The translations under genes were made by a program, and so were the position numbers. The notes below the pieces were generated by a model. The model saw nothing but the letters and a program-made list of their open reading frames with translations, had not been told where the DNA came from and searched no databases. Positions 1 through 55,579 of a stretch of DNA of 55,579 bases are shown piece after piece. Within the stretch, counting starts at the first letter, position 1. Each line of letters opens with the position of its first letter. Source of the DNA: Candidatus Thorarchaeota archaeon (GTDB taxonomy: Archaea > Asgardarchaeota > Thorarchaeia > Thorarchaeales > Thorarchaeaceae). The stretch covers positions 1 to 55,579 of the forward strand of contig JAOUFI010000008.1 of NCBI GenBank assembly GCA_029858305.1, given 5' to 3'.

Positions 1-2097
1 ACGATAGCTGCCTTCAAACAATACTATCAGAGTGATTCAAGCGCCTTCTTCCTAGTAATTAGAGAGATAAGTACGCAATTGACCTCATTAAATGGGACTG
101 CGGCAGTAGTGGGTTTTGGAAAGAACTATAGATTGTACATGAACTACACAACGATTCCAGGTACTGGGCTTTCTGGTGCAGATGTGACCATTGCAAATGT
201 CGTCCCGGCTATCGGTCTCATTTGGGAAAACACTACGCCTGAATTCGGAGGTCTTTACTCAATCCTACTAACCCCCCTAGAATCAAATACCTTTACAGTT
301 TTGGTACAAGCTAGTCTATTCAATCACCAAACCCAATTCGTTCTCTTTACATTGACTGCCACGGCAATCGCCACAACTCTTACAGTGCTAAATACTAGTA
401 CTTCAATATCTCTTGATCAGACCTTTACTGCATATTTGCTATTTCAGGATGAGGATCTCGTTGGATTGGGAGATGCAAACCTGACAATCCAGAATTCTCC
501 GGTTGGAGTATCTATCTCTGAATTTGATGTAATTGGAAATGGATACTACCGAGTAACTCTTACACCTGAACAGGTTGGGACATTTGATGTGATTTTCAAA
601 GCTAGCAAGAATGGATATCAAAATGGCTATGCGAGTTTCACATTAGGCGCTGTTAGAATTCCGACAGACCTTCATATTGGCAGTGGTCTGTCATCAGATT
701 CAATGATGTTTTCAGAGTCCTATCAGTTATTCGTCATTTATGACCGAACAGATTCAGGGGCTAATATTACAGGCGGGACAATCGATTTGCAACTATCTCC
801 AGATACTGGCATCTCTTGGTCATATATCGAGGTTGATGAAGGATATCTCATAACAATTGAGACTACACGAACTGGAAGATGGACACTAATTGTAACAGCC
901 CTGAAAGAATCACATACAAGTAGTACTGCCGAGTTCATCCTCGATGTCACTCCAATTCCGATTCATCTAACATTGCTATCAAACACCTCGATTGTGGAGG
1001 GGTCAATCTACTACCTAAGAGTGCAAATAGTACAACAGGGAACATCAATACCAATCACGAATGCGACTCTAACATATCGAATTTCACCGACTGGATCTGG
1101 CGAATTCTTTGAAATGCATGAGACCACTACCGATGGAGAGTATTTAGCTGAATTCCCCATGCCTCTATACTCTGATGAAACTGAATATACACTTGAAATC
1201 AGGATTGAGAAGGATAATTACGAGTATCCTCAATCTATCTTCGAACAACGCATTACCAAGACCATCAATTGGCCTGTTCGAATGACACCCATAGTAATTG
1301 GAGGAAGTGGTATTGCTAGTGCTTTCTTTGTTTTACTTGTTGGATTACGAATTTCCACTAGGAGAAAGAAGAAACAGCTTAGTCATGACCTCGCTGTCAA
1401 ACAACGATTTGATGACGCTGACAATATTATTGGTGTTATCATACTTCACAAGAAAAGCGGTCTTCCGATTTATTCGAAAATGATGAAAGGTGGATTCGAG
1501 GAAGGTATAGTGGCAGCTTTCATCACTGCAGTTACTCACTTTAGAGAAGAGTTCGAGATGTTCGATGAAGAGACGATGATAGTTGTACCAATTTCCGATA
1601 TCATCCGTGCAGTTCAGACTAAGAATCTAATTTGTGCAATCATTACGGTAAAATCTGCTTCAATTGAGCATAATCGGAAAATGGAAGAATTCGCTCGTCA
1701 GGTATCAACATATCTTGATGATTTGGTGGGAGACCGTCCGAATGGTATTATTGATTCTAAAGTTGTTGAAATGCTCGAATATGTCTTCAATACAACAATG
1801 GATGGATTCCTTCTTCAACACTACAAAGTCGCTACAGCTGAGAAGTTTCCAAAGCGATATGAGATACTAGACGCAACTTTGCATGACACTGATACACGTC
1901 ACTGTACAAAGCCTGTCCTGCTAGCTAAGAGCCTCACGAGTTATGGTGTTTCTGAGGCAAGAGGATGTAGTCTTGTATTGGAAGCAATTGAGAAGGAACT
2001 AATCATACTCTGTACAGAAGAGGAAACCGAGACCCCGGAGATTAACTTTGCCGATTTCTTCTCAAAGCCAGATAGGGCTGAATCAGAAGAAACTTAG
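1..2097 (+). CDS. 5'-partial large surface protein: beta-rich (Ig-like) repeats, single TM helix, cytoplasmic longin-like domain
   Basis: Frame 1 is open from base 1, so the start lies outside the window. Thr/Ser-rich beta repeats with many NxS/T sequons. TM (IVIGGSGIASAFFVLLVGL) is followed by RRKKK. Tail IIGVIILHKKSGLPIYSK...IVAAFITAV resembles a longin/roadblock-type fold. Confidence 0.75.
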   Translation, partial: TIAAFKQYYQSDSSAFFLVIREISTQLTSLNGTAAVVGFGKNYRLYMNYTTIPGTGLSGADVTIANVVPAIGLIWENTTPEFGGLYSILLTPLESNTFTVLVQASLFNHQTQFVLFTLTATAIATTLTVLNTSTSISLDQTFTAYLLFQDEDLVGLGDANLTIQNSPVGVSISEFDVIGNGYYRVTLTPEQVGTFDVIFKASKNGYQNGYASFTLGAVRIPTDLHIGSGLSSDSMMFSESYQLFVIYDRTDSGANITGGTIDLQLSPDTGISWSYIEVDEGYLITIETTRTGRWTLIVTALKESHTSSTAEFILDVTPIPIHLTLLSNTSIVEGSIYYLRVQIVQQGTSIPITNATLTYRISPTGSGEFFEMHETTTDGEYLAEFPMPLYSDETEYTLEIRIEKDNYEYPQSIFEQRITKTINWPVRMTPIVIGGSGIASAFFVLLVGLRISTRRKKKQLSHDLAVKQRFDDADNIIGVIILHKKSGLPIYSKMMKGGFEEGIVAAFITAVTHFREEFEMFDEETMIVVPISDIIRAVQTKNLICAIITVKSASIEHNRKMEEFARQVSTYLDDLVGDRPNGIIDSKVVEMLEYVFNTTMDGFLLQHYKVATAEKFPKRYEILDATLHDTDTRHCTKPVLLAKSLTSYGVSEARGCSLVLEAIEKELIILCTEEETETPEINFADFFSKPDRAESEET

Positions 2098-2192
2098 AAT
2101 CAGAGCGCTATAAGCCCCAGGTAGAACGCTCTTTCATCATCGGTGAATTGAAATGAGGATATGTCTTCAAAAGTGCGAGGAGATTATCAATC

Positions 2193-2903
2193 ATGAGCCC
2201 CGGATTTCTCAGTGATAAGAGAGCTGTTGCAGCAATCATTATAGCTATCCCTCTTGCGATAGTAGCAATAGTGTTTGTTCGACCTATTGACTTCACCATC
2301 TCTATGGTAGTATTTGGTATAGCTTTGGTCTTGTTTCTCTTTGCATGTCTTTTGGACACAATAGATGAGCTTCAACCCACTTCAACATTGGCAGGTACTC
2401 CAAAAGTTGAGAAGAAGGTCAAGGAAAAGACAAAAGCAAAGGCTTCCGCAAAACCATCCGATGAGCACGCTGAGGTCTATATGCCCGAGGTAGTCAAACC
2501 TACTATTGAGCCTAGTAAGCTTCCGATTGAAACAATTGAAGGAATTGGTCCAGTCTATGGCAAGCTACTGCGTGATGCAGGATTTCCCACCGTTGCAGAT
2601 ATGATTGCTGTAGATGCTGAGAGAATTGCTGAGATTTGCGATGTGAATATTGAGCACGCTGAGAAATGGATTGCCATGAGTCGTTTCGCTTGGCTTGATG
2701 AGATCTCTGAGGAAGATGCAGAGGCTATCGTCTTTGCTACAGGAATAACTGACCTTGAATCCCTGGCTAACGCAGACGCTGATGATGTACTTGCAAAGAT
2801 CGGGAAGGCTCTTGCTGATGGTGATGTTCGAGTGCCTTCAGGGTATGTTATCACTATTGAGAAAGTAAGAAAATGGATTGATTCCGCTAGGAAACTAGCT
2901 TAA
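2193..2903 (+). CDS. Membrane-anchored helix-hairpin-helix protein (DUF4332-like)
   Basis: Two N-terminal TM helices, Lys-rich linker, IEGIGPVYGKLLRDAG HhH motif and a second degenerate repeat. Confidence 0.7.
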   Translation: MSPGFLSDKRAVAAIIIAIPLAIVAIVFVRPIDFTISMVVFGIALVLFLFACLLDTIDELQPTSTLAGTPKVEKKVKEKTKAKASAKPSDEHAEVYMPEVVKPTIEPSKLPIETIEGIGPVYGKLLRDAGFPTVADMIAVDAERIAEICDVNIEHAEKWIAMSRFAWLDEISEEDAEAIVFATGITDLESLANADADDVLAKIGKALADGDVRVPSGYVITIEKVRKWIDSARKLA

Positions 2904-2922
2904 CTTTACCTCAGGTGTTGTA

Positions 2923-3345
2923 ATGAGACCAGAATTGATTGCTCCTTGCGGAATAAATTGTGCAGTATGTGTTGCATTTCTCGGATATACAATGAGTGGA
3001 AAAAAGAGAAAGCACCCATGTCTTGGATGCCGTTCCTTGGACATCTCAGGCAAGTCACTCTCAAGAAAGAACTGCGCCTTTATGAAGAAACATTGTGACC
3101 TTCTGGCAAAAGACCAAGTCACATTTTGTTTTGAGTGCCCTGAATTTCCCTGTCGGCATTTGAAAAAGCTTGATGACGGCTATGTGCGAAACTACAACAC
3201 GAGTTTGATTGAGAATCTTAACTTGATAAAGAAACTCGGTATGAAGCGATATCTTCGCGATCAGAAAAAGAAATACACCTGTCCTCAGTGTGGTGGAGTC
3301 ATCTCTGTTCATACCAAACGTTGCTACAGCTGTTCCATTCCTTGA
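2923..3345 (+). CDS. Cys-rich protein (DUF3795-like)
   Basis: IAPCGINCAVC, CLGC, FCFECPEFPC, CPQC, CYSC; AGGTG SD-like sequence upstream. Confidence 0.75.
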   Translation: MRPELIAPCGINCAVCVAFLGYTMSGKKRKHPCLGCRSLDISGKSLSRKNCAFMKKHCDLLAKDQVTFCFECPEFPCRHLKKLDDGYVRNYNTSLIENLNLIKKLGMKRYLRDQKKKYTCPQCGGVISVHTKRCYSCSIP

Positions 3346-3439
3346 AGCAATGGTTTCTCTCTCCTCGCCTATTTTGGAATTGAAAATTTAGGTTGCGATA
3401 AATCGCGTGAAAATCGTGCGAAAAAGTATATAGTCTGCC

Positions 3440-3718
3440 TTGAACAGTGCCCTAAATGAGGTGAGCTTCGTGACGGAGGATGAGTATTCAATCTTACAGA
3501 AAAAACTCAAACGGTTATGGAGGGCAATTAGTCTATTATTCATCATGGTTGTCCTTTTATTTGCCATTCTTCTGAATTTTTATTTGGTTCTGTATAACTG
3601 GGTGGTTCATGACGATCGAAATATCCCCTTTATGGGTGACATCACACTGATTCTAGTAACATCCACTGTTGTATTCTTCTTTGCTGTACTCATCTCAGCT
3701 ACAGCACTTTCAGAATAG
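3440..3718 (+). CDS. Small two-TM membrane protein (true start probably GTG near 3470)
   Basis: GAGGTGA SD just upstream of GTG ACG GAG; two hydrophobic helices. Confidence 0.55.
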   Translation: MNSALNEVSFVTEDEYSILQKKLKRLWRAISLLFIMVVLLFAILLNFYLVLYNWVVHDDRNIPFMGDITLILVTSTVVFFFAVLISATALSE

Positions 3719-3968
3719 GACTAATTTTCTTCGCAAATAATCAACACCCTCGCCCCTTTCCTTCTCTTGGAACTCGATTTTTAGGGTGCATTCTACAGGC
3801 CTCTCCAACCTCCTAGAACCCTTATGTAGATATATTGTGAGAATCAGACCAGTGTATTCTCAACGTATTACAACAATATCATTAACATAACACTTAGCTT
3901 TATTTGATTTCCATGCGTAATAGAGGTTAGTTGTACCACACAACTTGAATATGTACGGAGAATGCGAA

Positions 3969-4109
3969 ATGGCCGAAACGACAAGACCAACATCAACCCT
4001 CCAGAAGAACGCTGAAGTCCTTCACACTCTCTATGGTCTTCTAGATAGCGACCGTGAGCCAACAGATCAAGACGCGATGAGTTTGCGATATCTGTATGCG
4101 AGTTCCTGA
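3969..4109 (+). CDS. Micropeptide A, 46 aa (MAETTRPTSTLQKNAEVLHTLYGLLDSDREPTDQDAMSLRYLYASS)
   Basis: Translated by hand. GGAG at 3957-3960; in-frame alternative ATG at 3951; followed by three hairpins; lies in an otherwise gene-poor gap. Confidence 0.5.
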   Translation: MAETTRPTSTLQKNAEVLHTLYGLLDSDREPTDQDAMSLRYLYASS

Positions 4110-4121
4110 CATTATCATGCT

Positions 4122-4209
4122 CCTCATTATTCAATGAGGTCAATTCGCTGTCTCCGTGCACCTCCCGGCATCAGAGACACAGTGGGCGGACTCCCCTAGG
4201 TCTGCCCAC
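4122..4209 (+). other. Three consecutive stem-loops 3' of micropeptide A
   Basis: CCTCATT-attc-AATGAGG (4122-4139); TGTCTC..GAGACA (4149-4179); GTGGGCGGAC-tcccctag-GTCTGCCCAC (4182-4209, 10 bp with one G-U). Confidence 0.55.
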
Positions 4210-4222
4210 ACCATTTCTGAAA

Positions 4223-4549
4223 TCAATCGATGTGAATAAAATGTCCGTGCGAAAAACGAAACTTGATAGTTCCGCTGGCACAAGAACACTTCTCAGGAAA
4301 CATAGACTTCGCCTTGCAAAGATCAGCGCAGAGCGACGCGCGGTCAAGACTTAGTTCTGCTCCCTTTTCATATTGGCGTAACTTGGTTGAGAAATTACCA
4401 AACCATAACTTTAGAACACATGTTCCAATACTATGTGTACACTCATTATTTGGCTTAGAATCTCTTTGATAGTTGGATTGAAGCTTGGCTAGAGGAAGGA
4501 GTTCTACCTCTGGATGCTTCTCAGAAGCAGAGAAGACAATATCGTTCAT
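4223..4549 (-). CDS. Hypothetical Cys-containing protein (doubtful)
   Basis: ATG-initiated 108-aa ORF co-oriented downstream of the kinase; no recognised motif. Confidence 0.3.
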   Translation of the reverse strand: MNDIVFSASEKHPEVELLPLAKLQSNYQRDSKPNNECTHSIGTCVLKLWFGNFSTKLRQYEKGAELSLDRASLCADLCKAKSMFPEKCSCASGTIKFRFSHGHFIHID

Positions 4550-4638
4550 TCATATGAATAATCACGAGGAATCAAGGCTTCATTTTATACATCGCCAAAT
4601 CCGAGATTAAGTCCATTCTGATTATTGCTGAGCACTAC

Positions 4639-5907
4639 TCATAGAACTGGAACAGTAATGAGAAACGCTGCACCCTTTGTTTCCTTCTCATCAATAAGTT
4701 CAATTGTGCCGCCGTATGATTCGACAATTCTTTTCGAGAGGTAGAGACCAAGACCTTTCCCTTCACCTTTAGTGGTTACACCTTTCTGAAAGATTCGAGG
4801 CTTGATGCTCGAATCAATGCCTGGTCCATTGTCGCGGTAAGTGATTATCAACATCTTCCCCACAAGTCCTAACCGGATGGTCACAACGGCACTTTCACCA
4901 ACATAATCAGCTGTATTCCTCAGCAAGTTTTCTAGTACCAGTGGGAGTAGGATGCCTGGACGGATATCTGCGGACTGAATTTCAGATTCAATCAAAAGAC
5001 TGATTCTTGCACCGCCACTGGTATGTTTGGCTCGATCAGCCATGTTCTGAAGGGTCATTAGAAAATCATATTCACCTCCTCTTCCAACAACGGAGAATAG
5101 TTTAATGACCCGCGACATTCTCTCACTAACCGCGAGGGCAGTTGAAAGGTATGATTCCCTGTCTGGAGGAACCACCATTGTTTCGTCAAGAAGCTCAATA
5201 TGTCCTCTCACTATCTGCATATCATTACCTAGATCATGAGTCAGGACTGAGGTGTATACTTCAAGCTCTCGCTGGCGTTGCTCAAGGAATTTCTTATGCT
5301 CCTCTAGCTGTGAAAGATAGTAATTTAGTATCCCTGAGAAGATCAAAACAACAAGGGAGAGTGAAACTTGGTCGATAATGGGTTCGAGTGCTGCCATGAG
5401 CCCTATATTCGGGTGAATCTCACAGTATACCAAAAGTCCAGTTGTGTTTCCAATAATGAGTAATGCTTCTAACTTCGTAGTGAGCCATTGACTGCCAAAG
5501 AGGGCTGCAACTACTGGCCAGAGGATCAAATTAAGTGCAACTCTCAATTCAGTCTGGTTGAATTCTACGAGTAGAAATAGATATGGCATGATTGCTAGAA
5601 AAAGAGTAGTGATGATACCTGCAGCTATAACATACTTTGTTCTGCTGATTATATAGATTGTAAGGAATATTGATGTGGCTAAGAAGAACAACGTAAGATT
5701 ATCGCGAAGAATACCGAGGACCAGTTGAATTAGAGGAAGCAGGATTACTATTAGAAGTAATGCAAATGATAGGAGTCGGGCTTTCGTTCGGAGCACATCG
5801 GAACGTATTCCCGCTGATGGCTCAATTAGAATCTGGCGAATCTTCTGAAATATAGAAACTTCTCTTGTCATGTGACTTGTATCTGACATTTCACATAACA
5901 TCCTCAC
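4639..5907 (-). CDS. Membrane-bound sensor histidine kinase
   Basis: About six N-terminal TM helices, H-box THDLGND, N-box ENLLRN, G1 DNGPGI, G2 GKGLGL. Confidence 0.92.
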   Translation of the reverse strand: MRMLCEMSDTSHMTREVSIFQKIRQILIEPSAGIRSDVLRTKARLLSFALLLIVILLPLIQLVLGILRDNLTLFFLATSIFLTIYIISRTKYVIAAGIITTLFLAIMPYLFLLVEFNQTELRVALNLILWPVVAALFGSQWLTTKLEALLIIGNTTGLLVYCEIHPNIGLMAALEPIIDQVSLSLVVLIFSGILNYYLSQLEEHKKFLEQRQRELEVYTSVLTHDLGNDMQIVRGHIELLDETMVVPPDRESYLSTALAVSERMSRVIKLFSVVGRGGEYDFLMTLQNMADRAKHTSGGARISLLIESEIQSADIRPGILLPLVLENLLRNTADYVGESAVVTIRLGLVGKMLIITYRDNGPGIDSSIKPRIFQKGVTTKGEGKGLGLYLSKRIVESYGGTIELIDEKETKGAAFLITVPVL

Positions 5908-6210
5908 TAAATAGTGTGAGATTCATTGCAATATCACTGAAAAAAAAGACATGTAAGGTTTGGTCGTGCATGTCAAACATCTTGTATGTTTGTATGTGGT
6001 CTGGATTTTTCTCAATACTCTAAGTATCAATCTAATAACTATTTAATCGATTCAAAGATGCCCTCTTTCCTGAATAATCCTTTTAATGACTCTCAAGACT
6101 TCTAGAGTTATCCAATTACTTGGCTTACCTTTCCGCTCAATCATTTCGTACATGGTACTTGCATAGTCCCTCTCGACAGACTTTTTCTGCGAAAGATATG
6201 ACCGCACAGT

Positions 6211-7116
6211 TCATCCTTCATGGCGCTCATTATTCAGACGAATCAATGTCTTGCGTTTATCTAAAGCAGGAATCGAATATACTAAGGCAAGGAGCAATGA
6301 AATCCCACAAGTGATTCCCGCCAGCCCGACATCTTGAATACTTCTTACTACCCATTCTCCGTAATACGCTGTCGGCAAGACTAATTGCCCAGGTGACTGG
6401 AATGCAAAAAAGAGTGATAAAAGGCCAAATGTCAGCAGGAGAACATCAAGCACAAGGAACAAGATCCATGCATATCTCCATCTTACTATCAAAAGAATCA
6501 CGATAATCAAAAAGAGCATGCCGATGGTCCATATTGCGTTCATCAAGCTACTGCCAAGCAAAGTCATATCCGGTCCTCTTATTGTCATGTAACCCTGGAC
6601 AAGAATGAAGAGGAACCCTCCAAGGAATGAATGCAGCACTACATTGATGAGGACAGGACCATCGTTTTCTAGAGTCTGCTGGCGATGAAGGGATTTCGAT
6701 ACTATTGAGTCTTGACTGAGTAAGCCAAGATTAACAACATTCAGAAGGCATAGGAAATACATCGGAATAATAAGTTCTGATAGTCTTGGCTGGAATACAG
6801 GAATGGGCAATAGCAGTGCAAGAATAGCTAATGAGCTTAGTAGAACCATCATGATAATACTCCATGGCTTCATCATTTTTAAGAGCCAAATAGCAAATAG
6901 TTGATATGCACCTATTACTCCCCAAACCAGTAAGATCAATTGCAGGCTCGGTGGATAATCTAGTCTATTCAATCCCGTTATACCGAAGAAGAAAAGAAGT
7001 ATTACACCTGACGACGCGTAGAGCCCTTCCAGAATCTCCTCCATAGTATGCCTACCTTGCATTTTAGCTAACATTGATATTTCCATCCAGACGCGCATTA
7101 GTTTCTGAGTTATCAA
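6211..7116 (-). CDS. Multi-pass membrane protein
   Basis: About eight hydrophobic helices in two similar halves; start uncertain. Confidence 0.65.
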   Translation of the reverse strand: MITQKLMRVWMEISMLAKMQGRHTMEEILEGLYASSGVILLFFFGITGLNRLDYPPSLQLILLVWGVIGAYQLFAIWLLKMMKPWSIIMMVLLSSLAILALLLPIPVFQPRLSELIIPMYFLCLLNVVNLGLLSQDSIVSKSLHRQQTLENDGPVLINVVLHSFLGGFLFILVQGYMTIRGPDMTLLGSSLMNAIWTIGMLFLIIVILLIVRWRYAWILFLVLDVLLLTFGLLSLFFAFQSPGQLVLPTAYYGEWVVRSIQDVGLAGITCGISLLLALVYSIPALDKRKTLIRLNNERHEG

Positions 7117-7257
7117 ATAGCTTTTCGAAAAAATGACAAATGAATTATTCTCAGTCTATAGAATTTGTCAACGCTTAATAAGCAATTGCAACTTTTCTGG
7201 CTACTGACATCGAAATCGCAATATGAATTCGATACATCCGTATATTGAGAGAATGCG

Positions 7258-7503
7258 ATGAGCGATTACCTGACAGGTGAGCATAATGGTTCTAGGTTGT
7301 CTGTCACAGGTGTTATTCTGTCAATCATGGCTATCGGGATTATCTTTGTGCTCATCAGAGCTCTAAATCCAGTCTATGGTCGATACATCATCAGTCAGGA
7401 GTATATGACGATACTTCTTGCTCTTCTAACTGCTTCAATAGTAATTGCAATCGTACTACGAAGGGTTCAGAAAGATCTCGATAGCGATGAATCATTTTTC
7501 TGA
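7258..7503 (+). CDS. Small two-TM membrane protein
   Basis: 81 aa, two hydrophobic segments, charged C-terminus. Confidence 0.6.
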   Translation: MSDYLTGEHNGSRLSVTGVILSIMAIGIIFVLIRALNPVYGRYIISQEYMTILLALLTASIVIAIVLRRVQKDLDSDESFF

Positions 7504-7777
7504 CCGCCATAGAATAAATGATTCTTCTGTTTCGTTAATTCTAGATGTCTTCTGTTTCGAATTACACACTTCAGTGCTCTTCAGACCTTGAGAATAATTC
7601 AATTACTTGACTTGCATTTTCGCCTAGTAATTCCAGAAATAGTTGCGGCACAATTTCTCAATAAGCTACTTTCCAGCGCTGAGTTTCATGCCCATGATAA
7701 CCTGCGTGCTAATCTTTAAACAGCCCCAGACCATCTAATACTTAACTAAATCCTATGTTTGGTTAGTGGTGGATTAA

Positions 7778-9445
7778 TTGAGGAGATTAATAGCAGTAGC
7801 CTCTCTGTTCATTATATGCAGCATACTTTGCTTTCAAACTGCTATGTTTCAAGAGTTTCCTGTTTCTGGCTCTGTAATGCCTGTTGCTACTCCATCTAGC
7901 GTATTGATGTTTTCTACATATATTGGAGGCAGCGATGATGATACGGTTCATTCTGTGGCTGTTGATGACAACGGGAGCATATACATCGCTGGTACCACAA
8001 AGTCGAATGATCTCCCTTCCGCTGATGGACCACGAATTCCATTTTCAGGTTCTAGTGACTATTTTGTAATGAAGTTAACAAATAATTGTGAATTAGTCTA
8101 TACAACTTACATCGGAGGAACATCCGCAGATGGCATTCCGAACCTTCATCCTGATGCTAGTTGTTCGATTGATGTTGATCAGTCTGGACATGTCTACATG
8201 ACAGGCTACACCACCAGTCCAGATTTTCCAGTGGTAAACGCTTGGGATGATACATACAATGGTAATGGCGACTGTTTTGCTTTGAAACTCAGTCCATCTG
8301 GCGATGCCATTGAATATGCCACTTTCATTGGCGGCAATAAACTTGACATGGGCATCACCATTTCTGTAGATGACTTGGGGAATGCATATATTTCCGGAAG
8401 AACATGTTCATCTGACTTTCCCACTCTGGCTTCATTTGATGATACACTTGGCGGAGTCCAGGATTGTTTCCTCTTGAAGCTCAACGTCACCGGACAAATC
8501 GTCTACTCTACGTTTGTGGGTGGCGAATCAGGTGGTGAAGGCTCGCATCCAAATGGTTTAGTTATAGACACAAATGGGAATGCATACATCATAGGATGGA
8601 CTAACTCTCAGGACTTTCCCACTGTCAATGCGTTCGACAGTACTTTAGACGGAATTAGTAGTGATGTCTTCTTCTGCAAGGTAAGTTCTGCAGGTCTTCT
8701 TCTTGCAAGTTCTTACTACGGAGGCATAGCCACAGATGAGAATGGCGGAATTGCTGTTGATGGAGAAGGAAACATCTATATCAGCGGTCATGGAAGCATC
8801 GGTTATCCAGGAACTATGGTTCTCTCAGACCATCCGGAGATTTTCGTTGCCAAATTTGACTCTTCTGGGAGAAACCTGATCTATTCCTCTGTCTTCGGTG
8901 GGATGTATTTTGACAACCCATTTGGTCTGCTAATTGATCAGGAAGGATGCCTATTTGTCACTGGAGCCACCGGGTCTTCTGACTTCCCTATGGTGAAGGC
9001 GTACGACAGCACCAATAATGGATTAGGTGACGCATTTCTGACAAAACTGTCCAGCGGTGGAGACAACATACTCTTCTCCTCGTATGTCGGTGGAAACTCA
9101 AGTGATATGGGAATCTCGCTGGCGAAAACCAACTCTGGTACAATCTACTTGGTAGGGATTACAAATTCCACCAATTTTCCAACTGTATCAACGCCCTTTC
9201 CAATGCACCAAAACCTTGATGGTTTTTTGGTGACGCTTGAGAACTCGTGGCCAAATGTGCCCCCTGAAGTCACCCCATCAACTTCAACATCCTCGCATCA
9301 AAATCCGAGCACTACTATAGTCACAGAGTTTGGACTTAGTTCTAATGAAATCAATCTTTTGCTCATTGCAGGAATTGGTATTGAATTAGTGGTCATCTTT
9401 TTACTCCTGCAAAATAGCTATAAGTCCTCGAGGAAAAGCCAATAG
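7778..9445 (+). CDS. Surface beta-propeller (SBBP-repeat) protein with C-terminal TM anchor
   Basis: Repeated YxT[YF]xGG...VDxxGNxYxxGxTxSxDFP...DxFxxKL units, signal peptide, S/T linker, TM and basic tail. Confidence 0.9.
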   Translation: MRRLIAVASLFIICSILCFQTAMFQEFPVSGSVMPVATPSSVLMFSTYIGGSDDDTVHSVAVDDNGSIYIAGTTKSNDLPSADGPRIPFSGSSDYFVMKLTNNCELVYTTYIGGTSADGIPNLHPDASCSIDVDQSGHVYMTGYTTSPDFPVVNAWDDTYNGNGDCFALKLSPSGDAIEYATFIGGNKLDMGITISVDDLGNAYISGRTCSSDFPTLASFDDTLGGVQDCFLLKLNVTGQIVYSTFVGGESGGEGSHPNGLVIDTNGNAYIIGWTNSQDFPTVNAFDSTLDGISSDVFFCKVSSAGLLLASSYYGGIATDENGGIAVDGEGNIYISGHGSIGYPGTMVLSDHPEIFVAKFDSSGRNLIYSSVFGGMYFDNPFGLLIDQEGCLFVTGATGSSDFPMVKAYDSTNNGLGDAFLTKLSSGGDNILFSSYVGGNSSDMGISLAKTNSGTIYLVGITNSTNFPTVSTPFPMHQNLDGFLVTLENSWPNVPPEVTPSTSTSSHQNPSTTIVTEFGLSSNEINLLLIAGIGIELVVIFLLLQNSYKSSRKSQ

Positions 9446-9470
9446 CTGAAGTTCGTGGCATGTCTAGTAA

Positions 9471-10565
9471 TCATTCTGGAGAGTTCAATACAAAGTCTCC
9501 TCTAATCTCAACAACCTGTTTGATGACTCTTAGTACCTCTAGAGTTATCCACTTACTTGGCTTGCCTTTCCGCTCGATTATTCCGTACATGGTACTTGCA
9601 TAGTCCCGCTCGATAGGCCACTTTCCTGTGTTGAGTCTCTTACTCATGATGACTCTGAGTGCATCATCAATTCGACTATCTTGTGCATATCCTAGTTTGG
9701 TGACAACAGAGAGTCCCCTGAGAATGTCGTAGAAGAACTCAGGAAAAGTAAGTAAAAGCCACTGTTCCTTGATTGGTCTGAGGTCGTGGTGATCTGCCTT
9801 GTAGAGTCTATGCATCAGAAGAAATTCCGCGCCCTGCGCAATTGCATTCTTGATGCTTGCATTGAGGAGCTTCTTTGGTGCCTCAGAGAATGCATCAAGC
9901 GGCGTGATTGTGCCCATAAAACATCCGTGCTTGTCATCCTTGTGAGCATGCCAGTAGGGGCAGAGCCAACCACCATCAGTATTTTGAATCTCTACCAGCC
10001 ATTTCAGAGCATCCTTGACAGCTCTATGGTATGAATATCCCAGATGAATGAGGGCGAGTGCCATGTTCCCGGTAAGGCATGAGAGCTCCATCTCCCGTAT
10101 TCTTGCACTGACCCACTCATCTACAGGCGGATACGTTTTCTTATGCTTGAGAGCTCTCTTGCGCAGATACTCATACTCTCTTTTGGCTCCTTCCTCAGTG
10201 AACTCAACGAATCCCCCCTCTTGGTGCTGGAATTCAAGTATATACTCGACTGCTCTCTCTACCTGATGATTGGTATGGTCTAAGCCAAACATAGCTAGAA
10301 ACATGATTTGCCAGTATGAAGACTTATACTTCGGCAGGTACGGCTGATCCTTTGACTCCCACGAACCATCTGGATTTTGCTTGTTGAGTATACGTTGAGT
10401 TACTTTGTATTTTATGAGTTCCTCTCTTGCTTCAAGTAGCTCGGAATCTGTTTTCCTATATTCAAGGAGATCTCTCATTGTGAAGTACTTGACTGGAGGA
10501 TTATCATCTTCTAATAACCACTCTATGGGGATTGCCTTGAATGATGACATCCAGTCTTTAGTCAC
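9471..10565 (-). CDS. Prenyltransferase/squalene-cyclase-like alpha-alpha barrel protein
   Basis: QW-type repeats QNPDGSW, QHQEGGF, QNTDGGW; C-terminal GKPSKWITL; no DxDD cyclase motif. Confidence 0.7.
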   Translation of the reverse strand: MTKDWMSSFKAIPIEWLLEDDNPPVKYFTMRDLLEYRKTDSELLEAREELIKYKVTQRILNKQNPDGSWESKDQPYLPKYKSSYWQIMFLAMFGLDHTNHQVERAVEYILEFQHQEGGFVEFTEEGAKREYEYLRKRALKHKKTYPPVDEWVSARIREMELSCLTGNMALALIHLGYSYHRAVKDALKWLVEIQNTDGGWLCPYWHAHKDDKHGCFMGTITPLDAFSEAPKKLLNASIKNAIAQGAEFLLMHRLYKADHHDLRPIKEQWLLLTFPEFFYDILRGLSVVTKLGYAQDSRIDDALRVIMSKRLNTGKWPIERDYASTMYGIIERKGKPSKWITLEVLRVIKQVVEIRGDFVLNSPE

Positions 10566-10729
10566 CGTGAGTCTGCCTCAACTAACACGAGTGATTGCTC
10601 TACATTAATGAAATCATCGGAATTCTCTCTCATCATTCAGAGCGAATCCATTCCATCGTTTATCTACTTCTCCATGCTTCGAACCATAAAATTGATTTTT
10701 TCAAACGCATATTGACTTAGATTGAAATC

Positions 10730-12223
10730 ATGAAACCAGTAGGCAGCATCACGAAGGACTTCCCCTTCCTTGATGAAGATATTCGTAATGAGATTGAATC
10801 TACTATGAATGAGGCACGCGACTACTGGGACTTTATTGAAAAGCTGGGTAAAAAAGCAAGTCATCCCGATTGTTCCGCACTGGTGATATACCTCTCGCTC
10901 TATCATGCTTCAAGAGCCTCACATACTACTGCTGTCAGGTCTATAACTGAAGTCCATCTTGACTTGCCATTGCCCTCCCCCTTTTTCCATGGTGTCGCTG
11001 ATGAAGGGGACAATGCTGAAATCATTCAGAGAGCGCTTGAGCTGATACCGAATCAAGCGATTCGATTCTATCTCATGATGCGATTATATCGTGTATGCGA
11101 AATAGGAAGCCCTGAGGAAACCCGCGCGAAGAAGATGATCGAGAGTCTCCTGAGAAAAGATCAAAGACTCCGACTGCACGCGGCTGACTACTATGGTCAT
11201 TATGGAATGCGCCTCCGCTGGGAAAGCCAACCTGAGAGCGCCCTGTTATATTTGAAAAAGGCTCTGAGACTGGCGAGAAAGTCAGACGACCAATGGCATC
11301 AATCCCTCCTGCTTACTCTGATTGCAGAAGTTGAAGGTCAATATAACAAGCGCCTTGGCCATTATGCGAGAGTAAAGCGATATCTTGGTGAAGCAATAGA
11401 GATCTCAAAGGCGCTTGGAGACCGTAAAAGAATTGCTGATATCCTTCAAACCATGGCTGTTTATGCAGCGAGTCGCGGCGAAATGGATGAGTGTCTTAAG
11501 TGTCAACTTGAATCAGTGAATATCCAAAGCGAATTTGGAAACATCGGCTTTACGTCTGCACACAATCTATCGGGTGTATACGCTGATATTGGAGATGGAA
11601 AGAGCGCACTCGAATGGGCAAAGATGGCTGCCGAGCTTCAACCAGGAGTCTATTCGCATCTTTTGCTGGCAGATATTTATATTCAGCTCGAAAAAATCGA
11701 AGAAGCCGAATCAACCCTTGATGCAGCTAAGGCATTGGTACTAAAAGAGGGTCTTGAATTCGCCTTGGGACGATGGTACGATGTGAATGCAAGGCTTGAA
11801 CGCAAGAGAGGAGACCTAGATTCGGCACTTGATCAACATCAAAGAGCTCTCGAGATTCACGAGAAAGGTAACAGGCATCTAAGAGCAAGAATCTGTTTGA
11901 AGCAGCTAACAGAGATTGAGGTTGAGATGTTTAATCCGACAAAGAAAAATCGAGATATGGGGCACTCTGGACCTTATATGAAAAAATATGAGCAAGACAT
12001 AATAGGAAACGATCTTCCTGGTCATGAAGCGCAACTGTTGCTATTAAAGGCTGAACTTCGCATGAAACAAGGGCGTCATCAGGAGGGTCAACAATTGCTA
12101 GATTCTGTTCTCAAGAGTACTAATTATCCCGCCATAAAATCTCTCCACGAAAAAGCAGTACACACTAGAGAAAAATGGATTAATGCTGGATTCATTTCTC
12201 CTCGCATTCGCAGGAAACGATAA
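10730..12223 (+). CDS. TPR-repeat protein (MKPxGxIT family), paralogue 1
   Basis: Helical repeats such as ALLYLKKALRLA and ALDQHQRALEIHE; shares N- and C-terminal motifs with 14512-16002. Confidence 0.85.
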   Translation: MKPVGSITKDFPFLDEDIRNEIESTMNEARDYWDFIEKLGKKASHPDCSALVIYLSLYHASRASHTTAVRSITEVHLDLPLPSPFFHGVADEGDNAEIIQRALELIPNQAIRFYLMMRLYRVCEIGSPEETRAKKMIESLLRKDQRLRLHAADYYGHYGMRLRWESQPESALLYLKKALRLARKSDDQWHQSLLLTLIAEVEGQYNKRLGHYARVKRYLGEAIEISKALGDRKRIADILQTMAVYAASRGEMDECLKCQLESVNIQSEFGNIGFTSAHNLSGVYADIGDGKSALEWAKMAAELQPGVYSHLLLADIYIQLEKIEEAESTLDAAKALVLKEGLEFALGRWYDVNARLERKRGDLDSALDQHQRALEIHEKGNRHLRARICLKQLTEIEVEMFNPTKKNRDMGHSGPYMKKYEQDIIGNDLPGHEAQLLLLKAELRMKQGRHQEGQQLLDSVLKSTNYPAIKSLHEKAVHTREKWINAGFISPRIRRKR

Positions 12224-12379
12224 GTCGACAGCGGAATAAAGAACCCATACCACTCTCTGTTATTCCCGATGCATACCATATCTGAAAAAGTCTAGTTGAC
12301 ACTGAAATCCCTTCGAAAGACAATATTTGTCGGTGTTTTTCGGAAAGAATTATTAAGTACTAACGCAAAGGTGTTAGTT

Positions 12380-12527
12380 TGAAGTGGGCTCTAGGTGAGA
12401 GGAATAGAGCTAGTAATGAAAGCTCTACTCTATCTTTCAGATCCAGAATAGCCAGAGAAATGTCGTCATCCGTTATACGAACTAAAACACTGCCCAAACC
12501 TCATTGATGCCTCTCACCCTGGATTTC
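12380..12527 (+). promoter_or_regulatory. Candidate structured 5' leader of the SBP gene
   Basis: GGTGAGAGG (12394-12402) is complementary to CCTCTCACC (12510-12518); inner TAGAGCT/AGCTCTA hairpin; TATA-like TTATTAAG about 30 nt upstream. Confidence 0.45.
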
Positions 12528-12555
12528 AATTCAGGCAAAAAGAGAGGGACTGATT

Positions 12556-14376
12556 ATGTTGTGCAAAGGCGGCAGACAAGCACCTGCAATCATATTGACT
12601 CTTATTTTCGTGTTCATGGCGATTTCTCCAGCGTTGATTGTGGATGCTACTGAATTCCCGAGTGATATCAACATTGGACCCTATGTGGATAAGGTTGTCT
12701 TCAAAACGATTGGTGATGATATTCTTGCACTCCAATCAGGAGAAATAGATCTCATCTCTGGGGGTATTCATGAACAAGATTTCCGCACGTTGGTGAATGA
12801 CCCTGATATTGCCTCCTCGATCACACTACGAAATGGCTATGGTCATCTGACCATCAACTGTGAGAAGTATCCTCTAAATATTAGTGCTTTCAGAAGAGCG
12901 TTTGCTTTCGCCTATGACAAGACACGTGTGACAACAGAGCTTTTTCAGGGTCTCTCACAAGAACATGATTCGGTGGTGCCCTACCCGAGCAGTTGGTGTA
13001 TTGAGGCCACTTTACCTTATCACTACTATACTGCTCAGGTTGAGCTTGGTAACCAGCTTCTCGATGATGCCGGCTTTTATATTGATCCCATCACCGGCTA
13101 TAGACTTGCGCCAGATGGTTCCGAGTTTGATATAGTCATTGAGTATTCTTCTTCAGAAATTTCCGTGGGAGTGGCTCTGATTGGAGTAGATGCATTACGT
13201 GCTCTCCATATCAATGCTGACAGCTGTGCCATGGATTTCTATGAAATGATAACACGATTGGATAATCATGGTGATTACGACATCGTCATGTTCGCATATC
13301 AGTTCAGTAGCGATGATGTAGATTGGCTTGCCTATGAATACTGGTCCGAATTTGCTGATGAACCATACAAGAATCCGACACATTTTGCGAATGATACATA
13401 CGACTCATGGCGTGATCAGTTACTTCACAGTACCAGTTATGAGGAAATCTATGAGGCAGCTGCAGCTATGCAATTAATCCTGCATCAAAATGTTCCCATA
13501 TTAGTAGTGTATGAGAACATGTATCTGCAGGTCTATCGAACCGATAAATTCACGGGTCATGTGTATGATGAGGGAAGAAGCATAGCAAGTCATTGGACAT
13601 TGAGAAAAATACACAAGATTGATGGAACCCCTGGTGGAACAGTCAAAGTAGCGACTGGAGAGCCTGAGACGTTCAATGTCTTTCTCTATAGCACTGTTAT
13701 GTCTTCTGAGATTCTACTCAATCTCTGGTCAACACTATATTCGCTAGCGCCTGATATGACACCTTGGCCTTACCTGGCAGAAAATCTACTTATAGAAACT
13801 CACTCAGATAATCCCGAAATCCCTGAAGGTCATACTCGCTTCGTCATCGACATTATCCAGAATGCAACCTGGAGCGATGCGACTCTCTTAACTGCTGAGG
13901 ATGTAGCTTTCACGTTCACATATATGCTTGAGAGTAGTCTATATGGCAATCCATCTGCAACAGATTTAGTTGACTTGATTGCAGCCTATACTCCGACTCC
14001 CTATAGAGTGATACTTGAGTTCAAAACTGAGTCGTATTGGCACTTCTCTAACTTCGCCTATCATAAAATCATACCCAAGCACATCTTCAATGATGTCGAT
14101 GGTATTGGTTACGAAGGCTGGAAAACATGGAACCCAGTTTTTAATCCTGGAGACCCTTATATTACCTCAGGGCCTTTTATATTAACAGACTGGGAGCTTG
14201 GTGAGTTCTACGAGCTCTCAGCAAATCCGAGCTTTTGTTATTACCCCGGAAGACCAACAACCACGGAAACTGGAAATGGAACGCCTTTCAATCCTACATT
14301 GGCTATTGCTGCTGGTGCTGCGAGCGCCGCTGTTGTGATATTCTTTGGCGGCTTTGTCATGTTTCGGGAAAAGTAG
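12556..14376 (+). CDS. ABC peptide/nickel-type solute-binding protein (family 5), circularly permuted, C-terminal TM anchor
   Basis: ALQSGEID, FRRAFAFAYDK, WSDATLLTAEDVAFTF, TSGPF motifs; signal peptide; Thr linker and TM. Confidence 0.9.
   Translation: MLCKGGRQAPAIILTLIFVFMAISPALIVDATEFPSDINIGPYVDKVVFKTIGDDILALQSGEIDLISGGIHEQDFRTLVNDPDIASSITLRNGYGHLTINCEKYPLNISAFRRAFAFAYDKTRVTTELFQGLSQEHDSVVPYPSSWCIEATLPYHYYTAQVELGNQLLDDAGFYIDPITGYRLAPDGSEFDIVIEYSSSEISVGVALIGVDALRALHINADSCAMDFYEMITRLDNHGDYDIVMFAYQFSSDDVDWLAYEYWSEFADEPYKNPTHFANDTYDSWRDQLLHSTSYEEIYEAAAAMQLILHQNVPILVVYENMYLQVYRTDKFTGHVYDEGRSIASHWTLRKIHKIDGTPGGTVKVATGEPETFNVFLYSTVMSSEILLNLWSTLYSLAPDMTPWPYLAENLLIETHSDNPEIPEGHTRFVIDIIQNATWSDATLLTAEDVAFTFTYMLESSLYGNPSATDLVDLIAAYTPTPYRVILEFKTESYWHFSNFAYHKIIPKHIFNDVDGIGYEGWKTWNPVFNPGDPYITSGPFILTDWELGEFYELSANPSFCYYPGRPTTTETGNGTPFNPTLAIAAGAASAAVVIFFGGFVMFREK
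14283..14376 (+). repeat. Direct repeat copy 1 (SBP anchor-coding 3' end)
   Basis: 94 bp, ungapped match to 16105-16198 with 16 differences counted by hand (~83% identity). Confidence 0.9.
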
Positions 14377-14511
14377 CTTAAGTTCAAATGGAGAAAGAAA
14401 TCCATCAGATGACTTACTTTCGTGTATTCACTGGAAGACAAAAACCATTGTTCAGATTCTACTAATAGACATGATTGAACTTCAGTCTATTTGCCCCAAT
14501 CAAAAACACTC

Positions 14512-16002
14512 CTAAAATAAGTTGAGTACACGAATTGTCCTTTTCTTTAGGAACGCCAGACCTGGAGAATCAGCCATCTGGAGGGCTTTTTCTATACAAT
14601 CACGCGCCTCTATTTCATGGCCCTGTTTTAATCTAAGTTCTCCTCTTAGGAGCAATTCGATTCCAACAACTCCCGGTAGTTCCATCTCTCGTCCGAATTT
14701 TTCCAACCGTGCATGCCATTTTCCTGCCACTTCATCATCTCGGTTTTTCGAAGTTTTCTCAAATGCCAAAACCTCAGTTTCTGCCAACTTGATCAAGCAT
14801 GAATTAGCTCTATTATATCTGTGGTTTCTCTCGTTTATGATCAATGCTTTTTCAAAACTGTGAAAAGCAGATTGGAAATCTCCTCGGGCGCGTTCTAACA
14901 AGCCATTAATCATATACTCATATGCAATAGTACTTTCAATTCCTGAGTGAAGAATGAAATCTCTTGCCAGGTCCATTTGGTGAGCTGCTTCATCCAATCT
15001 GTTTAGATTAATCAATGACCAAGCAACATCCATATGGCAATACGGCAGCAACAATGGTCTTCTCCCAGCTCCTTCAAGTGCTAGCATTGCCATCTCCAGA
15101 GCTTCGCGGCCGTTTCCAAGTTCATTCAATATGAACGCAGTATCATGCAAATTTATATCTAGATCTTGAGCGACGAGTGTTCGATTTTCAATGATACTAT
15201 AATTAATCTCATTTGCTTCCGAATATTCCGCACGAATGTGGCAAATGACTTGAATCAGACTTTGAAGCGACATCAGTCCTTGAATGTCCCCTAGCGTTTC
15301 GCATATTCCTCTTGCTTTAGTTAAGATGCGTTTTGCTGCTGATGTAGAACCTGGTCCGAATTGAAAGAGTCCAATTAATTCCGCCTTCTGACATAGGAGC
15401 TGACTTTCGTACAATTTGTCATCGAATATCTCTGCGGTTTTGAGTCCCTGAGTGCATGAGTCAAGAGCTCTTGGAATATCTCCCTCCTGTTTTAATCTGA
15501 ATACATGATATAAATGAAATTTGCCAGAATAGCAGTTTAGTGATGGATTCTTCTCAAGCATCTCTTTAATTCGGATCTGGGTCGTTTCTTCCAGAGGATT
15601 ACCAAACCCTGTCATAATAGCTATCCAATATAATTGCAATAGATACAAGAATGTTAACCAATCCTCTTCTACTTGTTCTATTGCCTCCTCCGTTGCCTTG
15701 ATAGCCAGATCCCATCCAGTGTCGTTAGAGGCTTGACGGGAGAGAAGAAAGGGAAGTACGACTCTTCTCTCAGCGTTTGAATTAAGTATATTCAATTCAA
15801 ATTCGCCTAAATTCAGATTATTAGCGTGACGTATTGCCAGCAAGACAATCTCATCACTAGCGTCCTCTGATATAGCAATCCGGCCTAGTGCTTTAGTAAA
15901 TTCAGCATAGTTATGCGATTCTTGAAGAACTTTTTCCAGAACTTCTCTCGTGCTGGTTTCAATAAATGAGAAATCCATGGTTATTGTTCCAAAAGGTTTC
16001 AA
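14512..16002 (-). CDS. TPR-repeat protein (MKPxGxIT family), paralogue 2
   Basis: TTG start at 16002 gives MKPFGTITMDFSF, matching MKPVGSITKDFPF; shared KNRD, LPG and ELRxKQG C-terminal motifs. Confidence 0.85.
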   Translation of the reverse strand: MKPFGTITMDFSFIETSTREVLEKVLQESHNYAEFTKALGRIAISEDASDEIVLLAIRHANNLNLGEFELNILNSNAERRVVLPFLLSRQASNDTGWDLAIKATEEAIEQVEEDWLTFLYLLQLYWIAIMTGFGNPLEETTQIRIKEMLEKNPSLNCYSGKFHLYHVFRLKQEGDIPRALDSCTQGLKTAEIFDDKLYESQLLCQKAELIGLFQFGPGSTSAAKRILTKARGICETLGDIQGLMSLQSLIQVICHIRAEYSEANEINYSIIENRTLVAQDLDINLHDTAFILNELGNGREALEMAMLALEGAGRRPLLLPYCHMDVAWSLINLNRLDEAAHQMDLARDFILHSGIESTIAYEYMINGLLERARGDFQSAFHSFEKALIINERNHRYNRANSCLIKLAETEVLAFEKTSKNRDDEVAGKWHARLEKFGREMELPGVVGIELLLRGELRLKQGHEIEARDCIEKALQMADSPGLAFLKKRTIRVLNLF

Positions 16003-16104
16003 TTTTGCCACACTTTGATTTTCTAAGAGTGAGCATATTGGCATGCTATCTCAAGTATTTTTCGTTTCAGAGTATTATTCTATTTTTAATCTGAACATAA
16101 AGAA

Positions 16105-16198
16105 GCCTTTCAATCTTACATTGGCTATTGCTACTGGTGTTGCTAGCGTCGCTGTTGTGGTTTTCGTTGGTGGTTATGTCATGTTCAGACAAGAGTAG
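16105..16198 (+). pseudogene. Orphan copy of SBP C-terminal anchor (PFNLTLAIATGVASVAVVVFVGGYVMFRQE*)
   Basis: Direct repeat of 14283-14376; frame and TAG stop retained; in frame with ATG at 16043 (51-aa ORF). Confidence 0.75.
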
Positions 16199-16264
16199 AT
16201 CAAGTCAGATGAAAAAATCATAGTAAACTAGCTGACAGGCGGATTTTACTCCTTTAGAAACCGA

Positions 16265-16975
16265 TCAAATGGCACGGTCTTTAGTGCTGGCCTCCATTCC
16301 TTGCTTAATTTGTCGAGGTCCCTTCGATTTGATTTCAGTGAAAAATAAAGATAGTTCTTTTGAGGCATAACCTAGACTCGGGATGAATAGAATAAATGGG
16401 ATAAAAAGAACAATGACTATCATGAACGAACCATGGGCGAACGTCCATGGGCGAATAAGCAATTGCGGTAAGATGACGCCGAAAAGGTAAAACCAGAAAT
16501 ATAGTAGTACCTGCCCTGCAAGACCCACAAGAAAACCCTGCGCAAGGAAGCTCGCCCAATGTTGGCTAGTTCTTCGATTGTAAACGAGTCTTATTGATTG
16601 TGAATTCATTGCTCCAACGATGATGAGCATGAGAGGGGTTATCAATAGCATGAGTCCAGGAATAAATGCGATGAAGTTGCCATACGAAAGATTCACACCA
16701 AGAAGTGCGAAGTATATGTTAATAATAACAAATCCAAAGAGTGCAACGTGGCCATGAAGTAAGTGTCGCAATCCAATCTTAACTACCTCAATGATTTCAT
16801 CTGGTGAATTCTTTTTTTGGTCAGTGGAATTCTGAAAATCAGTTGCATTCATTTCATGCCACTCTCCACAAGATTGAATCGGATAATACAACGTATATTC
16901 GCTCATAAGGATTTCAGAATGAAAGGAATCAGAAACCATCTCATCACATGCCAGTTTTCTTTGTGATAATGCCAC
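16265..16975 (-). CDS. Membrane protein of a four-member paralogue family (start probably at MNATDF)
   Basis: RHLLHG...IIVGAMN...WASFLAQG...LGYASK pattern shared with the genes at 25371, 30175 and 54411. Confidence 0.7.
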   Translation of the reverse strand: MALSQRKLACDEMVSDSFHSEILMSEYTLYYPIQSCGEWHEMNATDFQNSTDQKKNSPDEIIEVVKIGLRHLLHGHVALFGFVIINIYFALLGVNLSYGNFIAFIPGLMLLITPLMLIIVGAMNSQSIRLVYNRRTSQHWASFLAQGFLVGLAGQVLLYFWFYLFGVILPQLLIRPWTFAHGSFMIVIVLFIPFILFIPSLGYASKELSLFFTEIKSKGPRQIKQGMEASTKDRAI

Positions 16976-17061
16976 TTCAATTTGAATAAGCTAGATAGAA
17001 GATATACAAATGAATTCATCCAATCCAATCAGAAACTAAGTTTATCGTTAGAGTTATATCC

Positions 17062-17219
17062 GTAGGTTATGGTACACCTTTAACCTACTTACTGAAGGCG
17101 GGAAAAGAGCTCAACGAAAGAAACAATAGAAAACTAGTTTCAAGGGTTGCCTATGCGGGATACTGGAAAGAAGAGTATCCGGCATCTTTTGCAGACTTTC
17201 CTGTTCAGCGTAAGGTAGG
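17062..17219 (+). promoter_or_regulatory. Candidate structured leader/operator upstream of metG
   Basis: GTAGGTTA-N11-TAACCTAC inverted repeat; ATGCGGGATACT/AGTATCCGGCAT hairpin (17153-17185); imperfect long-range stem 17084-17219. Confidence 0.4.
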
Positions 17220-17242
17220 CTGTAATTAAATTCGAAAGGAGT

Positions 17243-19297
17243 GTGACTAAACTGAGAACTTATCCCACTAAAGATCCAGTGCTTGTAACATGCGGACTAC
17301 CATATGCTAGTGGGCAGATGCACATCGGTCACCTCAGGACCTATGTACCTGCCGACGTATTTGTCAGACTCCTGAAGAAGATGCAAGTTGATGTTGCTTT
17401 CATCTGTGGGTCGGATACACATGGGACTCCAGTGTTGACAGCAGCAGAAGCAGCTGGAGTCAGCCCAAAAGAACTCTATACCAAGTATCATCAGTTCTAT
17501 CTGGATACCTTTCCAAAACTGCATATTAATTTCGATAACTATGGGACAACAGACGACCCTGAGAATATCGCTCGAACAATCCAAATCGTGAAAGAACTTC
17601 AGAAAAATGGATATATCTATCCCAAGAATCTTGATTCTCCCTACTGCGATAATGAGGGCAGGTCTCTTCCAGATAGATATGTACGTGGTGAGTGTCCGTA
17701 TTGCCATGTAGACGCTCGCGGAGATGAATGCGATCAAGGGTGTGGAAGATATCTAGAACCAGGTGAGATTCTGAACCCTCGATGTGCAATCTGCGGATCT
17801 CCAACTCGAACCATCACTCGCACGCACTACTACTTTAGATTATCATCCTTTGAAGACTTTCTGAAGAAATATCTCAACGATGTTGATGGTACAAAGATTG
17901 CCAAGAACTACGCTCTTGGCTGGGTGAATGAAGGTCTGAAAGATTGGTGTATCACAAGAGACTTAGAATGGGGCATCAAATATCCCGGCGATGAGAGTCT
18001 CACACTATATGTCTGGGTCGACGCTCCAATTCACTATATGTCAAGTACAGAGCAGTGGGCAAAGAAGATTAAGAAACCTGATGAATGGAAGAAATTCTGG
18101 CTTCCAGGTAGTGGTCGCTTAGTCCACTTCATCGGACAAGATATTGTCTACCATCATTGTCTATTCTGGCCTGCGATGTTGAAAGGAAGCGGCTACAATT
18201 TACCTTCTGCAATCGTTGCATCAGGAATGGTCAAGATACGAAGTCATAACTTCAGCCGCAGTAGAGGATATGTCGTTTGGATTCTAGACGATTACCTTGA
18301 GAGAGGTCTAGATCCTGATTATCTGCGCTACTATATGGTATCATTTACTGGGCATACACGTGACCTTGATTTCAGCTTTACTGCTTTCGCAGATAAAGTA
18401 AACACTGAGTTGGTCGGAACAATTGGGAACTTTATCTATCGTACTCTTCACTTTACCAAGAAGCATTTCGGTACAGTCCCGGAGGGTAAGTTTGACAAGA
18501 CATTGAAGCTGGAGGTAGAGAAATCTGTTGAAACCATCATTGATGCAGTCAATGAGTACGAACTGAAAAAGGCTTCAGATGAAATCCTTCGGTTAGCATC
18601 GATTGGAAATGAGTACTTTCAAACAAATCAACCTTGGGCGCTTGTCAAGGAAAACAAGACTAAATGTGGTGATGTACTATTCAATGCAGTTGCCTTAGTT
18701 AAAGCCATTACTATCTTCATTGATGCAATTATGCCAGGTACTGCTGAAACCATATGGAAGCAGCTCGGATTCAAAGGACCTGAGGTTCATAAAATCCCTC
18801 TTGTAGCAGCACTCGAGCCTGTGAAAACAGGTACTAGGATTGTTAATCCGCAACCAGTGATTTCAAAAATTGATGATGACCTCCTCGAGTCCTTGAAAAC
18901 GATTATTGATAATCGAATTAAGGCTGCTGAGAAAGCTGAGAGTGGTGAAGAACTAGTGGAAGAAAAGGAAATGATTACATTCGAATATTTCAAGAAACTC
19001 GATTTAAGAGCTGGAAAGATCCTGAAATGCGAACGTGTCCCCAAAAAGGATAAACTTCTACACCTTGAAGTGGATATTGGGACTGAAAAGCGAACAATCA
19101 TCACAGGGCTTGCAGATCAATACAAGCCAGAGGAACTCATCGGTATGACTGCCTTATTTCTAACCAATCTTGAACCAAAGAAGATAGGTGGCATCGAGAG
19201 TCATGGTATGATAATTGCAGTGGAGAAGGGTGATCAGCCTGGTCGATGGTTGCCAGTGAAATTGGACGGTGTTCCTCCAGGAAGCAAAGCTGCCTAG
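17243..19297 (+). CDS. metG: Methionine--tRNA ligase with C-terminal tRNA-binding domain
   Basis: LPYASGQMHIGH, GSDTHG, Zn knuckles, YVWVDAP, HFIGQDI; KMSKS loop reads NFSRS; C-terminal OB fold NLEPKKIGGIESHGM; AAGGAG SD. Confidence 0.97.
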   Translation: MTKLRTYPTKDPVLVTCGLPYASGQMHIGHLRTYVPADVFVRLLKKMQVDVAFICGSDTHGTPVLTAAEAAGVSPKELYTKYHQFYLDTFPKLHINFDNYGTTDDPENIARTIQIVKELQKNGYIYPKNLDSPYCDNEGRSLPDRYVRGECPYCHVDARGDECDQGCGRYLEPGEILNPRCAICGSPTRTITRTHYYFRLSSFEDFLKKYLNDVDGTKIAKNYALGWVNEGLKDWCITRDLEWGIKYPGDESLTLYVWVDAPIHYMSSTEQWAKKIKKPDEWKKFWLPGSGRLVHFIGQDIVYHHCLFWPAMLKGSGYNLPSAIVASGMVKIRSHNFSRSRGYVVWILDDYLERGLDPDYLRYYMVSFTGHTRDLDFSFTAFADKVNTELVGTIGNFIYRTLHFTKKHFGTVPEGKFDKTLKLEVEKSVETIIDAVNEYELKKASDEILRLASIGNEYFQTNQPWALVKENKTKCGDVLFNAVALVKAITIFIDAIMPGTAETIWKQLGFKGPEVHKIPLVAALEPVKTGTRIVNPQPVISKIDDDLLESLKTIIDNRIKAAEKAESGEELVEEKEMITFEYFKKLDLRAGKILKCERVPKKDKLLHLEVDIGTEKRTIITGLADQYKPEELIGMTALFLTNLEPKKIGGIESHGMIIAVEKGDQPGRWLPVKLDGVPPGSKAA

Positions 19298-19309
19298 ATA
19301 ACTCTAAAC

Positions 19310-19340
19310 GATGGGGTGGATTCGCCCCATCTTGTCTTTC
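19310..19340 (+). terminator. Hairpin plus T-rich tract after metG
   Basis: GATGGGGTG-gatt-CGCCCCATC followed by TTGTCTTTC. Confidence 0.6.
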
Positions 19341-19459
19341 ATTATAGGCCTTCAATAGTTTCGATTTACATTTATCACTAATTTCTGTGGAAATTGACTC
19401 AAAGGATCGAATACAGGTTAGCTAATTATTCATTAATGGCATAACCAAAAGAATAATAA

Positions 19460-19471
19460 TAACTATTGTTA
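19460..19471. promoter_or_regulatory. Operator-like palindrome TAACTATTGTTA
   Basis: 10 nt upstream of ATG 19482; recurs at 20567, 24826 and 32431. Confidence 0.65.
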
Positions 19472-19481
19472 CTTATTTACT

Positions 19482-20534
19482 ATGAAAAGACTCGCTTTCG
19501 GACTCTTTGCGTTACTCACATTATTAATTTTCATCCCTTCAATTACAGCCCATGTACCTATATCTGCGCAGGATGGGGAAACACTAGAAACAGCATACAA
19601 TATCGAGGACCCTACTAAGTCTTGGGTAATATATTCGAACTTGCATGAGGGCGCAGAACCCCAATATTTTGCATTTGATATTGAAGCTGGAACAAAAATA
19701 ACAATGATGTTGGCAATTCCAGTAAACACTGATCCGAGCGTATTTCAACCATCAATTGCACTCATGGGGCCCGGTCTTGCCAATTCAAGTTCAATACCCA
19801 GTTATCTAGAGATTCCTGAATCAGTAGGTGTTATGATCTTTGAAAGTGAGTCAGCAACATTGGCATACGAAGGATTTACGCCAACCAGTTTCTATGAACT
19901 TATTCAACTAGAAATAATAGCTCCTCAAACAGGTGAATACTATTTTGCTGTCTATGAGCCAAATATGGGTGGTTCTTTTTCAATTGCATTAGGATATGTG
20001 GAATCATTCACACTAGATGAATGGGTACTAGTTCCATTCAATGTAATGATAATTCACCAGTGGAATGGGCAGAGTCTCCTAATGATCTTATCTCCAATGA
20101 TTTTTACCATCATCCTTGGTATGACATATCTTCTGTATCGTAGAGCTGAATTTCCAGCACTTGAAAATCCTATCAGTTGGATTGGAGCTATTGGTGCTCT
20201 CTTATTCATTGGAAGTGGTGTGACAATTTTCTATGAGATGGTTATTGCCGCTCTTGCATCAGTAGATATGCAGCTGATAATTACTTTCGTCTTTGGGCTA
20301 CTTCCAATACTTCTTGGTTATTACGTACTTCGCATTTTAATCAATGAGAATTGGTATGATCAAAAAGCTAAGCGAATTCGGCTATTGGTATTGGGACTAA
20401 TAGGGCCCTTTCTTTGGGCTGGTCTCCTAATCGGTCCTCTCCTTGTGATCATATGTTCATTTCTTTCTTCAGGCAAAGTACTAAGAAAAACGAGTGCGAT
20501 TAGTAACGAAGCACCATCACTGGTTCCCCAATAG
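19482..20534 (+). CDS. Membrane protein with secreted N-terminal beta-sandwich domain and 4-5 C-terminal TM helices
   Basis: Signal peptide ending A-HVP; TGEYYFAVY beta domain; hydrophobic C-terminal half. Confidence 0.75.
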   Translation: MKRLAFGLFALLTLLIFIPSITAHVPISAQDGETLETAYNIEDPTKSWVIYSNLHEGAEPQYFAFDIEAGTKITMMLAIPVNTDPSVFQPSIALMGPGLANSSSIPSYLEIPESVGVMIFESESATLAYEGFTPTSFYELIQLEIIAPQTGEYYFAVYEPNMGGSFSIALGYVESFTLDEWVLVPFNVMIIHQWNGQSLLMILSPMIFTIILGMTYLLYRRAEFPALENPISWIGAIGALLFIGSGVTIFYEMVIAALASVDMQLIITFVFGLLPILLGYYVLRILINENWYDQKAKRIRLLVLGLIGPFLWAGLLIGPLLVIICSFLSSGKVLRKTSAISNEAPSLVPQ

Positions 20535-20543
20535 TTTCTCTTC

Positions 20544-20578
20544 CGAAAAGATTATATAATATAAATTAACAATAGTTA
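20544..20578 (+). promoter_or_regulatory. BRE/TATA promoter followed by operator TAACAATAGTTA (20567-20578)
   Basis: CGAAAAG-ATTATATAA then the palindrome, upstream of the ABC exporter pair. Confidence 0.65.
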
Positions 20579-20643
20579 TTTAATCTTGAGGTAATCTGCA
20601 TTAGTGCAGTTATTAAAGTTTTTATTGATTATTTTGAGAGAGA

Positions 20644-22464
20644 TTGAAGATGTTAGCGGAAGGAAGAAAGCGGTACACTAGTGCCATGTCATATATTCTG
20701 GGTGGAATGAGGAAACATCCATTTCTAACCGTTGCTGCGCTACTGCTGACTCTAGTTGCATCGTTAATGACCGCCCTTCCATTTGTTCTTATTGGGCAGG
20801 CTATCGATGTGCTTAGCATTGAAGGATTCGGTACTGGTTTCTATGTTATTGTGTTTGCAATTGTTTTGCTAGGATTAGCATATTTAGGCAGTAATTTTAC
20901 TGCTGGTTGGCTATGGGCAGCAGTTGTGACTGGATGGGAACGTGATGCGAGACAAGAGTTGTTTGAATCCCTTCAAGAGCATAGCATGGCTTTTCATGAT
21001 CAAATCGATAGCAAGAAACTCCTCTCAATCTCAATGCAGGATCTCAACTGGATTAGAATGTCTCTAAATCCTGGACTACGGATGTTCATTGCTGGATTAC
21101 TGTCCTATGGCATCACAATAATCATTCTGTGGAATATTGACATCATCATTGGTCTGATTATGGCTGTAGGATTGATTCCTTACCTCTACTTTTCATATCG
21201 ATATGCAAATGTTGTCGAACCGGTCCGTCGCCAACGTGCAGAGAGAATGGAGAAACTGACGGCTTCCTCACAGGAGGTCTTCAGAGGAATCGAGGTTGTT
21301 AGAGCGTTTGGGTCTGAAAAGAGAGAGAAAGATAAGTTCGATATCGTAAGTGGAAATTATGCAAAGTCTGTAGAACAAGAGGGGCGACTATCTGCCTTCT
21401 TCTATCCGCAGCTTATCATTCTTGTCATTACAACAATTGCGTTTCTTGTTGGAGGACTTCAGTTAGGCGGCCTGCAATTAAGTCAGAGTGTAATCACAAC
21501 AGGCGGACTCGTTCAGATTCTCACCTTGCTTCTTGCCATAGATGCGCAGAACTTCATGCTTCCAAGAACTCTTCTAATGATCCGTGGAAGTCTTGTCAAT
21601 GCAAATCGAATCATCGATCTATTGAACTGGCAGGATCCACTTACTGAACCGGATGGCAAACCTTTGGAAGTCGACTGGTCTGGGGACATTGTCTTTCATA
21701 ATGTAAGTTTTCGCTATCCTAGTGAGAATGGAAACTCAAGGTACGTGCTAAAGAACATTGATTTCAGAATACCCGGTGGCTCGAAAGTTGCACTCATTGG
21801 CAGTCCTGGAGGCGGGAAGAGCTCTATCTTGAAGCTACTTCTTCGGTTTTATGATCCAACTGAAGGTTTCATCACAGTAGGCGGAACAGACCTCCGACAG
21901 ATTCGTTCTGATCAAGTTCGAAAGGCTGTTGGATTGGTTGAACAGGATGTGTTCCTGTTTAAGATGTCAATTAGGGATAATATTGCATATGGTAATCCAA
22001 ATGCCTCTCAAGAGGCTATAACTCAGGCTGCAATAAAGGCTCAAGCTCATGAATTCATTCAGGAGATGACGCAAGGCTATGACACACAAGTTGGTGAGAG
22101 AGGTTTCACCTTGAGTGGTGGACAACGCCAAAGGCTAGCTATTGCGCGTGCTCTAATGCATAATCCTCATATCTTACTACTTGATGACTCAACGAGTGCG
22201 ATTGATGCGAGAACAGAGTATCTAATGCGGAATGCTTTGGCAGAGGCGATGAATAATAGAACTAGTATTACTGTGACGCAACGGCTGAGAACATTACTAG
22301 AGTCTGATATTGTCATTATTGTAGACAAAGGCATGCTGATAGCTATTGGTTCACATGACGAACTCATACGGACTTCATCTCATTATAGGAAGATCTTTGA
22401 GCGTCTGCCAGAAACACGGAAACTCCTTGAGGAAGTTCCCGGGCAGGAGGTTGTAGTGGCATGA
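20644..22464 (+). CDS. Heterodimeric ABC exporter subunit (TMD-NBD, degenerate site)
   Basis: GSPGGGKSS, LSGGQRQR, Walker B LLLDD, H-switch replaced by Q (TVTQR). Confidence 0.93.
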   Translation: MKMLAEGRKRYTSAMSYILGGMRKHPFLTVAALLLTLVASLMTALPFVLIGQAIDVLSIEGFGTGFYVIVFAIVLLGLAYLGSNFTAGWLWAAVVTGWERDARQELFESLQEHSMAFHDQIDSKKLLSISMQDLNWIRMSLNPGLRMFIAGLLSYGITIIILWNIDIIIGLIMAVGLIPYLYFSYRYANVVEPVRRQRAERMEKLTASSQEVFRGIEVVRAFGSEKREKDKFDIVSGNYAKSVEQEGRLSAFFYPQLIILVITTIAFLVGGLQLGGLQLSQSVITTGGLVQILTLLLAIDAQNFMLPRTLLMIRGSLVNANRIIDLLNWQDPLTEPDGKPLEVDWSGDIVFHNVSFRYPSENGNSRYVLKNIDFRIPGGSKVALIGSPGGGKSSILKLLLRFYDPTEGFITVGGTDLRQIRSDQVRKAVGLVEQDVFLFKMSIRDNIAYGNPNASQEAITQAAIKAQAHEFIQEMTQGYDTQVGERGFTLSGGQRQRLAIARALMHNPHILLLDDSTSAIDARTEYLMRNALAEAMNNRTSITVTQRLRTLLESDIVIIVDKGMLIAIGSHDELIRTSSHYRKIFERLPETRKLLEEVPGQEVVVA

Positions 22465-24317
22465 GTAATAGTCGTGGACCACCTTCAAGGACCAGTAAGA
22501 AGCGGAGCCGCCCTGTGAGTGTTCTTCTAAGAAGGATGGGCGGATACTTTCGTGGATTTAGAAAAATCGTTATTATTGGTGCTTTCCTAGCTATCGCGTC
22601 GAGTATTATCGATGCCATCAGTCCACTTTTGCTCTCATCTGGAATTGATACTATAGTTGAGCTGATTGCTGGTTCAGATGTACTCTCAGCTATTCTACCT
22701 CTTGTGCTGCTCTATTTTGGATTGAGACTCGCTAGCTGGATTGCCGGTTCCTTCTATACTTGGGTCATCGCAAGGGCTCAAGCTGGATTCGTCCAGAGTG
22801 TGCAGAAAGATGTCCATGCCCATTTAATCGATGCAGATCTTTCCTATCACAAATTAGAGCAGAGTGGTAATGTCACCTCGAGAGTTACCTCGGACACAGA
22901 TGCGCTAAGCATTGGTATTCAGGTTCTAATGGACATTTCAAGCCAGCTTGTTCTTCTAGTTGTCACATTCCTGGTTCTATGGTTCACATCACCGATTGTG
23001 GCTCTCACTGCGTTGATTACAGTACCAGTTGTTATTGTTATGACTGTTCTATATGGTACAATCGGACAGCGCACAATGCTTGCTACACAGAGAGCATACG
23101 GCCAAGTATCTGGGCAAATCGCTGAGAATCTAAGTGGCATCCAAATTGCTAAAGCATTCAATAGAGAGAAAGAGACCTCTACTCAATTATTACAATTGAA
23201 TCAGGAAGCATACAAACACAACTTCCGATTGACTATGTTCTTCACATTCCTGTTTCCTACATTCCAAGCAACTGCAGTCTTCATCACTGCTGCTGTTCTT
23301 TTTGTTGGAGCTGGATTAGCTTTTGGAACTGTAGCTGTGATTAGCATCGGTGAATTATTCCTTGGAGTTATTCTTGTTCAGCGGTTTATGTTCCCGCTCA
23401 TTTTGGTCAGTCTGAATGGCACTCAAGTCCAAGCATCATTAGGTGCGATGGATCGAATTTCAGATGTCCTAGAGGCAAAACGTGCATTGACGGAATCTCC
23501 TAATGCTGTCGTTCTTGAGAAGGAAAGCGACGGGATCGTTTTTGATAACGTTACATTCTCATATCTTTCAGGATCAGAAGTTCTTCAGGATGTGAGTTTC
23601 AAGATAAATCCTGGAGAGACTGTGGCGATTGTTGGTAAGACTGGAGCAGGGAAATCCACAATTGCATCTCTAATCAATCGATTCTATGATCCACAAGAAG
23701 GTCGCATCCTAATAGGAGACCAGGACATACGAGACATTACCTTGAAGTCGCTGCATGATGCAGTATCGTTAGTTGCACAAGAGCCATATCTCTTCGATGG
23801 AACAGTCCTTGAAAACATGAAGTATGGAGCGCCGGAAATTACGGATGAGGAGGTAAAGGAAATTTGCACACTCACTCTAGCGTGCGAGTTTCTCGATACG
23901 CTACCAAATGGTTATGATTCTCTTGTTCTTGAAGGAGGAAAGAATTTGAGTTCTGGACAGAGGCAAATGATTACCATCGTACGAACCTTACTTGCTAATC
24001 CAAGAATTCTAATTCTTGACGAAGCCACAAGCCGACTCGATGCATATTCTGAATCCTTAGTTCAGTATGCTCAGGAAAAATTGTTTGCAACTCGAACAAC
24101 AGTTGTGATTGCACATAGACTTAGTACTATCGCAAATGCAGACCGAATCTTCGTGTTCGACCAGGGTCGCCTTGTTGAAACAGGTTCTCATGATGAGCTC
24201 TTGAAAATCAATGGAATCTACAAGTCCCTCTATGAAACCTATTATGCTCATCAGGGTATTCAAGAACTTTCAGTTGATACACTTGAAACTGAGGCGCCTA
24301 TTGATGCATCTAGATAA
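22461..24317 (+). CDS. Heterodimeric ABC exporter subunit (TMD-NBD, consensus site)
   Basis: GKTGAGKST, variant signature LSSGQ, ILDEATS, IAHRLST; ATGA overlap with partner. Confidence 0.93.
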   Translation: MSNSRGPPSRTSKKRSRPVSVLLRRMGGYFRGFRKIVIIGAFLAIASSIIDAISPLLLSSGIDTIVELIAGSDVLSAILPLVLLYFGLRLASWIAGSFYTWVIARAQAGFVQSVQKDVHAHLIDADLSYHKLEQSGNVTSRVTSDTDALSIGIQVLMDISSQLVLLVVTFLVLWFTSPIVALTALITVPVVIVMTVLYGTIGQRTMLATQRAYGQVSGQIAENLSGIQIAKAFNREKETSTQLLQLNQEAYKHNFRLTMFFTFLFPTFQATAVFITAAVLFVGAGLAFGTVAVISIGELFLGVILVQRFMFPLILVSLNGTQVQASLGAMDRISDVLEAKRALTESPNAVVLEKESDGIVFDNVTFSYLSGSEVLQDVSFKINPGETVAIVGKTGAGKSTIASLINRFYDPQEGRILIGDQDIRDITLKSLHDAVSLVAQEPYLFDGTVLENMKYGAPEITDEEVKEICTLTLACEFLDTLPNGYDSLVLEGGKNLSSGQRQMITIVRTLLANPRILILDEATSRLDAYSESLVQYAQEKLFATRTTVVIAHRLSTIANADRIFVFDQGRLVETGSHDELLKINGIYKSLYETYYAHQGIQELSVDTLETEAPIDASR

Positions 24318-24330
24318 ACAGGTTGGATGA

Positions 24331-24798
24331 TTAAGATGCTTCAAAGAGCTTTTTGACTGTAGATCTAAGTGAAAGAGACTTCTCTTGGTCAATTGCTCCC
24401 TCATTTCTCCAGAATATCTCTCCATGTTTATCAACAAGAAAGACATAGATTGTTTCTTCATTTTCTATCTCTAATGTTTCTTTGAATGGCGTTTTTTCGA
24501 TGTAGAGTGTGATTGTTCTTTTCCTCGTATCAACCGATCTAATCCCTGCTCTCATGCCACCGTCTATGAACCTTCTATATACGAAGTTCATCTTTCTTAT
24601 TGTTGGCAGTTCATAAAAATCAAGTTCTGAATATTTCTCCATCAATTCAGTCAACAGAGGAATCCAAGAGTCAACAAGGGTTTGATGCCATTGCTGAAAT
24701 GCTACTAACACTACATTCAATTTTCCTTTCAGTTGAGATGGGATCTCGAGTTTGTCTTGATTTAAGTTTTCAGCAATGAGATGAGGGAATTTTGGCAT
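24331..24798 (-). CDS. Cys-less thioredoxin-fold protein, ATP10-like
   Basis: VLVAFQQWHQTLVDSW, YELPTI, FIDGGMRAGI, YVFLVDKHGEIFWR pattern recalled from prokaryotic ATP10-family homologues. Confidence 0.55.
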   Translation of the reverse strand: MPKFPHLIAENLNQDKLEIPSQLKGKLNVVLVAFQQWHQTLVDSWIPLLTELMEKYSELDFYELPTIRKMNFVYRRFIDGGMRAGIRSVDTRKRTITLYIEKTPFKETLEIENEETIYVFLVDKHGEIFWRNEGAIDQEKSLSLRSTVKKLFEAS

Positions 24799-24825
24799 AT
24801 CTTGTAACTCCTATGTGAATATATT

Positions 24826-24837
24826 TAACTATCGTTA
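24826..24837. promoter_or_regulatory. Operator-like palindrome TAACTATCGTTA
   Basis: In the divergent gap between the genes starting at 24798(-) and 24901(+). Confidence 0.55.
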
Positions 24838-24900
24838 TCAATATTGTCCTATGGATTTTTAAAACAAGAAACCGTCTATACGCGAGTTGGAGAAAAAAAA

Positions 24901-25347
24901 ATGGAAAGCAATACAGAAGTAATGCAGCGGATAAAGAAGGTCATTAATTCTCAGAGTATCGCAGTTCTTGGTACTTCAAAGAATGACGAACCCTACTCAT
25001 GTCTAGTTGCATATGCTGTGACAGATGATGTTAGTCACTTTATATTTGCGACAATGCGTCAGCGACTAAAATACAGAAACCTATCAGTCAATCCAAGAGT
25101 TTCATTAATCATTGATGATAGAAGTGAGAAATCAAGTGATTTCAATGAAACTACTTCAATTACTGTTATAGGGACTGCAAGGGATATCGTTGGCCCTGAA
25201 CGTGATAAGAATGCTGCCCTTCTCTTGAGACGGCATCCTTCTCTAACAGATTTTGTTATTTCCCCTGAATGCGCGGTTATCCGAGTTGATGTTGACAAAA
25301 TCTACGTGGTGAGTGAATTTGAATCAGTTGTAACAATTGGAAAATAG
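24901..25347 (+). CDS. Pyridoxamine 5'-phosphate oxidase-like FMN-binding split-barrel protein
   Basis: AVLGT..PYSCLVAY, FAT...KYRNL..NPRVSLII; GGAG SD before ATG 24901. Confidence 0.85.
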   Translation: MESNTEVMQRIKKVINSQSIAVLGTSKNDEPYSCLVAYAVTDDVSHFIFATMRQRLKYRNLSVNPRVSLIIDDRSEKSSDFNETTSITVIGTARDIVGPERDKNAALLLRRHPSLTDFVISPECAVIRVDVDKIYVVSEFESVVTIGK

Positions 25348-25370
25348 ACTAATCCGCAATCAGATTTCTT

Positions 25371-26063
25371 TCAAAGATCAATCCTTGTGTCTGCATCTCT
25401 ATTCACGCCAATTCTTTCCATAAGAGAACCAATTGGATCTATATAGAACCGATGGTTGCAGGTAAGACATTTAACGGTGCTATTGTCTTCTACTTCATAA
25501 TCACGATAGTTATGTGAAATATGGCACCAAGGGCATTTCGCTCTGGTCCCTGCAAAAGATGGAAGATCCTTGTTAATCGATCGATACCTATATGGAAATG
25601 GATCAATATACTGCTTTGCGGCTGTTCGTCCAATGATACCAAGGACTATACAGTAGTCCATGAAAATGAGAACTAGAAAAACTGGTTGCATCCACTCAGG
25701 CAATGCGGTAATAACTGACAAAACTGCGGGAAAGGGGATAAAGAGAAGTTGTGCAACGACCGTAAGCATCATTCCCTGAGTCAACCACGCCTTGCCATTT
25801 TTTTTGCATCGATACGACCACAGATACTTAGCTGTGAGTGTGTTGGCAACTCCTACAATCACTGATAAAGCTATGAAAGCAAGCAGAACGGTGGGCCAGA
25901 CATTTGCTAGTATAATGCCGTGAGTATATCCCGCCACATACCATAATATAAGCAATCCAGGGAACAATGGATAGGTGAGGATAAACAATAGCAATCCGTT
26001 GAAGAAGGAATATACCACATCTGTCAACAGATTAAGTTCATTCCTTTCTGGGAGTCCCTCCAT
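25371..26063 (-). CDS. Membrane protein (paralogue family) with C-terminal zinc ribbon
   Basis: Four TM helices; CPWC...CLTC. Confidence 0.75.
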   Translation of the reverse strand: MEGLPERNELNLLTDVVYSFFNGLLLFILTYPLFPGLLILWYVAGYTHGIILANVWPTVLLAFIALSVIVGVANTLTAKYLWSYRCKKNGKAWLTQGMMLTVVAQLLFIPFPAVLSVITALPEWMQPVFLVLIFMDYCIVLGIIGRTAAKQYIDPFPYRYRSINKDLPSFAGTRAKCPWCHISHNYRDYEVEDNSTVKCLTCNHRFYIDPIGSLMERIGVNRDADTRIDL

Positions 26064-26187
26064 CAGAATCCCTCTTCATTCATTCTGGATTCTATAATCC
26101 TTACAAATTGTCTTAACGATTCTGGTTTCAGTACATATTCTTTTACAAGGATGAGAACCCTTTAGTACGAGTGCCGCATTATAAGAA

Positions 26188-26270
26188 GTGGGCGTCGGTG
26201 AAGTATCATGGTAACTAACTACCATCGGTTACCACACCCAACTGATACCTTACTGTCGCCCGCCTCTTTT
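26188..26270 (+). ncRNA. Candidate small structured non-coding RNA (or leader of the downstream phosphatase)
   Basis: About 19-bp outer helix, 8-nt bulge, 8-bp apical helix, 3' CTCTTTT; TATA-like CTTTAGTA at 26160-26167. Confidence 0.55.
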
Positions 26271-26303
26271 GAAGTCGTATTGTTTTGTAGATTGGCTTCG
26301 TAG

Positions 26304-26897
26304 ATGGCGCTAATGAAACGCAAGGAGAAGGGTGGAGTGTCAAATTCAATCTATTTTCTCAGACACGCGGAGACTTCTGTTGATCCCTCTCTACCAGTCA
26401 ATGAATGGTTAATTACCCCAAGAGGACTTCTTCGAGCACGTGAACTGGCAAGGTCAGAGGTCTTTGGTAAGATTGAAGGAATCGTCCATTCGAGCGAAAA
26501 AAAGGCGCGGCAGACTGCAGACGTTTTTGCTGAGGAACTTGCAGTGGATATTTATGAGATTCCAGAGCTTGCTGAGCTAAAGCGTCACCATGGAAAGTTT
26601 CTATCGAATCCAGAATATCGTTCGCTAGTGCGCGACACACTAACAGATTGGGATCACAGCGTTCGCGACTGGGAATCAGGTGCGGATGCAATACGCCGGT
26701 TTGTCGAGGGCGTGAAGAGAATCAATTTTATGTTCTATAGCAGGAATATACTCGCAATTTCACATGGTATTGTACTCACGCTCTATTTCTGTCAACTGCG
26801 CAATTTCCAATCCATTGCATACGAACGCTGGACACAAACGCCATTCTTAGCTTGGGGACTTGTCAGGGATGGACGAGTTCTCATTGATATTCTTTAA
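26304..26897 (+). CDS. Histidine phosphatase (phosphoglycerate mutase-like) family protein
   Basis: YFLRHAET, SS..KARQTA, LAE, ISHG. Confidence 0.88.
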   Translation: MALMKRKEKGGVSNSIYFLRHAETSVDPSLPVNEWLITPRGLLRARELARSEVFGKIEGIVHSSEKKARQTADVFAEELAVDIYEIPELAELKRHHGKFLSNPEYRSLVRDTLTDWDHSVRDWESGADAIRRFVEGVKRINFMFYSRNILAISHGIVLTLYFCQLRNFQSIAYERWTQTPFLAWGLVRDGRVLIDIL

Positions 26898-26957
26898 GTA
26901 TGTATGCTTTCAGAACCTTTTTCTATTAAAAATAGCACATCCATTGAGTGATTAACT

Positions 26958-27473
26958 ATGACGTCGAAGATAACCAAAGAGATGATAACATCTTTTTCGA
27001 AGTTTAAGACAGCATGGGAGAAAGATGCGGACAAACCAGAGAATACGATTATGTACTATCTTATAGCCGCATTGAACATCGAGAAGGATCCCAAGCTGGC
27101 TGAGGCAATGATGACAGTTGTAGTTTCTAAGAAAGACTGTCTCGAAGATGGTGGATCCCCGTCGGGATTAAAACTTGGAAAAAGTGCAAAATACTATATT
27201 GGCCAATTCCAGCAGAACAAGAATATCGCTCGGTCATACATAGGTGGTACAAATACCAATAGCTACAAGATTGATAGCAAGGTACTGACAATGACAGTTG
27301 TAAGCAAACAGGACATCAGCGGAGGTGTCAAGATCTTCATTCAGAGCGGTGGAAAAGATATGGCCACTCCTGTGCAACTTGCTAAGAATAATGAAGGTCA
27401 GTGGAAACTCACGAACTACAGCTCTATCTGTACTGGTGTAAAGAAGACAGTCGAAGAAGAAGGCGATTTCTGA
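26958..27473 (+). CDS. Conserved hypothetical protein (DUF6935-like)
   Basis: IARSYIGG, KIFIQSGGKD..TPVQL, WKL..YSSI.TGVK motifs; family name from recall only. Confidence 0.55.
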   Translation: MTSKITKEMITSFSKFKTAWEKDADKPENTIMYYLIAALNIEKDPKLAEAMMTVVVSKKDCLEDGGSPSGLKLGKSAKYYIGQFQQNKNIARSYIGGTNTNSYKIDSKVLTMTVVSKQDISGGVKIFIQSGGKDMATPVQLAKNNEGQWKLTNYSSICTGVKKTVEEEGDF

Positions 27474-27577
27474 ACAACTTGGTACTATTTTGGATTCAAA
27501 AAACCCTTCAACCTCTACTCAATTCTGGATGCCTCAAGTTGTCCTGTCACAGCAGGACAACTGTGAGCTTTCTCATT

Positions 27578-27982
27578 TCAATCTTCAATCAGATCTTTTT
27601 CTATGGCATCAATCAATTCATCCGACTTGGCTTCAGATTGGCGTGAATATACTTTGAACTCCTTATTGCAATTAGCGCATCTGACTTTTATTGGAAACTC
27701 CTCTGTCTTCATTCGATAGGAATAGATTGCCTTACAATGAGGACATGTCAGTCTTGTGTATTCTATCAATGAATCAGCATTGACTACTAGTTCGACGTGC
27801 CCACAAGATTTGCAAAGAATCGCTTCTAGTGGAGTAGAATCAAGCTCATCTTTTTGGTCTGAAATCCTAGTGAATTCCATTGGCGATTTAAGATGGGGAT
27901 AATAATGATACTCAAAGATGACTCCGCTCTGGAGATTGGCATTCCCACATCTAAGACAACTTCTACTCTTCATCCAGTTCAC
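27578..27982 (-). CDS. Double zinc-ribbon protein
   Basis: CLRC, CKSCGHVEL, CPHC, CANC; acidic helical tail DELIDAIEKDL. Confidence 0.75.
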   Translation of the reverse strand: MNWMKSRSCLRCGNANLQSGVIFEYHYYPHLKSPMEFTRISDQKDELDSTPLEAILCKSCGHVELVVNADSLIEYTRLTCPHCKAIYSYRMKTEEFPIKVRCANCNKEFKVYSRQSEAKSDELIDAIEKDLIED

Positions 27983-28121
27983 TCGCTTTTTCTTAGCGCG
28001 AGCGCCATTAAGGTCTTTGTAGATTTACTTCGTGCATACTATCAATGAAGTGGCATCGCCAAGTCACAGCTGTTTCAGTTTTACCAGCTTAATCACTATT
28101 TCATAACACAATTAATTAGTA

Positions 28122-28156
28122 AGCGAAATACTTATATATTGTAATACGTAATACAA
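28122..28156 (+). promoter_or_regulatory. BRE/TATA promoter and adjacent 18-bp palindrome TTGTAATACGTAATACAA
   Basis: GCGAAATAC-TTATATA, then the palindrome at 28139-28156 (16 of 18 positions symmetric). Confidence 0.65.
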
Positions 28157-28207
28157 ATACATGCAAGCCAAAAGACTTCGATTCGCGGGGTTGAGGTTTG
28201 GAGAGGA

Positions 28208-28327
28208 ATGGTGACCAAGATGACTGATGGAACGAAAGATGGTGAAGCCTTCGCAAGACGAAGAAATCGAAATTCGGGTCTCAAGACGCTTGATTCCCTG
28301 TACTATGAATATACTCGCACAAAGTGA
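28208..28327 (+). CDS. Micropeptide B, 39 aa (MVTKMTDGTKDGEAFARRRNRNSGLKTLDSLYYEYTRTK)
   Basis: Translated by hand; GGAGAGGA precedes ATG 28208 and GGTGA precedes in-frame ATG 28220. Confidence 0.55.
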   Translation: MVTKMTDGTKDGEAFARRRNRNSGLKTLDSLYYEYTRTK

Positions 28328-28350
28328 TCTAAGAGAATGAGGTGAAAAAT

Positions 28351-28449
28351 ATGGCACTATCAAAGAATGAAAAGCGAAAGTTGAACGGGACTAAGAGAAT
28401 TCCTTCTACTGAAGCTCTCGCATATGCATGGCTCTACAGAGAGTTGTAG
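28351..28449 (+). CDS. Micropeptide C, 32 aa (MALSKNEKRKLNGTKRIPSTEALAYAWLYREL)
   Basis: Canonical archaeal SD GAGGTGA (28339-28345) 5 nt before ATG; followed by hairpin and T-tract. Confidence 0.65.
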   Translation: MALSKNEKRKLNGTKRIPSTEALAYAWLYREL

Positions 28450-28481
28450 AGACTGCAGTATCAGTCATCTATGGTCCAAAT

Positions 28482-28536
28482 TGAGAGAGTGTACTCAGAT
28501 TCAAACTCTGAGCACTCTTCTCACAATTTCTTTTTT
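28482..28536 (+). terminator. Hairpin plus oligo-T closing the micropeptide B/C unit
   Basis: TGAGAGAGTG(TA)CTCAGA / TCTGAGCACTCTTCTCA then TTTCTTTTTT. Confidence 0.6.
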
Positions 28537-28559
28537 CTCGGGGATTTTATACTATCTAA

Positions 28560-28901
28560 TTGATACTCATTATCATGGGGGCGCAAGTCAACATTCAATC
28601 ATCGAATTACCTCGTTCACGATGCCAGAGGTCTTCTAGAGAATGATATCGTCTATTATACTGCAGTCAAGATCGCAGATGCGATCATGGAGGGAATAAAT
28701 CAACTGACCTATTCCAACACAATTGAGTTAGCAACTCTGTTTATCACAAGCTCTGGTGCTCAACTCGTGCTCCTGGCGAGGTCATTTGACAAAGAACTCA
28801 TTGCACCAGCATTCCGTAGCATGTTGCGCGGCGTGACTTTTGATACTGAATCTGGGTATCTTCACAAGTATGTGATTCCCATCCTTGAAAACGAGAGTTG
28901 A
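28560..28901 (+). CDS. Hypothetical protein (start probably at MGAQV)
   Basis: About 108 aa, globular composition, fills the gap before the aminotransferase. Confidence 0.55.
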   Translation: MILIIMGAQVNIQSSNYLVHDARGLLENDIVYYTAVKIADAIMEGINQLTYSNTIELATLFITSSGAQLVLLARSFDKELIAPAFRSMLRGVTFDTESGYLHKYVIPILENES

Positions 28902-29015
28902 GTCACGAAATTAACAAAGCTCTTCATGTTTATGGAAGAATTGCCAATCACTCGAACTTGAGTAGAATTCATTAGTCACTATATCTCCTTTTAATTGAAC
29001 CACTAGGAGACAATT

Positions 29016-30149
29016 GTGATGAAGCTTGAGCGTTTTAATCTTGAACGTATTCAATCTGAATGGGAGCACCGTGTAGAGCTCAATCTGAGTGAGAGTGGAG
29101 TCGAGCCGCTTAGAATCAGAGAGTTGCTTAACACTCCTGAACTGAAAGAACAGCTTTTGGACATCCAATTAGGCTATTCTCAAACCAATGGAACAATTCC
29201 ACTAAGGCGAGCGATTGCCCAATACTATCCTGGGTGCGGAGCTGACAATATAGTTGCTACCAATGGTGGCGCGGAAGCCAACTTTCTTGTCACCTGGAGA
29301 TTCTTCCATGAAAATCCCTCTCGACATGAACTGGTGTTCATGATTCCAAATTACATGCAGATGAGTGGTGTGTGGAAATCTCTTGGAGGAAAGGTCAAAA
29401 CATTCAAGCTTAAGATTGAGAATAACAAATGGATTCCGGATATTGAGGAACTGAAGTCTCAGGTCACAAAGAAGACCATGGCTATTGCAATTTGTAACCC
29501 GAATAATCCAACGGGCTCAATCATCACTGATAGTGATTTGGAAGCAATAGTCGAAATTGCATCTGAGAAGGATGTATGGATTATCTCGGATGAAATATAC
29601 AGAGGTGCCGAATTGCAAGAAATGAAAGCACCTTCAATGCATGGCCGCTATGAAAAAACCATCATTACATCGAGTCTATCCAAGGCCTATGGCCTTCCAG
29701 GACTCCGTGTGGGTTGGGCTATTTGTCCCTCAGAACAAGTCGCCACGGAACTATGGACGTATTCTGATTATACAACTATCTGTCCTTCGAAAGTGAGTGA
29801 TTGGCTTGCAACATTGGCTCTGAATCCTAAGGTGCAGGTTATGATAGAGAAACGAACAAGACAGCATATCCGGGATAATTGGTCTATCATGCAAAAATGG
29901 CTGGATTCTCACTCTGACATACTCGAGTGTATCTCACCCTCTGCAGCTGCTATATGCTTTATCAAACAAAATACTGGAATACCATCCTTGGATCTGGTGA
30001 TGCGGCTCATAAAAGAGAAGAGTGTTCTGATATCTCCTGGCGAGTATTTTGAGATGCCTGGATTCATTCGGATTGGATTTGGCTCCAGGAAAGAGTATCT
30101 TCAGGAAGCATTGGGTCGGATATCTGAGCTTCTTAACTCCATGAGATAG
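29016..30149 (+). CDS. PLP-dependent aminotransferase class I/II
   Basis: CNPNNPTG, ISDEIY, SLSKAYGLPGLRVGW (PLP lysine), FIRIGF. Confidence 0.93.
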   Translation: MMKLERFNLERIQSEWEHRVELNLSESGVEPLRIRELLNTPELKEQLLDIQLGYSQTNGTIPLRRAIAQYYPGCGADNIVATNGGAEANFLVTWRFFHENPSRHELVFMIPNYMQMSGVWKSLGGKVKTFKLKIENNKWIPDIEELKSQVTKKTMAIAICNPNNPTGSIITDSDLEAIVEIASEKDVWIISDEIYRGAELQEMKAPSMHGRYEKTIITSSLSKAYGLPGLRVGWAICPSEQVATELWTYSDYTTICPSKVSDWLATLALNPKVQVMIEKRTRQHIRDNWSIMQKWLDSHSDILECISPSAAAICFIKQNTGIPSLDLVMRLIKEKSVLISPGEYFEMPGFIRIGFGSRKEYLQEALGRISELLNSMR

Positions 30150-30174
30150 TGTTTCAATTCTGTCTTAGAGAGAT

Positions 30175-31479
30175 CTATTCTGATCGAATCACATCATATA
30201 CTGTTCTGCACTTTGTACAACTGATGATCTTATTATTGTGTGTAGAATTCATATGCAGTTGTGTTCTTGCATTACAAAATGGACAGTCCGCTACGAATTC
30301 TTCAGGCTTTTGGACAATCTGCTCTGTCTGAACAATGGTCTTGATGCCTGCTGCAACGAAACGTCCAATGAATCCATAAATTATCAGATATATTCCGATT
30401 CTAATGATGAACAGTATAATCCAGACGATTGATGCACCGTTCACTCCCATCATTATTGTAAGACCTGAAATGATTGCTGCATAAGACACATCTAACAAAA
30501 TACCAGGAATTCCAAATAGATAGACCATTAGAAATAGCATGGTGCCATGAACGAAGACACTCTTCCAATATGTTGATGAATCCATTTTCCATATTAGCTT
30601 GGAGAGAAATGTGTTAATAGCTCCAAGTAGGAATAGAAATAGAATACTTGAGGGTATCATTATTAGAGACAGTGCTAGGATGTCGCCAGCTAGTATACCA
30701 ATTGCCAGGGTCAATTGTGCGCTCAGAAAAGCTACAGGTATCATGAAAAATCCAATAATAAACGACCCGAGCAACATCAAAAGTACGTATAATGTTCCAT
30801 GCGCTAAATATCTAGGCAACGTCTGCTTCAGACCTTTTTCATATGGCTGCCATTTTGAGAGATCTGGTGTAGCTAATACCATTGCTTGGCTCCTGTCCCT
30901 CGTTGTTATAATCGAGTCCTGAAGCGGGACTATTCGAGAAGCAATGGGAATATCCGAGAAGCCAATGCCAATAAATCTACCAAGGTATCCATCAATTGTG
31001 GCATAGATTATGAATCTGGGGATGGCAATGCTTACTAGAACCAGTATGTCTGGATTTGAATATAAGTAGTCAAAAAGAAGCGTTGGAATACCAGCAACAA
31101 ACATTAGGAGTGCGAGAATGCCTCCGTGTCCAAAAAGGCTTTTAATTTTCGTTGAGGGTTTTACTTTCCAAATACGTCGCGATAGCTGCACATTAATGAA
31201 ACCTATAATGATCATGCCTAGGAAGAATGCACTGCCAAGCATTACCACAACAAGTATCCATCCGACAAGATTGCTACCTGTTGCCACTTCGGCAATAACC
31301 GCCATCGCAAGGAAAAGAGTTCCTATCAATGAAAGGAGAAACACTCCAAAGACTGCCAGAACTGAGTATAATGCTCCATGTATGAAATACTTCATGAAGT
31401 CCTGCATGAAGCTTTTCTCTCGCAGCGGTTGATTCTCTATTTTAGACAATATGACAATGCCTCCAGACAAGCAAGTCAA
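30175..31479 (-). CDS. Membrane protein with two tandem copies of the paralogue-family domain and C-terminal zinc ribbon
   Basis: KYFIHG/RYLAHG, IGFIN/LGAIN, SLFGHG/SVFVHG, GYLGRF/GFIGRF; CPFC...CTKC. Confidence 0.8.
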   Translation of the reverse strand: MTCLSGGIVILSKIENQPLREKSFMQDFMKYFIHGALYSVLAVFGVFLLSLIGTLFLAMAVIAEVATGSNLVGWILVVVMLGSAFFLGMIIIGFINVQLSRRIWKVKPSTKIKSLFGHGGILALLMFVAGIPTLLFDYLYSNPDILVLVSIAIPRFIIYATIDGYLGRFIGIGFSDIPIASRIVPLQDSIITTRDRSQAMVLATPDLSKWQPYEKGLKQTLPRYLAHGTLYVLLMLLGSFIIGFFMIPVAFLSAQLTLAIGILAGDILALSLIMIPSSILFLFLLGAINTFLSKLIWKMDSSTYWKSVFVHGTMLFLMVYLFGIPGILLDVSYAAIISGLTIMMGVNGASIVWIILFIIRIGIYLIIYGFIGRFVAAGIKTIVQTEQIVQKPEEFVADCPFCNARTQLHMNSTHNNKIISCTKCRTVYDVIRSE

Positions 31480-31532
31480 TCACTGCAAAACAATTCCTCA
31501 AGATAAATCTTGGTGAAGACTTTGAACAAAGA

Positions 31533-32405
31533 TTATCCTCGGAATGAGATACCTAAGAGCTGTTCTGTCCTCTGCCACAATTGCTTTTGAAGTTCTTCAT
31601 CATAGCTGATTACTGCTGATTGTTTTGGCTTGCAATTCACAAAATACTCGCCGTTTGCTCCCTTAATCTCTGGAGAGGATGCAAGATAGATTGAGGTTTC
31701 TGCACCCTTTTCTGGACTCTTAAGCAGTGGCCCGAACATTCTAAACATAAGCTTCCTTGCCCTAGATGCGTCATTCTGCCCAAATCGCGTTCTAACAACG
31801 CCCGGGTGGAGGACATTAACGGTGACACCGGTACCATCAAGATATCGTGCTAGAGAATATGTGAACATAACATTCATGAGCTTGGCATTGGCATAGGGTC
31901 CTAACTGACCATACTTCTTTTCGCTCTGCAGATTTTCAAAGTCTATTTTCCCTCTTAGATGAGCCGCGGAGCTCACATTGATAATACGTGATGGGGCACT
32001 TGCCTTCAATCTATCTAGCAACTCATGTGTGAGAAGAAACGGCGCAAGATGATTGAGTGCAAATGTTCTCTCAAGTCCATCAATAGTCATTTCCTTCTTC
32101 GGGAAAATCCCTCCTGCATTGTTGATGAGCACATCCAATCGCGAGTGAGTCTTCTTGAAGTCTGATGCGAGTCCACGGACCTCCTCAATTGAAAACAGAT
32201 CAGCTACCATCAGTTCAATTGACTCATTTCTAGTCTCCTTTGCGATTTCCTGACGAACTTCTTCTCCAGCCTCACGATTTCTAACGGCCATCACCACAGT
32301 AGCACCCATCTTTGCCAAGGCTCGTGAAGTTTCTCCACCAATTCCAGAATTGGCGCCTGTTATCATACATACCTTGCCTGTCATATCTATTGAATACCTA
32401 TCCAT
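31533..32405 (-). CDS. Short-chain dehydrogenase/reductase (retinol dehydrogenase-like)
   Basis: TGANSGIG, NNAG, NVSS, YANAK, HPGVVRT. Confidence 0.95.
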   Translation of the reverse strand: MDRYSIDMTGKVCMITGANSGIGGETSRALAKMGATVVMAVRNREAGEEVRQEIAKETRNESIELMVADLFSIEEVRGLASDFKKTHSRLDVLINNAGGIFPKKEMTIDGLERTFALNHLAPFLLTHELLDRLKASAPSRIINVSSAAHLRGKIDFENLQSEKKYGQLGPYANAKLMNVMFTYSLARYLDGTGVTVNVLHPGVVRTRFGQNDASRARKLMFRMFGPLLKSPEKGAETSIYLASSPEIKGANGEYFVNCKPKQSAVISYDEELQKQLWQRTEQLLGISFRG

Positions 32406-32430
32406 CTCAACTTACCAACTCAAAATACTT

Positions 32431-32442
32431 TAACAATAGTTA
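32431..32442. promoter_or_regulatory. Operator-like palindrome TAACAATAGTTA
   Basis: Immediately downstream (minus strand) of the TATATATT box of the SDR gene; identical to the 20567 site. Confidence 0.65.
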
Positions 32443-32731
32443 TTAATATATAGGAGGTGACATGTTTTCTTCAATTGTGATATTCCTTTTTTCTGCAGAA
32501 CCATGCAAATTTGACATCTGTGAGAGACCAAACAGCCTTATGAAACCTTAAAACAAGTGAAAAAATATCAAGAATGTTTTTTTACACGCATAAAGTAGTC
32601 ATAGATTTGTAGACATACTAAAAGGCTACCATGTTTGATTTCTACAGGTCTCGAAACAATTGAATTTGTTTGTATTATGTCATACCCTGCAGATAGTTCT
32701 GAATAGAACTGCTGCAGGATGCAAGAAAACT

Positions 32732-32857
32732 ATGACTTTCGAAAAGAAGGATACTACAAGCAATCAGCGCCCTGCCAGAATAAAGAAACCACAAAATTCA
32801 CTGGCTGAGAATATGTCATTATACGAGTTCGCTCGTATATACTATGACGGCCCATGA
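32732..32857 (+). CDS. Micropeptide D, 41 aa (MTFEKKDTTSNQRPARIKKPQNSLAENMSLYEFARIYYDGP)
   Basis: ATG within the supplied 32660-32857 ORF; preceded by a CCTGCAG..AGTTCT/AGAACT..CTGCAGG hairpin; about 30 nt upstream of a TPR gene. Confidence 0.5.
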   Translation: MTFEKKDTTSNQRPARIKKPQNSLAENMSLYEFARIYYDGP

Positions 32858-32888
32858 TGGTGTGAATTGATGCAGGGAGGTGGAACCG

Positions 32889-33422
32889 TTGTCAGAATCC
32901 GAAATGGATGAAAAACAAATACTAGGTCATCTACAAGCTGTGATGCAGATGGTTTCAATTGCTCTCTATGAACAGGAAGGTGTTGCAGGCACTCTTGAGG
33001 GAATTGAACCAGAGTATGCATGTTTGAGATCAATGATGCTTGAACCTCAGAATCCTACGATGTGGAATGCATTCGCCATTGTGTACATGATGATCAATAT
33101 GTACGATGATGCCCAGGATGCGATAGAGAGGTCTCTGAATCTGGACACAAGCATTCCCTGGACTTGGTCCATCTGGGGTGACCTACTTAGCCTTCTTGGA
33201 GATGATACTGAATCACTGCGCGCATATCGCATGGCTGCTGAGTTGGGTTCAGAAGAACCCCATATTCTTCAACGGCTTTTACATCACTACAAAGAACGGG
33301 GATGTCATCCTGAAGCACTCTCCCTTCTGGAGCAGTTAATCCCTCAATGTCCTGATGATCAATCGTTATGGGACATCTACACCGACTGTTTCCAGCGCAT
33401 CGGCCACCAAATCCATGCATAG
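32889..33422 (+). CDS. Small acidic TPR protein
   Basis: PQNPTMWNAFAIVY, AQDAIERSLNLD, TWSIWGDLL, AYRMAAEL; GGAGGTG SD favours TTG 32889 over GTG 32880. Confidence 0.8.
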   Translation: MSESEMDEKQILGHLQAVMQMVSIALYEQEGVAGTLEGIEPEYACLRSMMLEPQNPTMWNAFAIVYMMINMYDDAQDAIERSLNLDTSIPWTWSIWGDLLSLLGDDTESLRAYRMAAELGSEEPHILQRLLHHYKERGCHPEALSLLEQLIPQCPDDQSLWDIYTDCFQRIGHQIHA

Positions 33423-33834
33423 GATAGTGTTAAAGGACGTACTTGTATTCCCCAACTGGGGTCTATCTTTGGCGAATTATAGACGTATAGCTATTGCGAC
33501 AATCACTGGTGCCCTCCTTGGCATATTATGCATCATTGGAGTCGGGGCGCGTATTCAAGGTGGTTATTCCGAAAACACAATCTACCTACTTGCCGTCTGG
33601 TATAATCGAGTAATAATGGGTCTCCTTATTGGAACAGCAGGTGATATTACCATAATCAGAAGCACCAAAGAGAAGAATTACGGAAACGCAATCCTCAGGG
33701 GTCTCATATTTGGATTAATCCTTACATCGGCAACATTATTGCTCTCCACTACTATCTTTGACCTCATTGGATGGCTTGCCGGACTCGCCTATGGTCCAAT
33801 CATCGACATAGTGGCTACGGCTATGGAGAAATAG
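33355..33834 (+). CDS. Small four-TM membrane protein (true start likely downstream, near LANYRR)
   Basis: GALLGILCIIG, WYNRVIMGLLIG, AGLAYGPIID. Confidence 0.7.
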   Translation: MINRYGTSTPTVSSASATKSMHRIVLKDVLVFPNWGLSLANYRRIAIATITGALLGILCIIGVGARIQGGYSENTIYLLAVWYNRVIMGLLIGTAGDITIIRSTKEKNYGNAILRGLIFGLILTSATLLLSTTIFDLIGWLAGLAYGPIIDIVATAMEK

Positions 33835-34276
33835 TATCAGGCAGTTCACATACGTTAAAGGGAAGCACACCAAGCTGCACCAGCAGTATGTGAGACGTTT
33901 CAACGAAACGTGTTTCATCAAATGAGTCCAATCGGTCCTCTAGTGCATTATCTAGGGTATGAGCAATGTATTCAAAATCATCAAGACTCACTGACTCATC
34001 AAAGATTCCAGATCGTTCGAGACTCTTAAAGAGTGTAAGATCATCTGAAGGGTTTTCTCCTTTCTCGAGTGTTAGAACCTTTTCAGATACATTTCGAAAT
34101 AGAAATCTCTGCATCGCAGACGAGATTGCGTCATACATTGCAGCTATCGCATCCTTTCTCATACCTTCTGAAAATCGATTCCAACTCCCCCTGACATGAA
34201 GCCTAGCTCTCATGAGGAGAGCTTCGTCTCTATCTAATGACTCATCAATAAATCCAGTATGTGGCAATGTTCTCAC
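33821..34276 (-). CDS. Hypothetical helical protein (possibly HEPN-like)
   Basis: Helical pattern DAIAAMYDAISSAM; no catalytic RxxxxH seen. Confidence 0.6.
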   Translation of the reverse strand: MRTLPHTGFIDESLDRDEALLMRARLHVRGSWNRFSEGMRKDAIAAMYDAISSAMQRFLFRNVSEKVLTLEKGENPSDDLTLFKSLERSGIFDESVSLDDFEYIAHTLDNALEDRLDSFDETRFVETSHILLVQLGVLPFNVCELPDTISP

Positions 34277-34496
34277 TATATATTAACCATAGTGAATTAC
34301 TATATACTTGTGGAAGCTGCAAAAGGCTTTCTTTTGGGATAACAATGTTCTTTTCGCACCTAATAATCCCACCAATTTCTAGATTTTTCTTTCAAAGGTT
34401 TGCTTTGATGAATTCAAAAGAAGCTATTAATTTCCACATTCCTGCCATCGAATTCCTCTAGTTACATGGGTGTGATTTATTCATGGGGATTGATGA

Positions 34497-35252
34497 TTGC
34501 ATTATGATGTGGGTTTCAGAGCTGCTGATGAATTAGTGCATACGCATGTAGGTACTGGAGTCCCAGCTCTCGATAGACTCCTCGAAGGCGGGTACGAATG
34601 TGGTCTTATGCATCTCTTCTATGGTCAACCATCCTTTCACGAAGTTCTTCTACGCGCTGCTGTGTGGGCACAGGTTCCAAAGAAGAGAGGCGGATTTGAG
34701 AGTTCCGTCATTATCATAGATAGCTCGAACATGATGGATACCTTGAAACTAGCAGACTACGCATCTGAGTATGATATGAACATCGAAGAAGTGATGGAGA
34801 ACATCTTCATCTCTCGAGCGTTCAACTCTTCTCAGACCTATGATCTTCTCATCAATCGACTCGATGAATTCCTTGAACGTGTACCTGCCAAGATGCTCTT
34901 GGTTCCGGGCTTACCCGATCTATTCACAAGTGAAGGACTTGACGCCAATCGCACGCAGCAGGTCACGCATATTGCGGCCCGTTTAATGGTGAAGACACTA
35001 GAGTATGAGCTAATCACACTTGTATCTACAAAGAGTCCTCAACCTCCAAGAGGGTTTCCTCCTGTCGGCAGAGCATTAGCAAGCAATGCGCAAGTTCACA
35101 TTCTTGTAGAACAGACACCAATGAGGACTGTCTATACCTTAACTAAGCATCCATCACTTCAGGTTCGTTCAGAGTATCAGATACGTCATAATTCTCGATT
35201 TGGAGTGACTCTACCTCTGGACCTCTTCTTCAAGGATGATCCTTCTACTTGA
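34497..35252 (+). CDS. RadA/Rad51-fold paralogue with degenerate Walker motifs
   Basis: TGVPALDRLLEGG, AQVPKKRGG, VIIIDS, NIFISRAFN; the Walker A position reads FYGQPSF (no GKT). Confidence 0.8.
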   Translation: MHYDVGFRAADELVHTHVGTGVPALDRLLEGGYECGLMHLFYGQPSFHEVLLRAAVWAQVPKKRGGFESSVIIIDSSNMMDTLKLADYASEYDMNIEEVMENIFISRAFNSSQTYDLLINRLDEFLERVPAKMLLVPGLPDLFTSEGLDANRTQQVTHIAARLMVKTLEYELITLVSTKSPQPPRGFPPVGRALASNAQVHILVEQTPMRTVYTLTKHPSLQVRSEYQIRHNSRFGVTLPLDLFFKDDPST

Positions 35253-35279
35253 ATGCTTACATGATGCAACGAATAAAAG

Positions 35280-36134
35280 CTAAAACCAGCCAAGGTCGCT
35301 CTCTATCGCATCTAAGACATCGTCAAATGGTGCCTCGTCTGATATTCGTAGAGGAATGATTACCTCCGGATCAAACCCAAGAGATACATCAAGACAGACT
35401 TTGATAAGATATGAGACTGAGATGAGATTTCCACAGAAAGCCAACTCGTGACTCCATCCCTCTCCAAGTCGGATCTCTTTCCATATGCCTAAGTCATCAG
35501 TGGAAAGAGGGTAATATCTATCATCCAGTATTGTATCTTGCTTCATCGAAAACTGGTAGCATTTCGCCTCCTCTCGCCTCTTTATCTCTAGTTGGATCCC
35601 TCTCAACCGGCTTCTCTTACTGACCATGAATCTGACATTAATGCCTCGTTTCTTTCTCAGAACATTCGAATCAAGTTGGACATGCAAACTACCAGAAGTA
35701 TCAGTCAACGGGCGAATGTCAATGTTCGATGGGATTTTCGGTGGTCGTTCTTGAAGAACATAGAATGATTCCTTCACTTTAGGATCGAGTGTCCAGTTGA
35801 CCTCGACAACACTCTCAATAGTATATTCAATAGATCCATTGTAACCCTTATAGCTTGGAGGAATCCCCTTTGGCACTCTGACAGCAAATGGAATTCGTGT
35901 GATTCCTTCAGGTACAATACCCCCCTCTAGGATTCTGAACACTCTACTGATATGGTAACTCTCCTGTGTTGTCTGATATTCCCCCGAACCATGCACTGTT
36001 TTCTCCTTGCCTATCACCTTCAGGACGACCCTGTTACAGTCAAACGATTTGCTCGTTCGAATAGTAACTTGTCCAGCTAATGTTTCTCCTGGAAAAATGC
36101 TATTTTTGTTCAAAAAAATGCCGACTGATCTCAA
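35280..36134 (-). CDS. Arrestin-fold (arrestin-N/SpoOM-like) protein
   Basis: FPGETLAGQV, LKVIGKEKT, PFAVRVP..IPPSYKG.NGSIEY, and a second beta-sandwich ending ISVSYLIKV...IPLRI. Confidence 0.82.
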   Translation of the reverse strand: MRSVGIFLNKNSIFPGETLAGQVTIRTSKSFDCNRVVLKVIGKEKTVHGSGEYQTTQESYHISRVFRILEGGIVPEGITRIPFAVRVPKGIPPSYKGYNGSIEYTIESVVEVNWTLDPKVKESFYVLQERPPKIPSNIDIRPLTDTSGSLHVQLDSNVLRKKRGINVRFMVSKRSRLRGIQLEIKRREEAKCYQFSMKQDTILDDRYYPLSTDDLGIWKEIRLGEGWSHELAFCGNLISVSYLIKVCLDVSLGFDPEVIIPLRISDEAPFDDVLDAIESDLGWF

Positions 36135-36237
36135 TCTCTCTTTTCCCTATGTTAAATTAGTTTTGAAGTCAAATAGGTTTTCGTCAAACAAGGAAATAAT
36201 CTGTGTCCACAGTTTCATTTCGATAGACCTTCCAATT

Positions 36238-37140
36238 CTAGTCCTGATACTTGCTCAATAGAACAACACCAATAATGCCGAATGCGAGACCAATTGAATA
36301 GAAAGGAATGTTTGTGATAATCTGTCCAAAGATCATTATTCCACCAAGGACTACAGCAAACATACTGACTGTTCCTGTAATTGCGTTGAATCTAGATGCT
36401 GGATTCCTTTGGAGACCTATTGATACTGTATAGATCGCTGCTATTGCAGTGAACACTCCAAGCAGGATGAGGGGGAGAAGAGCATTGATGAAGCCCTGAA
36501 TAATATCAACAGCTCCGAATAATTCCAGAGTGAACCATTGTGTGAACTGCGATGCCAATGCTTGAAAGAGTGAGGTGATTGGTGCCCAAAGAATTGCTAT
36601 TCGACTGGTACCGCTTGCCATAAGTCCAATCCCTATAAGCATAGTTGCTGAAAACAAGAGGATGCCAGTAAAGTCTGTGAACATCATTGGCTCGGTAACT
36701 CCTCCGAAAGCTATGAAGACTGGAGTAAGAATCATGAGAACGATACCGATAGCAGCTGGCAAATCGATTTTTTCACCAAGACGTCTATTTGAGAAAAACA
36801 CTAGGGCAATAAGTCCTACATTCATGAGTGGCTGAATGACCACAATCCCTGCGAGGTTTGTAGCCAACATATAGGTCAATCCACCGAGGAGAGCCATTAC
36901 AAATCCAATGACCCAGCGAGGTTTAGAGAAGAGTTTCCTCGTCTGCTTAAGCGGATTCTTGACATCAATCTCCTCCATCTCAGCAAGGGCTTCCTTTTGG
37001 ATAATGGGAGCAATATTCCACAGTAGTGATGTTATCAATGCAAGGATGATACCAAAGATATCATTCGGTATGCCAAATAGCTGCATAGCAATCAACAACG
37101 TTCCGTGTGCCTTCCTAATAAGGAGTATCATGAGTTTCAT
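36238..37140 (-). CDS. DMT-superfamily (EamA/NIPA-like) transporter
   Basis: IIQKEAL, PRWVIG, VVIQPL, LGEKI; 9-10 TM helices; start likely at MQLFG. Confidence 0.75.
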   Translation of the reverse strand: MKLMILLIRKAHGTLLIAMQLFGIPNDIFGIILALITSLLWNIAPIIQKEALAEMEEIDVKNPLKQTRKLFSKPRWVIGFVMALLGGLTYMLATNLAGIVVIQPLMNVGLIALVFFSNRRLGEKIDLPAAIGIVLMILTPVFIAFGGVTEPMMFTDFTGILLFSATMLIGIGLMASGTSRIAILWAPITSLFQALASQFTQWFTLELFGAVDIIQGFINALLPLILLGVFTAIAAIYTVSIGLQRNPASRFNAITGTVSMFAVVLGGIMIFGQIITNIPFYSIGLAFGIIGVVLLSKYQD

Positions 37141-37214
37141 TAACCTAGGAGATTCGAGGAAATTATACGGATTTAGGATTATATCCTAAATTCGTTGGAG
37201 GGTTAACATGGGAC

Positions 37215-37910
37215 CTAGAGTAAAGTCTGCTCTATTGGCATTGTCTTCCCCGATGTATAGAGGGTGGGTGTACTACCAATGATTGTCACACCTATCCCGC
37301 CTAGATATGATTCTCTATCTTCTAATGTTAGAGCCCTATCAAAGAAGGTCCTTTTTGCAGACATCAATGATAGATCGTGAGTCACATGAATGTGAAGCTG
37401 TGGCTCATCAACAGAGAGCAACCGCTTCAGTGTATCATCCATTAGTCTGACCTTAAAATCATCAAATGACTCAATTCCTTCAAATTTCCCTTCTGCCCAT
37501 CTGTTCACAAAATCAGTCACATTCTCTCCATTGGGATTGAGATTCTTCCATACATCTGATTCTGTATATTCAGGTCTCACAAGTGTAGGAAGTGGGTCCA
37601 TATCGATGATCTCTCCGCCTTGTTCTGAGAATCCCTCTGCTATTGCCTCAGCAGTCTGATAGCATCGTGGCACGATGCTGAAGAAGATGTGAGCACGCCT
37701 AGCGACTGGTAATCTCCTTCCCATCTCTATTGAGAATTGCTTTCCTAATGTTGTGAGACCTCCACTAAGCATGTCTTGGTGATCTCTCAGGACATCTCTA
37801 TGCGAGTGCCTGATCAGAAGCATGAGAGGTCGGTTCATATCTTGTCTGATTGCCCAATCAACTAGATTTCTCGCACTAGCTGTCCATTCTACCTTATCCC
37901 AGTTGTTCAT
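37215..37910 (-). CDS. Histidine phosphatase family protein
   Basis: LLIRHSHR, LTTLG, SIVPRCYQTA, VTHD. Confidence 0.85.
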   Translation of the reverse strand: MNNWDKVEWTASARNLVDWAIRQDMNRPLMLLIRHSHRDVLRDHQDMLSGGLTTLGKQFSIEMGRRLPVARRAHIFFSIVPRCYQTAEAIAEGFSEQGGEIIDMDPLPTLVRPEYTESDVWKNLNPNGENVTDFVNRWAEGKFEGIESFDDFKVRLMDDTLKRLLSVDEPQLHIHVTHDLSLMSAKRTFFDRALTLEDRESYLGGIGVTIIGSTPTLYTSGKTMPIEQTLL

Positions 37911-38000
37911 CGCCCTTGGAAAATGAACAAGCCATCATATAGGTTTCCCCTATTGCACGTTTTCCGATTTTGAATACTCTCAGGTGCTAAAAAATGGAGA

Positions 38001-38231
38001 TTACTTACTATCATAAAGGTCTCTTCGATACTGCACCTTGTAGCCATCGGATGAAACGCGCACCCTTGCCTCGAGCTTGAACACCTCGCAAAAGCGAAGT
38101 GCCTTTGACAGATCATTCAAGTTATCGGTTCCGTCAAGCAGAGTTGCCCACTCGTTCTTAGTGTAACCTATTGCGTTATCTACAGCTTGTATCTTTTGTC
38201 TACAGTAGCCGTCTGGGCAGTCAGTGGTCAT
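38001..38231 (-). CDS. Small protein, possibly TusA/SirA-like fold
   Basis: 76 aa from MTTDCPDGYC; N-terminal CP, internal RFC, terminal beta hairpin GYKVQYRR. Confidence 0.4.
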   Translation of the reverse strand: MTTDCPDGYCRQKIQAVDNAIGYTKNEWATLLDGTDNLNDLSKALRFCEVFKLEARVRVSSDGYKVQYRRDLYDSK

Positions 38232-38364
38232 CAAATCTATGCTCCAATGTACAAGATGTTTCCCGGCCGAGTTGCCTGCGCAGAATTCAATGCCAATATA
38301 GTAGTTTCGGTTAGTAATTTGGTGCATACACACGGAATGTTGAGATTTAATTGAAAAGTGAAAA

Positions 38365-39285
38365 TTACTTCTTTGATTCAATCTCACTAATCATGTTTCT
38401 AAGGTAACGTTCACCAAGCCACTGGAACTTTAACTCTGAGTACCGTAAGAGGGGTGAAGCTGACTTGATGAAGTGAGCCCTCTTCATGCTACGTTGGAGT
38501 TGTTCAACATCTCTGAGATTATCAACAACAAATTCCACAAAAACATCTGGGGATGCTGCAGAAAAATGGGTGTCCCAGTATTTCAAGGGATACGAATCCT
38601 TAAGCCATTTTACAAGTTCATCAGCTTTTATTAATCTCTCATCATAGGTTGTCTTCATCAAGAACTGAATGTAGTCGCTTACATTCAAATTCCATCGCAC
38701 AGCTGTCCATATACTGTCAGTTTCTAGGAAATGGTCTAAGATTTTTCGAACACGTCGAGAAGTGAATCCAACCTGTTTCGCAATTTCGCTAATGGGCAGA
38801 CGTGCATCTTCGGTCAGGACTTTGAGCACTCTTAGATCCGCCTTGGTCAGTTGAATTTTTCCTCCTCTCTTGTACAAGATTGGGTATGCATCGACCTTAG
38901 TCACTTCTTTATTATTTCGAAGGAAGGAGGTTATCCTGTTTAGTCCTTCAGACCTGATGTACTGAACAAGGACAGTATACACATTGCCGTCAACACATGC
39001 GCCTAATCCGACAAGAACGACCATTGGATTCTGACCAAGTCTTGATATAAACTCCTCAGTATCCTCCATGCCATCAGTATATGTCAAAGCGAACATAACA
39101 TCTGAATCAATCATCTCCAAACTGGGCATGACCACAAAGCTATCGATTACACCAATTTCAATCATCCTTTGGATTCGTCCTCGGACTGCATTTGCTGTCA
39201 ATTCAAACTTATCTGCAATAGTTTGATATGACATCCTGCAGTTCTGGTGGAGTTCCCAAATAATTCCTCGGTCAATCGTGTCCAC
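38365..39285 (-). CDS. Lrp/AsnC-family regulator with two wHTH-RAM modules
   Basis: MDTIDRGIIWELHQNCRMSY..IA and LTKADLRVLKVLTEDARLPISEIA. Confidence 0.9.
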   Translation of the reverse strand: MDTIDRGIIWELHQNCRMSYQTIADKFELTANAVRGRIQRMIEIGVIDSFVVMPSLEMIDSDVMFALTYTDGMEDTEEFISRLGQNPMVVLVGLGACVDGNVYTVLVQYIRSEGLNRITSFLRNNKEVTKVDAYPILYKRGGKIQLTKADLRVLKVLTEDARLPISEIAKQVGFTSRRVRKILDHFLETDSIWTAVRWNLNVSDYIQFLMKTTYDERLIKADELVKWLKDSYPLKYWDTHFSAASPDVFVEFVVDNLRDVEQLQRSMKRAHFIKSASPLLRYSELKFQWLGERYLRNMISEIESKK

Positions 39286-39650
39286 TTGACATCAACCAAT
39301 CCGTGTCATCGTTGAAATGTAATTTTCAGAATGATTCTTTTTTAGAAGAAACCCGCTTTTTTCAGTTTCCTTTCTTTGGTGCATGTCTATCTAGTACTTG
39401 AATGATTTATCTCGGAACGACCGAGCTTCAGAGATTAATAGAGGATAAATTTCCACAAAGTTATCGATGGTACTGCCTGACTTAGTTTCGACCATCTCTC
39501 TGAGTTGTTTGAGTTCGTTGGGAAGTACTGACCGGGGCAAGAAAATCCTTGTATCAGTACCAATCACGAGGTCTGTTGAGGCTTGGCAGGTACCACAAAG
39601 GTTACTTATGGTCAGGCGCGTGCCTTGTAGACGGATAGAGGCTTGAGCAG

Positions 39651-41633
39651 ATGAGTGAGTTCAAACTAGAAGCCCCTTTCAAGCCAACCGGGGATCAACC
39701 ACAGGCGATTGCAAAGCTAGTGGAGGGACTAGAGAGTGGACTCAGACATCAAACGCTACTTGGAGTTACGGGTTCTGGCAAGACATTCAGCATGGCTAAT
39801 GTAATCGAGGCTGTACAGAAACCCACTCTAGTCATCTCCCACAACAAAACTTTAGCAGCTCAGCTTGCCTCAGAATACAAGCAGTTCTTCCCTTCGAATG
39901 CTGTTGAGTATTTTGTTTCATATTACGATTACTATCAACCAGAGGCATATGTTCCTTCTAAGGACATGTACATAGAGAAAGAGGCTGACATTAATGCTGA
40001 GATTGAGCGACTCCGTCACTCTACAACGCACTCAGTCAGGTCTCGTAATGATGTTATTGTGGTCGCCTCTGTTTCTTGTATATATGGTGTTGGTGATCCC
40101 AGTGAGTATGATTACTTCCGGATGTTTATTGAACGAGGAAAACAAGTCGATAGAAGAGAGATACTCGAACGCCTTGTAGCCATGCAGTATGAGCGAAATG
40201 ACATGGACATTAAACCTGGAGTATTCAGAGTACGTGGTGATGTCATTGATGTATACCCCTCTGGATCTGAGAACAGCATCCGTATTGAGCTTGATGGCGA
40301 CAAAATCGACAGACTCACCATTCTTGAGCGTCTCACTGCTAGAAAACTGGGTAGTCCAGACTGGTTCGAACTCTACCCTGCACGTCATCATGTTGCACGT
40401 TACGACAAGATAGTTGAAGTGCTAGATGCGATTGAGCAGGAGATGCATGAGCAAGTCGATTGGTTCAAGAAGGAGGGCAAGCTTGTAGAGGCTGACCGCC
40501 TCAAACGCCGCACTATGTTCGATCTAGAGATGCTTAGAGAAACCGGAATGTGTCAGGGAATTGAGAACTATTCTCGATGGATTGATGGTCGTGATGAGGG
40601 TGTGAAACCCTATACCCTATTGGATTATTTCCCTGATGACTTTCTCATGATCATAGATGAGAGCCACATGACAATTCCTCAAGTTCGTGGGATGTACCAT
40701 GGTGACCTATCTCGTAAGAAAAACTTGGTAGACTATGGATTCAGACTACCCTCTGCAATGGACAACCGTCCTTTGAAGTTCCATGAGTTCGAGAAGTACA
40801 TGAAGAAAGTCATCTATACAAGTGCAACTCCTGGTCCATATGAACATAAGTTAAGCCAGCAGATAGTTGAACAGCTTGTCAGGCCGACCGGCCTCTTGGA
40901 CCCTGAGATTATTGTCAGACCGGTAGTTGGTCAGGTAGATCATCTCCTTGGTGAAATCAGGAAGACCATAGCCCTTGGAGACCGTACACTCGTCACAACA
41001 CTCACGAAAAAGACAGCTGAGATGCTGAGCGAGTACCTCGTTGAAGCTGGAGTAAAGGCGCGATACCTACACTCTGATATCGGTACAGTAGAACGTATAG
41101 AGATTATACGTCAACTTCGTCAGGGAAAGTTCGATGTCTTGGTTGGCATTAACCTTCTCAGAGAGGGACTTGACCTTCCAGAGGTGTCCTTTGTGGCGAT
41201 TCTTGATGCTGACAAGGAAGGATTTCTACGTACAGACTGGGCACTCATTCAGACAATGGGTCGAGCTGCAAGAAGTGCTAATGGTCGTGTTGTGCTATAT
41301 GGTGATCATGTGTCTGACGCCATGCAGACTGCTATTGATGAGACCAATCGAAGGCGACGATATCAGATAAAATACAACGAGGAACATGGCATACAACCCA
41401 CATCAATTGTCAAGGACATTCGGGATATCGCGGAGGGTATTGTCAAGCTTGAGAAAGAAGTTCAGACGAAGATTGAGGACTTTGATCCCTTCGAGATTGA
41501 TGAGCTTGCTGACTACATTATTGACCTTGAGGAAAAGATGAAGGAGGCTGCACGTAACCTTGAGTTTGAAAGGGCAGCTAAGTTGCGAGACCAAATTGCA
41601 GGACTACGACAGAAAATAGAGGGAGCTCAATAG
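39651..41633 (+). CDS. uvrB: Excinuclease ABC subunit B
   Basis: LLGVTGSGKT, YYDYYQPEAY beta-hairpin, IDESH, GINLLREGLDLPEV, C-terminal UVR coiled coil. Confidence 0.98.
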   Translation: MSEFKLEAPFKPTGDQPQAIAKLVEGLESGLRHQTLLGVTGSGKTFSMANVIEAVQKPTLVISHNKTLAAQLASEYKQFFPSNAVEYFVSYYDYYQPEAYVPSKDMYIEKEADINAEIERLRHSTTHSVRSRNDVIVVASVSCIYGVGDPSEYDYFRMFIERGKQVDRREILERLVAMQYERNDMDIKPGVFRVRGDVIDVYPSGSENSIRIELDGDKIDRLTILERLTARKLGSPDWFELYPARHHVARYDKIVEVLDAIEQEMHEQVDWFKKEGKLVEADRLKRRTMFDLEMLRETGMCQGIENYSRWIDGRDEGVKPYTLLDYFPDDFLMIIDESHMTIPQVRGMYHGDLSRKKNLVDYGFRLPSAMDNRPLKFHEFEKYMKKVIYTSATPGPYEHKLSQQIVEQLVRPTGLLDPEIIVRPVVGQVDHLLGEIRKTIALGDRTLVTTLTKKTAEMLSEYLVEAGVKARYLHSDIGTVERIEIIRQLRQGKFDVLVGINLLREGLDLPEVSFVAILDADKEGFLRTDWALIQTMGRAARSANGRVVLYGDHVSDAMQTAIDETNRRRRYQIKYNEEHGIQPTSIVKDIRDIAEGIVKLEKEVQTKIEDFDPFEIDELADYIIDLEEKMKEAARNLEFERAAKLRDQIAGLRQKIEGAQ

Positions 41634-44581
41634 TGACAACAGCGGAGAAGAATAAGAACACTGGTAGCCTTGAGGCCGAAGCAGATGGTCCTAGGTCCAT
41701 AGTGGTCATCGGAGCCGCTGAGCACAATCTGAAGCATATTGATGTCACTATCCCCAAGAATACATTGACTGTGGTGACCGGTCTCTCCGGATCAGGGAAG
41801 AGTTCCTTGGTCTTCGACACTATCTACAGCGAGGGTCAGAGACGGTTCATCGAGTCACTATCACCCTATGCTCGTCAATTCCTTGGAATGCTTGAAAAAC
41901 CAAAAGTTGACTTAATGACAGGTCTCTCACCATCAATATCTATCGACCAGAAGAGTGTGAGTAGGAATCCCAGAAGTTCAGTTGGTACAATCACAGAAAT
42001 TTACGACTATCTCAGACTTCTCTATGCAAGGGTGGGGGAACCTCACTGTCCACAGTGTAGGAAGAAGATTGAGCCTCAGACATCACAGCAGATTGTCGAC
42101 CATGTACTAAACCTGAAGGAAGGCTCACGCATCATGGTTCTGGCTCCCATTGTCCGCGGCAGAAAGGGAGAGTATAGGAAGGAGTTCAGAGACCTTCTCA
42201 AGAAGGGATTTGTTCGAGCACGTGTCGATGGGAAGCTCACTGAATTAGAAGATGGAATGTCACTTGATAGGTACTTTGAGCACACAATTGAGGTCGTCAT
42301 TGATAGGCTTGCAGTGAAGGAGGCTGACAGAGCTCGCGTTTCTGAGGCTGTGGAGACCGCCCTCAATATGGCTGAGCGGGTTGTTACAATTGTCACTCCA
42401 GATGGCGATATCACTCTCTCAGAGCAGTTTGCATGTGTGGACTGTGGCATCAGTCTTCCAGAGATGGAGCCGCGTATCTTTAGCTGGAACACACCTCAGG
42501 GGGCATGTCCTCACTGTACAGGTATTGGAGTCATCCGAGAGTTCGACCCTGATCTATTCATCACGGATCCGAATCGCTCATTGAATACAGGTCTGTTCGA
42601 GATAGACCAGTGGAAAACCAAGCGTAACTTCACAAAGAGGATTGTTGAGAGTTATGGATTCACCATGGACACTCCGTGGAAAGACATGACTAAGAAGCAG
42701 AGGGATCTCCTGTTGTATGGTTCTGGAAGCAAGAGGTTTGAGGCTACCTGGGAGAGTGATAATCCTGAGTTCGAGGTCCAGTGGAAGGGTACCTTCCAGA
42801 GACCATTCGAGGGATGGGTAGAACGGGCAAAGCGCCTCTACAAGACCACTAAGTCCGACTATGGAAGAAGAATTCTAGAGAAGCACATGTCCTCACAACC
42901 ATGCCCAGTCTGCAATGGAACTCGACTAAGACCAGAATCACTAGCTGTTACTTTCAATGATAAATCAATCACCGATGTCAACGGTCTGTCGATCAAGGCT
43001 CTCCGAGAGTTCTTTGAGAATGCGAAAGTTGAGCCAAGACTCAAACCAGTAGCTGAGCCTATCCTTCGTGAGATCATGGGACGCATTGGATTTCTAGAGG
43101 ATGTCGGGCTTGAGTACCTCACCCTCGATAGGTCCGCGCCTAGTCTTGCTGGGGGTGAGGCACAGCGAATACGTCTGGCAAGTCAGATTGGGTCGAATCT
43201 GGTCGGAGTCACCTACGTATGCGATGAACCCAGTATCGGACTTCATAGTCGTGATAACATTCGACTTCTGAAGTCCCTACTTCGGCTCAGAGACCTCGGG
43301 AATAATGTTCTCGTAGTCGAGCATGATGAGGAGACCATTCGCACAGCGGACTATATTGTTGACCTAGGAATCGGTGCAGGCTCCGAAGGCGGCGAGGTTG
43401 TTGTTGCTGGGACTCTCGATGATGTACTGAAGTCAAAGAAGTCTATCACTGGGAAGTATCTTAGGGGCGATGAAAAGATACCTGTCCCTGAGCACCGAAG
43501 ACAGCCTAATGGCCGGTTCATTGAACTCAGAGGGTGCAAGCACAACAATCTGAAGAATCTGAATATACGAATCCCTCTTGGGATGTTCGTTAGTGTTACT
43601 GGAGTTTCAGGATCTGGAAAATCTTCATTGATTGTAGAGACCCTTCAGAGAGAACTTGCACGACGATTCCATAATGCGGAATCTAAACCTGGGAAGTTTG
43701 ATGAGATTGTGGGTGTCGAGCAGCTAGACAAGGTCATAGTCATTGACCAGAGCCCCATTGGAAGAACACCCAGGAGCAATCCTGCGACATATGTAGGTCT
43801 ATGGTCTCCGTTGAGAGATCTCTTCTCCGGTCTTTCTGAGTCTCAGATTCGAGGTTATAAGCCTGGTCGATTTAGTTTCAATGTTAAGGGTGGTCGCTGT
43901 GAAACATGCAAAGGTGCAGGCGTAGAAGTCATTGAGATGCAGTTCCTCCCTCCTGTACAGGTCACCTGCAGCGAATGTAAGGGCAGGCGGTACAACAGGG
44001 AGACTCTTCAGGTACGATTCAAGGGGAAGAACATTGCAGATATTCTTGACATGCGCATAGATGAGGCTGTGCAGTTCTTTGAGGGTATACCATCAGTTCA
44101 CCGACGTCTTGAGACCTTATGCGAGGTAGGCATGGGATATGTTAAGTTGGGCCAGCCTGCGACAACCTTGTCAGGTGGTGAAGCACAGCGCATCAAGCTG
44201 AGCAAGTACCTCTCACGACCTGCAACGGGTCAGACATTAATCCTGCTAGATGAGCCTACAACTGGATTGCACTTTGCGGACATCAAAAAGCTACTTGAAG
44301 TTCTCCATCGACTAGTCGACTTGGGGAACACTGTTCTCGTTATTGAACATCAATTGGATGTTGTGAAGACTGCGGATTGGGTAATAGACCTCGGTCCTGA
44401 AGGCGGTGATGATGGAGGTTTCCTTGTTGCAGAGGGAACTCCTGAGGATATAGTTGCTTGCAAGGACTCATACACAGGTCAGTATCTTCGGACTCTTCTA
44501 GAGCCTGAAGATTCAAAGAAAGCATCTTCTGTTAAACAAATGGCTGTAGCTATGTCGGAGAAGGGGGGTTCTACGAAATGA
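41633..44581 (+). CDS. uvrA: Excinuclease ABC subunit A, copy 1
   Basis: GLSGSGKSS, EGQRR, Zn fingers, LAGGEAQRI, GVSGSGKSS, IGRTPRSNPATY, LSGGEAQR, DEPTTGLH. Confidence 0.97.
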   Translation: MTTAEKNKNTGSLEAEADGPRSIVVIGAAEHNLKHIDVTIPKNTLTVVTGLSGSGKSSLVFDTIYSEGQRRFIESLSPYARQFLGMLEKPKVDLMTGLSPSISIDQKSVSRNPRSSVGTITEIYDYLRLLYARVGEPHCPQCRKKIEPQTSQQIVDHVLNLKEGSRIMVLAPIVRGRKGEYRKEFRDLLKKGFVRARVDGKLTELEDGMSLDRYFEHTIEVVIDRLAVKEADRARVSEAVETALNMAERVVTIVTPDGDITLSEQFACVDCGISLPEMEPRIFSWNTPQGACPHCTGIGVIREFDPDLFITDPNRSLNTGLFEIDQWKTKRNFTKRIVESYGFTMDTPWKDMTKKQRDLLLYGSGSKRFEATWESDNPEFEVQWKGTFQRPFEGWVERAKRLYKTTKSDYGRRILEKHMSSQPCPVCNGTRLRPESLAVTFNDKSITDVNGLSIKALREFFENAKVEPRLKPVAEPILREIMGRIGFLEDVGLEYLTLDRSAPSLAGGEAQRIRLASQIGSNLVGVTYVCDEPSIGLHSRDNIRLLKSLLRLRDLGNNVLVVEHDEETIRTADYIVDLGIGAGSEGGEVVVAGTLDDVLKSKKSITGKYLRGDEKIPVPEHRRQPNGRFIELRGCKHNNLKNLNIRIPLGMFVSVTGVSGSGKSSLIVETLQRELARRFHNAESKPGKFDEIVGVEQLDKVIVIDQSPIGRTPRSNPATYVGLWSPLRDLFSGLSESQIRGYKPGRFSFNVKGGRCETCKGAGVEVIEMQFLPPVQVTCSECKGRRYNRETLQVRFKGKNIADILDMRIDEAVQFFEGIPSVHRRLETLCEVGMGYVKLGQPATTLSGGEAQRIKLSKYLSRPATGQTLILLDEPTTGLHFADIKKLLEVLHRLVDLGNTVLVIEHQLDVVKTADWVIDLGPEGGDDGGFLVAEGTPEDIVACKDSYTGQYLRTLLEPEDSKKASSVKQMAVAMSEKGGSTK

Positions 44582-47412
44582 CTGGCTATATCCAAGTCCG
44601 GAAGGCTGAGGAACACAACCTCAAGTCAATTGATGTGGACATACCTAGGGACCGCCTTGTGGTAGTAACAGGTCCTAGTGGATCCGGAAAATCGACTCTG
44701 GTCCTGGATACAATCTTTGCAGAAGGACAGCGACGCTATGTCGAGAGTCTCAGCTCCTATGCGCGCAGATTTCTGGGTAGATTGGATAAACCAAAGGTTG
44801 AGAAGATTACAGGTCTTCCTCCTGCAATCTCCATTGAACAGAAGGGGCGTACAAAGAATCCTCGATCAACGGTTTCAACAAGCACCGAGATACATGACTA
44901 TCTCAGACTTCTCTATGCGAATATCGGAGTCGCCCACTGTGTAAAATGTGGTCTTCCAATGGAGCAACTGACTGCTGAGTCTGCGGCACGACTTCTCCTC
45001 GATGAAAACGGTGGACAGCGAATCCATATCTTAGCGCCTGTTGTCTGCGGAGAGGTCGGAAAGCATGAGGAATGCCTAGAGGGTCTTCACAAGAATGGTT
45101 TTGTCAGAGTCCGCGTCGATGGAGAAGTAATAGACATAGACCAGGTCGATCTTGATGCCAGGAAGAAGCATGACATTGAGGTCGTCATAGACAGGCTTGA
45201 GCTAAACCAGAAGAATCGTGAACGACTGATTGGTTCCCTAGAGACCGCCCTCGAGACTGGCGATGGTAGGGCAATAGTTGCGCGAGAGGGAATTGATGAT
45301 CTTACCTTCGCTGAGCAGTTGATGTGTCCGAAATGCGGGATACAATATGAGAAGCTAGGTCCGAAGGCATTCTCATACAATAGACCTGATGGTGCATGTC
45401 CAGTCTGCAATGGTCTTGGCGTGACAATGTCAATAGACTCTGAACTCATGATTCCAGATAGGAACATGACAATCCATGAGATAAGTCGGTATCTCAATGC
45501 AGGTGAGCGTACCTGGTGGAATGACAGACTTATTGCCTTGGGAAAGATAATCGGATTCAGTCTCGAGACCCCCTTCAGCGAGCTTAACGAGTCTCAGGTT
45601 GAGACTCTGATGTGGGGTCGTCCAGAATACACACTCCACTATATTCAGCAGGGCGAAACATCGACATGGGAAATTACTAGGAAATGGTATGGTCTCGTTC
45701 CTTGGCTTGAGAAAATGTTTGATCGAGGAAAAGCTAGCGAAAAGATGTACTACCGCTGGTGGGCCCAACGTATTGCAAACGAGTTCTCTCGAAAGACCAC
45801 TTGTGAAGCCTGCGGTGGAAGAAAGCTCAAGCCAGAAAGTCTTGCAGTAACTGTGGCAGGGAAGCCTATCGATGAGATTACTTCAATGACTATTGAAGGT
45901 GCAGCCGAGTTCTTCAAGAGCATCCCACTCACTGAAAGAGAGTTCAAGATAGCAGAGCTTGTTCTCAAAGAGATACGAGCGCGTCTCAACTTCCTCCTTG
46001 CAGTTGGCCTTGATTATCTTAGCCTTGATAGAGCATCCATGACCCTTTCTGGGGGTGAGAGTCAGAGAATCCGTTTGGCAACCCAGATTGGCTCTGCGCT
46101 CACTGGAGTACTTTATTGTCTAGATGAACCCAGTATTGGCCTTCACCCTCGAGATATTGGCAAGCTCATTGATACCTTTTACCACCTGAGGTCTCTTGGA
46201 AACACTGTTGTTGTTATCGAGCATGATCGAGATACGATTACGGCGGCTGATTATTTGATAGACCTCGGACCGCTTGCTGGTGTAAATGGTGGTCAACTAG
46301 TGGCGGAAGGTCCTCCTGCGAAAGTGCTTGCTGATTCCAAGTCCTTGACGGCTCAATACCTTGCAGGAAAGAAACGGATACCGATACCTGTAGAGAGAAG
46401 GATTGGCAATGGGCAAAAGATAACAATCCATGGGGCTCGAGCTAATAATCTCAAGAATATTGATGTTGACTTCCCACTTGGTGAACTCATCTGTGTGACA
46501 GGCGTATCAGGCGCTGGCAAGAGCTCTCTAACTCACGAGATACTCTACAAGGCTTTGGCTCAGAAAGTGAACAAGGCAAGTACTGTTCCAGGACCCTATG
46601 ACTCAATTGAGGGAATAGAGCACATTGATCGGATGATTCTTGTCGACCAGTCTCCCATAGGGAGGACTCCCCGTAGCAATCCTGCGACCTATACAAAGAC
46701 ATTCGGAGAGATTCGTAATCTATTCGCATTGATGCCTGAGGCAAAGGCACGAGGATTTGGTCCAGGTCGTTTTAGCTTCAACACTCGAGATGGGAGATGT
46801 GAGAAGTGCAAGGGCAGTGGTGTTCTCCAGGTCGAGATGCATTTTATGTCTGATGTCTTTATGACCTGTGATGTATGCAAGGGCAATAGATTCGATAGAG
46901 AGACCCTTGAGGTCAAATATAAGGGAAAGAATATCACACAGGTTCTTGCCTTGACAATCGATGAGGCACTTGAGTTCTTTGCTGATATTCCCAAAATCGC
47001 TGAGAAACTCGGAACCCTGGTTGATGTTGGTCTTGGCTATCTTCAGCTCGGACAACCAGCAACAACTCTCAGCGGAGGTGAAGCTCAGCGCATGAAGCTG
47101 GCTGCTGAACTATCGCGCAAATCCACAGGGAACACGTTCTACTTAATGGATGAGCCCACGACTGGCCTTTCTGCATCGGACGTGCATGTCCTTCTTGGCG
47201 TTGTGAACCGCCTTGTTGATGCTGGGAACACCGTGGTGATTGTTGAACACAATCTGGAAGTCGTAAAGACTGCTGATTTTGTCATAGACCTCGGTCCAGA
47301 TGGCGGTGATGGTGGTGGCGAAGTCGTCGCAGTAGGAACACCAGAAAATGTGACGAAGGTGAAGAGATCGTACACTGGGAAACATCTGAAGTCTGTTCTT
47401 GCTTTATCCTAA
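44578..47412 (+). CDS. uvrA: Excinuclease ABC subunit A, copy 2
   Basis: GPSGSGKST, EGQRRY, LSGGESQRI, GVSGAGKSS, IGRTPRSNPATY; ATGA overlap with copy 1. Confidence 0.95.
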   Translation: MTGYIQVRKAEEHNLKSIDVDIPRDRLVVVTGPSGSGKSTLVLDTIFAEGQRRYVESLSSYARRFLGRLDKPKVEKITGLPPAISIEQKGRTKNPRSTVSTSTEIHDYLRLLYANIGVAHCVKCGLPMEQLTAESAARLLLDENGGQRIHILAPVVCGEVGKHEECLEGLHKNGFVRVRVDGEVIDIDQVDLDARKKHDIEVVIDRLELNQKNRERLIGSLETALETGDGRAIVAREGIDDLTFAEQLMCPKCGIQYEKLGPKAFSYNRPDGACPVCNGLGVTMSIDSELMIPDRNMTIHEISRYLNAGERTWWNDRLIALGKIIGFSLETPFSELNESQVETLMWGRPEYTLHYIQQGETSTWEITRKWYGLVPWLEKMFDRGKASEKMYYRWWAQRIANEFSRKTTCEACGGRKLKPESLAVTVAGKPIDEITSMTIEGAAEFFKSIPLTEREFKIAELVLKEIRARLNFLLAVGLDYLSLDRASMTLSGGESQRIRLATQIGSALTGVLYCLDEPSIGLHPRDIGKLIDTFYHLRSLGNTVVVIEHDRDTITAADYLIDLGPLAGVNGGQLVAEGPPAKVLADSKSLTAQYLAGKKRIPIPVERRIGNGQKITIHGARANNLKNIDVDFPLGELICVTGVSGAGKSSLTHEILYKALAQKVNKASTVPGPYDSIEGIEHIDRMILVDQSPIGRTPRSNPATYTKTFGEIRNLFALMPEAKARGFGPGRFSFNTRDGRCEKCKGSGVLQVEMHFMSDVFMTCDVCKGNRFDRETLEVKYKGKNITQVLALTIDEALEFFADIPKIAEKLGTLVDVGLGYLQLGQPATTLSGGEAQRMKLAAELSRKSTGNTFYLMDEPTTGLSASDVHVLLGVVNRLVDAGNTVVIVEHNLEVVKTADFVIDLGPDGGDGGGEVVAVGTPENVTKVKRSYTGKHLKSVLALS

Positions 47413-47462
47413 GACTGTTCAAGACAACCCGTAGCATGCACCGTCTATCATCTTAATCATCA

Positions 47463-49382
47463 TCAAAGTAGTATAGACTCACCGATTTCTTTTGCCTTTT
47501 GCCGACTTTCTTTAGCTGGCTTAATGACTACATTATAGAGTACTTGCTGCAGCAGTATGGCAGATGCTCCGATGATGAATCCGAAGAAAAAGCGCAATAG
47601 CGGTGATGGAGGCGGTGGCGGTGGCGGTGGCGGTCTTGGATTTATATCTGCTCTGTAGGCAAAGGTTGGATTGAATGTGAGTTCATAGAACTCACCTAAC
47701 TCGAAATCAGTTAGAATGAATGGTCCTGAGGTTACAAGAGGTTCTTTCGGATCAAATACTGGGTTCCAGTCATCCCAGCCAGCATACCCAATTCCGGATA
47801 CATTATTGAAGATGTGTAGAGGTATAATGTATTGAAATGCGAAATGGTTGAAGTGCCAGTATGACTCCGAGCTAAATTCAAAGACAACTCTATAGTTTGT
47901 AGGAGCGTATGCCGCCTCAAGTGCGACCAGACCTGGTTCGACCTGGTTTCCAGCTGCCCTACTCTCAAGGAGATACGTGAATGTGAACGCCACATCATTC
48001 GCAGTTAACGGAGTTCCATCGCTCCAGGTTGCATTTTGAATGATATCAATGGTGAACCGGGTGTGACCAACTGGTACTTCAGGATTATCCACGTGAGTTT
48101 CTGTGATGAGTTTCTTGGCTATGTATGGCCATGGTCTGCCTTCTGGATCGTAAACATAGAGTGAAGGCAAGATTTCATTCAAGATAGCATGAGCGGAGGC
48201 TGAGTTTGATGTAAAGATGTTGAAGCTGTCAGGTTCTTCAGCGATAGCTACTGAAACCGTACCTCCAAAGGTGCTGTCAAGCGCATGTATCTTTCTCATG
48301 GTCCAGGAACCCGAGATGTATTGACCAAAGTCAGGAACATGACCAGTGAACTTGTCAATCCTATATGCTTGGCAGTAGGTGTTATCATATGTGACAAGCA
48401 GCGGGACCTGTTCATGGAGGATTAATTGCATCCATCTTGATGCGTTATACACCTCTTCATATGTTGTGCCAGATAGGAATTGAGGTAGGCAGCTGTCGAA
48501 GGTCGCATTCCTGAAGTTACTTGGATTCAGGTCCTCTCTGTCAGTATTTGCTGAATAATACATATCAACAAGTTGGGTAATATCGTTACCATAGAAACTG
48601 TACCCGAAGATGGCCATATCAAAGACTCCATGCTGATTTAATCTCGAGGTGAGTTCTACGTAATGAGCTGGTTTTACAACCGCAGGGATATCGAGTGATA
48701 ATAGAGCATCAACACCAATTCTTGGTATAACAGAACCATAGCAACATAATACATCTGCGAAATACTCAATCTCGATAGGATCCATTGTTTGCCCCTTATA
48801 GGTTCTCCAACCATCCGGACCATAGGGGAAGAGACCCGACATATTGAGCAGTACATTCCCAATCTCTGGTTGAGCAGTATAGTAGTGCCATGGCAATTCA
48901 TCTTCAATGCACCAACCATTGGGATATGGCACAACTGAGTCATGTTCTCGCGACCATCCATCCAAAGGCACAGCTGTCACGCGAGTCTTATCGAAGGCAA
49001 ATGCAAAGGCTCTTCTCAGAGCAGTCTCGTTCAATGGTGCATCACGACAGTTAATTGTGATGCAACCATAACCATTTCGTGTTGCAGTGTATACGTTGAT
49101 ATCAGGATCCAAGTTAAGGGCAGCGTAATGAACAGGGTCAAAGAAACTCGAGTCCATTTCAATCTCACCAGCCTGCATTGCTAGCACCCTCTGATCTTGA
49201 CCTGAAATCACTTTGTATACAACTTTGTCTATATACGGTCCAGTGTTCAAATCACCCGGCACATTCGTTGCTGATGCGAAACAACCAATAAACGATAGAA
49301 GAAACAGAAGATGAATAATTAAGGCAGCTAAAAATACTCTCAATTCTCTTAATGCACTCACCCTCGCACTAGTGATACGCAA
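47463..49382 (-). CDS. Family-5 solute-binding protein, circularly permuted, poly-Pro linker and TM anchor
   Basis: GPYIDKVVYK, AMQAGEIE, LRRAFAFAFDK, WSDGTPLTANDVAFTF, TSGPF. Confidence 0.9.
   Translation of the reverse strand: MRITSARVSALRELRVFLAALIIHLLFLLSFIGCFASATNVPGDLNTGPYIDKVVYKVISGQDQRVLAMQAGEIEMDSSFFDPVHYAALNLDPDINVYTATRNGYGCITINCRDAPLNETALRRAFAFAFDKTRVTAVPLDGWSREHDSVVPYPNGWCIEDELPWHYYTAQPEIGNVLLNMSGLFPYGPDGWRTYKGQTMDPIEIEYFADVLCCYGSVIPRIGVDALLSLDIPAVVKPAHYVELTSRLNQHGVFDMAIFGYSFYGNDITQLVDMYYSANTDREDLNPSNFRNATFDSCLPQFLSGTTYEEVYNASRWMQLILHEQVPLLVTYDNTYCQAYRIDKFTGHVPDFGQYISGSWTMRKIHALDSTFGGTVSVAIAEEPDSFNIFTSNSASAHAILNEILPSLYVYDPEGRPWPYIAKKLITETHVDNPEVPVGHTRFTIDIIQNATWSDGTPLTANDVAFTFTYLLESRAAGNQVEPGLVALEAAYAPTNYRVVFEFSSESYWHFNHFAFQYIIPLHIFNNVSGIGYAGWDDWNPVFDPKEPLVTSGPFILTDFELGEFYELTFNPTFAYRADINPRPPPPPPPPPSPLLRFFFGFIIGASAILLQQVLYNVVIKPAKESRQKAKEIGESILL
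47611..47634. repeat. (GGCGGT)4 tandem repeat encoding part of a Pro10 linker
   Basis: Read directly from the sequence. Confidence 0.9.
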
Positions 49383-49464
49383 ACATACCTAAAACGCCTT
49401 TCTATTACGATGATTGATTTGCAGAAGATGATCGTCGTAATATGTTGTATAGTTAATTAATTAA

Positions 49465-51315
49465 TTAACTTTCTGTCCCCTTGTAGCGAAATATCTGAAT
49501 AACCATAGTCAGAATAACGATGATTGAGCCTCCAGCAATGATCGTTGATAAAGTGATAAGGGGACTTTCATCTGAACTTGTGGTTGTGGTTGTAGTTGTA
49601 TTTGGAGGCGTCGTTCGAGTGGGAAAGTACGCAAATCCATAATTCGCACTGATCTCATAGGTTTCACCATCCTCAAAATCAGTGAGGATGAATGGACCAC
49701 AATTCACGTTGGGCTCTGCTGGGTCAAATTCTGGGTTCCACGTGTTCCAGCCTGCATAACCAATTCCCGTTTCATTATTGAAAATATCCCTGGGAATTAT
49801 TGGCTGATAGGCGAAATGATTAAAGTGCCAATATGATTCAGTGTTAAATTCGAAAATAACTCTGTAATTTGAAAGTGCATACACAGCTGAAAGAGAATCA
49901 AGATCTGTCGCAGCCCAATTTCCATACGCCCCGCTCTCCAAGATGTATGTGAATGTAAACGCAACATCTTGTGCAGTTAGAGGTGCATCATCACTCCAAG
50001 TTGCGTTCTGAATGAGGTCGATTGTGAATCGAGTATGTCCATTAGGTACGTCTGAATTATCCGCATGAGTTTCTGTAATAAGATGCTCTGCAAGATATGG
50101 CCATGGATTGAGATCTGGACCATGGGAATATAGCGAAGGCCAGAGGTTATCCAGGATCGCTGCGGAATAGGTTGAGTTAGTGGTAAAAATGTTGAAGCTG
50201 TCAGGTTCTTGAGCGAGAGCTACTGTAACCGTACCTCCAAGGGTACCATCAAACGCATGTATCTTTCTCATGGTCCAAGGACCACTGATGTATCTACCAA
50301 GGTCCTCTACATGACCCGTGAATTTGTCATTTCTATATGCCTGAAGGTAGATGTTCTCGTAGACCACGAGTCTTGGTACCTGTTCGTGAAGTATCCTCTG
50401 CATCCATGATGATGCATTATAGATCTCCTCATAGGTTGTACCATTGAGAAGCTGTCGTCTACAACCATCATAGGTAGCATTCCTGAAGTTGGTTGGATTC
50501 TGGTAGGGTATGTCAGCATACTCTGACCAGTACTCGTAAGCAAGCCAGTCGATATCATTGTTGTAAAAGTTCACGGCATAATAGACCATGTCGTAGCTAC
50601 TGTGATTGTTCAACCTTGATATGTAGTCATTGAAATCAGAAGCGCAAGTTCGAGCATTGATATAAAGTGCTTTTAGAGCATCAACGCCAATTTGCGCTGT
50701 TCCACCAGAAACCTCACATGAGCATGATGGGTATTCAATCTGGATGTCGAATGCTTGACCACGGTATGTTCTATAACCGTCATCACCAAACGGGAACAAT
50801 CCAGAATTATTGAGAAGGGCATTACCAATTTCTACTTGAGCTGTGTAGTAATGGGGTGTCAATTGCTCTTCAATGCACCAGCCATTTGGTATAGGCACAA
50901 GAGAATCGTGCTCTTGTGAAAAACCGTCCATGATCTCAGCGGCTACTCTTGTCTTATCGAACGCAAACGCAAAAGCCTGTCTCAGGACAGTTTCATTCAA
51001 CGGCCAATCGCGACAGTTGATTGTGATATGTCCATAGCCATTTCTTACTGCGCTGAAGTAGGAAATATCTCCATCTGTAGCGAGTGTTGGAAGATGCACT
51101 GGATCGAAGAAACTCGTATCCATTTCTATCTCACCAGCCTGAAGGGCAAGAATCCGTTGGTCTTGGTTGCTAATGACTTTGTAAATGATTCGATCAACAT
51201 AAGGGCCTACATTTAGATCATTGGGTATAATTGTCAACGCTGTTATGGGATATGGATACAACGTTAATGATAGCAGCACAGATAGAGCCAAAACGGCGAT
51301 TACGCGTTCTCTCAA
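49465..51315 (-). CDS. Family-5 solute-binding protein, circularly permuted, Thr linker and TM anchor
   Basis: GPYVDRIIYK, ALQAGEIE, LRQAFAFAFDK, WSDDAPLTAQDVAFTF, CGPF. Confidence 0.9.
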   Translation of the reverse strand: MRERVIAVLALSVLLSLTLYPYPITALTIIPNDLNVGPYVDRIIYKVISNQDQRILALQAGEIEMDTSFFDPVHLPTLATDGDISYFSAVRNGYGHITINCRDWPLNETVLRQAFAFAFDKTRVAAEIMDGFSQEHDSLVPIPNGWCIEEQLTPHYYTAQVEIGNALLNNSGLFPFGDDGYRTYRGQAFDIQIEYPSCSCEVSGGTAQIGVDALKALYINARTCASDFNDYISRLNNHSSYDMVYYAVNFYNNDIDWLAYEYWSEYADIPYQNPTNFRNATYDGCRRQLLNGTTYEEIYNASSWMQRILHEQVPRLVVYENIYLQAYRNDKFTGHVEDLGRYISGPWTMRKIHAFDGTLGGTVTVALAQEPDSFNIFTTNSTYSAAILDNLWPSLYSHGPDLNPWPYLAEHLITETHADNSDVPNGHTRFTIDLIQNATWSDDAPLTAQDVAFTFTYILESGAYGNWAATDLDSLSAVYALSNYRVIFEFNTESYWHFNHFAYQPIIPRDIFNNETGIGYAGWNTWNPEFDPAEPNVNCGPFILTDFEDGETYEISANYGFAYFPTRTTPPNTTTTTTTSSDESPLITLSTIIAGGSIIVILTMVIQIFRYKGTES

Positions 51316-51702
51316 TTTACTCGCCCTTTACCAAATGCTATCTATGATACGAAGGCTAAAAACCTCTTCTAATCAAGAAAAGTTGAACGCAATGATGAAG
51401 CGCGCGCTCCATTCTCGATTTATCGTGAGTCTTACGTAATAATGTTAGCTTCGTTCATGAATTTTCATTGATAAAAAGATGCCATAGCACTTTTAGGCTA
51501 TTTTAAAATTATAATAGACCTTTATCTATAATTTAGAGTTATTATATATTCTATTTATAGTATTTCGCTATCGATAATCCTCCAATAAAAGTTCCTTTGG
51601 AATGCGAACGACTTACACATACCCTATATTAACGGTTCTTACCAAAATTCTTCTTGATTGCTTGATAGAATCATCATGATTCGTCCGCCGGGAGGACAAG
51701 AC

Positions 51703-52218
51703 ATGATACAGCGAGAGGATGCCTCAAAGACAATCACAGCGATTTCCAGCGACAGGCCTTCCACAGTGACAGAAGCTGACCTCCGAATACGCCTCAGGAC
51801 ATTTCCACGGGATGCACAAACATGGTATAGATTAGGTTCCTATCTCCGCTCCGTCAAGAGACTCAAAGAGGCAGAAGAAGCACTGCGGAAGGCCATCTCC
51901 TTGAATAGTGGCCCAACTCATTTTCGAGAAGAACTCGCACGTACCCTCATGGATCTTGGACAATATGATGAGGCATACCAGTTATGCGATTCCCAACGGC
52001 CACCCTTAGCCAACTCTCTAAGAGATGAGATTGACGCGATTCGCGACATTGAGCGCACTGTATTTGAGGAAACTGACTCCATCTCTCCATGTATAGCCTG
52101 CGCTGAATATACTTACTACGGCTGTTCTAATGGAGGCGTTTGCGACTCAGTTATTCATTGGCGTGATCGGATCCGACAACTTGCAGTACAAAAGACACGA
52201 CAACAGTTGTCAGAATAG
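51703..52218 (+). CDS. TPR protein with C-terminal four-Cys cluster
   Basis: PRDAQTWYRLGSYL..EAEEALRKAISL; CIACAEYTYYGCSNGGVC; GGAGG SD at 51691 favours ATG 51703. Confidence 0.78.
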   Translation: MIQREDASKTITAISSDRPSTVTEADLRIRLRTFPRDAQTWYRLGSYLRSVKRLKEAEEALRKAISLNSGPTHFREELARTLMDLGQYDEAYQLCDSQRPPLANSLRDEIDAIRDIERTVFEETDSISPCIACAEYTYYGCSNGGVCDSVIHWRDRIRQLAVQKTRQQLSE

Positions 52219-52295
52219 CGCGGTTGTCCATTCCGAATCACTGATTTGGCAGGGAGTTCAAAAGCAGTTGGACTCACAATAAAGGATGATACGAT

Positions 52296-54107
52296 ATGTC
52301 AAACCTTGCGGCCTTAGTTAATGACCTCCCTGATCAGCCAGGAGTTTATCTCTGGAAGAATAAGAAGGGGGACATTCTATACATTGGCAAGGCAAAGATG
52401 CTGCGGCGGCGAGTAGGTTCCTATATGCGTAAGACAGGTCTCTATCGTAGAACCTGGGAGATGATGCAAGAGGCTGTGGATCTTGAGACCATAATCACAA
52501 ATACCGAGCGTGAAGCCTTGGTTCTTGAGCAGACACTTATCAAAAAACATCAACCTCGATATAATATTGCATTGAAGGATGACCGCAGACATGCATGGGT
52601 GCGAGTTGATAAAAATGATATCATTCCAACCTTTGAGGTCACAAGGGAAGCTGTGAAGAATGGAGCAATCTACTTCGGTCCTTATGGCAGTACAAAACGT
52701 CTAGATAGATTTCTGGATACAATACGAAAGATACTCCCTGTCGCTACTTGTAAAGAACCTTGGAAGGTAAAGCGTGCATGCATGGACTATCACCTTGAAC
52801 GATGCACAGGTCCATGTGAAAAGCACATTTCGAGGGAGGAGTATTTTTCACTTGTTGAGCAGATGTGCATGTATTTGGACGGTAGATCAGAGGAGCTGAC
52901 GAAGTCAATTGATGAAAAGATGAGGAAAGCCTCTGCTGACATGCAATTTGAACTTGCGGCAGAACTCCGTGATCGGCTCACTGATATTGAGATTATAATG
53001 AGTAAGCAGAAAGTTGTGGAGTTCGAGGGAATAAATCGTGATGTGCTTGGTATTTCCCGAACCGAGCAGGCTGCTCTCATTGAGTTGCTGATTATTAGGA
53101 ATGGTCGTCTAATTGGTCAAGATAATTTCTATTTTGAAGTAGACCTCGAGATAAAAGATTCAGAAGTACTCACTGCGTATATTGAACAGTTCTATTTTGA
53201 AATTCCGAGACTACCAGACGAGATAGTCGTTCCCTGTATGATACCTGATATGGAACAGCTGAGTATATGGTTGAGTGAGAACAATGGTCATAGTGTCAAG
53301 ATTACACAGGCACAGGATACTCGAACTCAGGAACTTGTTGAGATGGCGAATAAGAATGCACACCGCGCTCTTAGAAAAATGCTCATTCTTGGTTCTAGTG
53401 AAGATGAGATTGTGAATGATGGCGTCAAGGAGCTGAAAGAAGCTCTAGGGCTCAGCCAAGCACCAATGCACATCGAAGGTTTTGACATTGCCAATATTCA
53501 AGGTACAGACCCAACTGGCTCCTGCGTAGTTTTCCAAAATGGCGAACCCGATAACAGGAGGTATCGGATGTTCCGAGTGAGAAGTAAAGAAAGTCCTGAT
53601 GATTATGCAATGATGAGAGAGGTTGTTTATCGTCGTTACAGAGGTTTACTTGAGAAGGGATCATCTCTTCCTGACCTGATTTTGATTGACGGCGGTAAAG
53701 GGCAGCTAAGTAGTGCCTTTGATGCATTGAAAGAACTTGGTCTTGATTACCTGCAAGTAGCAGCAGTTGCAAAGAAGGAAGAACGAATTTTCACTCGCAC
53801 TAATCTTGATGGTGTGCTTCTTGATTTTGGGTCTGAAGGTCTACATCTTATTCAAAATATTCGTGATGAGGCACATAGGTTTGCTCAACGATATCATCAT
53901 AAACTTCGTGAGAAGCGATTCACAGGTTCGATACTAGAGGAAGCTCCTGGAATCGGACCAAAGCGTCGAAAAGCACTCATTGATGCTTTTGGCAGCTATG
54001 ATGGAGTTATGAATGCGACACTTGAGGAGTTATCAAAGGTAGAAAGCATGTCGCCTTCTTCAGCAGAAAGACTTTACAATTGGTTGCACTCTCAATATTC
54101 AGAATAG
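52296..54107 (+). CDS. uvrC: Excinuclease ABC subunit C
   Basis: GIY-YIG (PGVY..LYIGKA), Cys cluster, UVR domain, IEGFDIA, DDYAMM, LIDGGKGQL, RDEAHRFA, GIGPKR HhH. Confidence 0.98.
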   Translation: MSNLAALVNDLPDQPGVYLWKNKKGDILYIGKAKMLRRRVGSYMRKTGLYRRTWEMMQEAVDLETIITNTEREALVLEQTLIKKHQPRYNIALKDDRRHAWVRVDKNDIIPTFEVTREAVKNGAIYFGPYGSTKRLDRFLDTIRKILPVATCKEPWKVKRACMDYHLERCTGPCEKHISREEYFSLVEQMCMYLDGRSEELTKSIDEKMRKASADMQFELAAELRDRLTDIEIIMSKQKVVEFEGINRDVLGISRTEQAALIELLIIRNGRLIGQDNFYFEVDLEIKDSEVLTAYIEQFYFEIPRLPDEIVVPCMIPDMEQLSIWLSENNGHSVKITQAQDTRTQELVEMANKNAHRALRKMLILGSSEDEIVNDGVKELKEALGLSQAPMHIEGFDIANIQGTDPTGSCVVFQNGEPDNRRYRMFRVRSKESPDDYAMMREVVYRRYRGLLEKGSSLPDLILIDGGKGQLSSAFDALKELGLDYLQVAAVAKKEERIFTRTNLDGVLLDFGSEGLHLIQNIRDEAHRFAQRYHHKLREKRFTGSILEEAPGIGPKRRKALIDAFGSYDGVMNATLEELSKVESMSPSSAERLYNWLHSQYSE

Positions 54108-54187
54108 AACGTTATTGAAGTTCTGTCCAAAGAAATAGGTTCATATTTGCGTATGCGGATAATGATAGATAATAAAAGTGAGTTACG

Positions 54188-54427
54188 ATGCCAATCAAAA
54201 TCTTCCTCGCAATCAACACGAAGAAGGGTCATGCTGAAGATATTCAAAGTAAATTATCCAAGTACAATGAAGTGACACTTGTCTGTACTGTAAAGAATGG
54301 CATCTTCGATGTTGTGGCAATTGTGGATGTGGAATCGTTAGAGAATTATCGGCATTTTTCAATAGACAAGGTTGGCAAAATGCCCAATATTGAGGACTAT
54401 ACATCTTTTATTATCCTGGGAGAATAG
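54188..54427 (+). CDS. Stand-alone Lrp/AsnC ligand-binding (RAM) domain protein
   Basis: 79 aa, GIFDVVAIVDV...I.K..NIEDYTSFI; no HTH. Confidence 0.8.
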   Translation: MPIKIFLAINTKKGHAEDIQSKLSKYNEVTLVCTVKNGIFDVVAIVDVESLENYRHFSIDKVGKMPNIEDYTSFIILGE

Positions 54428-54911
54428 ATGGCTCATCTTTTTTGGATGGGGCAAGTAGTCTAAGGAATGAAACTTCCTTAGCAAGAATTCCGATTATTGG
54501 AGACATTGCTGGTCCAATTAGCATCATATACCATAGTTGTTGTTGGAATCGGATTGTTGGAGGAGGTATTTGAGCTAGAAGATAATATGGAGTTGATAGT
54601 GTGTCGAGTGTCAGTACTGTAAAACCAAGAAGTATAATGCCTTTGACAACCATATTGAGATATCCGTATTCTCCTTTCAAGAACCAAAATCTTCGGGAGA
54701 ATTGCTGATTAAGAACTCCTACTGCAGCTGAAAGTAGAACAAACTCGATGAGAAGAATCGATGAATAGACATCGAGCAACGGGTCACCATGATTAAATCG
54801 AATCATAACAAGGTATTGAACATTGTATGATATTGATACTGAAACTATGCACACGCCGCATCCCATATACTTCACAATCGAATTCCATAAACTGCTTATT
54901 TTTTCAACCAT
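54411..54911 (-). CDS. Membrane protein, divergent member of the paralogue family
   Basis: KYMGCG, AVGVLNQQFSRRFW, VVKG, IIGILAK pattern. Confidence 0.65.
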   Translation of the reverse strand: MVEKISSLWNSIVKYMGCGVCIVSVSISYNVQYLVMIRFNHGDPLLDVYSSILLIEFVLLSAAVGVLNQQFSRRFWFLKGEYGYLNMVVKGIILLGFTVLTLDTLSTPYYLLAQIPPPTIRFQQQLWYMMLIGPAMSPIIGILAKEVSFLRLLAPSKKDEPSILPG

Positions 54912-55007
54912 AAATCCTCCACTCAGGTCAATATTCGGCGAAAATCGGGAAAAGGATTTTGGAAACTCGTGGTATTGCTTTGTTCTATAATCTCTAGAAT
55001 TCGCTCA

Positions 55008-55577
55008 TTAAGCGGGGCTCGGTTTGGTTGCATCAATAATCTCTTTCTCAAGTGCCTTTCCGTTCAATTCATCGATGTGTATTCTATTCCTGTTCCAACC
55101 ATATACCAAAAAGATGAACAGGCCAATTATGCTTAAGGATCCCCCTAGTTGTAGTGCAAATGAGTCAAGTGTAGGTACAAGCAACAAGCAGGTGATTACA
55201 CCAAGAATAGGAATGAATGGAAAGAATGGTGCTTTGAATGTACCTGGTACGCTAAGTCCTTTCCTTCTCAAGATAATCACTGAGAAGTTGACAAATGACA
55301 AGCCAATCAAGTATCCGAAGTCTGAGAGATGCGCAACGAGGTCCACATTTCCAGCAGCTGCAAAGAGGCACACAAGTATGAGAGTGAAGACAAGTGCTGG
55401 TATTGGTGTCTTTCTCTTCTTGCTCACACGTTCGAGAATGGTCGGGAAATATCTATCTCTTCCCATGGAGTAGGCTATACGCGCAGAGGCAAGGAATGTT
55501 GCGTTGAGTGCAGCATAGTTGGAGGCAGCCATTCCTGCAAGCCCGAAATAGAACGCACTCTGGCCAAGAATGCGTCC
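55008..55577 (-). CDS. APC-family amino acid permease, 5'-partial
   Basis: SARIAYSMGRD, KTPIPAL, FKAPFFPFIPILG; frame open to the window end. Confidence 0.9.
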   Translation of the reverse strand, partial: GRILGQSAFYFGLAGMAASNYAALNATFLASARIAYSMGRDRYFPTILERVSKKRKTPIPALVFTLILVCLFAAAGNVDLVAHLSDFGYLIGLSFVNFSVIILRRKGLSVPGTFKAPFFPFIPILGVITCLLLVPTLDSFALQLGGSLSIIGLFIFLVYGWNRNRIHIDELNGKALEKEIIDATKPSPA

Positions 55578-55579
55578 AT

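Follow-up and report, generated by a model that had tools for sequence, protein, structure and literature searches.

The window analysed here, a 55,579-nucleotide stretch of a Thorarchaeota (Asgard) genome, contains four short open reading frames, A, B, C and D, which lie in its intergenic gaps together with the features listed in Table 1. An earlier note on this DNA had translated the four ORFs exactly as we do and had pointed to a hydrophobic-x-x-[LI]-Y-x-[E/D/S] motif, which each of them does carry near its end. When related Thorarchaeota genomes were compared, all four frames stayed open and were found to be under purifying selection, far beyond what is seen for chance ORFs, with dN/dS values of 0.06 for A, 0.20 for C, 0.27 for D and 0.59 for B. 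Judged by these substitution patterns, A, B, C and D are genuine small-protein genes maintained by selection. It is highly probable that they form three independent modules, the A cassette, the B–C bicistron and the D–TPR pair, and not one motif family.

Table 1. Position of the microprotein genes and accompanying features in the window
Feature	Position	Strand	Description
ORF A	3969..4109	+	46-aa acidic microprotein, single copy, order-wide
Three-hairpin RNA	4110..4214	+	directly behind A; kept in 40 loci
Basic 37-aa ORF	4241..4354	+	last part of the A cassette; tblastn matches in other loci
B–C promoter block	28128..28156	+	TATA-like stretch and imperfect palindrome TTGTAATACGTAATACAA
ORF B	28220..28327	+	35 aa; first gene of the B–C bicistron; genus-specific
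ORF C	28351..28449	+	32 aa; member of a multicopy Thorarchaeota microprotein family
Hairpin and U-rich run	28482..28538	+	after C
ORF D	32732..32857	+	41 aa; leader gene of the D–TPR module; tail Y-x-G-P-stop
TPR protein gene	32889..33422	+	177 aa; conserved downstream partner of D

Could the ORFs be untranslated and their conservation be that of RNA or promoter elements? The low dS of B and the structured RNA directly behind A would be in line with this idea, but the pattern of substitutions makes it extremely improbable. Of the 46 codons of A, 39 vary at the third position, 18 at the first and 9 at the second; its frame is free of stops in 21 of 21 loci, and the five other frames have 14–48 of them. 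For C and D the dN/dS of 0.20–0.27 was obtained at a dS near 1.2; paralogues of C retain frame, start and end despite their diverging middle parts, and all synonymous Pro, Gly and Tyr codons are used in the tail of D.

Several observations of the earlier note were confirmed. Inspection of the sequences revealed no hydrophobic N-terminal segment and no signal peptide in A, B, C or D, and Shine-Dalgarno-like sites precede A, B and C. Hairpins had been described after A and after C, and both regions fold better than expected: the z-score is −4.41 for the RNA behind A, with none of 200 shuffles folding as well, and −2.23 for positions 28447–28545, with 3 of 200. The ORFs had also been called unannotated, which holds for the exact sequences of B, C and D, as these are not on record, but not for A, whose exact 46-aa product is found in public protein sets. 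A literature search returned no matching publication on these microgenes or modules.

The A cassette and the B–C bicistron

With its dN/dS of 0.06, calculated over 210 pairs, A ranks with the most conserved genes of the lineage. It is present in 57 of the 76 genomes of its GTDB family (f1), in the only genome of the sister family (f2) and in none of the 223 others in the phylum; its 46 database relatives are all ‘hypothetical’ where they are named. The RNA which follows has hairpins at about 4122–4139, 4149–4179 and 4182–4209, and the loop of the second contains CACCUCC, an anti-Shine-Dalgarno-like sequence. Three of its 19 consensus pairs show compensatory changes, all in hairpin 3. At the position of the 37-aa ORF, a basic ORF was found in 24 of 39 loci. 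An overlapping 108-aa ORF on the minus strand (4223–4549) has no relative in any locus. A, which is under very strong purifying selection, heads an order-wide single-copy cassette in which it is followed by the three-hairpin RNA and then by the basic 37-aa ORF. Loci of the ccaF1–CcsR (‘cuckoo’ RNA) type are built in a comparable way, with a small protein gene and then structured small RNAs with C-rich loops. The conserved multi-hairpin RNA with its CACCUCC loop behind A recalls this arrangement; however, A matches no Pfam family, its RNA matches no Rfam family, and the lineage is archaeal.

The start of B had been placed at 28208, but this codon is not conserved and the conserved start is at 28220. 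The frame of B is uninterrupted in 16 of 16 orthologues, with a length of exactly 35 codons in 14 of 17 copies; B occurs in 16 of the 24 genomes of the genus and in none of the 52 in other genera of the family. Its dN/dS falls to 0.35 in the C-terminal half and its dS is unusually low, 0.30–0.44. Because dN/dS reaches only 0.59 at such a low dS, part of the conservation of B may be at the RNA level. The promoter block is the most conserved upstream stretch across the 16 orthologues, and its GTAATACGTAATAC occurs a single time in the genome. C begins after a spacing of 23 nt, and the hairpin with a U-rich run behind it is likely to be the end of the B–C transcript; a scan for bacterial-type terminators detected none after C. 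B and C form a self-contained bicistron, for which the promoter block and the closing hairpin mark the two sides. B is a young genus-specific gene and perhaps a diverged relative of C. A C-family paralogue of this genome, on contig C155 (...TLDAIGYAYIYRR), looks intermediate between the two.

The family to which C belongs is characterized by a length of about 30 aa and the pattern MAL...ST[DE]A..YA[YW].Y[RK]. C matches the family HMM with an E value of 2.7e-17 and has the family's length, MAL start and end pattern; A, B and D gave no match to this HMM at E ≤ 20. This genome has six loci with 13 copies in all, and the loci of the genus hold 20 distinct copies of C. The family was found in 72 of the 76 genomes of f1 and in 0 of 224 outside it, with 4–13 matches per genome in this genus and 1–12 in the other genera of f1. 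Among 1.84 billion proteins we recovered 50 representatives at E ≤ 0.001, of which 48 are 29–103 aa long. The family is lineage-specific; the middle of its members is basic and their end is aromatic and helix-like. We found no published name for it. A palindrome, GTCAC-N5-GTGAC, has 13 sites in the genome, four of which precede other C-family arrays and none the copy in the window. This copy is single and not part of a tandem array, has B before it and uses a different promoter block.

Could B, C and the C family be peptides for export, with a bacteriocin-like or a signalling role, or else precursors from which modified peptides are made? The tandem arrays of paralogues, the strong TATA and Shine-Dalgarno sites, the 13 copies and an MFS transporter gene which follows two of the six loci on the same strand could be understood in this way. 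We nevertheless consider export improbable. The proteins lack a signal peptide and are polar and basic, not hydrophobic; no maturase, ABC exporter or immunity gene is common to the six loci or lies beside the window copy; Pfam and NCBIfam gave 0 matches at E ≤ 10, and PADLOC and PHROGs gave none for C. A RiPP precursor was rejected specifically, with no maturase (radical SAM, YcaO, P450 or peptidase) among the 46 proteins of the window or among the 38 neighbours of the five other C-family loci, and so was a leaderless multi-peptide bacteriocin, for which there was neither a Pfam or NCBIfam match (E ≤ 10) nor an ABC exporter beside B–C. Leaderless bacteriocins and phenol-soluble modulins are encoded in multi-peptide operons of tandem paralogous small genes. 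The C-family arrays resemble such operons in that they consist of tandem paralogous genes for proteins of about 30 aa, every one with a separate Shine-Dalgarno site. They differ in that the proteins are polar and basic and not membrane-active in style and that exporter and immunity genes are missing; moreover, the window copy of C stands alone, preceded by the unrelated B.

The proposed tyrosine-motif family

The earlier note had interpreted A–D as one dispersed, co-regulated family of ligands or inhibitors, all of them using a C-terminal Tyr helix for docking on the same TPR-type partner. Some of our observations are favourable to this model: all four genes are real and have aromatic, Tyr-rich ends, hhalign aligns B with C and B with A in the register that had been proposed, the window holds four TPR genes and three OppA-type binding-protein genes, and several genomes of the genus have A, B–C and D–TPR on a single contig. 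On the whole, however, we regard the model as very unlikely.

Common ancestry was not supported by the six profile–profile comparisons (hhalign), in which P ranged from 0.029 to 0.48 and the probability was at most 1.7% each. The borderline values, 0.029 for C–B, 0.043 for B–D and 0.054 for B–A, do not survive correction for six tests. Single-family HMMs of A, B and D matched only themselves in the genome. With peptides this short, undetected homology does not exclude homology.

The motif itself is post hoc. Among 1800 intergenic ATG ORFs of 25–60 aa from the whole genome, 10 carry it within the last 12 residues, against 4.4 ± 2.1 in 200 shuffles with a maximum of 10. Four of these ten are A–D themselves, and the six that remain are at chance level. 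The conserved residues of C and D also fall outside the positions which define the motif. Its last position varies in orthologues of C (LYRK, LYNR, LYRR), its Tyr in D is replaced by Gly in a second genus, and the Tyr which is invariant in D sits at the ‘x’ of the motif. The secondary similarities are lost in orthologues too: the Met of the ‘MSL’ said to be common to A and D is Gln or Glu in 13 of 21 A loci and is unconserved in D as well, and the Pro of P[ST][DT]..A[ML], said to link A and C, is confined in C to the window's own copy.

Shared control fared no better. An inverted repeat is indeed present upstream at each of the three loci, but the sequences differ and are not the related palindromes they were taken for. 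The sole conserved upstream word common to A and B is the TATA-like ATATATTGT, with two occurrences in the window against 0.53 expected, a number reached by 13 of 100 shuffles. No common operator was found, and the window copy of C lacks the palindrome of its own family as well. As for the common partner, a conserved link to a TPR gene exists for D but not for A, B or C, and the closeness of B–C to D–TPR is genus-level synteny only. The phyletic ranges and copy numbers of the four also differ strongly. The Tyr-rich ends are a shared style and not a sign of shared ancestry, and the case calls for caution: a short motif across four ORFs resembled a family but is none.

ORF D and its TPR neighbour

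The coupling of D to a minimal TPR protein is tight: in 26 of the 30 TPR loci of two genera, ORF D precedes the TPR gene by about 20–45 nt in the same orientation. The coupling holds in the second genus (g25), where the pair is kept although its neighbourhood differs: an aminotransferase gene adjoins the pair at 18 of 20 loci in the genus of the window (g1) and at 0 of 10 in g25. D was found in 18 of the 24 genomes of g1, in 9 of the 14 of g25 and in 0 of 262 elsewhere. Within the 22 genomes of the genus that were searched for both, the two genes occur together in 16, the TPR gene without D in three, neither in three and D alone in none. Since three TPR loci of one subclade have no D, and D of one locus contains an in-frame TAG, the TPR gene can exist without D.

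Our set of D sequences, which comprised five at the first search and 26 later, has the tail Y-x-G-P-stop in every one of the 26; each of the four Pro codons and each of the three stop codons is used. This codon usage indicates that the tail is conserved at the amino-acid and not at the nucleotide level. The dN/dS is 0.07–0.11 in the tail and 0.31–0.36 in the rest, and the length is held at about 38–47 aa; in 4 of the 26 loci the stop codon overlaps an in-frame ATG. The TPR protein matched only TPR families in Pfam (32880–33422), and its structural model (pLDDT 84.2) is a helical repeat array of nine helices, for which the closest matches among solved structures are consensus TPR, the OGT TPR domain, the PEX5 PTS1-binding domain and MamA. 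It is predicted to be a consensus-like, four-repeat protein of the peptide-binding type.

What could be the role of D? Most likely, to judge from its position and conservation, it acts on its TPR neighbour. One mechanism, to which we give a somewhat less than even chance, is that the free, invariant Y-x-G-P tail would dock in the TPR groove, D serving inside the cell as a ligand or partner whose synthesis keeps pace with that of the TPR protein. Somewhat more tentatively, the two may be an intracellular, secretion-independent peptide–receptor pair from one transcript, in which the tail of D is read by a minimal TPR protein. TPR domains that read free C-terminal peptides are known from PEX5 with PTS1 and from Hop with the tails of Hsp70 and Hsp90. 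As in PEX5, the protein is a short consensus-like TPR array, and both its sequence matches and its fold matches include PEX5 PTS1-binding domains; the last four residues are the most conserved part of D. These matches are generic, however, with designed consensus TPR proteins scoring best, and we take the Y-x-G-P tail to be unlike peroxisomal or chaperone tails.

The layout also recalls the RRNPPA systems of Firmicutes quorum sensing, such as Rap–Phr, PlcR–PapR, NprR–NprX and AimR–AimP, whose propeptide is secreted by means of a Sec signal peptide or PptAB and then taken up again through Opp. One paper (PMC9765709) describes a small peptide gene which adjoins the gene of a TPR-type receptor, with the functional part at the peptide's C-terminus, and an HTH DNA-binding domain or a three-helix bundle as the N-terminal effector part of the receptor. 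D and its neighbour are alike in having a TPR-repeat protein with a peptide gene directly beside it (26 of 30 loci), a resemblance in layout only. In the 177-aa protein neither an HTH family (E ≤ 0.001) nor another effector domain was found, and its residues 1–45 form one long helix and the start of the repeats, modelled with low confidence. The 26 D sequences contain no hydrophobic N-terminal segment and D is hydrophilic throughout, the OppA-type genes of the window are not linked to D, neither export nor re-import by Opp is indicated, and the lineage is archaeal.

A different possibility is that D works in cis as a leader ORF: its nascent chain would slow or prevent termination at Gly-Pro-stop, and translation of the TPR protein would be set in this way. 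We know of no arrest peptide shown in archaea, and we hold this explanation to be rather unlikely. D is placed and oriented as an upstream ORF before the TPR start, its conservation peaks at the extreme C-terminus at the peptide level and with any stop codon, and many TPR starts are TTG without a clear Shine-Dalgarno site. According to three papers (PMC11890864, PMC8450073, PMC10951299), upstream ORFs encode most arrest peptides, some of which act during termination, at the stop codon. As a short co-oriented ORF just upstream with peptide-level conservation of its C-terminus, D is similar to arrest peptides and regulatory uORFs such as TnaC, SecM and PepNL. Unlike these bacterial examples, it has no evident conserved mRNA structure or inducer: 0 RNA pairs were predicted at the D end and TPR start from 26 sequences, and the single-sequence fold has a z-score of −1.19. 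The N-terminal part of D is selected too and its length is constrained, which does not fit a leader peptide well.

Asgard archaea are the closest known relatives of eukaryotes, and to our knowledge almost nothing is known about their small proteins. Our results show that the seemingly empty gaps of a Thorarchaeota genome contain several microprotein genes which are maintained by selection. If its tail is indeed read by the TPR protein, D–TPR would be the archaeal equivalent, in its layout, of bacterial peptide–TPR signalling or of the eukaryotic TPR receptors which read C-terminal tails; if D is a leader, archaea would have their first described leader peptide of the arrest type, and this would be equally new for them. 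The pair, with 41 and 177 residues, is small enough for direct tests and could give first access to peptide-based regulation or nascent-peptide translational control in this group.

Four conserved small genes in three modules

The four short ORFs A, B, C and D, which the earlier note had grouped as one family with a tyrosine motif, are real genes that lie in three independent modules, and one of them, D, is linked to the gene of a 177-aa TPR protein. The translations put forward for them were exact, and in all the loci that we fetched from close relatives the four frames were open, with starts and stops aligned. The window, contig C32, comes from a draft Asgard genome (3.04 Mb in 205 contigs, 42.8% G+C). 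DNA searches within its genus recovered the A region in 19 of the 24 genomes covered; of 27 genomes searched in each of the other two cases, 22 showed the B/C region and 5 that of D. For A, 21 of 21 copies are open and the other five frames hold 14-48 stops; the variable sites at codon positions 1/2/3 number 18/9/39 over 46 codons, and dN/dS is 0.06 (dN 0.071, dS 1.19; 210 pairs). The ratio is 0.20 for C (168 usable of 190 pairs), 0.27 for D (6 usable of 10 pairs) and 0.59 for B (118 usable of 120 pairs), and B is the weakest case of the four as a gene. Its frame is open in 14 of 14 standard-length copies, with 14-46 stops in four other frames and 2 in the fifth, and in its C-terminal half dN/dS falls to 0.35 and dS is unusually low (0.30). 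Over overlapping genome sets of the same genus, the dS of B is 0.30-0.44 against about 1.0-1.2 for A, C and D, and such a low value suggests an additional constraint on B at the nucleotide level. The conserved start of B is the ATG at 28220; the ATG at 28208, from which it had been read, becomes a Lys codon in the closest relative.

The description of the four as unannotated holds for B, C and D, whose exact products have no record, and fails for A, whose exact product is present in public protein sets and whose relatives are named 'hypothetical protein'. Searches of Pfam and NCBIfam at E <= 10 gave no match for the small proteins, and PADLOC and PHROGs at E <= 0.1 returned a single weak row, phrog_30823 (E 0.028), for the longer form of B. 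With A, the ESM Atlas yielded unnamed clusters only, at scores which shuffled proteins reach too. Judged by titles and the openings of abstracts, none of the papers found on Thorarchaeota small proteins or Asgard micropeptides concerns these genes. In one metatranscriptome run 7% of the sampled words were present; its four short contigs (28660-28842, 29684-29874, 30394-30425 and 30939-31155) all lie on larger genes and leave B, C and D uncovered, so the run is uninformative for the small ORFs.

Positions of the small genes and their surroundings, in window coordinates unless another contig of the window genome is named
Feature	Position	Strand	Description
ORF A	3969-4109	+	46 aa
Three-hairpin RNA	4110-4214	+	directly 3' of A; kept in 40 Thorarchaeota loci
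Minus-strand ORF	4223-4549	-	108 aa; overlaps the basic ORF
Basic ORF	4241-4354	+	37 aa; after the hairpins; basic ORF at the same position in 24 of 39 loci
ORF B, form of the earlier note	28208-28327	+	39 aa
ORF C	28351-28449	+	32 aa
Protein gene after B-C	28560-28901	+	113 aa
434-aa protein and short-chain dehydrogenase	30175-32405	-	two genes
ORF D	32732-32857	+	41 aa
TPR gene	32889-33422	+	177 aa; downstream of D
Rad51/KaiC-like ATPase	34497-35252	+	fragment
Arrestin-fold protein	35280-36134	-	Arrestin_N, Arrestin_C
UvrB, UvrA-type and UvrC genes	39651-47412, 52296-54107	+	
Second short TPR gene	51658-52218		
Twelve further C-family copies	C50:8651-8945, C119:34242-34814 (-), C205:97000-97197, C155:21768-21970, C62:10433-10879		mostly tandem
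Third small-protein type	C205:97204-97311, C155:21977-22093		after two C-family arrays

D and its TPR neighbour

D proved to be far more widespread than the DNA search had shown. Searched for directly, it was present in 18 of 24 genomes of the window's genus, in 9 of 14 of a second genus and in 0 of 262 others; a search of 81 genomes of the GTDB family turned up the TPR protein in 33. A D-type ORF ends about 20-45 nt before the TPR start in 26 of 30 TPR loci. Of the other four, one carries a D interrupted by an in-frame TAG, and the three that are without D belong to a single subclade. No genome had D but no TPR gene among the 22 of the genus that both searches included. An aminotransferase gene precedes the pair in 18 of 20 loci of the window's genus. 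In the 10 loci of other genera it is missing throughout, and D still accompanies the TPR gene. In the window genome the aminotransferase gene and D are separated by two genes, for a 434-aa protein and a short-chain dehydrogenase; the dehydrogenase is likewise found there in the nearest relative, whose contigs end in between, and elsewhere in the genus the aminotransferase is directly ahead of D. The stop of D overlaps an in-frame ATG in 4 of 26 loci, which suggests that D and the TPR protein are translated together. A hairpin hiding the TPR start was predicted in the window alone (z -1.19), is not conserved and was set aside.

No paralogue of D was found elsewhere in the genome; seven frames shorter than 90 aa have Y.GP or a similar ending, and D alone among them is conserved. 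Nothing resembling D precedes the window's second short TPR gene. This gene and three genes for OppA-type binding proteins are situated between and around genes for a bacterial-type UvrB, two tandem UvrA-type proteins and UvrC. The window also holds an arrestin-fold protein that adjoins a Rad51/KaiC-like ATPase fragment; both domains are eukaryote-like and typical of Asgard genomes.

How might the pair work? The last four residues of D, Y-x-G-P, are invariant in 26 of 26 sequences, and the codons in use for this tail include all four for Pro, three for Gly, both for Tyr and all three stops. Within two clades the dN/dS of the tail is 0.07-0.11 versus 0.31-0.36 in the remainder. Modelling gives the TPR protein nine helices in a short, consensus-like array (pLDDT 84.2). 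Among solved structures it resembles designed consensus TPRs, the OGT TPR domain, MamA and a PEX5 domain, the last of which reads C-terminal tails. D would act on or through this neighbour. With a free invariant tail beside a TPR protein, D may be a ligand which that protein would bind, a reading that we find quite possible, with somewhat more doubt than belief. Alternatively, D could be a leader or arrest peptide acting at its Gly-Pro-stop, and both the layout and the conservation of the tail at the peptide level match arrest peptides as described in PMC11890864; no conserved RNA structure, however, lies between the end of D and the TPR start, and we think this explanation rather unlikely. 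In RRNPPA systems, as described in PMC9765709, a peptide gene lies beside the gene of a TPR receptor and the active part of the peptide is C-terminal. D and the TPR gene have the same layout, but there is no secreted propeptide and no effector domain was found in the TPR protein; since these two defining features fail, the pair is not an RRNPPA member.

The A cassette, the B-C unit and the C family

A is a single-copy gene. Within the family 57 of 76 genomes have it, as does the one genome of the sister family that was searched; none of 223 others does. The hairpin RNA behind it folds with a z of -4.41, and compensatory changes are seen in hairpin 3 only, hairpins 1 and 2 being invariant and so uninformative either way. 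In the loop of hairpin 2 stands an unvarying CACCUCC that resembles an anti-Shine-Dalgarno sequence. Rfam gave no match in the window, nor around A at E <= 10. It may be that A acts together with the RNA behind it, whose CACCUCC loop could pair with Shine-Dalgarno sites. No fetched locus holds a relative of the minus-strand ORF that overlaps the basic ORF, and this frame is unlikely to be a gene.

B is also single-copy. It occurs in 16 of the 24 genus genomes searched and in none of 52 from the family's other genera, with three chance-level matches (E 0.002-0.01) elsewhere in the phylum. It lies 23 nt ahead of C, and the pair has a strongly conserved promoter block and closes with a hairpin and a U-run. 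The 113-aa protein, which is without a Pfam match and has a highly conserved promoter stretch of its own at about 28527-28557, follows B-C in related loci (38 locus rows, many of which repeat a single place).

C belongs to a multicopy family with 13 copies at six loci in the window genome. Of 76 genomes of one GTDB family 72 carry it, with all 16 sampled genera represented, against 0 of 224 genomes from 29 other families in the phylum. Among 1.84 billion representative proteins scanned, 50 matched at E <= 0.001; 48 of these are of the same type (29-103 aa) and two are long repeat proteins. Most of the genes stand in tandem arrays, each with its own GGAGG overlapping the Arg-Arg-stop end of the preceding gene. 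A GTCAC-N5-GTGAC palindrome lies ahead of four arrays, making up 4 of its 13 sites in the genome, and is absent upstream of the C of the window. Promoter and first gene are nearly identical between the arrays on contigs C50 and C119. The genes around the six loci show no shared type and include neither a maturase nor an ABC exporter; an MFS gene follows two of the loci. A third small-protein type, ending EVLL[LW][ED]AT, comes after two arrays, and in three database proteins (P0066, P0083 and P0088) it appears fused to a C-type peptide.

Kinship and regulation

Could the four nevertheless share an origin? HMMs from the orthologues of A, B and D, run against 99,761 six-frame genome segments, each found their own gene only, with next-best E values of 0.041, 0.21 and 3.1. 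When the profile-profile comparison was repeated with wider profiles of C (52 sequences) and D (26 sequences), the hhalign P values were 0.029 for C-B, 0.043 for B-D, 0.054 for B-A, 0.25 for both C-A and A-D and 0.48 for C-D; the probability was <= 1.7% in every comparison of the four, and the register of the B-D alignment differs from that of the proposed motif. This motif, hydrophobic-x-x-[LI]-Y-x-[E/D/S], was found within the last 12 residues of 10 of 1800 intergenic ATG ORFs of 25-60 aa, whereas 200 shuffles gave 4.4 +/- 2.1, with 10 as the highest count. A to D themselves supply four of the ten, and the other six are at expectation. As a family mark it did not stand up, its last position not being kept in C orthologues and the invariant Tyr of D differing from that of the motif. 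Of the secondary patterns, neither 'MSL' nor the leading Pro of P[ST][DT]..A[ML] is conserved in orthologues. One family of A, B, C and D has no demonstrable support in these comparisons; homology is possible, the peptides being very short. Since it is possible at such length, and since a C-family paralogue on contig C155, whose end is TLDAIGYAYIYRR, seems to stand midway between B and C, we regard B as possibly a diverged C-type and treat A and D as unrelated.

Co-regulation by a shared operator, as had been suggested, likewise found no support. Each upstream region contains an inverted repeat, and the sequences of these repeats are unrelated. The sole conserved word common to the upstream regions of A and B is the TATA-like ATATATTGT, which D lacks; it occurs twice in the window, a count reached in 13 of 100 shuffles. 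GTATTAC-type repeats upstream of A and B were dropped as a shared operator: the genome contains 213 copies of the word where its base composition predicts about 530, and the word marks no regulon.

From the earlier note, the real hidden genes and D with its own TPR protein stand, and the demonstrable family, the shared switch and the common partner do not; what survives is one quarter of the idea, in a sharper form. Our best guess for A, B and C is that they would be intracellular adaptor or regulatory microproteins, each binding via its aromatic C-terminal segment.
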